DNA of 64,000 bases, taken from a virus. Taxonomy: Duplodnaviria; Caudoviricetes. The stretch lies in the IMG/VR virus record IMGVR_UViG_3300030330_004154, positions 33,556-97,555 of that record; one strand, 5' to 3'. The notes under the pieces were generated by a model, which searched no databases, was not told the origin of the DNA, and worked only from the letters and a program-made list of their open reading frames with translations. Below are positions 1-64,000 of the stretch, one piece after another. How positions within the stretch are numbered: the first letter of the stretch is position 1; each line of letters opens with the position of its first letter. A program made the position numbers and the translations under genes.

Positions 1-568
1 TAATATCCTTAATAAACTGCTTAGAGGCATTATCTATTTCTTTTTCTGGATCAAAGCCAACAATATTATAATAATCATTAAGGGCTATCAAGTCAGCAGC
101 ATAAACACCTTGTGTAATAAAGTTATCAAAAAGTTTAGTTATTCTATTAAACGTTTTAGCTTTTACATCATTTATTTGTAAATCACTAAAGCTGTAGTTG
201 TCTTTTTCTTCTGCGGAGGCGTCGGGATTGTCGTTATAGTATTCCCAAGCTGGGGCATCACCGCCAGCCAAATCTTCTTTTATGGTGTACTTTTCGTATT
301 TACCTACATTACGACCTTGAAATCTCCAAGCGTTTATAATATAATTACCACCGTATATTCTATCATGACCCAAAACAGTTTCTAGGTCGTTAGGTTGTGC
401 GTCTCTAAAAACCTGTTGATTTGCATACTTGCCACTACCATCCTTAAAATGCCACCATTCTATAAACTGAGGTAGTGTAAACGAACCCATCCCTGCGTCA
501 ATCATCAACGGATGGTCACACGTAATCAAGTGGTATTCTGTTCTTGTGTCTTTATTAAATATTGGCAT
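1..568 (-). CDS. hypothetical protein, partial (runs off the left edge)
   Basis: ATG at 568, 1 nt after the stop of the 1801-aa ORF, with AGGAG upstream. The frame MPIFNKDTRTEYHLITCDHP... is open to the window edge; not in the ORF track because it is truncated. Confidence 0.75.
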   Translation of the reverse strand, partial: MPIFNKDTRTEYHLITCDHPLMIDAGMGSFTLPQFIEWWHFKDGSGKYANQQVFRDAQPNDLETVLGHDRIYGGNYIINAWRFQGRNVGKYEKYTIKEDLAGGDAPAWEYYNDNPDASAEEKDNYSFSDLQINDVKAKTFNRITKLFDNFITQGVYAADLIALNDYYNIVGFDPEKEIDNASKQFIKDI

Positions 569-569
569 C

Positions 570-3500
570 CTATTCTCCTGAATCTAAAAATGTTCCTTGT
601 GAACTCTGCGGCGTCTGTGTAATTTCCTGAACTTCATTTCTAACCTCATTAGAAGGATCACCCCCGGATTGCAGCGATTTGATAACCGTAGAAACGGTAG
701 AACCTATAGGCGAATTTGAAATGTAAGTTACAACCTCTCCAGCAGTTTTTTCTATGTAGTTTTGCGCTTGCACTCTTCTTATGTCGTTATTATTTGGGAA
801 TATAGATGTAAATTCTTCAAAAGTAGATGCATCAACTTCTCTAACATTTCTCAAAAATTCACCGGTTTTAGTGTCAACGCTATTGGTCATAAACTTGACA
901 TTGTTTTTGAATTTACCTTTTTGCATTGAGCTATATTCTTCTGGATCTACTTTTGCTGCATTTATCAACGCCCTGCCGCCATTCTTTAGAACATTCCCAT
1001 AAAGATCCATATTGGCTTGGCCTTTACCAAGACCTCTTCTTATAGCCGCATTGTTTTGATCTATAATCTTTTGGCGCTCTCTGGCAACTTGCGAGATAGC
1101 CATTTCCTTTTGCTTCTGTAGTTTACCAAATCTTGAAGTATACAAATCCATTTTTACAGTCGTCTTGAGACCGTTAGTGCCAACGTCAACGCCAATAGAG
1201 GTAACAAGCGGCCCTTCATCTTGCAAATGTTTAGCTAATCCAATTCCACTTGGGTAGTCTGCAAAAACAAATCCACCCCGCTCACTAAACAGTAACAAGC
1301 TATTTGAAAGCTGCGCCTTTAATGCTCCAGCTTCATTTAAAAGTTGATATCCAGCAAAATTCCAAGGTGCAAGATTTTCGTCTTTTACAAACTCAACTCT
1401 ACCGCCAATGTCGGCATATCTAATTCTAGGGTCTGCATCAGCATTTAAAACGTTTGTAGATTGCCAAGGGCCATAACATCTCTCCATAGACATCAAAGGC
1501 AAAGCAAAAATGTCTGGATATACTGGTGAAGGTGAAGTATAGTTAATTTTGTTTTCAGCTAACGACAAACCACGCAATATTTTTTGTTGTTCCTTTTGCG
1601 CCCTTGTCACAGTTTCATATGTAATATCTTTAAGAGAAGTAGAATTACAATCTATATCTTCTGGTTTGTTAACTTTTGGTGGAGGTAGAATAAAGTCAGG
1701 ATGTCTAACAACATCTTGCGTCATAATATTTTTTAACTTCACGGGTTCATATGACTGGGCTACACTTTCGCAAAATCTTTTTTCTGCAACGGGTAGAACT
1801 TTGCCGGGAAGTGTCACAAGAGCGTAAACATTTTCGGGGTCTAAAAGTTGCTTTTCTGTTATAACCAACCATGAGTCTGTAAACCTGTCGTACCTTCTTG
1901 CAAATGTAATCAAACCATCGTCATCGCTAAAGGGATTTTGGGCAAGCTTGACTGCACCCGGAGAGCCAGCAACATTAGTTGGGGCGACTATCGGTATGCC
2001 ACTTAAATATTGTACACCCGTTTCTCTTAGCAAAATAACGTCTTCATAGCCCTCGCCAAGCCTTTGAGATGGGCTTCTAAGAATTTCTTTTAATTTCCAG
2101 TTTAGTCCATATTTTTCCAAGACACTAACTACTGCTGGAAACTTTACAGTTGCTTCAAACTCTTCGTATAAAGGTTGTGTCGGATAATTCCAAACAACAT
2201 CTCTTCCGTTTGCGCCGGATCTGTTAACACCAAATACAGGAGATATTTTAGGTGGTATTCCAGATGCGGTTAAACAACCAGATGGATCTCTAACTTGCAC
2301 TATGGTTGGCGGCTCCATTGCTACATTTACAGTATAATCGGATGCCCATATATGAGTTGGAGCCTTTACGACTTTGGGTGTCATATAAAACTCTTCATCT
2401 ATATTACATTTTACGTAAGCAACAGATTCGTATTTTTTAGTATCAGCTTTTCTTTTAAGCCTGTCGTCCATAGAATCTAATGAAGTCAAATCATTAAATG
2501 ACTCATTAAGAAAATCTCTTGGATCTACTTCAACGTTGTCTAAACTTTCTGAAACATCAGCAACGAACATTCTAGACTTATTTTTATCTCTGTACTGCTG
2601 AACATAACTATCTGAAGGAACTTGCGTAAAATCATAATATTGACTATTGTCAAACCTTACATAAGCACTTACTCTACTGGTTCCTACTAATAGATTGTTT
2701 AGATCTACAGGAACCAAGCCTTGCTCAACCGCTCTAGGAAGTTCAGATGGGTTGTCTTCAACGTGACGACTCTCAGAAAGTGACATGTTTTGATCGTACA
2801 GTGCATAATTAAAAAATCCACCTTGAGGTTCTGGTTTGTAATTAAAGTCCCACTGCTCTGCGACTGGATTCCAGTTACATTTTAATGCACCGTAAGTGTA
2901 TGCTTTTTTAGCAGTGTATGGCTTCAATGTTTTAGGATTTATAGCAACGTACTCTTGTTTAAGCCTAGCGTAATCAATGTAATGATTATGTTTTTCTTGA
3001 AACGGATTTAGATTAAGCGCCGCTCTTAAATAAGATATTTCCAAATCAAAAAAGGCAGAGTTAACATAAGAAGCATCAGAATTTATTGGTAACGGCCTAA
3101 ACCCAAAAGGTCCAGTTGCAAAGTTCTGTGTAAAATCTGGATAATAGGTTATTTGTTCGTTGTAATTAACATTACAAGCCTTTGGTATTTTTACTAAGAA
3201 TTTCTTCCCTAGACACTCATCTGCTATCTTTTTCAAGAATGCATGAATTTTTTCTGCGTTCTTCTTTTGCTTTTTTGCTATCTGAGAAATTGTCTTTGTT
3301 AGTGGAACTCCATCTCTTGTGCTTTTAGATACAGCAAGAATACCTTGTTGGTATGAGCGAAATCCAGCAGCTTCTTCTTCATAAATTTTTTGAAGTCTAG
3401 CAAAGTCTTCTCTAACTGAATTTTTATAATCTTCATAAGCACGACTTACATCGGCGTTATCATTGTATTTTGATATACCGTCAAGACTATTTAAAATAGT

Positions 3501-5975
3501 ATTCATTCTTGAATAAGCTTCATCTTTATTATCAAAGAAATATTTTGCTCTATCGTCAGCAAGTTCTGAAGCCTTTTCGTAATTAGACATGACTTGAGTA
3601 ATAGCACCTTGTATAGAAACAAGACCGGCTTCAGGTATGCCCATCTTTTCTGCTCTTTTATAGTAAAGAGGATATCCATACGGAGGATTACATGGACTTG
3701 CTGGAAGTCCGTCGTCGCCCATCCAGCTTTTTTCAGAGTCCCAAAGGCATCTAGGAACAGAAACGGCGTAATCTCCACTTGCAAGCGCATCAAATTGACG
3801 ACTTATTTCTATATTTGTTGCAGCATCTTTTATTTCTGTAACTTTGTCTACAATAGTATCATTTTTCAAGCTTCTCCACATGGTTTGATTTTCTGCCATT
3901 TCTTGCAGATAAACTTCGTCGTACTGCAAAATGAAATCTCGCCACTGCTCATAAGACACAGCAGCGTGTCTTAACTCTAACTCTGTAGCAACGTAGTAAT
4001 TACCAACGCCATGAGCATTTAAGCTTTGAGTGTCAATAAGAATTTGCTTGTATGGACCAAAGCCTTTTGGTATACTAACAGCCTTTTCTGTTCCAAGAAA
4101 TCCGTAAAAAGGTAAAATCTGTTGGCTAAGAGATGTTTGAAGTTCCCACTGACTCTGTTGTAGATAGTCAAAATGATTATTTAGACCATCTTTAAGTCTT
4201 CTAAGCTGTAGTTCATCTCTGTCTTTATTGTTGTGAAAGTAGTACATTTCAACTTCTTGTGCGCCAACAACAAATTTATCAGTTGTTACATTTGATACCT
4301 CAAATCCAAGATCTTGATTTTCAACGTAAACTTTTCTTTGTTCTAATCCATAAATGTAATCTTTAACAGCGCCATATCTTGGCTGTCTAGTCTTGTCGAT
4401 TCCATCAAGTCTAATGATACCTGCAATTTGATTTTCTGGTTTGTTATTAACCTCAACCTCCCAGCGGTTTCTCCAATAGTATGTACTACATGCTGGGTGG
4501 TTTATAACAGGAAGAAGTGATACAAATAAATCATGGCTTGTTATGTCGCAGATCTCTTGAGCTAGAGACAATATGTCAAGCTGGTCAAAATCCATAAAAT
4601 ACATTTTAGGAATTAAGTTTACTGGTAGCCCCGAAAAGTCTACAGCATAATTGTAACCCCTGAAATTTACAATACCACCAAATCCAGCCTCTCTGTACTC
4701 CCTTGGTAAATAGCCATATTTATTAAAGAGAGAAGCAAGACCCTGCGATATTCTGTACCAAGGCATACCTTTTTCAGACCTACGAGAAAAGCCTTGACCC
4801 GTAATAGGGAAGTCGCTAGCCATCCAACCTAAGTCTGCTATTTGACCAGCGTAGTCAGACAGCGTAAAGTCTACATCATCAGATAAAAAGATAGCGCTAT
4901 TAAATGTGGGAGCAAAAGCGCCAGTATATCTAATTGTTGGGCCAACTATTTTCCCGTCTTTGTCTTTTGGTAAAAATACCTCTGGGTATATCAAAGATGG
5001 TGCATAGTAAGTATCGTCATTTTGATAAACTACTTCCCCTCTAGAGCCAACCCTTTTCTCAAGTATTCGCTTTCTTTCAAAACTACTATCTAAAAATCCT
5101 TGAAGTTCGTCACTAGGGTCATACTCTAAAAATCCATATACATTGATAAGATTTTTGTAGTTGTAAACAGTGCCTTGATAATTATTTAAAAGAACTATAG
5201 CGTTAGATAGTATTTCTCTGGGGTCTGATAGTTTAGCGTTGTAAAGAGGTGCGCCACCATTACCCCTGTTTTCTGTGTAGGTTTGTAAAATACCACCGAA
5301 CGCGAAGTGGTTTTGACCGCGATTTTTAAATCCATAAGAATCATCGTCCATCGCATAGTATTTTGTTCTATCTACAAATACATCTGCGTGATAACCCGAA
5401 TCTGGTGGAACTGGCGAGATTGCGCCAGAGTAAAAAGCATACTCTTTATCAGGTATATTTAATTTACTTAAAACTCCAGACGGATAGTTTGGGTCTTGCC
5501 TTCCCACTCCACTAATTCTTGGTAAGTTAAAATCTACAAAAGTATAAAAACCATAGGTATCGTCAAAAGTTTTTCTAAACGCTTGCTCAACGGTTGCGGG
5601 GTTTTGACCAAACTTAAAGAAAACTGGCGAACCAACAACGGGTGGCTGAAATACATCTTTAGATCCATTGTGATAAACGTCATCCCCAGAACCCAAAAGG
5701 GTTCCGTCAGAATGGTTGTACTCATCCGTCACAAGATCTACAGACAAAGAAGAACTAGTATCGCCAAAACCGGCGTTAAGATTAAAATTTCTAATAGAAG
5801 CACCAAGGAATGTCTGTTGCCAGAATCCACGGTTTTGATCTGTCCAGCCAGCAACAGATAATGAACCGTCTTTACCTTGAGGTAAGACAGGACCATCTAA
5901 ATAATTCTGGTTTCCTAAATCTTCTTTAGTTATGCCAGTATTTGGAATTATACTGTGATTGTATTCATTTGCCAT
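570..5975 (-). CDS. large putative tail-tip/hub structural protein (1801 aa)
   Basis: Long ORF in the cluster downstream of the tape measure; tightly coupled to neighbours; function inferred from position only. Confidence 0.5.
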   Translation of the reverse strand: MANEYNHSIIPNTGITKEDLGNQNYLDGPVLPQGKDGSLSVAGWTDQNRGFWQQTFLGASIRNFNLNAGFGDTSSSLSVDLVTDEYNHSDGTLLGSGDDVYHNGSKDVFQPPVVGSPVFFKFGQNPATVEQAFRKTFDDTYGFYTFVDFNLPRISGVGRQDPNYPSGVLSKLNIPDKEYAFYSGAISPVPPDSGYHADVFVDRTKYYAMDDDSYGFKNRGQNHFAFGGILQTYTENRGNGGAPLYNAKLSDPREILSNAIVLLNNYQGTVYNYKNLINVYGFLEYDPSDELQGFLDSSFERKRILEKRVGSRGEVVYQNDDTYYAPSLIYPEVFLPKDKDGKIVGPTIRYTGAFAPTFNSAIFLSDDVDFTLSDYAGQIADLGWMASDFPITGQGFSRRSEKGMPWYRISQGLASLFNKYGYLPREYREAGFGGIVNFRGYNYAVDFSGLPVNLIPKMYFMDFDQLDILSLAQEICDITSHDLFVSLLPVINHPACSTYYWRNRWEVEVNNKPENQIAGIIRLDGIDKTRQPRYGAVKDYIYGLEQRKVYVENQDLGFEVSNVTTDKFVVGAQEVEMYYFHNNKDRDELQLRRLKDGLNNHFDYLQQSQWELQTSLSQQILPFYGFLGTEKAVSIPKGFGPYKQILIDTQSLNAHGVGNYYVATELELRHAAVSYEQWRDFILQYDEVYLQEMAENQTMWRSLKNDTIVDKVTEIKDAATNIEISRQFDALASGDYAVSVPRCLWDSEKSWMGDDGLPASPCNPPYGYPLYYKRAEKMGIPEAGLVSIQGAITQVMSNYEKASELADDRAKYFFDNKDEAYSRMNTILNSLDGISKYNDNADVSRAYEDYKNSVREDFARLQKIYEEEAAGFRSYQQGILAVSKSTRDGVPLTKTISQIAKKQKKNAEKIHAFLKKIADECLGKKFLVKIPKACNVNYNEQITYYPDFTQNFATGPFGFRPLPINSDASYVNSAFFDLEISYLRAALNLNPFQEKHNHYIDYARLKQEYVAINPKTLKPYTAKKAYTYGALKCNWNPVAEQWDFNYKPEPQGGFFNYALYDQNMSLSESRHVEDNPSELPRAVEQGLVPVDLNNLLVGTSRVSAYVRFDNSQYYDFTQVPSDSYVQQYRDKNKSRMFVADVSESLDNVEVDPRDFLNESFNDLTSLDSMDDRLKRKADTKKYESVAYVKCNIDEEFYMTPKVVKAPTHIWASDYTVNVAMEPPTIVQVRDPSGCLTASGIPPKISPVFGVNRSGANGRDVVWNYPTQPLYEEFEATVKFPAVVSVLEKYGLNWKLKEILRSPSQRLGEGYEDVILLRETGVQYLSGIPIVAPTNVAGSPGAVKLAQNPFSDDDGLITFARRYDRFTDSWLVITEKQLLDPENVYALVTLPGKVLPVAEKRFCESVAQSYEPVKLKNIMTQDVVRHPDFILPPPKVNKPEDIDCNSTSLKDITYETVTRAQKEQQKILRGLSLAENKINYTSPSPVYPDIFALPLMSMERCYGPWQSTNVLNADADPRIRYADIGGRVEFVKDENLAPWNFAGYQLLNEAGALKAQLSNSLLLFSERGGFVFADYPSGIGLAKHLQDEGPLVTSIGVDVGTNGLKTTVKMDLYTSRFGKLQKQKEMAISQVARERQKIIDQNNAAIRRGLGKGQANMDLYGNVLKNGGRALINAAKVDPEEYSSMQKGKFKNNVKFMTNSVDTKTGEFLRNVREVDASTFEEFTSIFPNNNDIRRVQAQNYIEKTAGEVVTYISNSPIGSTVSTVIKSLQSGGDPSNEVRNEVQEITQTPQSSQGTFLDSGE

Positions 5976-5976
5976 C

Positions 5977-7086
5977 TTATAGTCCTAATAGTCCACTAAC
6001 TGCGTTAAATTTTTCTTGTAATTCTTCTTGTGAATTATATTCTTCCTCCTCAGATTCTGTGTCGTCCCTATCAATTTGCGGAAATGGAGGAACCGGAGAA
6101 GCTAGCACATTATGAAAATCACTAGAGGATCTTGATGGAGAATATACATTGTCAAAAATATTTACGCCAGTCCAATTTTGTGACGTTAAATTTCTAAACT
6201 TTCCGGCGCCGTATACACTATATAAATACACGGATCTAGCATTAGAAAGAAAAGGTATTTCGTTTAAGTTAGATAGATCTTGAACAACCTTTTCATGAGT
6301 TCCCTGCTGGAAACCTTTTAATCTGGGTATGTAGTGGATATACGTATAAAATATTTGAAAGTCTTCAAAGCCTTTATCAACCTTGTCGTGATCTGCATTT
6401 GAAAAATGACTATAATAATATCTTCTTGTTTCGTCTTTGTACTGAAGTTTTCTCTTTCTTTTGTCGTACCCAATTGGTATTTCTACAACTTTATCTAATT
6501 TTCTACCAAAATGAAAAATCCCTAACTGATCAACATTTCTACCATCTAGCCACAGTAAATATTTTTTATTCTGATTTATCTTAACCTCTCCAGTATCAAA
6601 ATAAGCTTCATGATCTAGATCATCAAAAAGTATTATAGCAGCAGAATTTCCAGACGGAAAAGTTGGACACGCATAATATATTTCACTATGAATATCTGGT
6701 GAGAAATAAATACCACTAGTATCCCACCAGTGAGCGCTGTATCTATCTGGTCCGTCAGGGCTAGGCCAAACTGTATAATTACCACTAGAAAAATAAAAGT
6801 TACCACGATCTATTCTAACCCCGTTTTCTTCTGGGTCATGGGGATATAAAGCAGGAGCAGAGATGTGACTTTGGTCTTCATCCAGTGCAATATTATAGAA
6901 TCTAGATGGGTCATCAAATCCCTCGCCAGAAGGGAGTAGTTCAGACCCAACTCTTACAGTCCCGCCGTCTACACTAATGACTCTTTCAAGAATCTTTCTC
7001 TGCTCATCTGATAAAGGTAGAATCGGATCTTTGCCGGGGTCATGAAATCCCCACTGATAAAAAGTGCTATTACTAGGCGTCGTCAT
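5977..7086 (-). CDS. hypothetical protein, tail module (369 aa)
   Basis: Overlaps the upstream stop by 4 nt; no recognised motif. Confidence 0.6.
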   Translation of the reverse strand: MTTPSNSTFYQWGFHDPGKDPILPLSDEQRKILERVISVDGGTVRVGSELLPSGEGFDDPSRFYNIALDEDQSHISAPALYPHDPEENGVRIDRGNFYFSSGNYTVWPSPDGPDRYSAHWWDTSGIYFSPDIHSEIYYACPTFPSGNSAAIILFDDLDHEAYFDTGEVKINQNKKYLLWLDGRNVDQLGIFHFGRKLDKVVEIPIGYDKRKRKLQYKDETRRYYYSHFSNADHDKVDKGFEDFQIFYTYIHYIPRLKGFQQGTHEKVVQDLSNLNEIPFLSNARSVYLYSVYGAGKFRNLTSQNWTGVNIFDNVYSPSRSSSDFHNVLASPVPPFPQIDRDDTESEEEEYNSQEELQEKFNAVSGLLGL

Positions 7087-9053
7087 TTATCTAACTCGTA
7101 AGTCCAAGAAATATTAAATGTATAACTTCCGTCTTTTGGGTTCCAGCTTTCTGTGGGCGCATTTATAAAATACTTTCTAATTCCCGGCTCTTTTGCTGGG
7201 CTTAATTCTGCTAACAAATCGGCTATCTGTGTAGCAGTTGGTTCTACGATGCTAGGTTTTTTAAGTAGCAATGGATTTCTTGTTTTCCCGTATGGCAACT
7301 TGGTGTAGTCCACAACCAGACTAATGCTTACATCTCTTTTGTATTCTGTTCTACCGCCAATGTATTGCAGAATAGGTCCAGTTGGACGACCTATAACCGG
7401 AATCACAGCAAATACGTCTCCGGGGTATGTATCGTTTACATTTATTTGTTCAGACAAAACTCCAGATATAATATTTGTAGGTCTATTGTCAAAAGCTAGG
7501 CTGTAAGTTATTTCGCCTGTAAATTCATTAGTCCCTAAAGTTATAGAGTTAGGAGAAGAATTTAACTCAACAGAAACTAAATTGTTTGCTCTTTTATAAA
7601 TATCTGATATAAATCCATACTTGCCAGAGTTAGATATTTGATTATATTTTAACTGTGCATTTTCAAATCCAGTTCTAACGCCGAAGTTTTTAGAATTTGA
7701 ATCATTCCTCTCTTGTATATGATATCCGCTAGGAGTGTACTCGCTAAGACCCCTCACAGAACCATCAATAGAAACGCTAACAAATGGAGTGCTTAGACTT
7801 GAGTTGATAGACGCAGACCAATTTTCAAGCGCATTGCCACTCGCCATAACCCAAGTTTCAGTCGCGGTGTAAGTTCCTCCAGCCATGTCAACACTTTCCG
7901 TTATGACATGATTATATCCTTTGTATGCATTTACAAGCGATACTGTACCTTTTCCAATCTGACCAAATACATTTGGATATGCTCCACTTGCATTTCCATA
8001 ATTTAGCCTTTCTTGAACAAATTTTTTGGCTTGAACCCAAGCGGGCATAGTTCCATCTTCTACTCCCGGTATCAAGTTGCCATTAGAATCTTTATACTGG
8101 TCTGAATTTAAATCAATTCCAGCATTTGGGTCAAAGTAGTGCTTTTTACCCACGGCGCTAATTGTATGACTAATACGGTAAGTTCTAGGCAAGAAAACAT
8201 CTTGGTTAGGATTTACTTGTTTGTCATACCTCTCGGTTTGACCTTCATCAACCTCTAAAGACCAATCTTCACTATAATCTTGAATAAATCTAGCGTTAAA
8301 TTGTTCTATTAATTTCTTTTCTGTAATACCTTGCGCACTATCATAAACATCAAAAATTTCTTTATCAGAAGGTGGGCCGGTCAAGCCGTCTCTCGTTTCA
8401 CCAACTCCAAGTTCTCCACTAGCACCAACTACATATAAACCTTCTACATCTGGTGTTAGATTTGCATCATTATCACCTTTTGGGTAAAGAAGCATGTCGG
8501 CTTCAAGTGAGATAGTGTAACCACAAGTGTTTATATAGATACCTTCTTCAAAATTTATATCAAGAACTCTAGGGTAACAAACTATAACGGCTCTATCACC
8601 ATCAATATCAGATATTTCTAATCGCTGTCCGTCTTGGGCGAACAAACCTCTCAAAACTCTTTGTTTTGATAAAATTGCAGTGGCTCTATCTCTAAGATGA
8701 ACCTGCTGCTCTGGCGGCCTACTGTCCACCATTCCGTCACTTGGAAGATTTGTAGAGCGGTGGCTAACATCCGTGTCAAACTGACCATATGGCCCCTTTT
8801 TGTTTGGTTCAGTTACCCCGCTGGTAAATTCTATTCTGTTCCCAAAGGCGTTGCCTAGTGAAGCCACATTATCTACGGTATAAGGAGATCCTTCATCTGC
8901 CAGTATAGTTCCAGTTAGATTTATAGAGTAATTAACACCAAACGGATCTCCAGCCGCATTTTTCAACACATTAGTACTAATAGACACAAACGGGGTTGGT
9001 CTAATTGTACACTCTTGCGCTGGATCGTTCTTGTATCTTATTCTAATCGGCAT
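7083..9053 (-). CDS. putative tail/baseplate structural protein (656 aa)
   Basis: Beta-strand-like patterns (YSINLTGTI, YTISLEA, YTFNISWTY); position in the tail-tip cluster. Confidence 0.5.
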   Translation of the reverse strand: MPIRIRYKNDPAQECTIRPTPFVSISTNVLKNAAGDPFGVNYSINLTGTILADEGSPYTVDNVASLGNAFGNRIEFTSGVTEPNKKGPYGQFDTDVSHRSTNLPSDGMVDSRPPEQQVHLRDRATAILSKQRVLRGLFAQDGQRLEISDIDGDRAVIVCYPRVLDINFEEGIYINTCGYTISLEADMLLYPKGDNDANLTPDVEGLYVVGASGELGVGETRDGLTGPPSDKEIFDVYDSAQGITEKKLIEQFNARFIQDYSEDWSLEVDEGQTERYDKQVNPNQDVFLPRTYRISHTISAVGKKHYFDPNAGIDLNSDQYKDSNGNLIPGVEDGTMPAWVQAKKFVQERLNYGNASGAYPNVFGQIGKGTVSLVNAYKGYNHVITESVDMAGGTYTATETWVMASGNALENWSASINSSLSTPFVSVSIDGSVRGLSEYTPSGYHIQERNDSNSKNFGVRTGFENAQLKYNQISNSGKYGFISDIYKRANNLVSVELNSSPNSITLGTNEFTGEITYSLAFDNRPTNIISGVLSEQINVNDTYPGDVFAVIPVIGRPTGPILQYIGGRTEYKRDVSISLVVDYTKLPYGKTRNPLLLKKPSIVEPTATQIADLLAELSPAKEPGIRKYFINAPTESWNPKDGSYTFNISWTYELDK

Positions 9054-12000
9054 TATTTACCCCTAATTCGTAAATCTAACGAAGCGCTATTTACTCCTGA
9101 CACTCCAGATACAAACAAGTCCATTTCACCAGAATTAAAGAACCTGTTTCCAGAAACGTAAAAATCAATGTCTCCACTGGCGTAATCTCTATTTCCAGAA
9201 GTATATAACTCTATATTATTATACACATATCCACCATCTGTGTCTTTTATAAACAATGGCATATCTTGCTGCCCAGATCCCGGAACTGCCTTTATAACCA
9301 TATTAATACTATTATCAATAGGAATTCCACTTATAGGTGTTCCAATGACATATTTTACAAAAGGTCTGTGGATGGTAAACCCTTTTGTGGCTGAATCAAA
9401 TCCAGAACCTTCTAGGTAAATCTCTCCAAATCTGTTTGCAACAACCACTCCAGAAGCTTTATAAGTAATAGGATCTCCAGAAACGGGCTGTTCAACAATC
9501 AAGGATACATTTCTTGAGTTTTCTGGACCAAACACTCTAGCAAATATGTAACCGCTTTCAGTTGGAATAACTGCTGGTTGCTCTCTTAACATTGCGTCGT
9601 AAGTAAATGCCGCTCCAGCGTTTTTCAAAAATCCTGTTGTATGATTGCCACTGGTAGGGTAGTCATGATTGATAGCTCCACCCACCAGCGTGTAGTCACT
9701 ATCTCCACGGAATGACCTGTGCATAGCAACAGACACCCCAAACTTGTCATTCTCAGTTCCAGATGGATCAGACGCAGTAGAAACAAATCTACCTCTGTGT
9801 TGTTGCTTATTTAACTTTTCAGCAAAAACAACCGTTTTAGATCTATCACCAAAATTTGTTAAATCATGCCTGTAGGTATATACGGCGCCATCATTTAGAA
9901 CTGGATTGCCACTTGACTCTGGGTACAAGTGGGCTGGAATGTCAAACTCTGCTGTAAATTCTTTTCTAAGAAACGCTGAAGTGCCATCGTAAACGTGGTT
10001 ATGTTCAGTTATCCAATCGTGATTTGGCGCACCAATAGCAAACATGTCAGAAGCAACAGAAACAGAGCGTCCAAACTGATCTGTCTGCCTAAAGTCTTCG
10101 TCGTTATGATCTTGACTTCTTTCTGTTCCAATATTTTTTTGACTTTTTATATTAGCAGCACTTAACCCGCCACTAACGCCAACGTTTGCGCTTTCTGGTT
10201 TTAGCTTATCTTTATATTCAAACGGAAGGAATTGAGATTTAGCGTTTGTTCCTTGACCAGTTCTTTCAAAGAAGAAAGCAGCACCAGCGCCGCCGTACTC
10301 GCTAATTTTGTAGCCAGACAGATATGGTGCGCCAGAAACTTCCGTCCAATCCCAAACCTTGTTTGGATCAAATGCATTAAAAGGACAACCTACAATTAGT
10401 TTGCTATCACTAAGGTCAACAGAGTATCCAAACAAATCACCGGGAAATCCAGAAAATGTGTCAATGTAATCTAGGTAGTCTCTACCAGTTAATTTCTGTA
10501 ATACAGTAATACCACCCCGTATGCCTTCGTCTTTAGGGTAATAAATTACATTTATTTCTACCTGCTTACCATCTTCAAAAGCAAACCTTGGAATACCAGC
10601 TTCATCTTTTTGTTCATTAGTAAGTGGGCCAAAACCTCGGAATATTCCACTAAATCTTGGGTGTACACCGTAAGTATTTTCTATCAGATTAACAAAACTA
10701 GCTCTCTCAGATTCAATCTGATCAAAGGGAGGATTTTTCTGTCTGTAAACATTTACTGGAGCAAAATCATCTTCATCGCTTCTATAAAGCGCCTGCTTCC
10801 CGGTTTTTGCTGACACTCCCGGTTTTCCAAATCTTCTTGTTAGTCCTTCTTCGTTTACTAGCGAATAGTATTTAGCTGGACTACCCGCTTCTGGACTTCT
10901 AATTTTTTGCACGTATTCAAACTTTGTTCCAGTTTCAAAATACTCTTCATTTTTTTCAAACTTTTGCTCTTGTTGATTTTCTTGCGGGCTTGGCAAATAA
11001 AGACTTCTTAGAAACTTTTGATTGTCACCAACTGCATTGTCTCTATAATGTGGGCATTTGCCCTGAATAATAGTTGGGTCAGAGATAACAACAATTCTAG
11101 ACCTTCTTTTGCCAGCGCTAAATGACGAAAAGTTTTCTAATTCTTCAGCGGCAACGACTGGCCCATCTTCAATTAACTTTTCCGTAGTAATTGTTTCGCA
11201 ATCTACCAACCCCGGTTCTACATAATTTTCACGACTTCTAGATATTGGCTGAAGAACTCCTGATATAACTATTCGCTGCTCAGGAATAACACTAGAAGGA
11301 GTGCAAGTCACTTCCCATCCGTCATGAACATCTATACATGTTTTTGTTGTTACATGTACAGTTTCATAAGGTATTGGGCATCCAGATATAGAAACAATTC
11401 TAACAGATCTAGGCTCGACAAACACACTGTCTGCGTCTATTTTTTCGTGCTTACTAGCGTCAAAAGCTACCGTCAATTCAGTTCCAGATGTACCAACTTG
11501 AATCCTGTAAGACTTTTGCTTGACGTTGCCAATCTCTGTTTTTGTTAAAGAGTCATGAGCAAAGCTGCCATCCTCAATACTATTGTCAGAGATAACAATA
11601 CCAGTATCTATCTTATCATCGTTAGTTTCAGAAACGTAGTTAACAAAGACTTGATATCCAGAGGTATCTACGACCGGGAATGTAACAGAAGCGCTAGCCT
11701 GCATTGTAAAGAACGCTTGGTCAATAAACTTTTTCTTACGTGCAGTTAGTGACTCCTCGTACTTAATTATTCGACCACTTGGCTCGGTGTCAATAACTGG
11801 GACAATATTAAATTCATTTCTTCTAAATGGATCATTTATATCATCGCGGAATGTTGTTAAGTAATTAATGTATGTATAATCTGAAGGATAATTTTTTAAC
11901 CATGAAAATCCTTGAGGGCATCCACTGACTATTTCATAATCATAGTTTATTGTTTGAGGTGTTTGATCTAAAAGCTGTGCGCTTAAATAATCACTAACCA

Positions 12001-15000
12001 ATTCCGAAAAGGCTGGCTTCATATTTAAATCGAGCTTACTACAAATCTTTGTTACATTTTTGATTGTATCAAAAGGTTGAGAAATTATATTGCCAATATT
12101 TCCAAAATTGTCTTCTTCGTAAATTTCTGGTTGAATATTGTATGTTATAACAACGGTTTTGTTGTCATTTACTAAATACTCTTTTATTTTTTGTACACCG
12201 TCTTCATCGTACCCAGTTGGATCTGCAATCCAAAGCACATCAGCAAGAGCGTAATTTTCATGCGCTGTAAAGTTTTGCTCAACAGTATGTTTATGAGAAG
12301 ATAAAAGATTAAATAGGTCAGATCGACTTTCTTCATCTCTATCCATTACATCAAAGTCAGACATTACATCTGCAAAAGATTCTCTGCCAGTCCAACCTCC
12401 AATTTGGTAAACCACACCCGGATTATCACAGTTTCTTTTTACTATACTTGAATAAAACGCAGGGTTCTTGTCATCTTCACCGGCGCTCTTTTCTGGGTCG
12501 TTACCAAGGTTGATACGGTTTTCTGGTCTAGTAGAAGCTATCATTATAACCTTAGAGCCAACACCAGCATAACTAGGAGCTTCTTGACAAACCAATGGGC
12601 TGTCTGGGGATACTATTTCTGTTTCAAATCCATCGTCCATTATCTGGCTGGCAATTTTACCTTTAGCCTGCAAGATTGGATTTCTAAGATTTAATGCCGT
12701 TGGGTTTGTAAATGTATTTAAGTTAAATGCATTGAATGTACCGCTCGGCCCATTTGTTGGCACAAGTGGTTCATAAATGTTAAATGCTATTTGATCTAAA
12801 TGGTCTGTTGCCAATCTTTGAAATGACGAACCAACCTCAAAACACTCTTTTCTAAATAACTCTGAAGATGTGCATACTTCTGGAATTATAATTTCTGGAA
12901 TAATTTTAATTCTATCTGGAGTTTTTCTAGCAGCAGTTAAAATAGGTCTAGGGTCTTGATATGGAGAATCTAAATTTCCGGGAAGTGGATATTGATCACA
13001 AGCCCTACTTGGATTTGGATTATCGAAATACATAGGCCAGTTGGTTTTATACTCTATTTCTGCGCAGCCAAAAGGACCGCAAATAGAGCAGATAGAATTC
13101 CACTGCGCTCTTAAATCGCCAAATTGTTTAAGGGGAAGTTCTGGCTCTGGATTTAAAGGTTTTAAGGGATCGTTACATGGCATTTGCACACCACTACCTT
13201 TGAATACAGAAACCTCGTTGTCTTTAAGTCTTATCTTAATATCACCAACACCTCTAGCATAAATATTGTCAGTACTAATTTTAGATTCGTATTCACTAAA
13301 AGTTGTGTGATTGTATTCAGGTTGAAATGCTTGCACCACATTGAAAGACCCAGATTCAGCACATTCCAAAAGCGCATCTTCTTGATTTCTTGCAGCTTGA
13401 ACTACCATCCTAGAACCAAGCTTTTCAAGTATTGTATTGACAATATCTGTAGACTTTGCGTATGCGCCGCCATCCTCAAACTTAGGGTCGTTAGCAACAA
13501 GCACTAACGTTCTATCGCCAAGAGCTAGCCATTCCTTGATATTGGTAAGTATTTCTTCTCCACCGTCTTGAGAAATAACATCTCTTTCCGGTGTAATAAT
13601 AAAGGCAACTCCAGCGTCTTGAGGTATCTTCTTTTCAGAAAATTCCATCTTCCTGAACGATCTAGGTTTAGTTCCCTCTTCTGCTACATCAACACCAAAG
13701 TAGATACCCATTCTCTCGTAAGAAATAGAGGTATCATTTTGATTAAGGGATCTATCAAGATTTCCAAATCTAGTAAACTCGACAACACCGCTATGAGGGT
13801 GGTATTTTCTTGATTCAAAAAGTCTGACTGCACCAGCATTTGTTATAGAGGGCCAACGATTATTTCCAGAGCCTAAATCTGTTGTTCCGCCATACCAAAC
13901 ATTAAGGTCATCAAACTCATTGAATGAATCTGTTGGCGCACCAAATGCAACTATATTGCCAGTATCGCTAACTGCACAGCTATACCCAAGCCTTGATGTT
14001 GGAGCAAATTCACTAGCTAAAAATCCCCATGTGCCAGTGTAAGGAATGTCTGTGTACTTATAGTCATATATTTTTTTGTAAAGCTCAATAGTATTAGTAG
14101 CGCCCCAGAAACTAACGTCTGTTCTATAGAAGAACTTATCGGATGCATTTAATTCTAAATAAGATTGTGACTGAGCAATACTTTCCCCGGAGTCTGCAAG
14201 TAATTCATCATACCTATCTATATTTGCAGAAAAATCTAATCTAGTGTTGTCTAGACCATTGTAATCATGACGACCGCTAGCATGAACAAACCAGTCTCTA
14301 ATGTTAGAATACATTCTGTCATTTTCAGTTTCAACTCTTTCAAAAACTTCGCAAGGTCTTGGAGTGAAGGGAGATCCAATAGCAATAATCTTACCATCTT
14401 TACTTATATCAACAGCATGACCAAATCTATCGTGATAGTCTTTGCCTAGTTCAAAGTTCAAAAAATCATCATTGCTTTCATCGTCACCAAGAGCTATTGT
14501 AGAAGCCCTTCTATTGAAAGTTTTAATCTCTTGGACTAAGTTTATATCATCGCCCTCTTTGTCGAAAATGTAAACTTTACCCCCAGAAGAAGGTGGTATT
14601 TGAAATGTTCCAAGCGCAGGGTTAGCGTTAACATCAAAACCACTAGCTATGTATCTAAGCGCATCGTTATTTATAAGATTTCCAGTGTCAAGCGTTTCTT
14701 GTAGTAACTGAACAGAAGCGTCAGCCCATTTTTCTGCAACGCCATTTATTCTATTTACATAACCGCTATTGGGGTATGAAGTTTCTGGATCAATAACGCC
14801 ACTTTGATAAGCATAAGATTGATAGAAATTAACAAAGTTTTTGATAGGTTCATTTATGTCGTCGCCACCCAGACTAGACGGGCTTTCATCTGCAAATATA
14901 CCAAGTATGGGCGGCAACCCGCTATGAGGGTTGTCGGAAACTTTAAAGGCATCTAGGAAAAGAGATTTGATATCTTTAGCAATTGACTCCACAGTAACAG

Positions 15001-16105
15001 TTGCGTCTACGTTAGAATTGCTAAGTTTGTCTATATAGGCGAACTTTAAAAAGTCATGTTTAATAAACTTGGGTGGTCTTGGTGTGTCTGGCCCAACAAA
15101 GTTGTATATCAACAATTTAATATCTAGCTTGGGATTAAAATCAAAATCTGGCCTTTCCCATTTTTCTGCAAAGTAAGTGTAAAGAACATCAAACACCTTA
15201 GCTTCGTTAGCAACTCTATTTATAAGATTATCTAAATTTTGAAACTTGTCTGTAAAAACAGCCATGCAAACAGGGATGCCAGAAACATTCAGGTCATCAA
15301 ACTCTCTAGTCCAAGCTGCATGTGGAGCGCCAACAACAACGGTTTCTTTATTACCACTAGAACTTAACGCAACACTATGTCCAAACTCGCGACCTTCTTG
15401 ACCAATATCCCATTGTTGGAAAGGTATAGAAAATTCAGTGTTGGCACTGTTTTGTGGATACTTGATTGCCGTTCCGGGTGTAGAGGCAACGTAGTCTCTA
15501 ATAAATCCACTTGGTAAAACAAGTTTTTGTTCTAAATCCCAACCTGCTTTTCTGCCTGCAACATCTGTGTTTCTTCTGTACAAAAATACAGCGCCGCCAC
15601 TTGGCATACCGCTTCCATACTCATCGTAAATGGTGAGACCCGGAGCGCCTACGGCCATTAGATTTTCACAAACAGATACGGATTTTCCATAGTGTGTACC
15701 TGAATTTCTACAAGTTACATCAAGAACACCGTCTGGATCATAATCGCTTACAAGTTTAATTCCAGAATAATTAAGGGTTTGTTGATTTTGATCTCCAATT
15801 GTTCCCGGCCCACATATACCATACTCCCATTCTTCCCAGTCTCTAGGTTGAGAAATACCATGCGTCTCACCCGTTTCAATAGCCATTGTAACAAAGTAAG
15901 GTTGGTTTGGAACAAGCTTGGTATATTTTCTTATGTCATAGTAATTGCCAGAATAACTACCGGGGGATTCATTAAATGCCTTTTGTACACTTGGGTTAGT
16001 ATATGTAGCAAAAGCTCTAAATATACCACCATCAACACAAACTGCTGGTCTCCAAGTAACATCATCCGTTATTAAGGCTGGGTCGGTTGCCGTTCTATTA
16101 CTCAT
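9053..16105 (-). CDS. giant FG-GAP-repeat (integrin-alpha-like beta-propeller) virion protein, probable adhesin/tail-tip protein
   Basis: Many FG-x-S/AV...xGAP...GAxY/F repeats (FGHSVAL..VVVGAP; FGHAVDI..IAIGSP; FGYSVDL..IVGCP; FGRSVSV..AIGAP). C-terminal SG-x-DLFVSG repeats. Likely start is ATG 16105, overlapping the upstream stop; the track uses 16138. Confidence 0.7.
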   Translation of the reverse strand: MSNRTATDPALITDDVTWRPAVCVDGGIFRAFATYTNPSVQKAFNESPGSYSGNYYDIRKYTKLVPNQPYFVTMAIETGETHGISQPRDWEEWEYGICGPGTIGDQNQQTLNYSGIKLVSDYDPDGVLDVTCRNSGTHYGKSVSVCENLMAVGAPGLTIYDEYGSGMPSGGAVFLYRRNTDVAGRKAGWDLEQKLVLPSGFIRDYVASTPGTAIKYPQNSANTEFSIPFQQWDIGQEGREFGHSVALSSSGNKETVVVGAPHAAWTREFDDLNVSGIPVCMAVFTDKFQNLDNLINRVANEAKVFDVLYTYFAEKWERPDFDFNPKLDIKLLIYNFVGPDTPRPPKFIKHDFLKFAYIDKLSNSNVDATVTVESIAKDIKSLFLDAFKVSDNPHSGLPPILGIFADESPSSLGGDDINEPIKNFVNFYQSYAYQSGVIDPETSYPNSGYVNRINGVAEKWADASVQLLQETLDTGNLINNDALRYIASGFDVNANPALGTFQIPPSSGGKVYIFDKEGDDINLVQEIKTFNRRASTIALGDDESNDDFLNFELGKDYHDRFGHAVDISKDGKIIAIGSPFTPRPCEVFERVETENDRMYSNIRDWFVHASGRHDYNGLDNTRLDFSANIDRYDELLADSGESIAQSQSYLELNASDKFFYRTDVSFWGATNTIELYKKIYDYKYTDIPYTGTWGFLASEFAPTSRLGYSCAVSDTGNIVAFGAPTDSFNEFDDLNVWYGGTTDLGSGNNRWPSITNAGAVRLFESRKYHPHSGVVEFTRFGNLDRSLNQNDTSISYERMGIYFGVDVAEEGTKPRSFRKMEFSEKKIPQDAGVAFIITPERDVISQDGGEEILTNIKEWLALGDRTLVLVANDPKFEDGGAYAKSTDIVNTILEKLGSRMVVQAARNQEDALLECAESGSFNVVQAFQPEYNHTTFSEYESKISTDNIYARGVGDIKIRLKDNEVSVFKGSGVQMPCNDPLKPLNPEPELPLKQFGDLRAQWNSICSICGPFGCAEIEYKTNWPMYFDNPNPSRACDQYPLPGNLDSPYQDPRPILTAARKTPDRIKIIPEIIIPEVCTSSELFRKECFEVGSSFQRLATDHLDQIAFNIYEPLVPTNGPSGTFNAFNLNTFTNPTALNLRNPILQAKGKIASQIMDDGFETEIVSPDSPLVCQEAPSYAGVGSKVIMIASTRPENRINLGNDPEKSAGEDDKNPAFYSSIVKRNCDNPGVVYQIGGWTGRESFADVMSDFDVMDRDEESRSDLFNLLSSHKHTVEQNFTAHENYALADVLWIADPTGYDEDGVQKIKEYLVNDNKTVVITYNIQPEIYEEDNFGNIGNIISQPFDTIKNVTKICSKLDLNMKPAFSELVSDYLSAQLLDQTPQTINYDYEIVSGCPQGFSWLKNYPSDYTYINYLTTFRDDINDPFRRNEFNIVPVIDTEPSGRIIKYEESLTARKKKFIDQAFFTMQASASVTFPVVDTSGYQVFVNYVSETNDDKIDTGIVISDNSIEDGSFAHDSLTKTEIGNVKQKSYRIQVGTSGTELTVAFDASKHEKIDADSVFVEPRSVRIVSISGCPIPYETVHVTTKTCIDVHDGWEVTCTPSSVIPEQRIVISGVLQPISRSRENYVEPGLVDCETITTEKLIEDGPVVAAEELENFSSFSAGKRRSRIVVISDPTIIQGKCPHYRDNAVGDNQKFLRSLYLPSPQENQQEQKFEKNEEYFETGTKFEYVQKIRSPEAGSPAKYYSLVNEEGLTRRFGKPGVSAKTGKQALYRSDEDDFAPVNVYRQKNPPFDQIESERASFVNLIENTYGVHPRFSGIFRGFGPLTNEQKDEAGIPRFAFEDGKQVEINVIYYPKDEGIRGGITVLQKLTGRDYLDYIDTFSGFPGDLFGYSVDLSDSKLIVGCPFNAFDPNKVWDWTEVSGAPYLSGYKISEYGGAGAAFFFERTGQGTNAKSQFLPFEYKDKLKPESANVGVSGGLSAANIKSQKNIGTERSQDHNDEDFRQTDQFGRSVSVASDMFAIGAPNHDWITEHNHVYDGTSAFLRKEFTAEFDIPAHLYPESSGNPVLNDGAVYTYRHDLTNFGDRSKTVVFAEKLNKQQHRGRFVSTASDPSGTENDKFGVSVAMHRSFRGDSDYTLVGGAINHDYPTSGNHTTGFLKNAGAAFTYDAMLREQPAVIPTESGYIFARVFGPENSRNVSLIVEQPVSGDPITYKASGVVVANRFGEIYLEGSGFDSATKGFTIHRPFVKYVIGTPISGIPIDNSINMVIKAVPGSGQQDMPLFIKDTDGGYVYNNIELYTSGNRDYASGDIDFYVSGNRFFNSGEMDLFVSGVSGVNSASLDLRIRGK

Positions 16106-19100
16106 GTTCGCATACTCCATATCCCACAGTGTTAACACCTCTTATTTCATTGTCCAGACTAAGGCTAGAATAAATATTGTCTCTAGCGTCAATCGCAACC
16201 CCATAATCGTAACTATCCCAATTAAATCCACCTCCAGATGAAGATCCACCGTGAACGTTGTAGATAAACAAAGGCATAGATCCAGAAATTGATCCCGGCT
16301 CTACTATATTAGACTGCAAGTACAATGGCATATTGCCAGTTGTAATTATCGTTCCACTTCCTGAGACAAACAGTGGCGCTTGAAGAACTCTAAAGTTACT
16401 CTCTAATTTTTGCTCACCAGTGCTAAACAGATTTAACGAGTTGTTGTTTGGAGATGCGCTACCGTCTCCAGCAAGATGATCATTAAACAACATTAAGTTG
16501 AAGGGATTTGCTCTAAGGAAATTCCAATAACTACCAGCGCCATAAATCATGCCGTTGTAATCCATCGAACCAACAACAGACTCTTGACTAAGTGGTTTCA
16601 ATACATTTAGAGTCAAAGAAGCGTTTGAATTAGTTCCGTCCGGTTCATTAGCGCCAATTCTCATCCCTAAACCGAATACATTTCCACCGCCACCGCCACC
16701 CATACTACCGCCAGTATTTAGGTCGCTTGTAACTATTTGCTTGCCGTGTACAAACAAGTCAAGAATACCGCTATGCTCCACAGGTAATCGACCTGACGTG
16801 TAAAGATCTATTTGACCGCTTGCGTTAGCAGAGGCTTGGGTATATAAATCTAGGCTGTCTTCAATTCTAACAACACCAGAAATTAATAAATCTAGCTGTC
16901 CACTTTGTGGAACTAGCTGTTGACCACTTGTATATAATTGAAATACATCACCACTTGCATAACCAGAAACACCAAATGTATATAAATCAAGGATACCACT
17001 GTCTACAAGGCCGCCACTAGCAAATAAATCAAGAGAACCGCTTGAAGGATTTGGTTTAACAAAAGCATTCTCTGCTCTAACGTGCGCCGTATGTATTTGT
17101 AGGTTTGATATAAATCCGTCAGAAGATGGGTAGACAATATCGTACTGCAAGAACATATCGTCAACATCTTGAGAGAACAATCTCTCGCTAAAATCTTTTA
17201 CCTTTTGGTCATCTGGGAAGAACGCCCATTGCTCAGATTCGTCACACAAATCTTCATGACTAAATGAGCTTTCTATTTTTATAATTGAGCTAGGGCAAGG
17301 TTCAATATAATGTATACTTCTATTTATCAAACCGTAGTTTTCTGGACTCCAATATGGCTCTTGACTCTTAGTGTAAAGGCTTACAATAAGTTTTGGACCA
17401 CTTGTACATCTGTCCCATTGAATATTACCACTGGTATGATTTGTTAAGATGGTATCAACAACAAGGGCGTTGTCTGTAAACTTATAACCTTGCGGTAAAT
17501 CTTTTCTCACCCTTGGGTAGATTGCATGGAAGTTTTCTGGCGAATCGCTTAAATGAAATCTAACAAAGTCGTTTTCAACCTGAGAGTGGTAAGAAACGCC
17601 ACTGTCTATATTTGCTGGGAATGTTAAATTTGTTCTATTACCATAAGCCACCCCGTCATTTTCAAGATGGAACGATATTAGGTCTCTATTCGTTCTTTTT
17701 GTCAAAGCGTCAAACGATGGACTAAACGCTGGACTTCTAAATGCGCCAATAGTCCAATCGTGATAGCTGTCCTCGTTTACATACTCCCACAATTTAAATG
17801 TATCGTTTACATGAGATTCTTCTGGGTCAAAGAATTTCATGCTTTGATTATCAAAGAATTCTGTGGCTGTTATTTGTTTAAGATTTCTGTCTGGATTTGA
17901 TTGAACAACATTAGATCCACTTCCATCAAACGGGTGTGTAAATGCTATTTCAGCAAGTAAATGTGGTATGTTTCTCTCTTCAGAACAGCCAAAAGAAAGT
18001 CTATTATGTACATGTGACAAGCTGACAGTGCTGCTTGTTGCTCTTAGATTTGTAAATTCACCTTTATGTAGTTCATTGTCTGTGTACAGTCTTATTTTTT
18101 GATCTAAATTTTCATTGTACGTAACAAGTACAGTCAAGGGGAATTGATAACCGCTATAAGGTAGTGTGTCAGAAATTACTTCGCTTCCAGCGGCAGCAAA
18201 CAATTTACCGCCAGAATAACCTACCTGCAAACCAGTATTGTTAGGTGTGTCAAAGGTGTAGAACAGCACTCCAAGGTCATAGTAATTGTAAGTCGCTCCA
18301 CTTGCGTTAGCATCTGGAATAAATCTACTATAAATAGATATTCCGCTCTCAGTGTTAACGTCTGTAAACTGTAGGTTGTCACCACTGCCTACTCTAAGTA
18401 TATTATCGTAACCATCAAATATTTGACCGTAAAGCTCATGGTTTTGGAAATTAACACTACCACTAGCTAACGATGTCCAGTCTGCCGTTTTATATTCACC
18501 ACTGTATCCCGGTAAAATGTCACCAAACAAAGTTCCGCTTGTTAACCTAGAACCAATGTTTTGATGCAAGTCTATAGGTGACGATGTGAATTGTGCATTT
18601 CTTGCGGTAGATATAGGTGTTGCTCTGGAGTAGAAAGTGGTTCCACTTCTTCTACTAAAGTCAATAAGGCAGTCAATGAATGGCGTGTCTAGCTGTGGGT
18701 TCTCAAATCCAAAGCCAAACTGGTCTACATCAAATGGTCCAAACGTAAGACCTTGCATACCGCGCCATCTTCTGGCATAGTTTGTTTTAATTGTACTAGG
18801 CGAAGTAAACTGATGGGGAATACCTTCCAACCTAGACATAGGCTGGAATCCAGAACCAGTGTTTAGATAAGCATCGCCAGACGCCATTCCCGATGGGAAA
18901 AAAGCACCCTCACTTCTTCCAGCTTGAGCGCGACCAATGTCTCCACCTTGAGTAGCCAGAGTAAATGCATTTTGAGGTTTATATCTAACTATAAGATGAA
19001 TATCAGATATAGAAGCGCCACTTGGCAGTGGGAAAATATCTAAGTATAGATTTTCAAAGAAGGTACTCCAACCATAATCTTTTGGTAAACCAAGTTCAAC

Positions 19101-21344
19101 TTCATCTTTAAATATTTTTAATGGAAGTTCATATGTTCTAAATTCTTCACTATCAACAAGCGGATACATTGTCAACTCATAGTGATCTCCACTTGCAGTA
19201 TTTTCAAAGTATGCAAATTTATCAGAAATAGCTTCGCCATCTATACCAAGATCATCTATCCTTGCAAAGCCAGAGGCTGTCGGTGGAGTAAAGAAGTCAG
19301 TGCCAGATGGGTGCTGCAAGAAACCGCCGCTTGGACTTGTAACATTAAGAATGCAATCATCGCTGTAGCCAACTACGTCTAAGAAGAAATCTCTCGTACC
19401 CGCAGATTTTCTAGCTGTCACAGACAAGCTAATAGAATCTATATCATGATAAATATTGTCTGTTTGATTTAACGATACCGTATTCTCTGTATTAAACGCT
19501 CCAGAAGGATGGAATCTACCGTCAGAAAATGTGGGAGAAGTCCATATATCTGCTATAGATTGGTCAAAGGCTACATTGAATGCTCCGGGCGTTACCTCGC
19601 TAACACTGCTTTGACCAGTTCCAAACTTCAGAATTAATTTGCCAGAGTCATTAATAACATCATGAGTTGTTATGTAAGTTTCATTACTCTCATCTGTGAT
19701 GTAAGATATTAATTTTGCGTTATGACAATCATCTAAATTAGAGTACTCTCTCTCATGATCTGTCCAAAGAAGATTGCCAGACTCAGGGAATATAGTTGTA
19801 TCAAAGCCTTTTTCTGGAATATATTTAGGTAGTATTTTTCTTTCTAATCTTTTACCCTTTTCTGGGTTCATCATGATTAGAGGCATGTAGTTTTCTGGAC
19901 TTGGGCCAATTCCGGGAAATCCACTACTCCAAATTTCTATGGTAGATATTCTTATATTGTTGGTTGGCTTGATAGCAATTTCATTACCATCCGGGTCGTC
20001 CTCCATAAACCCATCTGAAAATCCACCGTCAAAAGCATCGTCCATTGGCTCTGCTAAAACATCAAACGATAAAGTATAGCCATTCTTCTTTTGTAGGTCT
20101 GGATATCCGTCTTGCCACTCGTATTTACTTGCAACTACATTATTACTTGGTTTTAAAGAATATGTAGTAAAGTTTTTATACATTCCCGGATGTTTATCGT
20201 CACTTGCGTCACCAAAGAAAGTAAAATCTTCGTATTGAACAATCAAACCGCCGCTAGGGTCTTCAAACTTAATATTTTTAATTGTATATCTGGGTGCAAC
20301 CTCAGATTCAATATTATTAATGGGCGCAGAAACCCTGAATAATATTCTACTATCTAAAGGTTTTAACGTAAAATTGTCTAGATAAAATTTAGCTTGATAC
20401 TCACCCGACGTATGATTAGTGTGGGGAGTCATATAACTACAAATATCATCAGCGACTAATTCAGAATACTCATTGTGGGTAGTATACTTACCTATAAAAA
20501 CGCCTTCATTTATAAAACTAGCTACTGGAAGCGTTACTTCAAGTGGCGCGTGACACTCTGCGCTAGTGTCAATATCGGTTGAACCATATTTACCAACAAA
20601 ATCACCAAGCTCTATAGGATTGCCGTAAAAATGGTCTGGTATTACATCTCCACTAGCATATAGTTTTTGAGTGTTTGAAAAATTTCCTAAATCAAAGTAG
20701 TCTGGGAAATCACCGTGGAATTTGTCTAAGAAGTCTGATCCTATTTCACCAACGGCGTTTAAATCTTGACTTACGCTATAATCTACCGTTAGCCCATCTT
20801 CAATTGAGCTAGTCACCTCTATCGCTAAGTCCAAGAAAATATCGTGCAGTACAATGTCTGACGTTACCTCTAAATCTATTTCTTCATGTACGTTTCTATT
20901 TATGTAAGGTAAGGTATCATGACATCTAAACGTCGTCAAATCGACAAAGTAAGCGCTTCCAACAACAAGGGGCGTTCCGCTTACCTCTTCTATAATTACA
21001 TTGAAAAAAGATGAAGTCGTTGAAAATACTTCAAGCGTAGAAACCACTACCCCGCCGGAAGAAATAGATATTTTGTCTCCAACAAGCACAGGAGTAGTTA
21101 TAGATACAGAATACCTGTTGGGATCACCGGGAATTGTAGAAACCTGCTCTTCAACAATAATTACAGCGGTAGAAGTTAAAGTTTCTATCTCTCTACAGGG
21201 CGATGCTAGAGCAGAAGATGCTTCTATTGTATCAGAAAAATTAAACGGGTCCAAAGACATTAAAGCGTCAATGCCGCCGTTAGCCCCCGGATCAGCAGAG
21301 GCGCTAAAAAGACAATGACATTCTAATTCATGAAGGTATGACAT
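16098..21344 (-). CDS. large acidic virion protein with probable LamG/concanavalin-like domain and C-terminal SG-x-LDLY repeats (1748 aa)
   Basis: Directly downstream of the tape measure. The segment ISIYSRFIP...LQVGYSGGKL...VLVTYNE...IRLYTDNEL resembles LamG-like jelly rolls. Confidence 0.55.
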   Translation of the reverse strand: MSYLHELECHCLFSASADPGANGGIDALMSLDPFNFSDTIEASSALASPCREIETLTSTAVIIVEEQVSTIPGDPNRYSVSITTPVLVGDKISISSGGVVVSTLEVFSTTSSFFNVIIEEVSGTPLVVGSAYFVDLTTFRCHDTLPYINRNVHEEIDLEVTSDIVLHDIFLDLAIEVTSSIEDGLTVDYSVSQDLNAVGEIGSDFLDKFHGDFPDYFDLGNFSNTQKLYASGDVIPDHFYGNPIELGDFVGKYGSTDIDTSAECHAPLEVTLPVASFINEGVFIGKYTTHNEYSELVADDICSYMTPHTNHTSGEYQAKFYLDNFTLKPLDSRILFRVSAPINNIESEVAPRYTIKNIKFEDPSGGLIVQYEDFTFFGDASDDKHPGMYKNFTTYSLKPSNNVVASKYEWQDGYPDLQKKNGYTLSFDVLAEPMDDAFDGGFSDGFMEDDPDGNEIAIKPTNNIRISTIEIWSSGFPGIGPSPENYMPLIMMNPEKGKRLERKILPKYIPEKGFDTTIFPESGNLLWTDHEREYSNLDDCHNAKLISYITDESNETYITTHDVINDSGKLILKFGTGQSSVSEVTPGAFNVAFDQSIADIWTSPTFSDGRFHPSGAFNTENTVSLNQTDNIYHDIDSISLSVTARKSAGTRDFFLDVVGYSDDCILNVTSPSGGFLQHPSGTDFFTPPTASGFARIDDLGIDGEAISDKFAYFENTASGDHYELTMYPLVDSEEFRTYELPLKIFKDEVELGLPKDYGWSTFFENLYLDIFPLPSGASISDIHLIVRYKPQNAFTLATQGGDIGRAQAGRSEGAFFPSGMASGDAYLNTGSGFQPMSRLEGIPHQFTSPSTIKTNYARRWRGMQGLTFGPFDVDQFGFGFENPQLDTPFIDCLIDFSRRSGTTFYSRATPISTARNAQFTSSPIDLHQNIGSRLTSGTLFGDILPGYSGEYKTADWTSLASGSVNFQNHELYGQIFDGYDNILRVGSGDNLQFTDVNTESGISIYSRFIPDANASGATYNYYDLGVLFYTFDTPNNTGLQVGYSGGKLFAAAGSEVISDTLPYSGYQFPLTVLVTYNENLDQKIRLYTDNELHKGEFTNLRATSSTVSLSHVHNRLSFGCSEERNIPHLLAEIAFTHPFDGSGSNVVQSNPDRNLKQITATEFFDNQSMKFFDPEESHVNDTFKLWEYVNEDSYHDWTIGAFRSPAFSPSFDALTKRTNRDLISFHLENDGVAYGNRTNLTFPANIDSGVSYHSQVENDFVRFHLSDSPENFHAIYPRVRKDLPQGYKFTDNALVVDTILTNHTSGNIQWDRCTSGPKLIVSLYTKSQEPYWSPENYGLINRSIHYIEPCPSSIIKIESSFSHEDLCDESEQWAFFPDDQKVKDFSERLFSQDVDDMFLQYDIVYPSSDGFISNLQIHTAHVRAENAFVKPNPSSGSLDLFASGGLVDSGILDLYTFGVSGYASGDVFQLYTSGQQLVPQSGQLDLLISGVVRIEDSLDLYTQASANASGQIDLYTSGRLPVEHSGILDLFVHGKQIVTSDLNTGGSMGGGGGGNVFGLGMRIGANEPDGTNSNASLTLNVLKPLSQESVVGSMDYNGMIYGAGSYWNFLRANPFNLMLFNDHLAGDGSASPNNNSLNLFSTGEQKLESNFRVLQAPLFVSGSGTIITTGNMPLYLQSNIVEPGSISGSMPLFIYNVHGGSSSGGGFNWDSYDYGVAIDARDNIYSSLSLDNEIRGVNTVGYGVCEHE

Positions 21345-21352
21345 TCGTGATT

Positions 21353-24300
21353 TTATCCTAATACACTACGGTCTGACGTTGTTATACTACCATCACTGTT
21401 AAACTTCGATCTAGACATCATGTCTCCAGCTTCTGCCAAGATTTCGTCTTTAAACGCCTGTTGCATATTACCATTGAACATATGGTTAATATCAAGTGTA
21501 CCAAGTTTTTCAAACATGTGTTTAATGTTTACATTGCCAAGCTTATCTGTAACCTCTTGGAATTTATTGACCATCTCTTCAAATTTAGAGAAGTCTATGC
21601 CGCCCGGACCCTCTGGGCCAGTTGAACCGTTTGCTCTATATCTAACAGATCCACCAGATGAAAGAGCCTGTGTTGGTGCTGAGTTAGAGTTCATAGATCT
21701 AAGTATTTGTAGGTTATTACCTCTTTGTACAGCAGCGCGATTTACAACAAACTCTCCGGGTGTCAACATGGCAGGAACAGTATCAGTTCCTCTTGGAATA
21801 AACATTCCTCTGCTGGCATAAACAGGTCCACCTCGACTCAAACCTAATGCGGCTTGATTTTGATTTACCCTACTTTGAATTTCTCTAAACTTAGCATCTT
21901 GAGTATTTATGATAACCTGCTTGGCTGTAACATCCATGCTTTCCATGTTAGCCGCTTGATCACCAAGTTGACTCTGCAATTGTGAAAGTTCACGACCCTC
22001 TGCTTTTATTCTTTCTTCTTCAGTTGTTGTTCCTGTAAATACTTCTGCCGCTCTACCTCCAAGCCCAAATGAACCAAATGCCAGTTGAGCAGCACGTTTA
22101 TTTTCAGCGTCACTTAAACCAGTCCCCTGTAACCCCTGTAGACCTTTACCAAGCGCACCAGCACCGAACAAGCTAGCCGCAGCAGCATCGCCAGTTCTAA
22201 GTGCAGATCCAGCAGCAGCACCAATAGCTTGATTGAAGAACGATTCTACATCACCGCCAAGAAGCGAATCTAAAGCGCTTTTCTCTGCTTGATTCTTTTT
22301 CCTTATTAATTCTAATTCTTGTTTTCTTTGTTCTATACCTTGTTTAGTAATTGTTATAAGGGCTTGGTTTGCAGCTTTAAGTTCAGATCTTCTGTCTGCG
22401 TCTACGCCAGCCCTGTCACCAAAAGCACCGCTTTTTCCGCCACTATTTAAAATAGCTGCATTTTGTGCGCTTTGTTGTCTGGAAAATCTATTCAATACAT
22501 CTTCGCTAGCCCTGCGAATATCGCTTGCGCTGCCAGTTGTCAGTCCAGCAACTCCAGCATCTCGTAGTGACAAGTTAGCTTGCTGTCTTCTTGCTGCAAA
22601 TTCTCTTTCAGGTGTAAATTTATCACCACCGAAGAACTCTAAATTCTTAGCAGCCTCAATTTGATTGTCAATTGCTTTCTTTTGTGCGTCAATTAATTTT
22701 AATTCTGCTTTTCTTCTTTCTTCAGTAGCTTTAATTAATTTAGCGTTTACAGACTCCATTTCCTTCATAGGCCCAAGGATCTGCTTTTGAATTTGTTCTC
22801 CAAGTGGACCAAATGCTTTTTGCAATATTGGACTAGCATCACCAGTATTATAGAACTGTTCTATTTCCTCTTTTGTTAGATCACCAATACCATTAAATGC
22901 ATTTGTTAACCTATCTTTAATAGGGCTACTATCTGGAATTGTTCCAAGTAAGGCGGCTTTAAAGTCTTTCTGAACTTTACCCAAGCTTGCGCCTGAAGTA
23001 ATATCTCCTGCGCTTAAATTGCTTCTCAGAGTTTCAAGCGCTGCATTTGCATTAACCTGAGCGTCGTTAAACCCTTGCAAGGTTCCAGTTAATACATCCA
23101 CCTGCTCGGTTGTTGCACCAAACGCAGAAAAGCTACTAGCAACAGCGTTAAGTGAAGAATCTAAATCTGACTGGCTGATAGCAGCACCAGCACCACTAAC
23201 AACAGCAGCTAATGTGTTTGTAGCTATAGTTAATGAATTATAACCAGTTTTAGATGATTCAGTTATATTGTCTAGGTTAGTATTAAATGCAGTTATACCA
23301 GAGGTTACGTCTTTTAATCCAAAGTTTAATGATTTCAAGAAAGCAGCATTTTCTTTTGCTGCCTCGCCCATTGCTTTTACTTGATCTTCAAATTGCTTTT
23401 TTAAGTTTGAATCTAAATCTAAAGCCTTTCTAACTAAAGCTCCCTCTTCGCCCATTTGACTTATTATAGAGTCCAAGGTGGGTGCTGTACGGCCCAAAGA
23501 CGCAGCAGTTCCAGCCGCATTTTTAACAAGTTCGTCAAAACCCTTTTTAAATTCAGGTGCTTGTAACTGAGCAACTAATTGTTTGTTAAGCGCTTCTTCT
23601 TGTTTTTTCCTTTCTAGTCTGGCGTTTGTTAGTGCGGTCTTTGTTCTTGTGGCGGCATCGTCCCACAGTCCAATGTAAGCGCCAATATTATCGCCAAGTT
23701 TTTCAGGATCAAACATGCCAACGTCGGCGCCAGATGCTTTTGCAAGAGAAGCAACTTGGCCGCCAACACCAAAGGCAGCAGCGTTCATCACTCCTATTCC
23801 AATCACCTCTGCAAGCAAGCCTCCTCTTCCTGCCTTGGCGGTGGTTTGACCTCTTACCCTATCACCAGATGCTAGTTGAATAGCATTGTCTTTGGCTACG
23901 GCTCTCAAACCTCCAGTAAATGATCCTGACTGAAAAGCTTCTTGTATTGTTTTCGCTCCGTCTTTAACTTCTTTCAGCGCTTCAGAAGCAGCCTTGCTTG
24001 CTGCTGCTAGCTCGTTCGTTCGTCTTGCAGCGGATGCTTCAGCTTCTGCCTTAGCTTTAATTACATCCGTTGAATCTGCGCCAAAAAGCGTAAGGACGTT
24101 ATCTCTGAAAAACGCTAAAGCGTCTTCAGTTAATCCAAGTTTTGCAGCAACCCCAACCGCAGCACCACCAAGACCACCAACTATAGCTCCAGCGGCAGTA
24201 CCCAATCCGGGAAGAAGCACTGTTCCAATCGCAGCGCCAGCGGCAGCAGCACCCATTGCTAATTTGTTTGCATCGCTTGCGGCTTGACTTGCAGCAGCAG

Positions 24301-27300
24301 TGGCTCCAGCATTAGCAACGTCACCTTCTTCAATTGCTTTCGTTGCTTTTTCATGAACCCCCGTGTACGCATCCATAGCCTTTGTTATGGCGAAAACCGC
24401 TCCAACCGCAGCGCCAACACCTATAGTAAGTGCGTTCATTGGTAAGCCAAGACTACTAACTAAAAATCCAAAGGTGGATAGCATCATAACTGTATTACCA
24501 AGCTCATTCTGCACAGCGCCCATTCCTTCAGTAGCGCCTTCGACCCGTGGTATAAATGCTGCCATACTGGTGGCTGCCATCATAATTCCCATTGCGCCCA
24601 TGCCGCCCATGCCACCACCGGCAACCGCTGCGCCCCGTTGATCCCTTTGGGCCTTACGTTCGGCGGCTTTAGCTGCTTTTTCATCTGCTATAGCAGCTTT
24701 TCTTGCAGCTTTTTCTAAAGATTGAATAGAAACGCCACCCTTTTTCATACCTGCGGCAAGAGCCTTGGTTGCGCTATCGCCCTTGTTGATAGAGCCAATA
24801 AACGCAGACATAGCTGCTTTTGTTTTTCTGGCAGACGCCCCCTGCTGCTGCAACATGCGTTGTAAATCTTTACTAGCAAAAGCAGTACCCTGCGCTGGAT
24901 TAGCAATAGGACCACGAACAGCATTAGCACTTGCACTTAACTTGCCAGCAGTTTTTTGTGTTTGAGTTGCGGCTCTATCTAGAGGTCCAATGATTTTTTT
25001 TACAGAACCGGCAATACCTGTAGAAACTTTACCAAAAGCTTCTTGAATTTTAGGAGCTTGTCCCTTTAAACTAGTAGCACCTCGCTGAATACTTTGTTTA
25101 TATTGATCAAGGCCAGACTTTAGATTTGACGCACCTTGTTGTGCAACCTGTTTTACTCGGTTGAACCCATCCTTTAATTTATTTTCACCTTGCCTTACCT
25201 TGTCTCCAACTTTAGCAAATTGATTTCTTAGATTTTGAGATGTAGTTTTAAATCCTTCGCTTTGCTTAAAATTAGTAACAGCTTGTTGAGCGCTCTGTCC
25301 AACACTTTTGAATTTACTGGGAACATCTTTAATTGCACTAGAAACACTTTTTAAGCCTCTAGCTAATAAACCTGCTTCTTTCTTTACTTCACCTCCCCCA
25401 GAGGACTGATTAGAGGCACGTCTTTGCGCTGCCGCAGCTACGTTTATACCACTGTTAGTTATATTACCAAAGTTAACACCGCCACCATTAGCAAATTCAA
25501 CAGGTCCACCTTTTGCATAACCTTTAACGCCCTGTTTGTTCATGCGGTTAAGGTTAGAGTAGCCAATACTCTTAGCAGCAGATTTATTAAAGACAAACTC
25601 ACCGGGGGTTAGAAGCGCAGGAACTGTATCTGACCCAGAAATACCACCACCAGAAGCTAATTTTCTTCTGCCTGTCGCTCTAATTTTAGCTCCAGAAATG
25701 AAACCAGCAGCAATATCGTTTGCCAATTTTCTCTGTATGTTTCCTTTAACTTCTCCAAAGCTTCTTTTTGCTTCTGCTTTTTTAAGATTGCCAATTAAAC
25801 CGGGACTACCAAAAAGAGTTCCTAGCTTCTTTTTATTTTGAGATATAGCAGAGCGAGGAAAGTCAAAATTAGCACGACCGCCAGCAGCAACAGCGCCAGT
25901 TAAGGCAGAAATCATACCTTCAAATATATATCCCTCAACGGTAGATGAAACCGCTTTGTCTTTCTTGATATTGCCAATAACTTTTCTTAATGCATTTTCA
26001 TTAGTGTCAATGGCTGGTGGTAAGTCTAATAATTTAGAGCCTTTTACCGTAGAAATAGTGCTTTCAATTGCTTTCGTAATTCCAGCATCAAACCCTTTAC
26101 TAACAGCGCCTGCGTATTGCTTGTTCTTTCTCATGCCCGCTTCACCCTCGGCAGCACCGGGGTAGAAAACTGGATAAGTTGCTGGAGCTTTCAGTACAGC
26201 CCTGACTCCACCTCTAATATCTTTATCTGATAATCCAGCTTGTCTTGCCGCCAATCTAGCAAGTCTATTTCCCGGAGGTAAAACAAATGGCTGGTCTTTA
26301 GTTTGCGTATATGTACTGTCAGTACCTTTAGGTGGATTTAAAACAAAAGCGCCAACTTGACCCGGAACTACATCAAATGCAACTTGACCTGCTCCTGCAC
26401 CCCCGTCCTTTCTAGATTTTAATTGCTTGGTGGAGCCAGTTATTTTTGCGCCGTTTTTAAATCTATTTTCATTCATCTGCGCAAGAGTTCCAGCACCCAA
26501 ACTCTTTACGCTGCTCTTCTTTATTACAAATTCACCGGGAGTAAGCATAGCTGGAACTGTATCGCGATTACCGGTCCCCGGAACCACACCGCCTCTTGCA
26601 AACCCAGTAGGGCTTGCTCCACCTCTAAGACCAGAACCAATTCCTCTGGCAAAACCAGCAGCACCTCTAGCAAACTTAATTGCTGCAAACGTAGTCAGAA
26701 GTGGCAGTAGAGGTTTTATGGCATCTGCTATTTTAATAAGCGCACTAGCAAGCTCAAGAGAGGTTTTCACCATTAATTGAAAACTGCCAGTTTGACTAAT
26801 ACTTCTAATGAGAGCTAAAAACTCTTCTTTAACTTTTGCTATTTGAACAGCAAGTGCTTGTTGAGCTTTCGCAGCATCTTTAGTTAAACTATCTCCACCT
26901 TCCAGTGCGGCCTGTCTAGCTCTTTCAGCAGTTTCAAACTGCTGCAAAAGAGGAATAACTTTACCAATCTGTCTAAATCCACCAAGCTCTTCTGCTATTC
27001 TAACAAATCTAATGTCGCCCTGCTCCAGTCCAGAAAGAGCTTGACTTAATTGCCTAATAGCTTCAAACGGACCAATAAATTTACCATTAAGATCAGTAAG
27101 TTCAACGCCAAACTGTTTAAGGAATTCTATAGTTTTAGGTCTTTGAATACGTGTAAAGATAGTACGCAAACCAGTTGCAATACTTTCTGCACTTTCACGG
27201 GTAGTAGCACGAACACTTGTGAACAGCGCTATCAGTTCATTCAAATCGCCACCAGCAGCTTTAAACACACCACCAGTACGACGAATAACACTAATCAAGT

Positions 27301-27958
27301 CACCAGATTCAACAGCAAACTGACCAGCAACCCTGTTGATAGCACCAAGCTGTCTTTCTAGCTCACCCACGCCCTTGCCAAACTGAGCAAGAATAGCAAC
27401 AGCGCCCTCGGCAGTTTTTGTTATATCATCAAAGGTTGGAGCTAATTCTGTTTTAGCCAGAGTTCTAAGTGCGACTTTTAAATCGCTTGCTTGTATACCA
27501 GCTTGAGATAAGATCCTACCGACAGATAAGATAGACTTACTAGAAACACCTAAAGATGTAGCTAGTTCTGTAATTGTATTTTCAAGACCTTTCAACTGGG
27601 CCATAGTTTTCCCAGTCACCTGAGAGATCTTGATCATCTCTCTTTCAAAAGCAATCGCTTCTTTGGTTGCATTAGCCAACCCGCTTGTAAAAAGACTAAC
27701 TGCCCTAGTAGCAATAGTAAACGCACCAAACCTACGTATAGACGCACCAAAAGCCTTGCCCATTTTATTGGCTTGCGTTGTTGCTTGCTTGGTGGCTTTA
27801 TTTAAGTTATTAACCTGCCGGGAAGCCTGTTGACCCCCTTTTAGATTAATTTGTGCATTAACGCCCCTTAACTGCCGTTGTATTTGGTTTACAACCTGAC
27901 GAGTATTAGTGGGCGCTTGTAATTGTACTTGCGCGGTTAAAACGAATCGTGAAGCCAT
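21353..27958 (-). CDS. tail tape measure protein (2201 aa)
   Basis: N-terminal TP901-type TMP core (AIAFEREMIKISQVTG...ESIATGLRTIFTRI); Ala/Gly-rich helical composition; hydrophobic membrane-like segment; three DTVPA(M/L)LTPGEFV motifs. Confidence 0.92.
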   Translation of the reverse strand: MASRFVLTAQVQLQAPTNTRQVVNQIQRQLRGVNAQINLKGGQQASRQVNNLNKATKQATTQANKMGKAFGASIRRFGAFTIATRAVSLFTSGLANATKEAIAFEREMIKISQVTGKTMAQLKGLENTITELATSLGVSSKSILSVGRILSQAGIQASDLKVALRTLAKTELAPTFDDITKTAEGAVAILAQFGKGVGELERQLGAINRVAGQFAVESGDLISVIRRTGGVFKAAGGDLNELIALFTSVRATTRESAESIATGLRTIFTRIQRPKTIEFLKQFGVELTDLNGKFIGPFEAIRQLSQALSGLEQGDIRFVRIAEELGGFRQIGKVIPLLQQFETAERARQAALEGGDSLTKDAAKAQQALAVQIAKVKEEFLALIRSISQTGSFQLMVKTSLELASALIKIADAIKPLLPLLTTFAAIKFARGAAGFARGIGSGLRGGASPTGFARGGVVPGTGNRDTVPAMLTPGEFVIKKSSVKSLGAGTLAQMNENRFKNGAKITGSTKQLKSRKDGGAGAGQVAFDVVPGQVGAFVLNPPKGTDSTYTQTKDQPFVLPPGNRLARLAARQAGLSDKDIRGGVRAVLKAPATYPVFYPGAAEGEAGMRKNKQYAGAVSKGFDAGITKAIESTISTVKGSKLLDLPPAIDTNENALRKVIGNIKKDKAVSSTVEGYIFEGMISALTGAVAAGGRANFDFPRSAISQNKKKLGTLFGSPGLIGNLKKAEAKRSFGEVKGNIQRKLANDIAAGFISGAKIRATGRRKLASGGGISGSDTVPALLTPGEFVFNKSAAKSIGYSNLNRMNKQGVKGYAKGGPVEFANGGGVNFGNITNSGINVAAAAQRRASNQSSGGGEVKKEAGLLARGLKSVSSAIKDVPSKFKSVGQSAQQAVTNFKQSEGFKTTSQNLRNQFAKVGDKVRQGENKLKDGFNRVKQVAQQGASNLKSGLDQYKQSIQRGATSLKGQAPKIQEAFGKVSTGIAGSVKKIIGPLDRAATQTQKTAGKLSASANAVRGPIANPAQGTAFASKDLQRMLQQQGASARKTKAAMSAFIGSINKGDSATKALAAGMKKGGVSIQSLEKAARKAAIADEKAAKAAERKAQRDQRGAAVAGGGMGGMGAMGIMMAATSMAAFIPRVEGATEGMGAVQNELGNTVMMLSTFGFLVSSLGLPMNALTIGVGAAVGAVFAITKAMDAYTGVHEKATKAIEEGDVANAGATAAASQAASDANKLAMGAAAAGAAIGTVLLPGLGTAAGAIVGGLGGAAVGVAAKLGLTEDALAFFRDNVLTLFGADSTDVIKAKAEAEASAARRTNELAAASKAASEALKEVKDGAKTIQEAFQSGSFTGGLRAVAKDNAIQLASGDRVRGQTTAKAGRGGLLAEVIGIGVMNAAAFGVGGQVASLAKASGADVGMFDPEKLGDNIGAYIGLWDDAATRTKTALTNARLERKKQEEALNKQLVAQLQAPEFKKGFDELVKNAAGTAASLGRTAPTLDSIISQMGEEGALVRKALDLDSNLKKQFEDQVKAMGEAAKENAAFLKSLNFGLKDVTSGITAFNTNLDNITESSKTGYNSLTIATNTLAAVVSGAGAAISQSDLDSSLNAVASSFSAFGATTEQVDVLTGTLQGFNDAQVNANAALETLRSNLSAGDITSGASLGKVQKDFKAALLGTIPDSSPIKDRLTNAFNGIGDLTKEEIEQFYNTGDASPILQKAFGPLGEQIQKQILGPMKEMESVNAKLIKATEERRKAELKLIDAQKKAIDNQIEAAKNLEFFGGDKFTPEREFAARRQQANLSLRDAGVAGLTTGSASDIRRASEDVLNRFSRQQSAQNAAILNSGGKSGAFGDRAGVDADRRSELKAANQALITITKQGIEQRKQELELIRKKNQAEKSALDSLLGGDVESFFNQAIGAAAGSALRTGDAAAASLFGAGALGKGLQGLQGTGLSDAENKRAAQLAFGSFGLGGRAAEVFTGTTTEEERIKAEGRELSQLQSQLGDQAANMESMDVTAKQVIINTQDAKFREIQSRVNQNQAALGLSRGGPVYASRGMFIPRGTDTVPAMLTPGEFVVNRAAVQRGNNLQILRSMNSNSAPTQALSSGGSVRYRANGSTGPEGPGGIDFSKFEEMVNKFQEVTDKLGNVNIKHMFEKLGTLDINHMFNGNMQQAFKDEILAEAGDMMSRSKFNSDGSITTSDRSVLG

Positions 27959-27994
27959 GATTTCCCTTAGTTAATAATGACCACACTATCCAAT

Positions 27995-28807
27995 CTAACT
28001 ATCCGTTGTGCTTTTGGTTCTTGTAGTCTTTTTCGTTGGAGCTTTTTTAGCTGGAGCTTTCTTTGCCGCTGGTCTCAAATCGTTTTCATATTGAACCTTT
28101 GGTGCTTCAGCGTTAAGTTCTTCTTTTTTAAGAATAACATTAAAGTCTTCATCTACTAAATTACCGTCAAAATCAATTAGTGCCAAACTTTCCCCGTCAG
28201 CTAATTTTTGTTTAATCAAGAAGTCATTCTCTGGCAAAGTTGCCTCAAAAGAATCCGTAAGATTGTACATCAATTGTCCCAAAGCTGCTGCTGCGGTAAA
28301 TGCGGTATCTGTAGAATCATTCTCATAATCTCCTACGCTATTATACACCTTTTCGTTGGTATCTTTATAAAATGTACAACAGGTAACAAGAAAGTCAAAT
28401 CGGGCATTATCTGCGAGGGATTCCGTAGTATTAGACTCTAATTCTATTTTCTCGGAAAGAAGATCTCTATATTCTACCCTTTTTTTACGTAATTCAATTG
28501 CTATACTTCTGGCCTCAGATAGCTTAACCTTTCTTTTTCCGGGTCTAATTAGTTTATCTTGTAGTGCATTAATAGACTTTTCCAAAGCCAAACTTTCTTT
28601 TTGTTTGTCTTTATCCCAGATTTTCCGCTCTTCTAGATACCGTTTTAACTGTACCTTGGACATAATATCTGGATCAGATTTAAATCTACTCCAACTCTTA
28701 ACCCTGACCTTTTCTGCGCGAGTTAGTTCACCATTGGTAGGTTTTCTAACATAGATTTCTACCTTGGTTCCGTCTTCTTTTATTACTTCTCTATCTAGTC
28801 TTTTCAT
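27995..28807 (-). CDS. putative tail assembly chaperone, short paralog (270 aa)
   Basis: Immediately upstream of the TMP; aligns by eye with 29171-30211; basic AKKAP-repeat C-terminal tail. Confidence 0.55.
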   Translation of the reverse strand: MKRLDREVIKEDGTKVEIYVRKPTNGELTRAEKVRVKSWSRFKSDPDIMSKVQLKRYLEERKIWDKDKQKESLALEKSINALQDKLIRPGKRKVKLSEARSIAIELRKKRVEYRDLLSEKIELESNTTESLADNARFDFLVTCCTFYKDTNEKVYNSVGDYENDSTDTAFTAAAALGQLMYNLTDSFEATLPENDFLIKQKLADGESLALIDFDGNLVDEDFNVILKKEELNAEAPKVQYENDLRPAAKKAPAKKAPTKKTTRTKSTTDS

Positions 28808-28808
28808 C

Positions 28809-29168
28809 TTATTCCTCCGATTTAGGTTCCTTAACTGGAATATTAACAGAATATCTTAGCCATTTAATGTCATATTGACTTAACTCAGCATCCACATTTC
28901 TAGCTTGAGTATTACCCTTATCAAGTATTTCTGACCTTAGTTTTTGGTAAAGATCATACATCAATTTTTGTTGTTCCGACATCTCCCCTTCAAAGTCCCA
29001 AAGAAAACCAAAATGTTCTTCTATAGAACTAAGAGCGCCAATCATAGTTGTTTGAACTTTCTTTTTTAATATCTTGGCTAACCTCTCCTTGGAGTCCGAC
29101 CTATATTTTTGGTCTCTTATAGATTTATATTCGACCTGATTTTGAATCAAGTCGTCAAAGTTTTCCAT
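28809..29168 (-). CDS. hypothetical protein (119 aa)
   Basis: ORF with 1-2 nt gaps to both neighbours; GGAG upstream. Confidence 0.7.
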   Translation of the reverse strand: MENFDDLIQNQVEYKSIRDQKYRSDSKERLAKILKKKVQTTMIGALSSIEEHFGFLWDFEGEMSEQQKLMYDLYQKLRSEILDKGNTQARNVDAELSQYDIKWLRYSVNIPVKEPKSEE

Positions 29169-29170
29169 AT

Positions 29171-30211
29171 CTATCTCCTAAAATTGTTTTTAAATTTCTC
29201 ATGAGCCATATTTCCTAATCTCATTTTTTGATCCGCAAAGTCTAAGTCAACTGCCGAACCCTTTTGTTTAATAACTTGTTCTCTTTCTTTCTTTATAACC
29301 TTTGATGTTGTAGAGTTCATTTCATGAACATTTTGTGCATCTTTTTGATTATCTGCAAATACTATAATTTCTTGCGAGTTTCTAATCTTATCATTTTGTA
29401 TAGAATCTTCAATTACACCAACGGCTTTTTCTCTTTCATTTTTTCTTCTTTGTTCAATAAACCAGCCGTCCAGCGCATCGTCATCTTCAATAACTTTCTC
29501 AGAGGGGCATTCCATTGACTCTTGTATATTATCATACATTCTAGACCAAATTAACAAATTTCTTTGATCTACAGATAGTTCTCTATTTGTCTTGTTAAAA
29601 AGATTAAAAGTGTTGGTTTCTCTTAAACTCCATATTGAACGCCAAGGGTCTGATCTGGCAATTTCTCTACAGTCGCCCTCTTTTAGTATTAGAGAGTAAT
29701 ACTTATTTAATAAATCATTCAGTTCTACAGAATCTGGATCTAGCTTCTCGCCGCCAACATAACTGCAAGCTTCAAGCAAGAACATGCTTTTATCTAGCTG
29801 CGCAATTCCTTCGCAGGTATTGCCATAGTAGGCGTTCTTTTTATTTTCCATCTGCTTCAGCCCCTCTTCTGCGGCCCTTAGATAAATTCTAGCCGACTCT
29901 CTTAATTTTCCGTTGTTAAACTTCTTATATACATTTATCTTTAAATTTTCTATTTCCTTGTTTACTTCCTTTATTTTTAAGTCTTCTTCGTATGTCCATA
30001 GTCCATTTTCTAACATCCACTCGGTGCATTCTTCTTGAGTCATTATGTCGTCATTCATAGATTCGTAATATGAACGCTCATAAACCTCACAAGACTCAAA
30101 CTCTTCTTCTATTGTGGGTGTCAATACTTTTATATTAAATTTATTGTAAGGCACTTTATATATGCCAGATCGTATCCTAAAAACTAAAAACTCCCGCTCA
30201 GATAAGTCCAT
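29171..30211 (-). CDS. putative tail assembly chaperone, long paralog
   Basis: Between tail tube and TMP. Likely start is ATG 30211 (GAGG upstream); the track uses GTG 30226. Confidence 0.55.
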   Translation of the reverse strand: MDLSEREFLVFRIRSGIYKVPYNKFNIKVLTPTIEEEFESCEVYERSYYESMNDDIMTQEECTEWMLENGLWTYEEDLKIKEVNKEIENLKINVYKKFNNGKLRESARIYLRAAEEGLKQMENKKNAYYGNTCEGIAQLDKSMFLLEACSYVGGEKLDPDSVELNDLLNKYYSLILKEGDCREIARSDPWRSIWSLRETNTFNLFNKTNRELSVDQRNLLIWSRMYDNIQESMECPSEKVIEDDDALDGWFIEQRRKNEREKAVGVIEDSIQNDKIRNSQEIIVFADNQKDAQNVHEMNSTTSKVIKKEREQVIKQKGSAVDLDFADQKMRLGNMAHEKFKNNFRR

Positions 30212-30235
30212 GCAGAACCTCGTCACGGGAGTTTT
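30187..30235 (-). promoter_or_regulatory. 10-bp perfect inverted repeat enclosing the RBS and start codon of the long chaperone gene
   Basis: AAAACTCCCG (30187-30196) / CGGGAGTTTT (30226-30235); the mRNA loop contains GAGG and AUG. Confidence 0.55.
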
Positions 30236-30287
30236 CGTTATTCATGTTAATGTCCTTTAAAATCCTAATGTAACCACAAGCAGTATC

Positions 30288-31547
30288 TTACCAGTGAGCT
30301 TGTGTTGCAGTTTTTCCAGACAAAGAGGGCCAGTGTCTGATTTCAAAAACGTTAAAGTTAGTATAACTGTAGGTGCAAGCAGCATTTCCTCCACCAGCGT
30401 CACCTCCTCCATAACTAACACTTGACAGTCTGTTTCTTGAACCAAGGTCAAACACTTGACCGCCACGCAAACAAAGTTTGATTGTTTCGTCAGGAGTATT
30501 CTCACCAGAGTTTTTAGTAAAGTTTAATGATGCATCACCATCTTCAAGTGCGTTAACAAAATCACCTTCTACAGTAATTGCTTCGATGTCGCAAGTAACT
30601 TCTACTGGAAAGTTAGCCGTTCTAGCATATGGGTTTTTCCTACCAAGCTCAAGAACGTCTTCACGACCAAGGTCCGTACTGCATGAGAAACTTTGAATGT
30701 GAACAATCGGAAGCCCATTAGCAAAGCCGTTTCCGATGTTAGCGCCATCAACCCCACGAATAGATTGTGGCAGGGTAGAGAATTCAAGAAGAACATCTTC
30801 GCGTCTTTGAACACCACCACTAGCCACGGGAGCGGGTTGCGTTGCGTGAGCAGCAGTTCTAGCAAGTGGCTCATCAGTACCGTCAAATTCAGCCATAGGC
30901 AAGTTAGGATTACCTACACCACCACCAGTGCCAGAGCTAACAAGTGCCATCCTACCAAACGGCTCAATACCGCTGGACTTTGTAAGCAAAGAACTATGTA
31001 ACCATTGCTTATTATTTCCAACTAAAGTGATACTTTCAGTAGCTGGACCATCGACAGGAACGTTGTAGCTAACAGAGTTCAAGAACATTCCAGAAAGATA
31101 AACTTCTGTAGACTGTTTACCCTGTCCAACAGACTCTATACCGGAAGGAGCAGTAGCGCCTACATTGTTACCCTTTTCTTCTTCATAAATGCCAAGTCTA
31201 ACGTCACATCTTTTTTTGGATCTAGGAAGGAATTGACCACTAGCCTGTGCGCTGATTGCATCGCTAGAATTTCCAGTTGTTGCCATGTGATAAAGAAGTG
31301 GATATCCATCAACAACTTTTTCCATAGTTACTTCAACGTCTGGAATACCTTCTACGTTTTCATAAATCTCAAGCTGACCAAGCTCAAAAACTTGTTCTAG
31401 GTTAAAGTTAGTTGTAATACCAATACTTTGAACACCATGAGCAACGAGAGATTTTGTGTAGTCTCCCGGACTAGTACCTCTAGGTGCAATAGCAACGGCC
31501 TGTGTTGCGTAAAATACTCTATCATTACTTAAATTTGTAGTCGCCAT
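30288..31547 (-). CDS. major tail tube protein (419 aa)
   Basis: Two related halves (GVQSIGITTNFNLEQVFELGQ / HIQSFSCSTDLGREDVLELGR); strong AGGAG RBS; promoter motif upstream; position before chaperones and TMP. Confidence 0.7.
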   Translation of the reverse strand: MATTNLSNDRVFYATQAVAIAPRGTSPGDYTKSLVAHGVQSIGITTNFNLEQVFELGQLEIYENVEGIPDVEVTMEKVVDGYPLLYHMATTGNSSDAISAQASGQFLPRSKKRCDVRLGIYEEEKGNNVGATAPSGIESVGQGKQSTEVYLSGMFLNSVSYNVPVDGPATESITLVGNNKQWLHSSLLTKSSGIEPFGRMALVSSGTGGGVGNPNLPMAEFDGTDEPLARTAAHATQPAPVASGGVQRREDVLLEFSTLPQSIRGVDGANIGNGFANGLPIVHIQSFSCSTDLGREDVLELGRKNPYARTANFPVEVTCDIEAITVEGDFVNALEDGDASLNFTKNSGENTPDETIKLCLRGGQVFDLGSRNRLSSVSYGGGDAGGGNAACTYSYTNFNVFEIRHWPSLSGKTATQAHW

Positions 31548-31582
31548 TAAATCTCTCCTGTCGGTGGATTAAATTATATTAA

Positions 31583-31591
31583 ATTATACAC
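31583..31591 (-). promoter_or_regulatory. putative late promoter motif GTGTATAAT
   Basis: Recurrent motif, ~35 nt upstream of the tail tube ATG. Confidence 0.65.
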
Positions 31592-31598
31592 TAAAAAG

Positions 31599-32573
31599 TT
31601 AAATGTTTGCTTTTATGCCTTCTGTAGTCATTCGCACAATTCCTCCATAAATGTTGGAATTTATAGCAATCATGTCCTGAACCTGAACATTAGTTAGGCG
31701 TAAATTTCCTCCATTATAATCCTGTGACAAAACTATTTCTGGGTATTCTTTTGCTCCTGAGACTGCTGAACCCCTGTAATCTAGGGGGTATACGCCGTCT
31801 TCATGTATCTTATTTGTGTTGAATAGTGATATAGTTTTATCGTTTTGCAATGAAACAATGTCAACAAGAGCATTTCTGGTTATTTCGTCCTCCGCTATAC
31901 AATGAAACAAAACGTCCGTGTAGACGTATTGACCGCCTCCCAGTTGATATCCTTTAAACCTCCTACTGGGAACTACTTCTACAGCTATAGTTGGTAGTTG
32001 AATCTTAGACTCTGGTGGTATTTGTACGTCAGAATCTTTACCATCAATAAAATTAGTATCCGGTTGATTTGAATTTTGCTGAATTTGCCTAACCCAAGGT
32101 AAATTAGAGGCATAAGTTACATTTATCCATTTGTAACTATATTCCGCTTGAACTTTAGATCCAGTCGGAATTGCAGTGTCAAAAACAATCCTCCCGTTAT
32201 GATAGTCAACATAATGCGCATAAGTCCCAGTTGTATCATGAGCATAAAAAGTGTCGTCAACATAAACGCCGGATATTCCGGGTGTTCCATCGTTGTTTGT
32301 GGTAATTGGTAAAGGTGTGTTAGTTATTCCAGATTGCCAAATCCAGTTAGATCTAAATCCCTCCCAAGCTTGACCATCTGTAAACCTTGGCTCTGAAACA
32401 GATCTTAATTTGCTGTAATCTTCACCGTTAGGGGCTTGCTCACCAAGGGTTACGTTAAAATAATTACCTTTTTGAAGTAGCCCATAATCAAAAAATTCAA
32501 CTAGACCATCTAAAATATCATTATTTAGCGTATATTGAAATACGTTTGTAAAGCCTTTTAAATTAGTAGTCAT
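31599..32573 (-). CDS. putative tail terminator/completion protein (324 aa)
   Basis: QLPTIAVE...GYQLGGGQ...DVLFHCIAE pattern; position just upstream of the tube gene. Confidence 0.5.
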   Translation of the reverse strand: MTTNLKGFTNVFQYTLNNDILDGLVEFFDYGLLQKGNYFNVTLGEQAPNGEDYSKLRSVSEPRFTDGQAWEGFRSNWIWQSGITNTPLPITTNNDGTPGISGVYVDDTFYAHDTTGTYAHYVDYHNGRIVFDTAIPTGSKVQAEYSYKWINVTYASNLPWVRQIQQNSNQPDTNFIDGKDSDVQIPPESKIQLPTIAVEVVPSRRFKGYQLGGGQYVYTDVLFHCIAEDEITRNALVDIVSLQNDKTISLFNTNKIHEDGVYPLDYRGSAVSGAKEYPEIVLSQDYNGGNLRLTNVQVQDMIAINSNIYGGIVRMTTEGIKANI

Positions 32574-33196
32574 TTGAACACCTCGGACATAATACTTTCT
32601 ATTTCCTTTTCTTTGCCTTCAAATGCTCTAGTTACAAAATTATTAGCCTGTGTGCCAGAAAATGAAGGTGGCACTCTAAATGAATTACCTGCAACCATTC
32701 TACCAGCACCAGATCTGCCACTACCCTGCGCATCGTACTGATATCCAGCAATTACAACAGAATCTCCTTTCGTCAAAAGCCAATCAAGCCAATGTAAATC
32801 TGAACCCTTTTGTGTAAGAACATGACCTTGAGGTAAAGCAAGTAAATTTTGAAAATCTTCAGGTTGTATCTTAAATGTCAAACCGCCCTTAAAATTTTGG
32901 TCTATTTTTGAAAAACTTATTTGTATAGAGTTCGACACGGCATCCGCTATTGCGTTTACAGCAGATACATCTGAACCTCTTGGTATTCCAAACAATGAGT
33001 TCAAACTATAAGGTACGCCACCCCCCTCTAGACTTGCCATTTCAGGTTGATTTAAAATAAACAATTTTGCAGCTTTTCTTAATTTGTCTACAGCAGCGCC
33101 TTTGCGTTTATTTAAGTACGTATTTAAATCACGAACAAGAGCGGACTTTATGTCTTTCTCTATTTTCGCAATCGGGTCTACTAATCTTAAATTCAT
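32570..33196 (-). CDS. putative neck/tail completion protein (208 aa)
   Basis: Position in head-tail joining order; C-terminal SGTQANNFVTRAF resembles HK97 gp10-like endings. Confidence 0.45.
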   Translation of the reverse strand: MNLRLVDPIAKIEKDIKSALVRDLNTYLNKRKGAAVDKLRKAAKLFILNQPEMASLEGGGVPYSLNSLFGIPRGSDVSAVNAIADAVSNSIQISFSKIDQNFKGGLTFKIQPEDFQNLLALPQGHVLTQKGSDLHWLDWLLTKGDSVVIAGYQYDAQGSGRSGAGRMVAGNSFRVPPSFSGTQANNFVTRAFEGKEKEIESIMSEVFK

Positions 33197-33672
33197 ACTC
33201 TTTCCCAGAAACAGCCGTAGTACCTAGTTAGACCAATGCCCATCGGAAAAGGTTCGCCTATAGTCTGAAATCTTGACTCCTTGCTCTCTTTAATGTCTTT
33301 GTGTACAATTAACTCTTTTGCTTTTTGAAACTTTGGAAGGTCGGTGGCAAAAAATATTGTTTGGATTCCGTTGTCTGGTGTTACTATATTACCACCAACT
33401 TTTACCCAGTCTCTCCTGTTCCAGTATACTTTTATCTTTATATCTTCGGTCTTTTCTACTTCTTTGATAGTCTTATTGTTTCTTTTGTAGTTTCCGTTAG
33501 GTCGTCTGTGTGGATTTACAGACCTGTTATCAGGTATATTGTCATAAGTGTTGTCAATAATTTCTATCTGCTCAATGTATACCAATTGACATGTAACTCC
33601 AAATATATTAAACGTGGAGTCAACTACGTCATAATATTTATCGAATACAGACTGAGGTATAGTTATTGGCAT
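33193..33672 (-). CDS. putative head closure (stopper) protein (159 aa)
   Basis: Size and position in the head-tail joining cluster. Confidence 0.45.
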   Translation of the reverse strand: MPITIPQSVFDKYYDVVDSTFNIFGVTCQLVYIEQIEIIDNTYDNIPDNRSVNPHRRPNGNYKRNNKTIKEVEKTEDIKIKVYWNRRDWVKVGGNIVTPDNGIQTIFFATDLPKFQKAKELIVHKDIKESKESRFQTIGEPFPMGIGLTRYYGCFWERV

Positions 33673-33676
33673 TTAA

Positions 33677-34138
33677 TTAACCTATTTTGTAAGCCATATG
33701 ACCGCCAAAGGTTCCAGCAGAACTGTTGACAACCAAGCTCTCACCAGATGCAGTTCTGTACATAATATCGTTGTCGTTAGCAGATACGCCGCCATTTGCA
33801 GCTATTGCCATAGGGCCACTGATGGCAGTTCTTGCCCCGGTATCAATTCCAGAAGAAAAAATCTGGAATGTAGATGCCGAATCTAAAATTATGGTATAGC
33901 TCATAACAGATATTTGCTTACCAGCAACACCTTCAACCAAAGTGGTTTGACCCGTAAATCCACTAACAGGAATAAATGAAGGATCTGTGCTAAATTCATA
34001 GTCACCATCTGTAGGCAACGCAGAATTAGTTAATTGCGCAGACATAGACTGCGTGTTTCCGTTAAGATTGGTGTAAGAAACGCCACCAAACTCCTTGAAA
34101 CCGTTAGAATTAATAACTTTTTGAACCGAATTTGACAT
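33677..34138 (-). CDS. hypothetical structural protein (153 aa)
   Basis: Beta-rich, Ser/Gly-rich; GGAG RBS. Confidence 0.55.
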   Translation of the reverse strand: MSNSVQKVINSNGFKEFGGVSYTNLNGNTQSMSAQLTNSALPTDGDYEFSTDPSFIPVSGFTGQTTLVEGVAGKQISVMSYTIILDSASTFQIFSSGIDTGARTAISGPMAIAANGGVSANDNDIMYRTASGESLVVNSSAGTFGGHMAYKIG

Positions 34139-34153
34139 TTATTTGACTCCGAA

Positions 34154-35311
34154 TTAAATTAATTGACCACTAACCCAACCGTTACCGTTGGCTATCATAA
34201 TATAACTATCACCGCTCGCAAAAGCTATTGCACCAACATTTGTTTCAGGAATTCCCTTAACACCACTAATATCAGCAACCGTGTCGTAAGTTGGAACAAC
34301 TAGCAACCCATTATTATTAACGATTGTATTATCGGTGTATCCACCAATGCCACTATCTGAGACTAACATGTTTTTGAATTTAATCGTACCGCTAACATGA
34401 AACTCATCTGGATTTGTTGAAGTGTCCAGCCTTAAAGAATCTGAGTATGTAATATGTTTGTTTTCTTTATAAAAAGCTACATTGCCAAGAGCTTTATCTG
34501 CACTTTGGTCTTGTGTTACATATAAACCTGAAAGGTTTGGTATATCTTGTATTTCTAATGTTCTAAATATAGGATGTTTATCGCCACAGTCTGCTGGACA
34601 CTCACCAGAAGTTACACCAAGAAATGTGCCAGCAGTTTGATGTCTAAAATGAATTTCTTCCTTTACTACTCCAGACAACTCTAAAATACCGCTTGCTAGA
34701 GAAGATAATCTATTTCTAAAAAATGGCTCTCTTTGTCTTCCTGTTGAAAAACCAACGCCAACCTCTACAAAATCAATACCAGAGGCGCCGAGTGTAATTC
34801 CAGAAACCCTAAGAGTTGAAGTGCTATTGTTACCCTCAATATCTAAGGCTGCTCTTGGATCGCGTGTATTTATACCTACTCTTCCGCTATCTTCTATCCA
34901 GACCAAATCAGGATCACTATCTAAAGTTTGCGCACCGGACCAGTAGCTAATGCTAGTTTTTCTAGCTGATGAAATTGAATCAAAAGGGTTAGAAACAACA
35001 CCAAAGACTCCGGGATAAGTGGCGTATACCTCTTTCAATCCGTTGTCTACAAAGCTAACTTTTGAATTATCTGACTCAGATGAACGAACAGAATTCCTAC
35101 TAAGCTTAATATCAGTTCCAACTTGAAACAAAGTACCAGAACCAACTTCATATTTAGAGCCATCCGTAATTGCATAAAAAGTATGACCACTTAAAGGTAA
35201 GTAGTCAAGGAAAGCACTAAACCCAGCCACAGCGCCTTCTAATATAACATCAGAAGTGCCTGTGATATGAGTAGTTTCTTTTATTCTGTCGAAAAGTGTA
35301 ACGTCTTCCAT
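34154..35311 (-). CDS. fibre-like structural protein with DR(I/V)KETT N-terminal domain (385 aa)
   Basis: N-terminus aligns with 41240-43993; fibre-type GRVGINTRDPRAALDI motif. Confidence 0.6.
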   Translation of the reverse strand: MEDVTLFDRIKETTHITGTSDVILEGAVAGFSAFLDYLPLSGHTFYAITDGSKYEVGSGTLFQVGTDIKLSRNSVRSSESDNSKVSFVDNGLKEVYATYPGVFGVVSNPFDSISSARKTSISYWSGAQTLDSDPDLVWIEDSGRVGINTRDPRAALDIEGNNSTSTLRVSGITLGASGIDFVEVGVGFSTGRQREPFFRNRLSSLASGILELSGVVKEEIHFRHQTAGTFLGVTSGECPADCGDKHPIFRTLEIQDIPNLSGLYVTQDQSADKALGNVAFYKENKHITYSDSLRLDTSTNPDEFHVSGTIKFKNMLVSDSGIGGYTDNTIVNNNGLLVVPTYDTVADISGVKGIPETNVGAIAFASGDSYIMIANGNGWVSGQLI

Positions 35312-35315
35312 TTAT

Positions 35316-36296
35316 CTAACTTACCGTTGGGGATGCATCTGCTACAGTATCTGGACCTAATCCGTAAGCTACAAAGTCATTTAGTTCAGCGTCAACCAAG
35401 TCATTGTCATCACTTCTTATGACATAGTGGATACTTCTAAGAGCGGTTGCGTCGTCTCCCTCTCTTAACATTAAACCAACACTATTTATATCAAAAGCGT
35501 CAAAGGTTCCGCTACCAGTGTTGGCGTTACTGTTTCCAATCGCCACGTAGTTATTATCAGCAAAGATACCACTAGCAAAAGTGATTTTGATAACACCTTT
35601 ACTAATTCTTTGCACGCTGTCAATGTTATAGGAAGATCTAACTACAGGTAAAGCTGCCGCTGTACCGCTGGCATCAAAATTACACCAAGCTTTTGCAATG
35701 CCCTTTGCGGTTCCAGACCCATTAACGTCTTGGTGTGTAGAGCCATCTGCATAAACAATTCTAGCGCGAGCGTTGATAACAGGCACTGCGCCACTATAAG
35801 TAAACTGAAGACCTTCATCATCAACTCCAGAGGGGCCAATCCAATGTGGATCTACGCCATTCTGTCTCATTCTTAGATTTCCACGCATACCGCCGGTGCT
35901 GCCACCGGCTTCAAGTAGATATTGCGGATGGCAATCGTTGCTATCTCCAGTCCTGTTTGTTAGGTGGTTGTGGTCAAGCTTACCAGATCCCGGATAAGGT
36001 TCTAGCTGAATATTGTTTGCCAGAGTAGGGTGGTAGTCAACAGGAGTGTTAGGAAATTGGATTCCACCTTCAGTTATAAGTCTCTTTTCGCCAGCACCAT
36101 CTCCAGAAACTTTAACGTTATTTTGGAAATAATACACGTCCTCCGTGTTAGAAAGTGACATTATTTTTCCAACAGAAGCAACAGCATCTTCCATGTTGTG
36201 TCTTACATCTTCAGCACTAATCAAACCGGCGTTATTATCAGCTAAGTCGGCTGATATGCTAGTTAATATTGCTCCAGAATCTTGAATTGTAGGCAT
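35316..36296 (-). CDS. fibre-like structural protein (326 aa)
   Basis: N-terminus (LADNNAGLISAEDVR) aligns with 47750-49303; C-terminal AKAWCNFD...SYNIDSV..ISKG.IKITF module of the kind seen at fibre tips. Confidence 0.6.
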   Translation of the reverse strand: MPTIQDSGAILTSISADLADNNAGLISAEDVRHNMEDAVASVGKIMSLSNTEDVYYFQNNVKVSGDGAGEKRLITEGGIQFPNTPVDYHPTLANNIQLEPYPGSGKLDHNHLTNRTGDSNDCHPQYLLEAGGSTGGMRGNLRMRQNGVDPHWIGPSGVDDEGLQFTYSGAVPVINARARIVYADGSTHQDVNGSGTAKGIAKAWCNFDASGTAAALPVVRSSYNIDSVQRISKGVIKITFASGIFADNNYVAIGNSNANTGSGTFDAFDINSVGLMLREGDDATALRSIHYVIRSDDNDLVDAELNDFVAYGLGPDTVADASPTVS

Positions 36297-36307
36297 TAAA
36301 TTTACTC

Positions 36308-36829
36308 CTAATAATTAAAATATCCGCCGGATCTGTGATCTACGCCGTGTCGTGTGATTGTATCAGAACCGGGAGAGTAAGGACTAAGGATTGCTTGTCC
36401 GTTAATCGAAGACTCGCCAGATTCATACGCGAATAACATGTTTTCATACTTTTCGCACATGTCTTTGTATAGTACAGCTAAGGTTTGGGTAACTCCCCTC
36501 AAGTCAATGGCGGAAGGGCCATCTTTGATAGAGATTGCATTACCAGATTCGCTCCTGATATCACCACCCAGTATGATGCAGGCGGTTTTAAGGCAAACCA
36601 AAGCTAGAAAATCATTGTCTTTTGTGTCGGTTTCAGTTGGATCTGGAGACAATAAACAAGCCTCTACGTTTATATCATAGGTGTTTGCAAAATCTGTCTC
36701 AATTATAACCAGTTGAGCAGCAACTAGTATTGACGTTTCTATTCTTTTGTCGGTGAATTTGTAACTTGCGGAATCGGTATCATTTATTAGATGCCTAACC
36801 ACAGTACTCATTTGACCTTGCCAAGACAT
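36308..36829 (-). CDS. putative head-tail adaptor protein (173 aa)
   Basis: VRHLINDTD...FTDKRIE N-terminal pattern of adaptor proteins; helical; position. Confidence 0.55.
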   Translation of the reverse strand: MSWQGQMSTVVRHLINDTDSASYKFTDKRIETSILVAAQLVIIETDFANTYDINVEACLLSPDPTETDTKDNDFLALVCLKTACIILGGDIRSESGNAISIKDGPSAIDLRGVTQTLAVLYKDMCEKYENMLFAYESGESSINGQAILSPYSPGSDTITRHGVDHRSGGYFNY

Positions 36830-36837
36830 AATTACCC

Positions 36838-37149
36838 CTATAGATTGCAGTGTGCTTTAAAAGTGTGAATGTCTGTATGATACGTCCCACTTGGTAAAGT
36901 AACAACACCTTGCAATTTATAGTTACCAACCTCGTCTATGTCTCCAACCACCGTATCGTAATACATAACCCCGGAAAGGGCGCTCCCATCGTCAAATCTC
37001 AAGGCAGATCTATTTATTACAGTGTCACTAGGTTTTCTTATATCTACCCTTAACGACGTAGCACCAGAGATATTTACAAGATCGGCCCCGTCTTTTACGG
37101 TTAATTGGAATCTAGTTCCAACATCATCTTTATGTATTTCGCTAGGCAT
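36838..37149 (-). CDS. BppU N-terminal-like Ig-fold structural protein (103 aa)
   Basis: DVGTRFQLTVKD...VNISGAT...RKPS...G.MYY....DIDEVGNYKLQ pattern. Confidence 0.55.
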   Translation of the reverse strand: MPSEIHKDDVGTRFQLTVKDGADLVNISGATSLRVDIRKPSDTVINRSALRFDDGSALSGVMYYDTVVGDIDEVGNYKLQGVVTLPSGTYHTDIHTFKAHCNL

Positions 37150-37401
37150 TTAATTTTCCAGAGTAAAATCTACTTGCTTTTCTATATGAATATCGTATTC
37201 TAACTGCTTTTCTACAGTCGCGGTATATTGCTTCTCTGTATTAATATACACGTCATGAGCAGATTTTTGTTTTAATGAAATATTTTTTGACAATTCTTGA
37301 TCTATAAAAACTTCATATTCTACAACGTCTCCATTGAAAGTAGCTGTCATTTCTTCAGACGTGCATATCGGAAGTTCGCTATAACATGTGCCAATAAACA
37401 T
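37150..37401 (-). CDS. hypothetical protein (83 aa)
   Basis: Coupled to both neighbours; ~12-residue periodic pattern. Confidence 0.55.
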   Translation of the reverse strand: MFIGTCYSELPICTSEEMTATFNGDVVEYEVFIDQELSKNISLKQKSAHDVYINTEKQYTATVEKQLEYDIHIEKQVDFTLEN

Positions 37402-37697
37402 TATATTGCTGGGTCGTTAATCGTGACGCTTGTATCTACAGAGTTAGCTGCTTGCTGTTTTGCCAATCTAACTTCGTAAGCTGCTACATTTGCTGATAAA
37501 AACTCTCTCACCATCCTGTTTCCAAATTGAGCAAGGGTTTCTGGGTTATCAATCATTTCTGGGTTATCCTCAGAAACTGGTTGCAGTGGATCAAATTCTG
37601 GGTTGCTCACCTGATCTGGTCTGCGATAATTTTCAGCCAAAGATGTCAAGACTCTACCCACATCTGAATCTACAATTTCTATTCTAAATTCTGCCAT
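37401..37697 (-). CDS. hypothetical protein (98 aa)
   Basis: Likely start ATG 37697 (MAEFRIE) with AAGGAG RBS and promoter motif upstream; the track start at 37769 overlaps the previous gene. Confidence 0.65.
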   Translation of the reverse strand: MAEFRIEIVDSDVGRVLTSLAENYRRPDQVSNPEFDPLQPVSEDNPEMIDNPETLAQFGNRMVREFLSANVAAYEVRLAKQQAANSVDTSVTINDPAI

Positions 37698-37707
37698 AAT
37701 TTCTCCT

Positions 37708-38451
37708 TTATAAGACCGGGTTAACATTAATATTATACACTGAATCTGACCAAAAACAGCCAAGATCATTTAAATACTCATTATGCATAGTTTTATTCTT
37801 GTGGTAGTACACTGGAAGTAGAGTAGTTTTTACCCCCATCGCCAGAGAGCAAATAGCAAAATGAAGCCTATCGGTTTTTACGGAAGATAATGTTGCTGCA
37901 TATTGCCAGTATTGCTGGGGTGTATGACAAAAGAAAGCAGGGTCTTTTCTTTCGGGCGGTGCTATATATTGAAATACAGTTTCTCCGGTTTTTCTAAGGA
38001 ATGTTTCATCTCCACTTTTTTCGCAAATAACTTCTGGAAAATCAAATCCTAGCGCTAAATCTGGCACTATATCTCCCTTCCCTATTATATCTCTACTGAC
38101 AGAATCCCTGAAATATAATCTTTCAAACGGTAAATCTTCTTTCTTAAACACCGATTGAGGTAGCATCCAGCAGGGTATTCCAGACTCAAAAGCCTTTTTT
38201 CTTATAGCTGCGCACTTTGGGTAGCCTACATTCCCACCAGCAAAAAGTAATAACTTGTCGCATTTGGGTATACTATCTTCCGCCAAAGCGTTTACTGTGA
38301 AGTGGTCAACGCCAAACTCTTGACAAAACCGCCTAGTAGCCAAGTACAGTAAATCATCACCAACGTTACCAAATCCGTCTACAATCCCAACCCTAAGACC
38401 TTTTAAATCTTCAAATATTGGCGCAAATAAAGACTTGTCGAGCAATCTCAT
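37708..38451 (-). CDS. polysaccharide pyruvyl transferase family protein
   Basis: GNVGDDLL, FAGGN, LPQSV, YFRDSVS, VPDLAL and TDRLHFAI motifs. Confidence 0.8.
   Translation of the reverse strand: MRLLDKSLFAPIFEDLKGLRVGIVDGFGNVGDDLLYLATRRFCQEFGVDHFTVNALAEDSIPKCDKLLLFAGGNVGYPKCAAIRKKAFESGIPCWMLPQSVFKKEDLPFERLYFRDSVSRDIIGKGDIVPDLALGFDFPEVICEKSGDETFLRKTGETVFQYIAPPERKDPAFFCHTPQQYWQYAATLSSVKTDRLHFAICSLAMGVKTTLLPVYYHKNKTMHNEYLNDLGCFWSDSVYNINVNPVL
37732..37740 (-). promoter_or_regulatory. putative late promoter motif GTGTATAAT
   Basis: Recurrent motif ~35 nt upstream of ATG 37697, inside the 3' end of the upstream gene. Confidence 0.6.
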
Positions 38452-39005
38452 TTCTCGTATCCGCCTTCCAGAAAATCACTATAATGTAAATAGTATATCA
38501 TATCTTTGTGGTATTGTGTTAGAGTAAAGTCGAGATCGTCAGACTTATTGCTATGAGGGAAAGCGTGTTGTTCTTTAAAAAGATTTAGTTCACGCAATCC
38601 ATTTTCTACATCTTCTACTTTTAACAAATAATCATATTTGTATATCTTTGTTACTGGAAACTTTATCAATTGCTTGGAATGAACCATCAACCAATCGTCA
38701 AAGCTAAGTTCGCTGTTGCTTTTAAGCGCATGTTTCCACTGACTAAGCGCTCTGTCGTAGGGGTTTCTAATTGGAAGAACTTTAGTGTAATTTGTAGCCC
38801 TTTTGGAGAACCAGTTTGTATGCCCTAAAGCTGGCTCATGTTCTGGCTGGGCGACATCGTTTGGTAGGTATGGCACTGGACCCTGAACAAAAACAAACTT
38901 ATCAACACCAAACACCTTATAGCTCGTTAAATAATTAGCGATAGACGTACTGTAGTTCTTGAAGGGTTGCCAAACTAAAATATTTTTAGAGTTATTTATT
39001 AGCAC
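38448..39005 (-). CDS. sulfotransferase family 2-like protein
   Basis: 5'-PSB-like PFKNYSTSI, 3'-PB IRNPYDRALSQW, KVED and C-terminal YSDF...Y. Confidence 0.7.
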   Translation of the reverse strand: MLINNSKNILVWQPFKNYSTSIANYLTSYKVFGVDKFVFVQGPVPYLPNDVAQPEHEPALGHTNWFSKRATNYTKVLPIRNPYDRALSQWKHALKSNSELSFDDWLMVHSKQLIKFPVTKIYKYDYLLKVEDVENGLRELNLFKEQHAFPHSNKSDDLDFTLTQYHKDMIYYLHYSDFLEGGYEK

Positions 39006-39796
39006 GTCTCCCTCCAGAATGGTCTGAACATTTCTTGGTGGTCTATTTCGGGCTGTGGAAAATATTCGTAATTACCCTGAGCTATTCTTTCTAAAAGATC
39101 TATCCTGTAGTGAATTGGCCTGCAACCATTTACGTGTACAAAATAAGCGTCTTCAATCTTAGACCAGAACTCAAAGTCTATAAACTCTAGGTTGTATCTC
39201 CAATTAACTAATTCAAAGTCGTCTTCATTTAGGTTCAGGATAAGATAATCCTGATCAAAGCACCATAATTTATAGTAGGGTTTTTCTGGTTGTGAGTATT
39301 TATCAGCAAACTTTTTAGGGAAAAACATCATACCATTGTTTGGCTGAATATTTCTATTGTTTTTACATAAGTGTGGATAGTCTTCTAAAATTAAAAACCT
39401 TTCATAACAAAAGGATTTAAATAAAGTATTATGGTAGGAATTCTTTAATATTTGAAATTCATCTACTAAGGATATTTTATCTTTATTGAATATATCAAAC
39501 ACATTTGGTGAATCCTCTTTAACTACAATATCACAATCTAAGTACAGGGTGTGTTCATATTTTTCGATTACTTGTTTTAATCTATACTTATTAGACATAG
39601 GCCAGCCTGAAGACAGATCTCCATTTAGCTCAACGTAGTCAGCACCACAAGAGTTAGCATAGTTTAATATACTTGGTCTCGTTACATCAAGCTGCTTTGC
39701 GGCGACATCATTAGCTGGAATTACACAAACAGCAATGTCTGAATTTTGACGAGGTAAAGTATCATCAAATTGTATAACAGGCGTTAGCGGCTTCAT
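38999..39796 (-). CDS. GT-A fold glycosyltransferase (GT8/GT34-like)
   Basis: YANSCGADY, LYLDCDIVV (DxD), NNGMMFF, DQDYL, YFVHVNG. Confidence 0.75.
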   Translation of the reverse strand: MKPLTPVIQFDDTLPRQNSDIAVCVIPANDVAAKQLDVTRPSILNYANSCGADYVELNGDLSSGWPMSNKYRLKQVIEKYEHTLYLDCDIVVKEDSPNVFDIFNKDKISLVDEFQILKNSYHNTLFKSFCYERFLILEDYPHLCKNNRNIQPNNGMMFFPKKFADKYSQPEKPYYKLWCFDQDYLILNLNEDDFELVNWRYNLEFIDFEFWSKIEDAYFVHVNGCRPIHYRIDLLERIAQGNYEYFPQPEIDHQEMFRPFWRETC

Positions 39797-40824
39797 TTAA
39801 ACGACCCCTCTTCTGGGCATATTATAAGCCTTTCGCTCTGAGATCTCATAAGTTGCGCCTCAAGTTTTTCGCTCTCCATAAAAAAATGAGCATCAACTTC
39901 GCGCAAAACATCTGATTTAAACTTAGCAGCTTCTACTGCATGATTAGCATCTCTCTCTTGCTGTCTTTCGCTAGGAAACATTCTAAGAAATCTATATTTT
40001 ACTTTGTGTTTTTCCAACCACTCTTCTGTTTCGTCTCTGTATTTTTCAAGCCTTGCTGTTACTATACCCTTACACGTATGTACCTTTGGCAACCTGTGAT
40101 GATAAGGTTCTACATTTTTTATATAATCAATATATTTTTCTTCATCTTTAGCAATTTGATACGGAACGTTAGGACATAGTATTCCGTCGAAATCAAGTAA
40201 ACACTGACTAATGTAAGAACTATTAAAAAAATTCCACTCTAATAAATGTGGAGGTGGTAACTCTTTACCATACAGATCAACTAATTTTAACGAAGAAGGG
40301 TGTACATATAAAGAACCAAATAGAAAATTATCTCTACCTAGTTGTTTTTTTATAGGGGCTAATGAATTACCTGCATATACCGTATCGTCTAAAACCAAAA
40401 TCTTGCCGTCTAAATCTTTATGGTTCTCCATTCTCTTTCCGCCAAACTTACATACTCCAGACATAGGTTCAACAGAACCGTCTTTTTGTATAGAATACAA
40501 AGGAAGGTTAAGCATAACAGAGCAAAAGCTTGCAGGTAAAAATCCAGACCTTGGAACTGGCGCAATTCCTTTTATGTTTAGGTTAGCTATTTTTGGTATA
40601 AGATAATCTACACAGTCTTTTATCAACTGTTGATTAGTAATATATTTGCCATCAAGAACTAATTTTCTTCTATCGTGCTTTTTATCACAATCTATCTTAT
40701 AACTTGCTCTTTCTTCTTCACTAGCACCTTGACACCACTGCCAGTTTGGTGGGCTGTATGTCATTTCCTGTCTAAAATATTCACAATACCCCGCTTGAGG
40801 GCATTGGCATTCCTTAGCCGACAT
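39793..40824 (-). CDS. Cys-rich N-terminus + type I phosphoribosyltransferase + HAD-like phosphatase fusion
   Basis: VPRSG and ILVLDDTVYAGNS (PRPP-binding loop); LLDFDGILC (HAD motif I); VTAR (motif II). Confidence 0.75.
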   Translation of the reverse strand: MSAKECQCPQAGYCEYFRQEMTYSPPNWQWCQGASEEERASYKIDCDKKHDRRKLVLDGKYITNQQLIKDCVDYLIPKIANLNIKGIAPVPRSGFLPASFCSVMLNLPLYSIQKDGSVEPMSGVCKFGGKRMENHKDLDGKILVLDDTVYAGNSLAPIKKQLGRDNFLFGSLYVHPSSLKLVDLYGKELPPPHLLEWNFFNSSYISQCLLDFDGILCPNVPYQIAKDEEKYIDYIKNVEPYHHRLPKVHTCKGIVTARLEKYRDETEEWLEKHKVKYRFLRMFPSERQQERDANHAVEAAKFKSDVLREVDAHFFMESEKLEAQLMRSQSERLIICPEEGSFK

Positions 40825-40832
40825 TATTAATC

Positions 40833-41240
40833 CTATATAAAAACGTTAAAGGCTTCCCCTAGAACCATTACCACTTTGTGGTCTGCAATTTGAGGCGAAC
40901 CAGAACTCCCTCCTCCTCGATATAGGTCGGCAGGAGAATCGTCTCCTAATCCTGCCGTATCGTAAATGTATTTCAAAGTCATTTCAGGTTGATCCCCAAA
41001 CTCTCCGGTTTCACCGATTGCTGTTATCAAGTAAACATACGTAGACGCAACAGTGCTACTAGTTCCCGCTCCCGCAGTTCTTTTTTCCACGTATGCAAAT
41101 TGACCAACCTTTGCTGCGCTTATGTCTTGACCCGAATCGTATGCTATTACATAGTTAGGGCCAGAACCCGTAACGGAACCCTCATTGTATGCTTCTACTG
41201 TAGCTATAATTACAACGTGGTTTCTTAAATTCCTAGCCAT
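40833..41240 (-). CDS. hypothetical protein (135 aa)
   Basis: Start overlaps the upstream stop (TAATG). Confidence 0.65.
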   Translation of the reverse strand: MARNLRNHVVIIATVEAYNEGSVTGSGPNYVIAYDSGQDISAAKVGQFAYVEKRTAGAGTSSTVASTYVYLITAIGETGEFGDQPEMTLKYIYDTAGLGDDSPADLYRGGGSSGSPQIADHKVVMVLGEAFNVFI

Positions 41241-43993
41241 TATTTAATATCCTGACCAATAATAAACGCCATAACATTTGTTACAGTGCTTTCAAATATA
41301 AATCCATAAACATCAACGGCATTGTTTGATTCTGTCAAGGTAGGCACAATACCTCCAGCCCACTTAATAGTGGCATTACCACCGTTAACATCTACATCAT
41401 TAAATCCTTCACTAGAGTTCAAGTCAATATGCGAACTATGTTGTTTGAATCTAACTATAACTCTCTGACCGGCGGTTACATTTGTGAAGTTAATTCTTGT
41501 GGCATCTGCGTTCATAAGTATTTCATGATAGTTTGCAGCACTGCAATCAATATCTACAATACCACCATCGGTAGCAGTGTTTGGAGCTTGGTTGATAGAA
41601 CCTCCAGCGGTTATCTTGCCGGTAGTTGTTATACTATCAATGTAGGCATCTTTCCAACGAACACTGGTAGTACCTAAGTCAACATCACTATCTGCTTCTG
41701 GACCAAACACGTTATCAACCAAACTAACTTGGTTAACATTATTTGCTCTAAGTATAATCTTATTATCTGTTGTAGCAAAGTCAACTAGGTTTTGAGAGTC
41801 TCTACCTATTTTTAAGTCTGTTGCAAAGGTATCGCCCGAAACATCGCCCCCACCTCCGGTCAAACCAGAAACAACAACAATATCATCGGCATTAGTATCT
41901 ACTCTTGATTCAAAATATCCTGAGTTCGCAGTGATACTGCTATCTGCTGAGTCAACTCTAGACTCAAAGTATCCTGAGTTCGCAGTGATACTGCTATCTG
42001 CGGAATCTACTCTTGATTCAAAGTATCCTGAGTTCGCAGTGATACTGGAAGAGTTAGTTGATATATTCGTATCAGCAGCATCTACTCTAGATTCAAAATA
42101 ACCAGAGTTGGCCGTAATACTAGAATCTGCTGAGTCAACCCTAGATTCAAAGTATCCAGAATTTGCAGTGATACTGGAAGAGTTAGTTGATATATTCGTA
42201 TCAGCAGCATCTACTCTTGATTCAAAGTATCCTGAAATTGGAGCGTCGTCATAGCTGCTACCGCCACCCCCTCCGGTTGTGATAGTTACTTGCCCATTGC
42301 TATTATCTGTAAGAGTGCCGTTGCTAACAACAATTGTTCTAACGTTGCTTACATTTGGACTTCCATCTGCCTCTTTAACAGTTATACCAGAAATAGTCAC
42401 GATGTCGGCGGCGTTTACGTCTACTCTTGACTCAAAGTATCCTGAGTTGGCAGTGATACTGCTATCTGCCGAATCTACTCTTGACTCAAAGTATCCTGAA
42501 TTGGCAGCAATGCTAGAATCGGCAGAGTCTACTCTTGACTCAAAGTATCCTGAATTGGCAGCAATGCTAGAGTCGGCAGAGTCTACTCTTGACTCAAAGT
42601 ATCCTGAGTTCGCAGTGATACTGGAAGAATTTGTTGATATGCTAGAGTCCGCAGCGTCTATTCTAGATTCAAAATACCCTGAACTTGCAGTTACGCTAGA
42701 ATCTGCCGAATCCACTCTAGACTCAAAGTATCCTGAGTTGGCAGTAATACTGGAAGAATTACTTGAAATATTAGAATCTGACGAATCTACGCGAGACTCA
42801 AAATAACCAGAAAGTGAGGCGTCATTGTATAAAAGGCCAGAAACAACAACAATATCCGCAGTATTAGTATCTGCTCGCGATTCAAAATATCCAGAATTTG
42901 CAGTGACGCTGCTATCTGCTGAATCTACGCGAGATTCAAAATACCCAGACAAAGAAGAATCGTTATATAATAATCCAGATACAATTGCTATATCTGTTTT
43001 GTTTTGCGCAGCTATTCCTGAAGTAACAACACCACTAGCAGAGTTTGCTCTTATCTCTTGCAAATAATAATCACCAGAAGAAAAAGGTAATCCACCACCA
43101 CCGCCAGCGCTGGTTTGGACACTACCATCTGAAAATCTAATGGCATTAAACCTACCGCTTGGAGAAATAACATTTCCAGAAGTTTCAAAATCTCCATGTT
43201 GATTTATACTTGCTTTTTCATCAGTTGCCACACTCCAAGTTTGCAGATCGGCAGCGTGACTTACGCTAGACTCAATAGCAAAAACAGTATGTGCTACAGA
43301 AGTATTTTTGGCGGTAGTTGTTTCATCTGAAGATAAATCTAGGTTTTGAATAGCAATTTCACCGCCATTTTTGCGGATATCAATAATATTTTTAAGTTGG
43401 TGGCTTATTTGCAGTCCTTCAGAGTTTCCATCTCCAATACTTAGAATGGAAGAAGAGCTACCTCTAAGTTCAACAAAACCCTCTTTACCAGTAACCAATG
43501 CATAATACGGAGCAACAATTTCAGATTGAGTTGTTTTGAGTCCAAGCTTCCAAACTGGATCTGTTCCTTCTTCAATAAAAAAAGAAACAACTCTATTTGT
43601 GTGATCTGTAGACAAAGCCTGCCAGTAATCACCATCATCAGATCTTTTAAACGCAAAAGGTGTGGGGAAAATTACCGCATCGCTTTCATCTTTAAATATA
43701 AGTCTATCAGCAGGTACAACGCAAAAAACAATTGCTGTGCCAGATATACTTATTTTATTATCGCTATTAGAACTTTGAAATATAGTATCTCTACTTAGCG
43801 TATTAGATGAATATGTACCAATACCAATTTCAAAATTAGCTTCATTTTGTATACAATAATAAGTGGTGTTACCTTCACCAATGGCATCGGAAAATGACTG
43901 GAAACCACCAAACGTAGCGCCACTAAGCGTAATCGCTCCAGTACCCTCAGTTATAGTGGTTTCTTTTACTCTGTCTGCTATTATTAAAGCCAT
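41240..43993 (-). CDS. long fibre protein with DRVKETT N-terminal domain and coiled-coil SGYFESR repeats (917 aa)
   Basis: 15 SGYFESR repeats; DLGTTSVRWKDAY knob motif; C-terminal IKWAGGIVPTLT...VDVYGF tip module. Confidence 0.75.
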   Translation of the reverse strand: MALIIADRVKETTITEGTGAITLSGATFGGFQSFSDAIGEGNTTYYCIQNEANFEIGIGTYSSNTLSRDTIFQSSNSDNKISISGTAIVFCVVPADRLIFKDESDAVIFPTPFAFKRSDDGDYWQALSTDHTNRVVSFFIEEGTDPVWKLGLKTTQSEIVAPYYALVTGKEGFVELRGSSSSILSIGDGNSEGLQISHQLKNIIDIRKNGGEIAIQNLDLSSDETTTAKNTSVAHTVFAIESSVSHAADLQTWSVATDEKASINQHGDFETSGNVISPSGRFNAIRFSDGSVQTSAGGGGGLPFSSGDYYLQEIRANSASGVVTSGIAAQNKTDIAIVSGLLYNDSSLSGYFESRVDSADSSVTANSGYFESRADTNTADIVVVSGLLYNDASLSGYFESRVDSSDSNISSNSSSITANSGYFESRVDSADSSVTASSGYFESRIDAADSSISTNSSSITANSGYFESRVDSADSSIAANSGYFESRVDSADSSIAANSGYFESRVDSADSSITANSGYFESRVDVNAADIVTISGITVKEADGSPNVSNVRTIVVSNGTLTDNSNGQVTITTGGGGGSSYDDAPISGYFESRVDAADTNISTNSSSITANSGYFESRVDSADSSITANSGYFESRVDAADTNISTNSSSITANSGYFESRVDSADSSITANSGYFESRVDSADSSITANSGYFESRVDTNADDIVVVSGLTGGGGDVSGDTFATDLKIGRDSQNLVDFATTDNKIILRANNVNQVSLVDNVFGPEADSDVDLGTTSVRWKDAYIDSITTTGKITAGGSINQAPNTATDGGIVDIDCSAANYHEILMNADATRINFTNVTAGQRVIVRFKQHSSHIDLNSSEGFNDVDVNGGNATIKWAGGIVPTLTESNNAVDVYGFIFESTVTNVMAFIIGQDIK
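41880..42960 (-). repeat. coding tandem repeats, mostly 54-nt and 75-nt units, in two blocks (6 and 9 copies)
   Basis: SITANSGYFESRVDSADS (18 aa) and a 25-aa variant; synonymous codon variation between copies; boundaries approximate. Confidence 0.9.
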
Positions 43994-44037
43994 ATTATTT
44001 TCCGTTTATTATAAATAACTTTGTGTAACCTTATATT

Positions 44038-44046
44038 ATAATACAC
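44038..44046 (-). promoter_or_regulatory. putative late promoter motif GTGTATTAT
   Basis: Intergenic, ~45 nt upstream of the fibre gene. Confidence 0.6.
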
Positions 44047-44058
44047 TATTTTATCTTG

Positions 44059-46659
44059 TTATAGGCCGCCAGTTGGGTCATCGTCAGGAACGTCAGGATT
44101 ATCAGGGTCTTCAGGGTCTGGCTCTGGTGGATCACCATCACCATCATCTTCGCAACAGAAGCAGGATGACTGTCCTGCACCAGTAACTGTCCAAGTGGGA
44201 GGTGCGCTACAGCTACCAAGAACGGTTGGGTCATCAGCCCCTGCGGGGGCGTTTATGTTGATGTTGCAACTACTAAAGGTTCCTGACCATCTGTCTGTAT
44301 CAGTTGCAGCTTTGCTAGAATCGCAAGTTATTGATGTAGTCCAACTGTCGCCACAAGGAAAAGTTCCAGCGTCAGTGTAACTATATATGCCATTGCAGCC
44401 GCCATCATAATTTGATATTGTATCCGAAGCAGTGTCAGTAGCGCTAAATGAACAATCGCCACCGATTGAACTCATGAAAACGGGCCACGATAATGATTGT
44501 GGACAAGGACAAGGGCAAGATGTTGTTGTGGTTGTTGGGGCAGAAGTTGTGGTTGGACCCTGAGTCGTTGTTGTAGTTGGACCCTGTGTGCTTGTTGTAG
44601 TTGGACCCTGTGTGCTAGTTGTGGTCGGACCTTGAGTTGTTGTTGTAGTTGGACCCTGAGTCGTTGTGGTGGTTGGGCAAGGATTTGATGAACAACTTAC
44701 TCCCGGATGATGAATAAATTCCATATCAAAAATACCGGGAGGAGGACATTGACTAGCAGCTACATTGTCTTGACAATTAAATGTCGGCTCGGTCAAAAGC
44801 CTTGAACAGCAAGCGCCTAATGGACCCGACGTTGTTGTAGTTGTTGCACATGCACATTCTTCGCAAGTCATAGATTCTAATGTTGGTTCTAATTCTGCAC
44901 ATGTCTTGTTACTAAATAAATAGGCTAGGTATCCACCCAGTCCTAAGTCTTTATGATATTCAAACGCTTGTTCAAAGCTAGAAAAGTCAGTACAATCTCT
45001 AGGTGGGCGACGATATATTCTACCTTGAGGGTCGTCTTGGCAGCAGTTATCGCCCACGACTGTAAAAGCAGGGTCGTCACAACAGTCTGGTTTTTTACCT
45101 AAACATGCAACTACAGCTGTAGGTTCTGGCGCTAATGTTGTTGTAGTCGTTGTTGTTGGACCTTCTGTGGTAGTAGTGGTTGGTATGCACTCAGTATTAA
45201 AGGTTATGCTGACATCTGAACAATTCGGCTGTAAAACACTTCTGTCTGGGCAACAAGGACCGAATGTATCTGCGCACTGACCAATTTGTGGATCTCCACC
45301 GTTAGTCGAATTCCATTCTTGTTGTACTATTTGAGACGAAGGACAATCACACGTACATCCAACTACATTCTCTTCAGGAAAAGTCCTACCCCATTTGGTC
45401 TTCCAGAATTTTTGACCGTTTTCTTCAACGTATTCAAACCTACAGCCAATACTGACTGGCGGACATGGGTCTTGCGTTGTAGTTGTAGTTACTGGAGGTG
45501 GTGGTGGAGGTGGTGGATCACAATTAAATCCCGGCATGTCAAAACGACATCCCGGAAAATTATCAGAAAAGAAACCAGCAGTACAATCGAGGAAATTTTG
45601 ATCAAAGGTTGGAGTGCTTTTTTCAAAAAAGAACCGACTTTCACCTGCAAGTTCAAAGTATCCATAACTTGAACTAGATGTTCCTACACTCGCAAAATTA
45701 TGTAAAGAAAAACAAGTGTCGATTGGAAAAGAACTAACGTCAAATTCGTATTCCGCACTCATTGATTTAGTAAGGCTGTCACAACACGCCATTGGCAAAT
45801 CGCCATAACAGTGCGCTGAACTATCATTAAAATATGACATTAAGTGTGCAACATTTTCAATGACAGTACCATTGCCCCCTCTTGCAGTAGAGTCTGCTGG
45901 GTCTTTACACACAGAGAGGAATTTACTGTTGTGTTCAGACGCGCTTGTAAATGGTCCTACATATTTTGCTGGAACCATTTGATTATTTGCCGTAAGAACA
46001 GAAGTTAAATAAGCAGTATCGCCATATCTTTGAAATGTGCCTATTTTTAAATGAAATTTGTCAAGTTTTGTGGTAGTTGAGCCTGCAACAGTATTCTTAA
46101 ATTTTATTGTTGCACATCCATATTTAGGATCTCGACGTTTGTCGCAAAGTCCAATGTACTCTATATCTACAATACTATCATTTTGTATATATGGAAATTC
46201 ATTGTTAACAAATTCAAGTCTTGCATTAACACCCAACCCGCCCACGCTAACTGGAGCAATTCCAGACAGCCAACCATGAGTTCCAGTACCTTTGTAATCG
46301 CGAGGAACATGACCTTGCTTAAATTGCGAAAGAGACGTAGGGATACGCTCTAGATCAAGAGGTTTTTCTGGGTGATAAGACCCACTAGCAAAAACATTGG
46401 AGTCGCCTTGAACGGGACCGCTTTTCGTTAAGAAAAACGATTCACACGGAGAGGATTCAAAATCATCGTCACACTTGCCACAGAAACTACCGGGAAAATC
46501 ACTGCACGACCCCGGCATGTGAATGCCACTTACACCAGAACACTGAACTGATGTGAGCGATTCTGTACAAACAGTACCTCCAGACTCGTCGCAATAAATG
46601 CAAACAAACCCAGAAGGTAGATTAAAATCACAACAGTTACAGTTTCTAGGTTTGCCCAT
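44059..46659 (-). CDS. Cys-rich protein with Thr/Pro mucin-like tracts (866 aa)
   Basis: Dozens of Cys in small modules; poly-Pro; several poly-Thr tracts; PTTT(T/S)TQG repeats; acidic PD/PE tail; no signal peptide. Confidence 0.8.
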   Translation of the reverse strand: MGKPRNCNCCDFNLPSGFVCIYCDESGGTVCTESLTSVQCSGVSGIHMPGSCSDFPGSFCGKCDDDFESSPCESFFLTKSGPVQGDSNVFASGSYHPEKPLDLERIPTSLSQFKQGHVPRDYKGTGTHGWLSGIAPVSVGGLGVNARLEFVNNEFPYIQNDSIVDIEYIGLCDKRRDPKYGCATIKFKNTVAGSTTTKLDKFHLKIGTFQRYGDTAYLTSVLTANNQMVPAKYVGPFTSASEHNSKFLSVCKDPADSTARGGNGTVIENVAHLMSYFNDSSAHCYGDLPMACCDSLTKSMSAEYEFDVSSFPIDTCFSLHNFASVGTSSSSYGYFELAGESRFFFEKSTPTFDQNFLDCTAGFFSDNFPGCRFDMPGFNCDPPPPPPPPVTTTTTQDPCPPVSIGCRFEYVEENGQKFWKTKWGRTFPEENVVGCTCDCPSSQIVQQEWNSTNGGDPQIGQCADTFGPCCPDRSVLQPNCSDVSITFNTECIPTTTTTEGPTTTTTTTLAPEPTAVVACLGKKPDCCDDPAFTVVGDNCCQDDPQGRIYRRPPRDCTDFSSFEQAFEYHKDLGLGGYLAYLFSNKTCAELEPTLESMTCEECACATTTTTSGPLGACCSRLLTEPTFNCQDNVAASQCPPPGIFDMEFIHHPGVSCSSNPCPTTTTTQGPTTTTTQGPTTTSTQGPTTTSTQGPTTTTTQGPTTTSAPTTTTTSCPCPCPQSLSWPVFMSSIGGDCSFSATDTASDTISNYDGGCNGIYSYTDAGTFPCGDSWTTSITCDSSKAATDTDRWSGTFSSCNININAPAGADDPTVLGSCSAPPTWTVTGAGQSSCFCCEDDGDGDPPEPDPEDPDNPDVPDDDPTGGL
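44520..44680 (-). repeat. 24-nt coding tandem repeat (PTTT[T/S]TQG) x5
   Basis: Visible in both DNA and translation; boundaries approximate. Confidence 0.9.
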
Positions 46660-46660
46660 T

Positions 46661-47710
46661 TTAGCTTCCGTATATTGACCTTGCTTCTGCTAGAAATTCA
46701 TTAAATTTATTTTCATCGAATTTAGCATTTTCTACAAACTCTTTATGAACAGGATGTAAATCCATATTAAGTTCAGTAAACTCTAGTATGTAGTTTCTAA
46801 CTTTATTTTCGATAGTTAATTCATATTTAACGCCGTCTGGTCTAGCAAATCTGTGCAACCACTTTAAAAATGGTAGGCATAGCGCTTTCCTTCCAGCTTT
46901 TCTGTACTTTTCATGTATATAACACTCTTCGCCGCCAAATCCTCTACAGTGTTCATTAAACCCAAGCCAAGATCTTTTGGAAGTAAAAAACAAGCCAAGT
47001 CCTTGTGCAAAAATTTCAAACTCATTTTCATCTGGATCAAACCCAAGCCTTGTAAAACCAAGCTTTTCAAGTATACTTTCATGACCCGGAAAAGCTAATT
47101 CTTGCGGAAAAAGAGTGTAGCAATGGTCACAATACTGCATGTGATTCTGATTTTCTAAATCTACTATTTTACAAATGTTGTCTTCATTAATAACGCTAAA
47201 GTTTTTCTGTTTGCATTTGCAAGTCCAAGCGCTACCCCACCTTCCCCACATTTGACCTCCCCACTCATCATTAAAATGTGTAGAGATCATTGTTAAGTTA
47301 TCATAGACAAGTGGACCTTGATACAAATGCATTGTATTTGGGTATTTATCTATAAACTGAAATAATTTCTCTAGGGTTTGTACAACTGGGCATAGCAATA
47401 CATGACAATCCATAACAAGTACAAAATCAGTTCTTGCTTCTTCAATGATCTTGTTTCTTGTGGAAGATGTACCTTGAGAGTCTGGGAAGTCTATGACTCT
47501 AAATCTATCGCCAAGGCCAGTACCGCCCTGAAGGTTTTTGACAGCTTGAGCATGTGCGTTTTCTTTTGCGTTTTCAATAATTACAAATTCAAGTCTATTT
47601 AATAAGTCCTCCCTTTTATTAAATCTTAATTCTTTTATGATATCCTGAATACTAAAGTAAGCGCCATGAAAGTCCGAGTGATGCGCCATTCCTATGGTTA
47701 TTTTCCTCAT
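46661..47710 (-). CDS. GT2-like glycosyltransferase with Cys-rich insertion
   Basis: ITIGM...EFVIIEN...GTSSTRN...VLVMDCHV...GFNEHCRGFGGEE; internal CKC...CDHC. Confidence 0.8.
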   Translation of the reverse strand: MRKITIGMAHHSDFHGAYFSIQDIIKELRFNKREDLLNRLEFVIIENAKENAHAQAVKNLQGGTGLGDRFRVIDFPDSQGTSSTRNKIIEEARTDFVLVMDCHVLLCPVVQTLEKLFQFIDKYPNTMHLYQGPLVYDNLTMISTHFNDEWGGQMWGRWGSAWTCKCKQKNFSVINEDNICKIVDLENQNHMQYCDHCYTLFPQELAFPGHESILEKLGFTRLGFDPDENEFEIFAQGLGLFFTSKRSWLGFNEHCRGFGGEECYIHEKYRKAGRKALCLPFLKWLHRFARPDGVKYELTIENKVRNYILEFTELNMDLHPVHKEFVENAKFDENKFNEFLAEARSIYGS

Positions 47711-47749
47711 TTATTTTCCTTATATAATTATTGTATAAATTCCTTGCTG

Positions 47750-49303
47750 TTATGTTTGGCTAAGTTTTGTGTAAGATCCAGTATTGCAGTTATATCTTAT
47801 ATTTATCGTTGAACCATTAACCGGAGATCCACTGTAGAGAGCGCCAGCAGTAACGGCGTCCAAGTCTACGCACTGAGTTGAGCTATGTGGAGAACATGAT
47901 GCCGAACTTGGATTCATACTCCAGCTTCCAAAGTTGTAAGTCGCAGAACAATCTAAAGTAGTATCTGGAACGACGGTTGTGGTTGTAGTTGGACCTTGAG
48001 TAGTAGTTGTAGTTGGTCCTTGGGTAGTTGTTGTAGTTGGAGTCTGCGTAGTGGTAGTCGTTGGGCCTTGAGTTGTAGTAGTCGTTGGACCTTGCGTAGT
48101 GCTAGTTGTTGTTGTAGTCGGACCTTGGGTTGTTGTTGTAGTCGGACCTTGGGTTGTTGTTGGAAGAGGTATAGCAGCGCAACTAGACCAAATAGGTCGC
48201 CATTCACCATTTTGCATTGCAAACTGAGAGTAAGTACCACTTGCTATTTCTAAATTAGTATCTCTATTAATTGCATAATACAAATCTCCATCTTCGCAAA
48301 CGCCTCCGCAGGTTCTTTTTTCTCTCCATAATCCAGATGTTGGACTACAGAAGTCAGTTGGGGCAGCAAGATCTTCCTCAAAGAAGCCTTCATTAAACCT
48401 TACCCCAGAACCAGAACCGCAAACAGTATCGCCATGTACTGTTAAATCCCCATAAACTTGAACATCTCTAAAGAAACCGTCCCACCTAAGATCAGTTGAC
48501 CCAAGAGCAAGCCCATCATAACATGGTATAATACGTGATGTTGACTTAACAGTATCAGACGTTGGAAATTGAAGTTGACCATTTACAGATCTCCAAGCCC
48601 TATTATCGTTACCAAGGTCAAAAGTTCTAGTTACAGTTGGAGAAGCATCTCCAGAAACCTGAAGTGTTCCATAGTTATGTAATTCATTAGTACCAACAGC
48701 AAGTTTTAATTCTTGCAAATCTCCGCGAAGCAGAGGAGTTCCAGAGCCATCAAGACAACAAGACCCAGAGGCTTCTGAGTGAGCGCCAAGATAAAATTGA
48801 TAACTGTCTGATTTACCTATATAATAGCCAGCGCCATGACCAATAGCTATATTGAAATCGCCATTTCTAAGACCATAAAGAGTTTTTAAACCAACCCCTA
48901 CATTTCCGTCTCCTTCTACAGAGCCAACTAAAGAATTGCAACCAATGGCTGTGTTATAATTTCCATCTAAATTACAACTAAGAGAATAAGAGCCAGCGGC
49001 AGTATTTTCTTTTCCGAATACATTACCGCCTAATGAGGAATAACCGACCGCAGTATTGTCAACTCCGCTTTCGTAAGTAAGATCTAAATTATCTAAGGCT
49101 AGTTCCCCAACCTTTGTTTGTCTTAGGTGGGCAGATTCTATATTTAATGCTTTTATACTATGTAGCTCAAGAAACCTATGGGTAGAGTCCACAGCATTTG
49201 TGAAAACATCTCTAACATCTTTAGGAGATATTTGTTCTGTGCTATTGTCTGGTAAAAAATTGTTTAGAGATAGTATAAAATCATTTTCTGAGAACTCTGC
49301 CAT
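47750..49303 (-). CDS. fibre/spike-like protein with beta-solenoid repeats and mucin-like Thr-rich stalk (517 aa)
   Basis: 14-aa NTAVGYSSL-type repeats; DLGNDNRAW and LGSTDLRW knob motifs; PTTTTTQG repeats; Cys-containing C-terminal domain. Confidence 0.75.
   Translation of the reverse strand: MAEFSENDFILSLNNFLPDNSTEQISPKDVRDVFTNAVDSTHRFLELHSIKALNIESAHLRQTKVGELALDNLDLTYESGVDNTAVGYSSLGGNVFGKENTAAGSYSLSCNLDGNYNTAIGCNSLVGSVEGDGNVGVGLKTLYGLRNGDFNIAIGHGAGYYIGKSDSYQFYLGAHSEASGSCCLDGSGTPLLRGDLQELKLAVGTNELHNYGTLQVSGDASPTVTRTFDLGNDNRAWRSVNGQLQFPTSDTVKSTSRIIPCYDGLALGSTDLRWDGFFRDVQVYGDLTVHGDTVCGSGSGVRFNEGFFEEDLAAPTDFCSPTSGLWREKRTCGGVCEDGDLYYAINRDTNLEIASGTYSQFAMQNGEWRPIWSSCAAIPLPTTTQGPTTTTTQGPTTTTTSTTQGPTTTTTQGPTTTTTQTPTTTTTQGPTTTTTQGPTTTTTVVPDTTLDCSATYNFGSWSMNPSSASCSPHSSTQCVDLDAVTAGALYSGSPVNGSTINIRYNCNTGSYTKLSQT
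47960..48165 (-). repeat. 24-nt coding tandem repeat (PTTTTTQG), ~7 copies
   Basis: Same unit as in the 866-aa protein; boundaries approximate. Confidence 0.9.
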
Positions 49304-49312
49304 GACCCTACC

Positions 49313-49780
49313 TTAGCTGAATTTAATTTTAAGATTTGTTACATCAAACTTTACAGCATCGCCTTTAAAGACAATTCTTGGGTTGGTTAGTTGAGAGTGC
49401 ATCAAAAGATTTCCAGATCCATATCCAGAGTGATCAGTTATTGCTATTCCAGATACAAAACCCCAGTCTAATAAAGCCTTTTCAAAAACTATTGAACCAG
49501 AGTTCTTGATTACTCCACTTCCGTAGTCTCCAGATTCTTGCTCAAAAATCCAAGCGGTTCTGCCTGCTGTAGAAGGGTCTCCAAGCGAAATCCTAGAATA
49601 ACCAGTTCCACTACCGTTAATTCCACTTGGTAGTTCAGGAATTGTTCCGCCAGTATCAGAATCTATGGGAACGCCACTACAGAGCGCAATAGCTATTTCG
49701 TCTGGTTTTATAAAAACCTGACCTTTAAATACGTGATGTAATAAACCAGACTCAAGATAGTCCGACAAAGCAGTACTCAT
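49313..49780 (-). CDS. conserved phage structural protein (155 aa)
   Basis: LSDYLE..LLHHV...GYSR...N...IVF..A..DWG.V....I.D....GNLL pattern common in phage head/neck regions. Confidence 0.6.
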   Translation of the reverse strand: MSTALSDYLESGLLHHVFKGQVFIKPDEIAIALCSGVPIDSDTGGTIPELPSGINGSGTGYSRISLGDPSTAGRTAWIFEQESGDYGSGVIKNSGSIVFEKALLDWGFVSGIAITDHSGYGSGNLLMHSQLTNPRIVFKGDAVKFDVTNLKIKFS

Positions 49781-49818
49781 TATAGACTCCTATTCCTAAA
49801 AATATAGACATTTATTGT

Positions 49819-49827
49819 ATTATACAC
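49819..49827 (-). promoter_or_regulatory. putative late promoter motif GTGTATAAT
   Basis: Directly after the capsid terminator, ~39 nt upstream of the next ATG. Confidence 0.65.
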
Positions 49828-49828
49828 T

Positions 49829-49864
49829 AAAAAAGGGGTTCCCCCTAAAAAAAGAAGGAACCCC
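49829..49864 (-). terminator. rho-independent terminator after the major capsid gene
   Basis: Minus strand GGGGTTCC...GGAACCCC stem followed by TTTTTT. Confidence 0.85.
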
Positions 49865-49891
49865 CATTATTTCTACAATTTGGACTTTAAC

Positions 49892-50899
49892 TTAGAATGA
49901 ACCCAAGAGGACTCTTCTGTTGTCAAGAACGCCAAAGCCAAGTTCAGCGAATCCATAGTAACCTGCTCTTTGCTGTCTATGAAGAGTAGGATCTTCAAAG
50001 ACTTGAACAGCTTGCTTCATTGGCATAACAAAGCTATCGTTAGCGCCTTGGTCAAGACCAACCACCAACTCAGCGTCACCACTAGCAAGGCCACCACTAA
50101 GAGAAGTAGTGAAGAAGTCTTGATACTCTTGACCTTCGCCAAGCTCATCAAGGTCATGAAGCGCAACACCAAATACATTGGTGATAGGAGCGCCATCGCC
50201 ACCCGCATTGTAGATAGCGGTTCTGGTTGCGTCAGAAATCTGATCGAATCCCCAGTTACGGACATCTTCAAGAGCCTCTGGAGAAACATAAAGGTCGGTC
50301 AGACGACCACGATTTGCGGAACCAGTATTACCGCCAGCGTTACGACGCATAACAGTCTGCAACAAGCTAACAAGTCTCTTTGAGAACATGCCAGCGGTTG
50401 CGTCACCGTCGTAAACCAAAATGTTACGGTCAACACCAGCAGCAAGGAGTGTGTGCCATCCGTCGTCATTCATTTTCTTGACGAATCCGGCTTCCAGAAC
50501 TTGCATAGCGCGACCAACAATGTCCCAACGAGCCTCACGCGCAAAGCGCAGCAAGTAGTCAATGCTACTTGTGATGCTGTAAGTTGGAATCATGACGTAA
50601 TCGCCTTCGACCGATCTCTCAGGAACGCGACCATGACCCGGATTGGTGTAAGCAACATGCTCACCCTCAAGTCCGGGGCTAATGAGATCCAATGGATACT
50701 CAGTACTTCCGCCCGGCTCGACTTGAATGGTCTCAAAAATATCTCCAAGGATATTTCCAACCAAAACGCCTTTACGCAGAGGAAGCTCCAAAGCTTGTGC
50801 AAACTCTCTTTGAGCGGCAAAAGCTACATTTTGATCGTTATCACCAGAGCGGCGAAGCAATGTGATAAACTCTTCACTTGGTCTTTCTTTATATGACAT
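49892..50899 (-). CDS. major capsid protein (HK97 fold), 335 aa
   Basis: Follows portal, protease and decoration genes; strong AGGAG RBS; distinct codon usage; downstream terminator; C-terminal GYYGFAELGFGVLD strand. Confidence 0.85.
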   Translation of the reverse strand: MSYKERPSEEFITLLRRSGDNDQNVAFAAQREFAQALELPLRKGVLVGNILGDIFETIQVEPGGSTEYPLDLISPGLEGEHVAYTNPGHGRVPERSVEGDYVMIPTYSITSSIDYLLRFAREARWDIVGRAMQVLEAGFVKKMNDDGWHTLLAAGVDRNILVYDGDATAGMFSKRLVSLLQTVMRRNAGGNTGSANRGRLTDLYVSPEALEDVRNWGFDQISDATRTAIYNAGGDGAPITNVFGVALHDLDELGEGQEYQDFFTTSLSGGLASGDAELVVGLDQGANDSFVMPMKQAVQVFEDPTLHRQQRAGYYGFAELGFGVLDNRRVLLGSF

Positions 50900-50926
50900 T
50901 GTATTTATCTCCTGTTAGGTTAATGT

Positions 50927-51418
50927 TCAGCTAAGGCCGTGGTTAGGAAGGTTTACGTAAACTTTAGCGTAACCGTCTGCGTCTTTGTTAGACATGAAAC
51001 GACCAATAGCCAAGTTTCCAGATGCCTGTGCAGTACCAGCTAGCACCGAAATGTTACCTTTCGTTGCTGAATCTGCATAAGCTACCTGACCGGGAGTTGG
51101 TGATCCAGTAATGTTACTTGTAACAACCCAACCGCGAGTCATGATAGTAACCTTGCCACCTTTTTGAACTTCATCTTTATGTTGGTTAAGATGGGTTCTT
51201 GTCAGGTCTTTATTTACAACGTCATTCAACAGAATTCCTACAGGAACGTCTGTTGCTGTTGCTGTCTTATACTTAACTTTGTTTCCACCTTGGTCCATTG
51301 CTGCACCAGAAGCAAGCGCTGCATCTAGGACAACAACGCCGCCACGGGTGGCAGTGTCATCATCATAGAAGAAGCTAATGTCTGTGGATTCTTCGTATCT
51401 ATCTGCTTTAAGAGCCAT
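50927..51418 (-). CDS. capsid decoration/cement protein (163 aa)
   Basis: Between scaffold and MCP; PVGILLNDV...VTIMTRGWVVT...PTPGQVAY...IGRF pattern. Confidence 0.7.
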   Translation of the reverse strand: MALKADRYEESTDISFFYDDDTATRGGVVVLDAALASGAAMDQGGNKVKYKTATATDVPVGILLNDVVNKDLTRTHLNQHKDEVQKGGKVTIMTRGWVVTSNITGSPTPGQVAYADSATKGNISVLAGTAQASGNLAIGRFMSNKDADGYAKVYVNLPNHGLS

Positions 51419-51437
51419 AGTTTAATCTCCTATTTAA

Positions 51438-52898
51438 TTATTTTTGTGAGAATACGTTATTTGAAAGCCAGTCCGCAATACTAGCGCGAGTTGACTCAAG
51501 CTGGTCATCAGAGCTTTCGGTTACAAGAGTAGCTTCAGATGTTTCTACTTCTTCAAAAGCTTCCGGTGTGATTTCCTCTGCTTCAGCTTCTTCGTCATCA
51601 GCTTTAGCTTCTTTTTCCTTTTTCTTTTCAAGTGCTTCTTTCAGCGCTGGAGGCATAGCAGCTTCTGCTTCGTCGTCTTTTTTCAAACCTTTTACCGGCG
51701 GCTTTCTTCCGTACATAGCAGCAACAGCCAAAAAAGCTTCGTCGTCAAGAGTTTCAAAAGCAGCAAGTGCTGCATCTAGATCATCTTGATCAAATCCAGC
51801 CTCTACAAGAGCAGCTTTACGCTTCTCCATCTTTTCCTTTTTCTTCATGTCGTCCATCTCTTTCATGGCGACAGAAAGCTCTTCTTGTGACTTATTCAGT
51901 GCGTCCTCAAGTTCAGCAACGCGAGCTTGACTGCTCTTGATGCTTTCCTCAAGTTCAGCAACGCTTGAGTCTTTTTCTTGAATTTCAGCTTCAAAAGCCT
52001 CTACCTTGGAAGCAAATTCTTTATCTTTTGCTTCTTCAATTTTAGCTTTAATAGCTTCGTTCTCAGCCTTAGCAGTAGCAAGTTCAGCGCGAACTTCTTC
52101 CAACTGCTTTTCTAGCAAATTATCTGACATATTGAATTCTCCTATATTAAAATCAGAATTGTCATCTAAATTGAAAGCAACACTCTTTAAAATAACACTT
52201 CTTGGATTCGCTGGCTTGGAGACAAGCCCTTTACCAGAAAAAGCAATGTTAGAAAGTGCGCGACCTAGTTTATAACCTTCATATTCTCCACTACCGCCGT
52301 AAGCTCTAAGGTGTTTTGTTAGGAAGGAAGATTCTTCGTCCCTTGCCAAAATTTTCTTGTCGCCGTTGGCGTTAGTTAACGCATAATCAAATCCGGCAAA
52401 TAGACATTCCATAGAAACATACCATTTACCTTCTTCTATTTCAGAGATTATTTTCTCCATTCTCTCGCGATTTTCGTCACCAGTCCAGCTATTATATAGA
52501 ACAGCTTGAGTGATGATATCAAAATCTTCAGGCATTTCTGAGTCATCAGCTACAGCCTTACCATCTTTTGTTAAAACATAACTACCAGTAATATGCCCGA
52601 TAATATCATTTTCATCGTGCATGAAATTAAACTGTTTGTCTTCAGGTGTGTTTCTAGCTGCCCAAGTAGCTTGTGGCATAAACACGTCGTCGTTTTTGTT
52701 CCAACCGCAAGATACCAATACCGACTCTAAATAATAGAGATCTATTTGGTCTTTGTTTTCAGCTACTGCCTTTGCAACAATTTCTTCAGGAATTTCCTTT
52801 TGAACAGTTGCTTCAGAGCAGTACGCAACACTAGCCGTACTCTTTACGAGTTCGCCAATGCCGTCATTTATTTCGTTTTGGAATATTTTTATAGTCAT
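51438..52898 (-). CDS. prohead protease fused to coiled-coil scaffold (486 aa)
   Basis: N-terminal NFMHDE..IIGH...VSMEC...GLVSKPA protease-like motifs; acidic coiled-coil C-terminal half; position after portal. Confidence 0.75.
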   Translation of the reverse strand: MTIKIFQNEINDGIGELVKSTASVAYCSEATVQKEIPEEIVAKAVAENKDQIDLYYLESVLVSCGWNKNDDVFMPQATWAARNTPEDKQFNFMHDENDIIGHITGSYVLTKDGKAVADDSEMPEDFDIITQAVLYNSWTGDENRERMEKIISEIEEGKWYVSMECLFAGFDYALTNANGDKKILARDEESSFLTKHLRAYGGSGEYEGYKLGRALSNIAFSGKGLVSKPANPRSVILKSVAFNLDDNSDFNIGEFNMSDNLLEKQLEEVRAELATAKAENEAIKAKIEEAKDKEFASKVEAFEAEIQEKDSSVAELEESIKSSQARVAELEDALNKSQEELSVAMKEMDDMKKKEKMEKRKAALVEAGFDQDDLDAALAAFETLDDEAFLAVAAMYGRKPPVKGLKKDDEAEAAMPPALKEALEKKKEKEAKADDEEAEAEEITPEAFEEVETSEATLVTESSDDQLESTRASIADWLSNNVFSQK

Positions 52899-52915
52899 AG
52901 TTTACCTCTAAAATA

Positions 52916-52924
52916 AATATACAC
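52916..52924 (-). promoter_or_regulatory. putative late promoter motif GTGTATATT
   Basis: Intergenic, ~18 nt upstream of the protease ATG. Confidence 0.6.
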
Positions 52925-52951
52925 TAAAAAATTTATTTTTATTAAAAGAGG

Positions 52952-54970
52952 CTATTTTTGGGCTAAGACATAATCTACATAGGCTGCCAAGGCTGACCTT
53001 TTATATTCTTCCATAGTCATATATTCTGTAGATATTTTATTCTTTTGTAGGTAATTTCCGAATGTATTTGGCATTTTTTTATTAGCATGTAGAACTTCTT
53101 TAAAGTTATCTTCAGTAATATTAGATAATGGTTCTACATTTAAGAGCATATCTAGCTTAACTTTTTCCAGATCTGAAACTTGAGCTTTTGTTAAAGATCT
53201 CATGTTCTTCTTTTTGTTTATAGCTAGAAATGCTTTATTGAAGTTTTCAGATATTGTATCGTAGGCGGTAGCAGACCATAGTATAAGTTCTGCAACTCCG
53301 GGAGTAGATCTTGGAGTGTCAACCCTTTGTTTTCTTGGGCCTTCATCCAGCTTGTTTGGCGGGCGACCGTTTGGATTTACAGGCTTTGACTGTTCTTTTC
53401 TTTCTGCAACCTTCTCATTTATTTCCGCTTGTTTGTCCATCTTTTCTATTTCAAAACCTTTCTGTGGGTTATGGAAAGGGCTAGCTTTTTCAGGGAGTTT
53501 ATCTGAGGTTCTTGCTTTATCTTCTCTGCGCAGTCTCATTTTTTCTACGGAAGGAACTTCTTTGAACCTTTCAAGGACAGTTTCGTGAGATATAATATCC
53601 CTATCTGCAAGCTGAATTAGCAGGTTCTTTTCTGCTGACTCATCAGACAGGCTCATTTGATCGTAAACAACGTGTGCTGGCTTTCTAAAGCCCATAGCTT
53701 TACGAACTAGCTCAAGTTCTCTTTCCCAGAACTTAGTTAATTGGTCACGACCATATTGCAGTCTTTCTACTAAGGTTTTCAAAGAAATGAAGTTGTTTGT
53801 AAATCCACCTCCATTATTAGCCATCCCCGTAAGTGTTGGAGGTACGCCAAGTCCAGCGTATATACTATTAAGTACAGATGTATACTTTTCTGAACCCAAA
53901 AACTTATATACTTGACTGTTAGACTCAGTATATGAAAGCTCTGGACCCCAAACTAACTCCATAGTACCACCACCAGTATTACTGGCTAATACATTTCTCA
54001 GCTTGTTGATGGCAGCTTTATTTGGAAGAATTTTGTGATCAAGATTACCCAGTGTCCACAGTCTAATATTTGATATAGCACCATCTAGGGCAGACATATC
54101 AGCTAGTCTCATTTTTTCAAGCATTACGATATCGTCAAGAATAGCATAAACCAAAGGGTTTGCCCATCTTTGCCAATCGTCTTTTTTGTAATAGAATATG
54201 GACAATCTATCTTTTTCTAGGTCTATTTTCTTTTGGCCGACCTTGATTGCTTGTTTTACATTTGGGGGTAATGTGTCTAGCACATGCGCTGGAACAGAAC
54301 CTTCTTTGAAATTATCTAAGAAAGCGCCAGAATCTATTTCATAGTTTCTAACACCTAAGAACATATTGATATTACCATTCTTCATGTCAATGTTTAGAGG
54401 GTTAAAGAAATTATATCTCCAAGGTATTTGGTTGCGCTCTATCTCTGGTAATTGTACAGTAATGTCACTAGCCATAGATTTAATATATTTAGTAATGTCT
54501 GGTGTTATATTGGCATTACTTCTATAAACTATGGTCTGACCTGTTCTGTAAAGATTATTCAGGAATCTTTCTGACCTTTCTTTACCGTCAATCTTTTTAA
54601 ACCACTGCTTGAAAAACTTTTCTACACTTTCATTTTCGTGTACAATGTTGATACCTTGGCAACCAAAATCACCCATTAGGTCAATAATATTGCGTATAAT
54701 TCCAACCTTATCGTAGGCATCCATGCACATTTTTATAATGCGCTTCTGCTTGGTTGGGACTTGCTCTTCTGGCCTGAATGCATAGTAGTCTTGGTATGTA
54801 AACGCAGGGCGAACTGAGCGATTCGGCTCTACATCAATAAAATCCCTATGGTATCGAGAAGCTTTTGATACGCCCTCGTATGCCTCCAGCGACCCAGAGA
54901 ACTCCTCAAATGCATCTTTTTTGCTCTGTTGATTGCCTTCGTCCCAAGTTATTATATGATTGTCGCTCAT
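52952..54970 (-). CDS. portal protein
   Basis: Between terminase and protease; IIRNIIDLMGDF, IYAGLGVPPTL, DRDIISHETVLE. Likely start ATG 54970 with GGAG. Confidence 0.85.
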   Translation of the reverse strand: MSDNHIITWDEGNQQSKKDAFEEFSGSLEAYEGVSKASRYHRDFIDVEPNRSVRPAFTYQDYYAFRPEEQVPTKQKRIIKMCMDAYDKVGIIRNIIDLMGDFGCQGINIVHENESVEKFFKQWFKKIDGKERSERFLNNLYRTGQTIVYRSNANITPDITKYIKSMASDITVQLPEIERNQIPWRYNFFNPLNIDMKNGNINMFLGVRNYEIDSGAFLDNFKEGSVPAHVLDTLPPNVKQAIKVGQKKIDLEKDRLSIFYYKKDDWQRWANPLVYAILDDIVMLEKMRLADMSALDGAISNIRLWTLGNLDHKILPNKAAINKLRNVLASNTGGGTMELVWGPELSYTESNSQVYKFLGSEKYTSVLNSIYAGLGVPPTLTGMANNGGGFTNNFISLKTLVERLQYGRDQLTKFWERELELVRKAMGFRKPAHVVYDQMSLSDESAEKNLLIQLADRDIISHETVLERFKEVPSVEKMRLRREDKARTSDKLPEKASPFHNPQKGFEIEKMDKQAEINEKVAERKEQSKPVNPNGRPPNKLDEGPRKQRVDTPRSTPGVAELILWSATAYDTISENFNKAFLAINKKKNMRSLTKAQVSDLEKVKLDMLLNVEPLSNITEDNFKEVLHANKKMPNTFGNYLQKNKISTEYMTMEEYKRSALAAYVDYVLAQK

Positions 54971-55011
54971 TGTTTCTCCAAGCAATTGGAATGGAATTGG
55001 AATACATTTAT

Positions 55012-55020
55012 ATTATACAC
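55012..55020 (-). promoter_or_regulatory. putative late promoter motif GTGTATAAT
   Basis: 1 nt after the terminase stop, ~42 nt upstream of the portal ATG. Confidence 0.65.
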
Positions 55021-55021
55021 G

Positions 55022-57013
55022 TTAATAGACATCTTTCATAGAATTTGTAAACCAACTTGGACCTACATACATATTTTTCTCTTTATCTTTAGATTTAGTA
55101 CCTGTAGCAAAACCTCCATAAAAATTATACTCAGCTTGTTCTGGGGTTCTATCTATAATTCTAGCTGCCATGTTAGCCATAAGTAGAGATGAGTACCTAT
55201 CCTTTCTTTGTTTGCCTTTCTTACCAGTTCCAACAACGGTCTCTGGAGTATCCCACTTGTCTCTACCAGAAGCGGTTTGTGTCATTTGTATCATAGCTAG
55301 CTCGTCTTTTAACTCTTCTATCTCCATTACGCACTGCTCTAGCGTGTCAAACAGTCTTCCTTTTACAGCATCTTCTGCGCTAGATATGCCAAGGCTGACA
55401 GAATCAAAGCGTGGAAACAGAAGCGCTTTATCTTCAAAGTCTTTTCTCATTCCGTGATTTGCTTCAGCAAGCCATTCGTGTTTTGCAAATTGACACATCT
55501 CTAGTATGTGTAAACCTTGCTCTCCGTCTGTATCTTTAGGCTTGTCTTCATTGATAACGGGCCAGATGGGTAGTTCGCCATCTTCTATTTTATCTTTGTC
55601 GTGCAAGCCCTCCATGACGGCAATACCACCACCTTGAGCATCCAGAGCTATATGTGCGCATGGGAATAACTTCATAAGATCTCGTATTTTTCTAACGCAA
55701 TAAGAATAAAAGTCAGTTTCTTTGGAGTAACCCCTTTTGACCTTTTCTTTATGTTCGCCCCTGTTTGTTGTCCAACAGTGAACAATTCTTCTATGGCCTT
55801 TATGTATCTCTAATACAACTATACTAAAGTTGTCTACCTCAGACGCAGGGTCAATACCAAATACATATTTCTTATCTTTATCACCCATTAATTTAGCTTC
55901 AAACACAATTGGTTCTTTATCTATGTTTAATATCGCCTCATTGTTGTCGTTACCTTCATTAGCTACACAAGACTCTATCAGCGTCCTCTTGAAGAAGCCC
56001 TGAGAATCGCGCGTAAAGCAAGCGCCAAACTCCATTTGATATATACCAGCATGAACCGTTGCCTTTGATCTAGCGACCTGTGAGGCATCCATAAAGCCCT
56101 CTGGGAGTAATTCATAAGGTATACGAATAATAGAGTAGTCTTTCCAGTTGAAGTCTTTAGGAGGGTCTTCACCAAAAATATCTCTAAGTCTAGCTTGTCG
56201 TCCTTGACTTTTAATTATAGCTTTCCACTTTTTCCAATAGTCAGCGAAATGGTTAAAGTCATAATATGCAGTACCACTCAGTATAATTTGGTTGTCCTTC
56301 TTTTCTATTGCATCTTCTGTAGCCTCTTCTATTTCTATTCCAAGCTCTGCTGCTTTTTTCCTTGCAGCAATTTTCTTAACGTTCTCAATGGGATCTGAAC
56401 TAACCGCAGCGAAACCAGCGACAACTGTCTCAAATATATCTCGCGGGATTGATGCAAACTCATCAGATATAATATCATTAGCACGCTGACCTCTAATTTT
56501 TTGTCCGTCTCCCAGAGGAAGACAAGTAACACGGGATTTATTAATCCGCATAACACAACGGTCCACATCTCTACGTGGTCCACTACTCGCATCGCACATA
56601 CTCCTTAAAATTGGTGCATTGTTCCAAATTGTTTCCATGTACTCAAATAGCACCTTAGATTGCCTAAAAGCAGCGCCTACAACAACCACTTTTCTTTCAG
56701 GTAAGATCAAGGCTCTAATCATAGAGTATAGAGATAATATAAATGATTTACCAAATCCACGACTTGCTATAAGCATAGGGAATTTTCTATTCCACATCTC
56801 ACATAGAAATAAAGCCTGTGATGGTAGTATATTAATATTAAATACATGTTTACATAAAAAAGAAAAATATTCTGGCCTTGTCATTAGCCATATTAGGCGT
56901 AAATGATAGTCTTCGTCATTTAAAGAAACCATTTGGAAAGGATTTATTAGCTCGTCTTTATTTACATCGTCAAGGTTAAGCCAAGCTTCATCTATATTTT
57001 TTAAGTTACTCAT
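55022..57013 (-). CDS. terL: terminase large subunit
   Basis: Walker A ASRGFGKS; IRGQRA..IISDEF (Walker B); RNase H-like FGIDPA...DNFS; C-terminal KDRYSS. Confidence 0.92.
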   Translation of the reverse strand: MSNLKNIDEAWLNLDDVNKDELINPFQMVSLNDEDYHLRLIWLMTRPEYFSFLCKHVFNINILPSQALFLCEMWNRKFPMLIASRGFGKSFILSLYSMIRALILPERKVVVVGAAFRQSKVLFEYMETIWNNAPILRSMCDASSGPRRDVDRCVMRINKSRVTCLPLGDGQKIRGQRANDIISDEFASIPRDIFETVVAGFAAVSSDPIENVKKIAARKKAAELGIEIEEATEDAIEKKDNQIILSGTAYYDFNHFADYWKKWKAIIKSQGRQARLRDIFGEDPPKDFNWKDYSIIRIPYELLPEGFMDASQVARSKATVHAGIYQMEFGACFTRDSQGFFKRTLIESCVANEGNDNNEAILNIDKEPIVFEAKLMGDKDKKYVFGIDPASEVDNFSIVVLEIHKGHRRIVHCWTTNRGEHKEKVKRGYSKETDFYSYCVRKIRDLMKLFPCAHIALDAQGGGIAVMEGLHDKDKIEDGELPIWPVINEDKPKDTDGEQGLHILEMCQFAKHEWLAEANHGMRKDFEDKALLFPRFDSVSLGISSAEDAVKGRLFDTLEQCVMEIEELKDELAMIQMTQTASGRDKWDTPETVVGTGKKGKQRKDRYSSLLMANMAARIIDRTPEQAEYNFYGGFATGTKSKDKEKNMYVGPSWFTNSMKDVY

Positions 57014-57624
57014 TTGTAAATTCCATCGACAAACCCGTAGTACACAGCTTCATCCGCTGTCATATACCAGTCACCGTTTCCTAGTTTTCTTTTTATGTAT
57101 GATTTAGTTTTAGATAAGTTATTTTGACGTTCTTTAAAGTACTCTCCAGTTTTCTGACATCTTTCTGCATAGATTTCTACCATCTGCTGGGCAGTATACT
57201 TTTCAAAATCTGCAATGTTTTGCGCCGTTAAATAGTGTCCACTTATTTCACTACTACCCCAGTGAACCATAAAAGCAGAGTTGTCAGTTATTAAACGTCT
57301 TGTTGCGGCCTGTATAATGACAGTACCCATAGAACACAACTGGCCGTATCCTATAAAGGTAGTTTTACATTTAGAGTTTTTTATAGCATCGTATATACCC
57401 ATACCAGAATACCAACAGCCGCCTACTGTCTGCATATGTATAGTGATAGGATCTCTACTTAAATTTTTTAGTATATTTATATTTTTAACAAAGTTTTGAA
57501 GCATTCTATGATCGACACCTCCAGTCTCTCCAGAATCATCAAACTCGTTTATGTATATCTCTCTATTCTTGACATCTATATTGTAAGTGTGGATTTCTCC
57601 AACGGTGTCCCGAAATGTTGTCAT
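57010..57624 (-). CDS. ClpP-like (S14) serine protease
   Basis: ITIHMQTVGG...GMGIYDAI...CSMGTVI (Ser)...FMVH (His)...DWYMTADEAVYYGFVD. Confidence 0.88.
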   Translation of the reverse strand: MTTFRDTVGEIHTYNIDVKNREIYINEFDDSGETGGVDHRMLQNFVKNINILKNLSRDPITIHMQTVGGCWYSGMGIYDAIKNSKCKTTFIGYGQLCSMGTVIIQAATRRLITDNSAFMVHWGSSEISGHYLTAQNIADFEKYTAQQMVEIYAERCQKTGEYFKERQNNLSKTKSYIKRKLGNGDWYMTADEAVYYGFVDGIYK

Positions 57625-57626
57625 GG

Positions 57627-58124
57627 CTACTCCAGTGCATACTTTTCATTTATTCTTTTTAAAATACTAAGCACAGTCCATTTAGCGTTTTTCTTTGAGT
57701 CGCAGAATATAACATTTACATTATGATTTATTTGCATCTCCATAAGAAATCTTAACATATATTTATTTGTGACTCTAAGTTTTTTGATCTCACTATTTGG
57801 TACATCTGAACCCTCTGGAAAGTCCATTAAGTCAGTTAGTGAAAATTCTAAAACTAGAAATTTATGAGGAAATTCTTTCATCCTTTCAATTTCTGCTTCA
57901 AATCTTTTCCTGCTTATGCCTACATTGTTAGCAAGCTCTACAACGCTAGCCTTCCTTTCTATACATATCTTGTCTTCAAGTCCTTCAATGCTATAATCAC
58001 CAGTGTCTAGCTTTCTATTTACCATGCCTTTACAGACATGATATTTAGTCCTAGATGCTGCAAATGTATATCCTTGTTTTTCTCTTGTGTCTTTTATGAT
58101 TGTAAAAGGTCTAATTTTAGCCAT
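57627..58124 (-). CDS. ERCC4/XPF-like nuclease
   Basis: DTREK...LDTGDYS...IERK motif. Confidence 0.85.
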   Translation of the reverse strand: MAKIRPFTIIKDTREKQGYTFAASRTKYHVCKGMVNRKLDTGDYSIEGLEDKICIERKASVVELANNVGISRKRFEAEIERMKEFPHKFLVLEFSLTDLMDFPEGSDVPNSEIKKLRVTNKYMLRFLMEMQINHNVNVIFCDSKKNAKWTVLSILKRINEKYALE

Positions 58125-58386
58125 TGTTTTTTCTCACTATACTTTGAAATAATGATTGATAAACGCTTTCGTGTCCTGTTACTTTTTTATGACACCAATA
58201 GCATAATGTAATACCATTATCAACATCAAATCTCAATGCAGAAGCGCTAGCCCATTTTTGTATGTGGTGTGCGTTCAAGCGTTTTTTGCTTTTACATCCG
58301 GGCATTTGACATTTAAAGTCGTCCCTTTTGTATACTTTGATTCTCCAGTCTTTGTAAACAGGGTCATTAAAATCTCTTTTTGTCAT
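58117..58386 (-). CDS. HNH endonuclease (possibly terminase-associated)
   Basis: RDDFKCQMPGC...AHHI...NGITLCYWCH. Confidence 0.88.
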   Translation of the reverse strand: MTKRDFNDPVYKDWRIKVYKRDDFKCQMPGCKSKKRLNAHHIQKWASASALRFDVDNGITLCYWCHKKVTGHESVYQSLFQSIVRKNNG

Positions 58387-59453
58387 GCTAGATCGCTCAT
58401 CACCATCATCTTAACAAGATCTTCAAAAGTATGCTTGGGTGTCCAACCTAGTTTTTCCTTGGCTTTTGAGCAATCACCTCTTAGGTAATCTACTTCCGCT
58501 GGCCTATAAAACTCTGGGTCCACAACAACAAGCTCTTCCCAATCGTGTATTCCAACAGAGTTAAAGGCTATGGATAAAAATTCTCTTACTGTATGAGTTT
58601 CTCCCGTACAAATCACATAGTCATCTGGCTCATCCTGTTGCAGCATCATCCACATAGCTTCGCAGTAGTCCCCAGCAAAACCCCAGTCTCTATATGCATC
58701 AAGATTTCCAAGTCTTAGTTTTGGAAATTTCAATTCTTTTGTAATGTATATTTCATCATCATTGATTGATAAGTCAGATAGTCCTTTTGGAGATATATCA
58801 TTAGTCATACACCATTTAATAAAATCGCCAATCCATTTAGTAATCTTTCTAGTGACAAAATTCTCACCACGCCTTGGTCCTTCGTGGTTAAATAATATAC
58901 CTGCGCTAGCGTGTAGTCCGTAACCTTCTCTGTAAAGCCTAGTCATGTAGTGTGCGGCACATTTAGATATCGCATAGGGACTTTGAGGAAGGAACTTTGT
59001 TTCTTCATTTTGGTATTTACTTTCACTGGTCATGCCAAGTTCAATGTCGTAATTTTTTCCAAACATTTCACTGCTACTTGCTTGGTAAAATCTAGTGTTT
59101 GTCATTCCAAGGTCGGCTAGCCCTTGCAAGATGTTAAGACATCCCTTACCTGTTATATCCCAAGTTAGCGCGGGTTGTTTAAATGAAACAGCAACGTGGC
59201 TTTGCGCAGCTAGGTTATATACTTCTGCGGAATCTTGGTGGTCTTTTAAAATATTTATTATAGAATGTGCGTCCGTTAGGTCTCCACTTACTATCGTTAG
59301 ATTTTCATTGTCTAGAAGATGGCGTATCCTAGATTTAGTATCTACGCTAACCCTTCTGGCAACTCCCACGACTTGATATTCTTTTTCTAGAAGTAGCTCT
59401 GCCAAATGGCTTCCGTCTTGTCCGGTGATTCCAAAAATGATTGCTTTTTTCAT
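58383..59453 (-). CDS. gmd: GDP-mannose 4,6-dehydratase
   Basis: GITGQDGS, YNLAAQSHV, YQASSSEMFG, PQSPYAISK, GILFNHE, FVTRKIT, LGNLDAYRDWG, RPAEVD. Confidence 0.96.
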   Translation of the reverse strand: MKKAIIFGITGQDGSHLAELLLEKEYQVVGVARRVSVDTKSRIRHLLDNENLTIVSGDLTDAHSIINILKDHQDSAEVYNLAAQSHVAVSFKQPALTWDITGKGCLNILQGLADLGMTNTRFYQASSSEMFGKNYDIELGMTSESKYQNEETKFLPQSPYAISKCAAHYMTRLYREGYGLHASAGILFNHEGPRRGENFVTRKITKWIGDFIKWCMTNDISPKGLSDLSINDDEIYITKELKFPKLRLGNLDAYRDWGFAGDYCEAMWMMLQQDEPDDYVICTGETHTVREFLSIAFNSVGIHDWEELVVVDPEFYRPAEVDYLRGDCSKAKEKLGWTPKHTFEDLVKMMVMSDLA

Positions 59454-59574
59454 ATTCCTAAAGTTCCTTAATTTTAATTTATTTCTAAGAGAAATACAAT
59501 ATTATTATGTGTGCTTAAATGTCCGATGGTCTCATAAGAATCCAGAAGCTTATGATGTAATGTTTCGCTGTGTG

Positions 59575-60183
59575 TTAATCTATTATAAATTCATCCAATT
59601 CAAAATTTGTTACTGGTCTAGTGTGTCCGTCTGTCTGAAAAAATACTGGACCCTTCTTGGGTGTTAGAAATAATTCTTTATGAGAATCGTAGGCTAACTC
59701 TTTGTCGTGCCAGTTTGTTACTTCTATTGATTTTTCGCAAAGGTTTATGTAGTATTTTGCAGAGTCTTGCGTTGGTAATAGTATGGCATGTGCTGCCAGT
59801 GAATTTTTTACTCTATAATAATCTTCATCGTATGTTTTTAGTTCAAGCTTACCGTGTCCTGAGTTGTATAAACTCAATCCGAAATAAATTAATTTAGCAT
59901 CTTCATTGATGTCTAAATCAAAAGGAAATTCATCCAATAACTCAGCATCATCCTCTAGTATTAAACATGGTAATTTATTGTTATCTATTGCTATTTGCGA
60001 AGCTTCTTTATGTCCACCGGAAACTATATTTACAGTTGCGCTACCGTCTTGCGCTGGCACTGGTACTCTTTCGTATGGAAGCCCTAGATTTGTAAGTTTT
60101 TCCTCCATATGTTCTCTTTTGCCGTTGAATGCTGGCTTTTCAGAGTTTATGTAAAATATATTTAAATCGGAACATTTACTCAT
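59575..60183 (-). CDS. GT25-like glycosyltransferase
   Basis: IFYIN...KREHM...H...LILEDDA...AHAIL pattern. Confidence 0.7.
   Translation of the reverse strand: MSKCSDLNIFYINSEKPAFNGKREHMEEKLTNLGLPYERVPVPAQDGSATVNIVSGGHKEASQIAIDNNKLPCLILEDDAELLDEFPFDLDINEDAKLIYFGLSLYNSGHGKLELKTYDEDYYRVKNSLAAHAILLPTQDSAKYYINLCEKSIEVTNWHDKELAYDSHKELFLTPKKGPVFFQTDGHTRPVTNFELDEFIID

Positions 60184-64000: not shown

Follow-up and report, generated by a model that had tools for sequence, protein, structure and literature searches.

A serine-specific excess of Ser-Gly dipeptides in a subset of outward-facing virion proteins of a tailed-phage lineage

Virion O-glycosylation by phage-encoded glycosyltransferases has been described for the mycobacteriophages Che8, Corndog and Myrna (Freeman et al. 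2023, via PMC12363180). As far as that account goes, the phage studied here resembles them in having glycosyltransferase genes in or beside the structural operon, with outward-facing virion proteins as the presumed targets. It differs in its transferase families, in a far larger toolkit and in its candidate acceptors, which are poly-Thr tracts and, more speculatively, Ser-Gly (SG) turns. The cytoplasmic heptosyltransferases TibC and AAH O-glycosylate Ser, not Thr, on TibA and AIDA-I at loop positions that recur many times in a β-rich surface protein, one mapped AIDA-I site being Ser-313, the Ser of NSGG in the stretch QNSGGAV (PMC4358343). With TSAA as the other AIDA-I site that was mapped (PMC4358343), SG is no strict sequon in this system.

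The eukaryotic proteoglycan xylosylation sequon has the Ser-Gly dipeptide itself in common with the phage proteins, but it carries acidic flanks and is used in the Golgi, whereas the phage pairs have hydrophobic flanks depleted in Glu, Lys and Arg and a cytoplasmic setting. Glycine also marks chain reversals and repeats, in β-turns, bulges and Schellman-type helix C-caps as well as in the VxGxxxxx octads of the triple β-helix of T4 gp5. The phage proteins share with these motifs modelled SG positions at loop-strand junctions and helix C-ends and, in the arrays of two giant tail proteins, an exact 8-residue period with fixed Gly; they differ in showing no enrichment of NG, DG or PG and in a bias confined to the lineage. 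Turn statistics are not known to give Ser any special place ahead of Gly.

We analyzed a window of 64,000 nucleotides within a 97.5-kb IMG/VR fragment (IMGVR_UViG_3300030330_004154, positions 33,556 to 97,555 of the record). All coordinates refer to this window, and every gene given with coordinates lies on the minus strand. Expected SG numbers were computed protein by protein, and z values were derived from shuffles. The tail/fibre module contained 254 SG against 127 expected (z 11.3), with an observed/expected ratio (O/E) of 0.95 for GS, and SG was the sole outlier, at the top, among the 400 dipeptides. Six proteins exhibited an SG O/E of 2.1–3.9, amounting to about threefold over chance in several outward-facing proteins; in the same six, Ser precedes 25–48% of all Gly, with no enrichment of NG, DG or TG. 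Comparing the pairs ending in Gly, the O/E was 2.82 for SG versus 0.54 for NG, 0.86 for DG, 0.85 for PG and 0.87 for TG. The pairs draw on every one of the six Ser and four Gly codons, indicating that the excess sits at the protein level and ruling out a DNA-level motif. The SG bias in outer proteins that the first-pass annotation had proposed from hand counts was thus reproduced by per-protein observed/expected statistics.

The background was considerably lower. The early plus-strand enzymes yielded an SG O/E of 0.81, and 496 random IMG/VR proteins 1.20 (GS 1.06). The 99th percentile of the per-protein z was 3.3 in the first set of 345 of these 496, compared with values of 8.1, 7.3, 4.9, 4.7, 3.9 and 3.5 in the studied phage. 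T4 gp34–37 together with lambda J, stf and H ranged from 0.3 to 1.96, and overall the SG excess of the lineage far exceeds that of T4, lambda, the phages Venkman and PVJ1 and the 496 random viral proteins. Within the window, the block comprising the major capsid protein (MCP), cement protein, a 486-aa protein, portal and TerL (49892–57013) showed no SG excess, as was the case for the early enzymes and for the 2201-aa tape measure protein (21353–27958), which has an SG O/E of 1.06 at 11.5% Gly. In relatives, the ratio was 0.63 for the MCP and 0.41 for the portal. Of the two SG-poor proteins initially put forward as controls, TerL has the 3 SG counted then, and the MCP has 3 rather than 2. We conclude that the SG excess is genuine, protein-level, Ser-specific, confined to some of the outward-facing proteins and kept across the lineage.

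The giant distal tail protein (9053–16138; 2361 aa), which carries an FG-GAP repeat, contains 13 GS and 46 SG, the latter versus 14.9 expected and scattered along its whole length; its O/E is still 2.85 without the C-terminal SGxxDLY/F array (about 9056–9199). Similarly, the 1748-aa giant tail protein (16098–21344; 45 SG versus 16.0 expected, 19 GS) retains an O/E of 2.39 minus its C-terminal eight-residue SGxLDLYx array at about 16755–17042, where a spacing of 8 was seen six times. For the non-repetitive 385-aa fibre (34154–35311) we counted 15 SG against 4.6 expected and 2 GS (shuffle z 5.5); 9 of these 15 sites are invariant among 42 full-length homologues, and the family maintains an O/E of 2.7–3.1 down to ≤42% identity. 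Elevated ratios were also obtained for a 326-aa tail-fibre-like protein (35316–36296; phrog_11355; 9 SG, O/E 3.0) and for a 103-aa small structural protein (36838–37149; 3 SG, O/E 4.3), in which all three pairs are flanked by hydrophobic residues on both sides. Directly after the MCP gene, a 155-aa fibre or decoration protein of the Gp80 family (49313–49780) has 10 SG versus 2.6 expected (z 5.5), with Ser preceding 48% of its Gly. Relatives of the 517-aa virion protein described below reach 74 SG, with periods of 7, 11 and 15.

The 917-aa fibre (41240–43993) stands apart. Its 27 SG include 19 inside an 18-residue SGYFESRVD array (about 41864–42979), and outside the array the O/E of 1.44 is not significant, so that the repeats, whose SG content had been noted at first, account for the excess wholly. 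This disappearance of the signal with the array is what speaks for an artefactual origin, be it composition, internal repetition or a motif in the DNA, an explanation that we regard as highly improbable and that is largely refuted: shuffle z values reach 5–8 with the expectation set per protein, the SG sites are not repetitive in either the giants or the 385-aa fibre, every Ser and Gly codon takes part, and GS is not enriched. Composition or repeats alone are accordingly ruled out save for the 917-aa fibre.

For the structural context of the SG pairs, AlphaFold2 models were inspected, which are monomers of moderate confidence (pLDDT 65 and 67). In these models, SG is found where loops meet strands, within long strands in a bulge-like manner, at the C-terminal ends of helices and, in fibrous repeats, at fixed positions. 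Four-residue hairpin loops are opened by SG in SGAQ at 125 and SGDS at 366, and SG precedes strands by 1–2 residues at 41 and 142 of the 385-aa fibre and at 52, 94 and 122 of the head fibre. Pairs at 58, 381 and 110 lie within strands, and those at 349 of the 385-aa fibre and 11 of the head fibre at helix C-ends. The flanks are hydrophobic and strand-like, with Pro, Ala or Val at −1 and Tyr, Ile or Val at +1, and fibrous parts show SG periods of 8 (arrays of the giants) and 18 (917-aa fibre).

We tentatively favour the view that SG is a selected structural punctuation in the β-rich, fibrous outer proteins of this lineage. Gly would reverse the chain or stop the helix, and Ser would be the residue that the lineage strongly prefers before it, retained for local capping or packing rather than for modification, whereas the glycan machinery would act chiefly on the poly-Thr tracts of two other proteins of 517 and 866 aa. 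The modelled positions, the conserved sites, the hydrophobic flanks, the periodicity, the SG-rich gp58 of Venkman, a second lineage that has a GT2 gene without SG excess and the location of GT2 next to poly-Thr proteins support this view. Several observations stand against it. A generic turn preference should lift NG, DG, PG and TG as well, and only SG is raised, which makes a generic β-turn preference insufficient. Unrelated folds are affected while internal virion proteins are spared, where a purely structural habit predicts otherwise. To judge by its homologues, the Gp80 fold can do without SG, and Ser-to-Thr, the most frequent replacement at variable SG sites in orthologues, would likewise argue against a structural role. 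The preference for Ser over Asn, Asp and Thr, confined to the lineage, is left unaccounted for by structural punctuation.

The comparison with phages outside the lineage cuts both ways. Venkman gp58, which has the same fibre N-domain, is equally SG-rich (6 SG, 1 GS), and no GT1 or GT2 genes were matched in Venkman or PVJ1. The Gp80 fold outside the lineage has 1 SG in GP4 gp80 and 1 in the PVJ1 homologue, compared with 10 in the 155-aa protein. An SG excess in phages devoid of GT1 and GT2, raised at the outset as counting against a glycosylation role, is hence present in Venkman and absent in the PVJ1 Gp80 homologue. Across the Gp80 family some members have 0 SG and those of the studied lineage 5–10, with changes including ENA to ESG, and the SG content of the lineage looks like a directional gain. 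No transferase-free relative was found within the lineage, as every sufficiently complete relative carries GT1 and GT2. Among cultured phages, searches with the MCP, the giants, GT2 and GT4 returned no homologues or uninformative fragments only, and PDB sequence and fold searches on the fibres gave no informative fold, the N-domain weakly matching a GP4 portal-tail chain.

The 97.5-kb fragment encodes at least nine transferases plus sugar-nucleotide enzymes, several of which belong to the late/structural operon. This glycan toolkit, which also includes Gmd, RmlA/B-like enzymes, a DegT aminotransferase and a carbamoyltransferase, is among the largest seen in any tailed phage. Late or structural-operon placement was confirmed for GT2, the pyruvyl transferase, the GT8-like gene, GT6 and Gmd. 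Four enzyme-like genes lie amid the fibre genes (37708–40824): the pyruvyl transferase (PF04230; 37708–38451), one gene with a weak sulfotransferase-like match, one with a weak GT8-like match and one for a 343-aa protein without assigned function. Gmd (58383–59453) and a GT6-family transferase (60176–60934) are located in the late/packaging operon near the sigma factor and TerL, separated by a 202-aa ORF without family match (59575–60183). The GT2-family glycosyltransferase (46661–47710) lies between two poly-Thr proteins, a place conserved in relatives. These are the 517-aa virion protein (47750–49303; mucin-like PTTTTTQGP tracts at about 47990–48163; 9 SG, 11 GS) and the 866-aa protein (44059–46659; poly-Thr tracts at about 45115–45183 and 44506–44676; SG O/E 1.19).

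Three or more such tracts were seen in 0 of the 496 random proteins. The structural-module GT2 adjoins poly-Thr proteins at about 20 of 30 loci in the studied lineage and at 10 of 14 in a second, unrelated lineage, where neither the proteins neighbouring GT2 (SG O/E 1.11) nor the large proteins (1.13) show an SG excess. GT2 thus travels with poly-Thr neighbours in two unrelated lineages and not with SG, leaving an SG–GT2 link unsupported, and none of our tests connects SG with any transferase; the suggestion that SG tracks a particular glycosyltransferase across phages failed for the GT2 family, with an O/E of 1.11 in the second lineage. The poly-Thr tracts on the neighbouring 517-aa and 866-aa proteins are the more obvious target of the phage's sugar-adding enzymes.

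The first-pass annotation had proposed surface SG as an acceptor for a phage-encoded transferase. In this reading, which we consider doubtful, SG serines at protruding turns would be O-glycan acceptors for one of the phage's own cytoplasmic transferases, making a sugar coat on the virion, and turn position and acceptor role would coincide. Parts of the proposal hold, namely the excess in exterior proteins and the many phage transferases. The excess is Ser-specific, without enrichment of TG, NG or DG; it is found only in outward-facing proteins of unrelated folds; and SG was gained in a conserved fold relative to the GP4 and PVJ1 homologues, PVJ1 being without GT1/GT2. At least nine transferases and nucleotide-sugar enzymes are available, with GT2, the GT8-like gene, the pyruvyl transferase, GT6 and Gmd among the late genes, four GT1 and two GT2 genes persist in complete relatives, and TibC/AAH, which heptosylate Ser rather than Thr, offer a precedent. 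Against these points, GT2, the sole family examined for co-travel, goes with poly-Thr, and Venkman has its SG-rich fibre N-domain without GT1 or GT2. Several modelled SG lie within strands with hydrophobic flanks, and about 150 sites to be modified, spread over six proteins, would make for a very heavy burden. Neither a GT9/BAHT gene (PF01075) nor a GT14 (Branch, PF02485) xylosyltransferase was matched in the fragment, the record being 59% complete. As to a BAHT-like use, SG and TG differ strongly in O/E (2.82 versus 0.87), and Ser-to-Thr exchange is seen in orthologues. The proteoglycan analogy drawn initially fell with the hydrophobic instead of acidic flanks and the lack of a GT14 match in the fragment. 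The fuller proposal, that SG-turn serines of head fibres, tail fibres and giants are O-glycosylated in the cytoplasm by a Ser-specific phage transferase with a simple sequon of two residues and form, with glycosylated poly-Thr, two kinds of virus-made sugar coat, likewise seems unlikely to us.

A further explanation, to which we assign a low probability, is that exposed turns retain SG for some other property: a different modification, chaperone or ligand binding, or making long-lived marine virions stable against chemical and proteolytic attack, for instance by avoiding the deamidation-prone Asn-Gly pair. It draws on an NG O/E of 0.53–0.78 in virion proteins versus 0.99 in early enzymes and on site 142 of the 385-aa fibre, where orthologues alternate among NG, DG and SG. 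However, NG falls short by about 15 pairs whereas SG is in surplus by about 98, and the drop of most XG pairs to about 0.8 simply compensates for that surplus. Internal proteins without SG excess have equally low NG, and we identified no enzyme that would modify Ser in another way. Substituting SG for an avoided Asn-Gly explains no more than a small part.

Should the SG serines serve as acceptors, glycosylated virion surfaces of uncultured phages would become predictable by sequence alone through a sequon of two residues, with bearing on host recognition, particle stickiness and the grazing and decay of particles. If SG is structural, the case is cautionary, as a strong Ser-specific dipeptide signal can occur without modification, and a poly-Thr tract beside a GT2 gene would be the better marker of virion glycosylation. 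The phage itself is uncultured and marine, one source naming a Crocinitomicaceae MAG in connection with a possible host, and its lineage is abundant in the sea, with more than 600 IMG/VR contigs carrying an MCP at least 80% identical.

Expected numbers of Ser-Gly (SG) dipeptides were calculated protein by protein from each protein's own composition, with z values derived from shuffled sequences. Across the tail and fibre set (30 proteins), SG stood out more than any other of the 400 dipeptides, with 254 observed versus 127 expected occurrences (z = 11.3), bearing out the strong bias that the first-pass annotation had claimed from hand counts. The observed/expected ratio (O/E) for Gly-Ser (GS) in the same proteins was 0.95, and that for SG in 34 early proteins was 0.81; the latter are encoded on the plus strand, every window gene treated here on the minus strand. 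The excess was strongest for the two giant tail proteins (2361 aa, z = 8.5; 1748 aa, 8.1), followed by the 385-aa fibre and the 155-aa head fibre/decoration protein (5.5 each), the 917-aa fibre (4.9) and a 326-aa tail-fibre-like protein (3.8). Within these six, SG alone was raised among the pairs ending in Gly (2.82; NG 0.54, DG 0.86, TG 0.87, AG 0.80, PG 0.85), and Ser preceded 25–48% of all Gly residues. All six Ser and all four Gly codons contribute, placing the bias at the protein and not the DNA level. Together with the per-protein expectation and shuffle z values of up to 8.5, this makes it highly improbable that the excess is an artefact. Repeats fully account for it in the 917-aa fibre, where the O/E was 1.44 once the 18-residue array was excluded, and are not its cause in the 385-aa fibre or in the giants, which retain 2.85 (2361 aa) and 2.39 (1748 aa) without their arrays. 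The hand counts were reproduced on recounting except for the MCP, which contains three SG and not two. Separately, Asn-Gly is scarce in the virion proteins of the window (O/E 0.53–0.78, set beside the compared loci L081 and L082) relative to 0.99 in early enzymes, which could reflect avoidance of deamidation-prone sites.

The SG excess is unusual against other phages and random viral proteins. The O/E ranged from 0.3 to 1.96 in T4 gp34–37 and lambda J, stf and H, and from 0.5 to 2.2 in the tail proteins of Venkman (a Methylophilales phage) and PVJ1 (a Psychrobacillus phage), Venkman gp58 excepted. A random set of 496 IMG/VR proteins, each 200 aa or longer, yielded 1.20 for SG, 1.21 for TG, 1.05 for NG and 1.06 for GS, with a 99th percentile of the per-protein SG z of 3.3 in the first 345 of them. 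The excess is maintained throughout the phage lineage. Across 80 related loci the head-fibre orthologues exhibited an SG O/E of 3.33 (MCP 0.63, portal 0.41), and the product of the gene following the head fibre reached up to 74 SG versus 12 GS, with 20 SG expected. The 385-aa fibre family showed 2.7–3.1, maintained down to at most 42% identity, with nine invariant SG sites across 42 full-length homologues; its distant homologues come from the same lineage (MCP 81% identical).

This lineage is abundant in the sea, the MCP (49892–50899) being at least 80% identical in more than 600 IMG/VR contigs, and a search for it among cultured phages gave no match. The minus-strand genes further comprise TerL (55022–57013), the portal (52952–54985), a tube-like protein (30288–31547) and a 2201-aa tape measure protein (21353–27958), with the two giants downstream of the latter. 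A ClpP-family protease gene (57010–57624) lies directly upstream of TerL, an odd location for a candidate prohead protease. CheckV estimates the record (97,555 bp, the window being its bases 33556–97555) as 59% complete and complete relatives measure 163–174 kb, so that additional virion or glycan genes may sit outside it.

Mapping SG onto predicted structures located it at loop openings, strand junctions, strand interiors and helix ends. In the model of the 385-aa fibre (pLDDT 67, with confident amino- and carboxy-terminal domains) the SG pairs at 125 and 366 each start a hairpin loop of four residues, those at 41 and 142 stand ahead of strands, those at 58 and 381 fall inside strands, and the one at 349 closes a helix. 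In that of the 155-aa protein (pLDDT 65) it terminates helix 4–12, borders strands at 35, 52, 94 and 122, and falls within a strand at 110. In fibrous parts SG recurs every 8 residues in the giants' arrays, every 18 in the 917-aa fibre, and every 7, 11 or 15 in relatives of the 517-aa protein. Each giant terminates in an array whose SGxLDLYx units are eight residues long (about 9056–9199 and 16755–17042), reminiscent of the VxGxxxxx octads on which the T4 gp5 β-helix is built, and these arrays may form a β-helical needle or docking array. One relative of the 517-aa protein, 1312 aa long (locus L007, 5760–9698), carries 71 SG at the coiled-coil-like spacings of 7, 11 and 15 residues, and a PDB sequence search with it gave no relative. 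Conserved positions, hydrophobic flanks and periodicity, together with the Venkman domain and the GT2–poly-Thr synteny described below, lead us to favour, if tentatively and at somewhat less than even chance, SG as structural punctuation.

The Gp80 fold and Venkman bear on this reading in opposite directions. The 155-aa protein (49313–49780) belongs to Pfam Gp80, and GP4 gp80 (PDB 8jou) carries RG, TG, VG, AA and GG at the SG positions of this phage, retaining a single SG, as many as the PVJ1 homologue contains. Among family representatives the mean SG count decreases from 5.9 at 46% identity or more to 3.0 below 40%, some members having none. The fold thus does not depend on SG, which was gained in this lineage, and such a gain favours some lineage-specific selection. 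The gene follows the MCP here versus baseplate J in the myophage PVJ1 (locus L202, 18263–18649), so the Gp80 module serves different virion positions. Venkman gp58, which corresponds to the shared fibre N-domain, contains 6 SG and 1 GS in a phage where no GT1 or GT2 genes were found; SG-rich domains can therefore exist without those transferases. The idea that surface proteins display SG as an acceptor for a phage-encoded transferase, and that phages without transferases would lack the excess, fared unevenly in Venkman and PVJ1, neither of which gave a GT1 or GT2 match: gp58 speaks against it and the SG-poor PVJ1 Gp80 homologue agrees with it.

Three facts argue against a purely structural habit and keep the SG-acceptor hypothesis alive: the bias is Ser-specific, SG was gained while the fold stayed conserved, and the excess is limited to outward-facing proteins that do not share a fold. 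A Ser-specific precedent exists in AIDA-I, where Ser-313 of the sequence NSGG is heptosylated (PMC4358343). Set against Venkman gp58 and a GT2 that is syntenic with poly-Thr and not SG, glycosylation of the SG serines appears rather unlikely, and retention of SG for some other property of exposed turns more unlikely still. The proposed likeness to eukaryotic proteoglycan attachment did not hold, as the SG flanks are hydrophobic and strand-like rather than acidic, and neither GT14 nor BAHT/GT9 genes were found in this 97.5-kb, 59% complete record.

Virion glycosylation is plausible for this lineage, given its large glycan gene set and the analogy with mycobacteriophages (PMC12363180). The plus-strand arm encodes three GT1-fold enzymes, GT2, GT11, an FkbM methyltransferase, a DegT aminotransferase and a carbamoyltransferase, as well as an RmlA-like nucleotidyltransferase, dehydratases, epimerases and a CapD-like enzyme. 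The structural module contains a pyruvyl transferase, a GT2 and weak sulfotransferase-like and GT8-like matches, and the late/packaging operon harbours Gmd (375 bits) and a GT6-family transferase (58383–60934), flanked by a sigma-factor gene on one side and ERCC4, ClpP-like and TerL genes on the other. Four GT1 and two GT2 genes are retained in complete relatives.

The structural-module GT2 (window part 44059–49303) sits between the 517-aa and 866-aa proteins, both with PTTTTTQGP tracts and without significant SG excess (O/E 1.63 and 1.19), which suggests that the glycan machinery would have a classical mucin-like acceptor distinct from the SG signal. A second lineage (66–70 kb) carries homologues of this GT2 that are 33–42% identical and part of a 672-aa fusion; neither an MCP homologue nor GT1 genes were found in that lineage. 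There, SG does not track the transferase, with an O/E of 1.11 in the proteins neighbouring GT2, or 1.13 when only the 56 that reach 400 aa are counted. GT2 instead goes with poly-Thr: comparing loci L233–L248 and L210–L230, the gene immediately upstream of GT2 carries 6–21 poly-Thr tracts in 10 of 14 second-lineage loci, and in the lineage of this phage roughly 20 of 30 loci have a GT2-flanking gene with at least three, a number reached by 0 of 496 random viral proteins. Judged from this synteny, GT2 and its mucin-like partner likely constitute a dedicated Thr O-glycosylation pair in two lineages with unrelated capsids.

Follow-up and report, generated by a model that had tools for sequence, protein, structure and literature searches.

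Does a phage glycosylate its own fibres, and with which enzymes? The question is raised by a block of genes at positions 37708-49303 of the window analyzed here (the whole stretch of 64,000 nucleotides, positions 33,556 to 97,555 of the 97.5-kb IMG/VR record IMGVR_UViG_3300030330_004154). The phage is uncultured and marine, and its glycan genes are abundant. A preliminary description had proposed that mucin-like fibre proteins and several transferases form a single glycosylation system in this block. Our analysis favors, with a probability of about 0.55, two linked but separable modules that would decorate the virion fibres with glycans, both of them active in the host cytoplasm. The genes of module A (44059-49303), with the gene that borders it, are:

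49313..49780, minus strand: 155-aa small fibre-building protein, gp80-like (PF23140, 'Podophage GP4 fiber I protein gp80', 1.1e-21)
47750..49303, minus strand: 517-aa fibre-like protein, proposed acceptor 1 (Thr repeats and PHROG matches)
46661..47710, minus strand: 349-aa soluble GT-A glycosyltransferase, ppGalNAc-T-like, proposed initiating polypeptide O-glycosyltransferase (GT2)
44059..46659, minus strand: 866-aa Cys-rich, Thr/Pro-rich modular protein, proposed acceptor 2 (repeats, composition, glycosyltransferase adjacency)

The basic layout described before was confirmed. All the genes of 37708-49303 are on the minus strand, and two proteins devoid of signal peptides that share the unit PTTT(T/S)TQG flank the GT2 gene, with a single base between the GT2 stop codon and the start codon (ATG) of the gene for the 866-aa protein. 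No hydrophobic N-terminus, signal peptide or transmembrane-like segment was detected in any protein of the block (maximum Kyte-Doolittle value over 19 residues <1.7). The 517-aa protein starts with an N-terminal Gly/Asn-rich repeat region, continues with seven units PT3-5(ST)Q[GT] (residues 381-437, DNA about 47975-48162), and ends in a C-terminal domain that contains Cys. The 866-aa protein has five units PTTT[TS]TQG at residues 662-701 (DNA 44557-44676) plus further Thr runs, 59 Cys, and a single small module C-x-[FWY]-x-[FWY]...W...C...C-x-C at residues 406-439. Tandem Repeats Finder located 24-nt arrays at 44546-44676 and 47982-48162 that are 85-92% identical at the DNA level, indicating that the arrays are homologous and not merely alike in composition. 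Outside the repeats no significant similarity between both proteins was found by BLAST. They are the only real Thr-rich ORFs of the whole 97.5-kb record.

Where would these proteins be located on the particle? Residues 63-180 of the 517-aa protein resemble phrog_6002 (virion structural protein, 2e-16), phrog_4636 (tail spike protein, 7e-12) and phrog_23837 (5e-8). Its N-terminal part is kept in at least 35 related contigs, and the Thr tract is found in close relatives only. These matches, together with the gp80-like neighbor, suggest that it is probably fibre-like. The 155-aa neighbor is also similar to phrog_240 ('head protein', 1.8e-12); the gp80-type fold is the tail-fibre monomer in GP4, VP1 and A1002 (PMC13730344). 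The 866-aa protein had no match in Pfam, PHROG or Atlas; it is probably a distal fibre or adhesin, and its gene position suggests that it belongs to the virion. The fibres had been assigned before to the head or neck, between a 'capsid gene' and a 'head-tail adaptor'. Both labels came from gene position, and no family match was found for either gene. A head or neck location is not supported, given the likeness of the 155-aa neighbor to a podophage tail-fibre monomer and the tail-tip position of the gene pair in another lineage (see below).

The GT2 enzyme has a solid Pfam match (PF00535, 5e-9), and in predicted fold it most resembles the animal ppGalNAc-transferases that initiate mucin O-glycosylation (GALNT, CAZy GT27). 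It contains D101-C-H103, F258-G-G-E-E262, H286 and a Cys4 insertion at about residues 160-215. D101-x-H103, F258GGEE262 and H286 are invariant across 20 homologues, down to 38% identity, the spacing from E to H is 25 residues in all 20, and in forms lacking the insertion D and H are 124-136 residues apart. In GT27 enzymes Mn2+ is bound by DxH and a His 135-138 residues further on, namely D209/H211/H344 in mouse T1 (PMC4202792) and D276/H278/H414 in TxgGalNAc-T3 (PMC11074326). By motif and spacing, we propose that D101, H103 and H286 are the equivalent metal ligands. The predicted fold and the active-site layout (DxH, distal His, FGGEE loop) resemble those of GT27. Identity is just 10-16%, and HMM comparison gave no significant match with GT27 chains. 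Sequence profiles did not retrieve GalNAc-Ts, the top PDB sequence match being TarS (E 0.007). Besides, the phage enzyme differs from GT27 in its Cys4 insertion of about 50 residues and in having distant homologues fused to a CmcI/rhamnosyl-O-methyltransferase-like domain, a sugar O-methyltransferase-like part. The ricin-type lectin domain, the signal or membrane anchor and the Golgi topology of GT27 are all missing, so that the phage enzyme would act in the bacterial cytoplasm.

We have compared the surroundings of the GT2 gene in related viruses, where co-occurrence with Thr-repeat genes had been suggested as a check. Of the 53 related viral contigs, 44 have a large Cys-rich, mostly Thr-rich ORF directly adjoining the glycosyltransferase, and in four more a single small ORF lies in between; the association is therefore supported. 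Cys-rich ORFs made up 45/80 of those beside the glycosyltransferase and 9/201 of those elsewhere (odds ratio 27, by Fisher tests that overstate independence, the contigs being related by descent). The ORF is downstream of the glycosyltransferase in the clade of the window and upstream in others, i.e., the adjacency survives flips in gene order. In another lineage (L039/L046/L052) the pair lies behind the tape measure, from which two small genes separate it. In several relatives (L003-L005, L008, L010, L016) a single protein joins the conserved N-terminal fibre part of the 517-aa family to the Cys/Thr-rich part, and in others (L023, L026-L030) the partners are Cys-rich but low in Thr. The small Cys module is present in just 12 of 50 Cys/Thr-rich partners, and BLAST of the 866-aa protein against the 517-aa one and a bacterial counterpart (see below) gave nothing significant, indicating that the association is with a composition or architecture and not with one homologous family.

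The pattern extends to Bacteria. A Cys/Thr-rich ORF precedes the glycosyltransferase in Bremerella volcania and other Planctomycetes, at loci where no obvious phage genes were seen; BLAST of the 866-aa protein against the Bremerella one gave nothing significant. A same-strand Thr-rich ORF adjoins the glycosyltransferase in 17 of 80 bacterial genomic loci, against 13 of 576 non-adjacent ORFs, and the association is found in several phyla; for the other 63 homologues a Thr-rich neighbor was not found. Several of these neighbors carry Tat-like signals and poly-Thr tails. In the repeat adhesins of bacteria (serine-rich repeat proteins with GtfA/B, autotransporters with their heptosyltransferases, HMW1 with HMW1C), a Ser/Thr-rich acceptor gene lies beside that of its own cytoplasmic glycosyltransferase, as the Thr-repeat genes adjoin GT2 here. 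However, those enzymes belong to other families (GT4/GT-B, GT41), their hosts are cellular and the products are exported by dedicated secretion systems.

The remainder of the block is module B (37708-43993):

41240..43993, minus strand: 917-aa repeat fibre, head of the module (tandem 54- and 129-nt repeats, composition)
40833..41240, minus strand: 135-aa protein (synteny in at least 25 contigs, always between repeat fibre and PRTase-HAD)
39793..40824, minus strand: 343-aa PRTase-HAD fusion, proposed PRPP-dependent (phospho)ribosyl transferase with its own phosphatase
38999..39796, minus strand: 265-aa GT8-like GT-A glycosyltransferase (PF01501, 22.5 bits, under the 24.3 cut-off)
38448..39005, minus strand: 185-aa sulfotransferase-like protein (PF03567, 22.7 bits, cut-off 22; 48 residues matched, borderline)
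37708..38451, minus strand: 247-aa polysaccharide pyruvyl transferase family protein (PF04230, 2.8e-10, 41 bits, cut-off 25.3)

The 917-aa fibre has 15 copies of an 18-aa unit containing SGYFESR, and 16% Ser. Its 135-aa companion had no family match in Pfam, PHROG or NCBIfam. The next protein combines an N-terminal Cys module of ~45 aa, a type I PRTase domain (D146-D147) and a PNKP-type HAD phosphatase (D211-x-D213); it is weak in Pfam and clear by profile (purine PRTase 3.7e-8, Pnkp1 phosphatase 6.6e-4), with the fold in agreement. Among the enzymes named in the preliminary description, GT2 and the pyruvyl transferase (matched over nearly its full length) are solid and the PRTase-HAD holds by profile and fold. 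The GT8 assignment is under the Pfam cut-off, with no PDB sequence match found, although homologues score 25.4-26.4 bits and the DxD (D87-C-D89) is invariant. The sulfotransferase is borderline, with invariant P14/K16 and R80-N-P-Y-x-R85 and a PDB profile match to a sulfotransferase at only E 0.96.

Synteny of the repeat fibre, the 135-aa protein and PRTase-HAD was seen in ~25 contigs, the order being constant in L056-L084. The enzymes that follow vary, relatives carrying methyl-, cytidylyl- and radical-SAM enzymes. Module B also appears in phages without GT2 or Thr-rich genes, indicating that its tailoring enzymes need not act on a Thr-linked glycan. The single pathway to a 'sulfated and/or pyruvylated O-glycan brush' proposed before is thus not supported in that form: pairing of acceptor and enzyme is supported for GT2 and the Thr-repeat proteins, by the ppGalNAc-T-like fold and by an adjacency seen in rearranged loci, a second lineage and bacteria, but not for the tailoring enzymes. 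A PRTase-like transferase plus a HAD phosphatase is an established route for adding ribofuranose to glycans (PMC10299916; PMC12096443). As in the ribofuranosyl pairs of capsules and O-antigens (Hib Bcs3 CriT/CrpP; C. jejuni Cj1432; Kelly et al., 2022), the fusion has the PRTase-like domain with a vicinal acidic pair and the phosphatase, and it sits amid glycan-tailoring genes. Unlike CriT, its PRTase domain has the canonical purine-PRTase-like type I fold, the HAD domain is nearest to polynucleotide-kinase 3'-phosphatases, and CriT-type structures were absent from the top 50 fold matches. Given these likenesses, a nucleotide- or RNA-directed role may also be considered.

The phage has other glycan genes, outside the finding, two of them in the packaging operon:

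58383..59453, minus strand: GDP-mannose 4,6-dehydratase, Gmd, accessory (PF16363, 5.7e-112)
60176..60934, minus strand: GT6-family glycosyltransferase, accessory (PF03414, 1.4e-15; NCBIfam Gltr_6, 1.3e-28, under its 250-bit cut-off)

A sugar island on the replication arm encodes three GT4, one GT2, a DegT aminotransferase, a nucleotidyltransferase, three epimerase/dehydratases and a carbamoyltransferase. So many generic genes away from the fibres would fit auxiliary metabolism that remodels the host surface polysaccharide (LPS, capsule, S-layer glycan), for example to block superinfection, leaving the Thr-rich proteins as unglycosylated fibres with flexible linkers; pyruvyl- and sulfotransferases are also typical of polysaccharide tailoring. 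We regard this as unlikely for the block, where no protein has a membrane segment, the GT2 fold is nearest to enzymes directed to polypeptides and not to lipids or polysaccharides, and the gene stays beside Cys/Thr-rich ORFs through rearrangement, in another structural module and in bacteria, something needless for a host-directed enzyme. Such a role is plausible for the replication-arm island and less so for module B. Modification of the DNA with glycosylated hypermodified bases against restriction, the commonest known role of phage glycosyltransferases (PMC12619734), seems very improbable for a gene in a late structural operon whose predicted fold and neighbors suggest a polypeptide acceptor; no thymidylate-synthase- or dCMP-hydroxymethylase-like gene was found in the 97.5-kb record, weak evidence given a completeness of just about 59% for this record.

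Two further readings, both slightly less probable than host remodeling, concern the proteins themselves. They could be glycosylated and yet be released or host-directed glycoproteins (adhesins, decoys, metal-binding proteins) made late in infection, since the 866-aa protein matches no virion family and the bacterial counterparts look secreted or surface-exposed, at Planctomycete loci free of obvious phage genes. However, signal peptides are absent from the phage proteins, their genes are within the structural operon between fibre genes, in the other lineage they are exactly at the position of siphophage tail-tip proteins, and in several relatives the Cys/Thr-rich part is fused to the 517-family fibre N-terminus. 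Alternatively, the adjacency could be inherited synteny, GT2 acting on another virion protein, a small molecule or a polysaccharide, with the Thr tracts as plain linkers. Linkers of Thr and Pro occur widely in extracellular proteins of modular build, most contigs share descent, and the Thr-poor partners and the many bacterial homologues without a Thr-rich neighbor point the same way. Against this, the pairing is kept while gene order flips, recurs in lineages in which BLAST no longer matches the remaining genes, as well as in several phyla of bacteria, and Thr-rich ORFs are otherwise missing from the record.

Glycosylation of virions by phage glycosyltransferases is known in the mycobacteriophages Che8, Corndog and Myrna (Freeman et al., 2023, cited in PMC12619734; see PMC11256854). 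As proposed here, the enzymes are encoded near the structural genes and act in the host cytoplasm on proteins of the phage's own particle. The mycobacteriophage glycans are carried by the C-terminal ends of subunits of the capsid and tail tube. The acceptors proposed for our phage are instead long proteins in their own right, Cys-rich and fibre-like, that bear tandem mucin-like repeats; moreover, the enzyme belongs to another family and a variable tailoring cassette is present. The mycobacteriophage case was shown experimentally, while ours is known from sequence.

In the two-module reading, we infer Thr as the acceptor and a UDP-sugar as the donor: the soluble GT-A enzyme would place the first sugar on both flanking proteins, at the PTTTTTQG tracts and at their further runs of Thr, before or during the assembly of these proteins onto the particle. 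In module B, the PRPP-dependent phosphoribosyl-transferase/phosphatase fusion would serve the 917-aa Ser-rich fibre and its 135-aa companion, and the swappable set (here GT8-like, sulfotransferase-like and pyruvyl transferase) may diversify the glycan on that fibre or, linking the modules, on the same glycoproteins. The Thr tracts would be extended linkers between Cys-rich modules, probably stabilized by disulfides or metal, and their glycosylation would make them stiff, protease-resistant and hydrophilic. Phages of this kind probably sugar-coat their own fibres.

The 97.5-kb IMG/VR record is about 59% complete (CheckV), and the window is its right-hand 64 kb. All the genes of the structural arm are on the minus strand and, in the direction of transcription, they are ordered as follows.

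Terminase large subunit (phrog_2, 8e-21)
Portal-sized protein
Scaffold-like coiled-coil protein
phrog_563 'virion structural protein'
335-aa capsid-position protein
155-aa gp80-like fibre protein (PF23140, 1e-21)
47750-49303 (-), 517-aa Thr-repeat protein
46661-47710 (-), 349-aa glycosyltransferase (GT), referred to here as GT2
44059-46659 (-), 866-aa Cys/Thr-rich protein
41240-43993 (-), 917-aa repeat fibre
135-aa protein
PRTase-HAD, GT8-like, sulfotransferase-like and pyruvyl transferase
Small connector-position genes, then phrog_11355 'tail fiber protein'

GT2 sits between fibre-like genes, downstream of the terminase, portal-sized and capsid-position genes. The capsid-position protein gave no family match and has no Thr tract (T40=5, 0 Cys). 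Among 50,697 GenBank phage records, tblastn found no match for this protein, the 517-aa protein, GT2 or the PRTase-HAD. The two proteins flanking GT2 carry tandem PTTT(T/S)TQG units, seven in the 517-aa and five in the 866-aa protein, and in each gene the units are encoded by a tandem array with a period of 24 nt; the two arrays are 85-92% identical, and outside them BLAST found nothing significant between the two proteins. No other ORF of the 97.5-kb record is truly Thr-rich, and neither signal peptides nor membrane segments were found in the proteins of the block. The shared repeats, the homologous arrays, the exclusive Thr-richness and the lack of signal or membrane segments therefore confirm what the preliminary description had noticed, that two mucin-like proteins devoid of signal peptide directly flank the GT gene. 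A single base separates the stop codon of GT2 from the ATG of the 866-aa gene, a start codon supported by the N-terminus MG(K/R)P..C.CC, which is conserved in relatives. The 866-aa protein had no Pfam or PHROGs match (residues 70-385 had no usable match in the ESM Atlas either), and a profile search of PDB sequences with the 517-aa family gave nothing useful.

We have examined GT2 by profile and by predicted structure. It scored 36.7 bits against PF00535 Glycos_transf_2 (cut-off 23.3), which all 20 aligned homologues also passed (best 1e-14). The AlphaFold2 model built on these 20 homologues was confident (pLDDT 92.9, pTM 0.91), and its best 50 Foldseek matches in the PDB were all polypeptide GalNAc-transferases (ppGalNAc-Ts), pointing to a GT-A catalytic domain of this type. 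Invariant across the homologues were D101-C102-H103, F258-G-G-E-E262 and H286. The first is a DxH motif of the GT27 type, predicted to act in Mn2+ binding, and the FGGEE stretch resembles, we assume, the WGGEN 'Gal/GalNAc-T motif'. The Mn2+ ligands of GT27 enzymes are the DxH plus a His 135-138 residues downstream (PMC4202792; PMC11074326). In the homologues of GT2 the distance from the D to H286 was 124-136 residues in those devoid of a ~50-residue Cys4 insertion and 175-185 in those having it, and the E-to-H spacing was 25 in all of them. It is from motifs and spacing only that we argue for a putative equivalence of the active sites.

The remaining features depart from GT27. GT2 stops at residue 349, directly after the catalytic domain, with no C-terminal ricin-type lectin domain, and none of the 20 homologues had a ricin or lectin Pfam match. 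There is no type II membrane topology, as neither a hydrophobic segment (maximum KD19 1.57) nor a signal peptide was found. Identity to GalNAc-Ts in the structural alignments was 10-16%, and when all PDB chains were scanned with the 20-homologue profile (E<=1), the matches were TarS, heparosan synthase, DPMS and a GT2, with no GalNAc-T among them. Because the lectin domain and the membrane anchor are absent and sequence profiles miss GT27, we do not count GT2 as a member of that family and describe it as probably ppGalNAc-T-like in its working. The insertion, at residues about 160-215 (window 47070-47230), spans ~50 residues with a CxC...CxxC pattern, is predicted to form beta-hairpins and is missing from the most distant homologues (loci L051-L053). 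It could be a zinc ribbon standing in for the missing lectin domain. A single relative, unannotated, is in BFVD.

A search with GT2 gave 53 related viral contigs, with identities of 33-93%. A large Cys-rich ORF lies immediately beside the GT in 44 of the 53 (15-126 Cys, and mostly 13-32 Thr in the best 40-residue window). In 4 further contigs one small ORF intervenes, 2 contigs are truncated, and the partner is lacking only in L051 and L053. Counting all ORFs, 45/80 of those adjacent to the GT were Cys-rich vs 9/201 elsewhere, numbers that do not amount to an independent-sample probability because the contigs are related. The partner is found downstream of the GT in the clade of the window and upstream in other clades, and some relatives have its Cys/Thr-rich part joined, in one protein, to the N-terminus that is conserved in the 517-aa fibre family. 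A small Cys module, C-x-[FWY]-x-[FWY]...W...C...C-x-C, was present in 12/50 partners, including that of the window (1/1,000 shuffles, 0/277 other ORFs); beyond it the partners share no homology. We rejected the idea of a single homologous family of partners, since the 866-aa protein gave nothing significant by BLAST outside the repeats against the 517-aa protein or against the partner found in Bremerella. Several of the Cys-rich partners (L015 6518-9883, L018 8064-9965, L020 7346-9946, L021 7428-9971 and L023 5822-9928) begin with M..CC.C..TPPPPP..GACC, and the next stretch (CF.GDS.VLM.DGS.K.ISE) resembles by eye the beginning of a Hint/intein-type domain, a likeness that hints at autoprocessing.

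The pair was also found in a distant lineage whose other genes had no match in the window. There the neck protein and the tape measure are followed by two small genes, a ~1,000-aa Cys/Thr-rich protein and a GT fused to a CmcI/rhamnosyl-O-methyltransferase-like domain, so that the pair has by gene order the tail-tip position of a siphophage. The preliminary description had placed the fibres at the head or neck. Against this siting, the gp80-like protein is a tail-fibre monomer in podophages GP4, VP1 and A1002 (PMC13730344), and the other lineage has the pair at the tail tip; the label of phrog_240, 'head protein', points otherwise. We treat the Thr-repeat proteins as putative distal fibres or adhesins.

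The family is not restricted to viruses. The metagenomic collection yielded 1,780 proteins at E<=1e-3, and reference genomes, taken one per species, yielded 267 stretches, from Planctomycetes, Verrucomicrobia, Rhizobiales, Acidobacteria, Rhodococcus and others. The GT-methyltransferase of Bremerella volcania comes right after a 900-aa ORF that has 61 Cys and linkers of the PTTTT type, with no obvious phage genes near the locus, and this arrangement is repeated in other Planctomycetes. An adjacent Thr-rich ORF on the same strand was found at 17/80 genomic loci (17/121 adjacent ORFs vs 13/576 others). Several of these bacterial neighbours are small and combine a Tat-like RRxF signal with a tail of poly-Thr. 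Neighbours with this signal or a membrane segment plus the tail are found at L159 6281-6853 (Rhodococcus erythropolis), L133 5346-5720, L115 5693-6232, L144 6277-6798, L169 2972-3760 and L170 6432-6998, and in three of them the N-terminal region resembles by eye a PqqD-like peptide-recognition element.

The genes that follow the pair (37708-43993, module B) behave differently. A search with the PRTase-HAD gave 47 contigs. About 25 of these keep the repeat fibre, the 135-aa protein and the PRTase-HAD in a fixed order, and they include phages that have neither GT2 nor Thr-rich genes. After the PRTase-HAD the window has the GT8-like, sulfotransferase-like and pyruvyl transferase genes, and the relatives have Methyltransf_24, radical-SAM/SPASM, other sulfotransferase-like, cytidylyltransferase or epimerase/dehydratase genes, or a 171-183-aa family of unknown function. 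Since module B also occurs in phages lacking GT2 and varies in its later enzymes, the one pathway building a sulfated and/or pyruvylated brush of the preliminary description splits into two modules. The 162.7-kb contig IMGVR_UViG_3300025816_000006 (L057, L029) has a PRTase-HAD/sulfotransferase/pyruvyl-transferase block 98% identical to that of the window and a GT2 only 46% identical, and therefore module B has been exchanged recently between diverged genomes. The 917-aa fibre contains 15 copies of an 18-residue unit of the type SGYFESRVD(S/A)ADSS(I/V)(T/A)AN, with 54- and 129-nt tandem repeats, and among relatives the length of the repeat fibre goes from about 200 to 2,500 aa.

The assignments of the enzymes by profile are of uneven strength. 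Like GT2, the pyruvyl transferase was above its cut-off (PF04230 PS_pyruv_trans, 41 bits vs 25.3, profile positions 1-275 of 280). The sulfotransferase-like protein barely exceeded that of PF03567 Sulfotransfer_2 (22.7 bits vs 22), over residues 66-113 only, and its best sulfotransferase match in the PDB profile search had an E of 0.96; P14/K16 and R80-N-P-Y-x-R85 were invariant in 7 homologues. The GT8 assignment fell short of PF01501 Glyco_transf_8 (22.5 bits, below 24.3), with fused homologues of 37-40% identity at 25.4 and 26.4; D87-x-D89, its DxD motif, was invariant, and a profile search with the family found no PDB sequence match. NCBIfam gave weak matches to PRTase and otherwise only a sub-threshold GT6. 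In the PRTase-HAD the first domain folds like a type I purine PRTase and its DD pair is invariant, and the HAD domain is nearest to polynucleotide-kinase 3'-phosphatases. The established route to ribofuranose on bacterial glycans uses a PRTase-like transferase plus a HAD phosphatase (PMC10299916; PMC12096443), and two traits of this CriT/CrpP type are present, a PRTase-like domain with paired acidic residues, predicted to bind PRPP, and an associated HAD-type phosphatase. CriT-type structures (CriT, or the Cj1432C catalytic domain with helical bundles) were absent from the 50 best fold matches among 48,161 chains, a set of representatives only in which an absence decides little, and the model of the protein does not allow a firm assignment to the CriT type. 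The N-terminal 45-residue Cys module, CxCPxAG(W/Y)C...PPNWQWCQ (window 40690-40824), also heads GT8 and GT8-GT4 fusion enzymes of another phage lineage (L088, L094, L098, L099, L101 and L102, near 7950-8150). It may be a shared docking, recognition or zinc-binding domain of phage glycan enzymes, and the first two roles fit because the module is common to both kinds of enzyme.

Glycan genes are also found far from the fibres. The packaging operon has a GDP-mannose 4,6-dehydratase (Gmd, 58383-59453, 6e-112) and a GT6-family glycosyltransferase (60176-60934, 1e-15), beside which a 202-aa ORF (59575-60183) had no Pfam or NCBIfam match. On the other, replication arm of the record, outside the window, there is a sugar island on the + strand (G000:C1 about 7400-33500; L103 7427-19650 and L104 725-10773) with three GT4-type glycosyltransferases, one GT2, a DegT/EryC1 aminotransferase, a sugar nucleotidyltransferase, three NAD-dependent epimerase/dehydratases (one of the Polysacc_synt_2 type) and a carbamoyltransferase. 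Together these genes show a heavy predicted investment in glycans. Also outside the window, at L103 3271-7055, DNA polymerase III alpha is in two ORFs, one with the PHP plus NTPase domains and the other with the finger domain, and a 224-aa ORF overlaps their junction.

That such enzymes remodel a surface glycan of the host instead of virion proteins is a live explanation for Gmd, GT6 and the genes of the other arm, which are generic and located away from the fibres; GT2 and its partners have their place among the structural genes. Phage GTs may also serve DNA hypermodification, against which it argues weakly that a thymidylate-synthase-like gene was not found in the ~59%-complete record. A SunS-like GT2 might instead S-glycosylate the numerous Cys residues, a reading we set aside because the enzymes matched by fold are Thr/Ser-directed and the tracts consist of Thr.

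Virion glycosylation is already known in mycobacteriophages (cited in PMC12619734; PMC11256854). As in those phages, the phage-encoded GT is located within or next to structural genes here, and after the tape measure in the distant lineage. Unlike them, where the glycan is on the C-termini of capsid and tail-tube subunits, only two fibre-like ORFs are Thr-rich in this record. Full-text literature searches on GT27 or mucin-type glycosylation in phages gave nothing relevant. New here are the family of the GT enzyme, the partners rich in Cys and the second module with its tailoring enzymes, and the interpretation of the preliminary description is partly supported. All functions are inferred here from sequence, predicted structure and gene neighbourhood. 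The most far-reaching interpretation, to which we give a probability of a little over one in three, is that GT2 founds, as its phage member, a large and so far unannotated family of prokaryotes and viruses (~1,780 metagenomic proteins, 267 reference-genome stretches). Its members would be cytoplasmic, lectin-less counterparts of ppGalNAc-Ts whose targets are poly-Thr tracts, O-glycosylated in phages on virion fibres rich in Cys and in bacteria on Thr-tailed proteins exported by Tat.

To our knowledge, virion glycosylation has been proven experimentally in only a few phages; it alters the recognition of the particles. Here conserved gene order links an enzyme whose closest structural matches are the animal mucin-initiating enzymes with proteins of mucin-like repeats, across a widespread group of large marine phages, none of them cultured, and several bacterial phyla. 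If the above reading of the family is true, there would be a bacterial and viral 'mucin-type' glycosylation system and possibly an evolutionary relative of GT27. If the proposed glycosylation of the repeat proteins is true, the enzyme and its acceptors would be a pair on which mucin-type O-glycosylation in the prokaryotic cytoplasm can be tested, and bacteria might produce mucin-like glycopeptides with the help of this soluble, lectin-free enzyme. It would also explain why phage structural operons contain odd, 'eukaryote-looking' proteins rich in Cys and Thr, and fibre glycan coats with swappable methyl, sulfate, pyruvate and ribose may be a common and fast-evolving layer in the interaction of marine phages with their hosts and environment.
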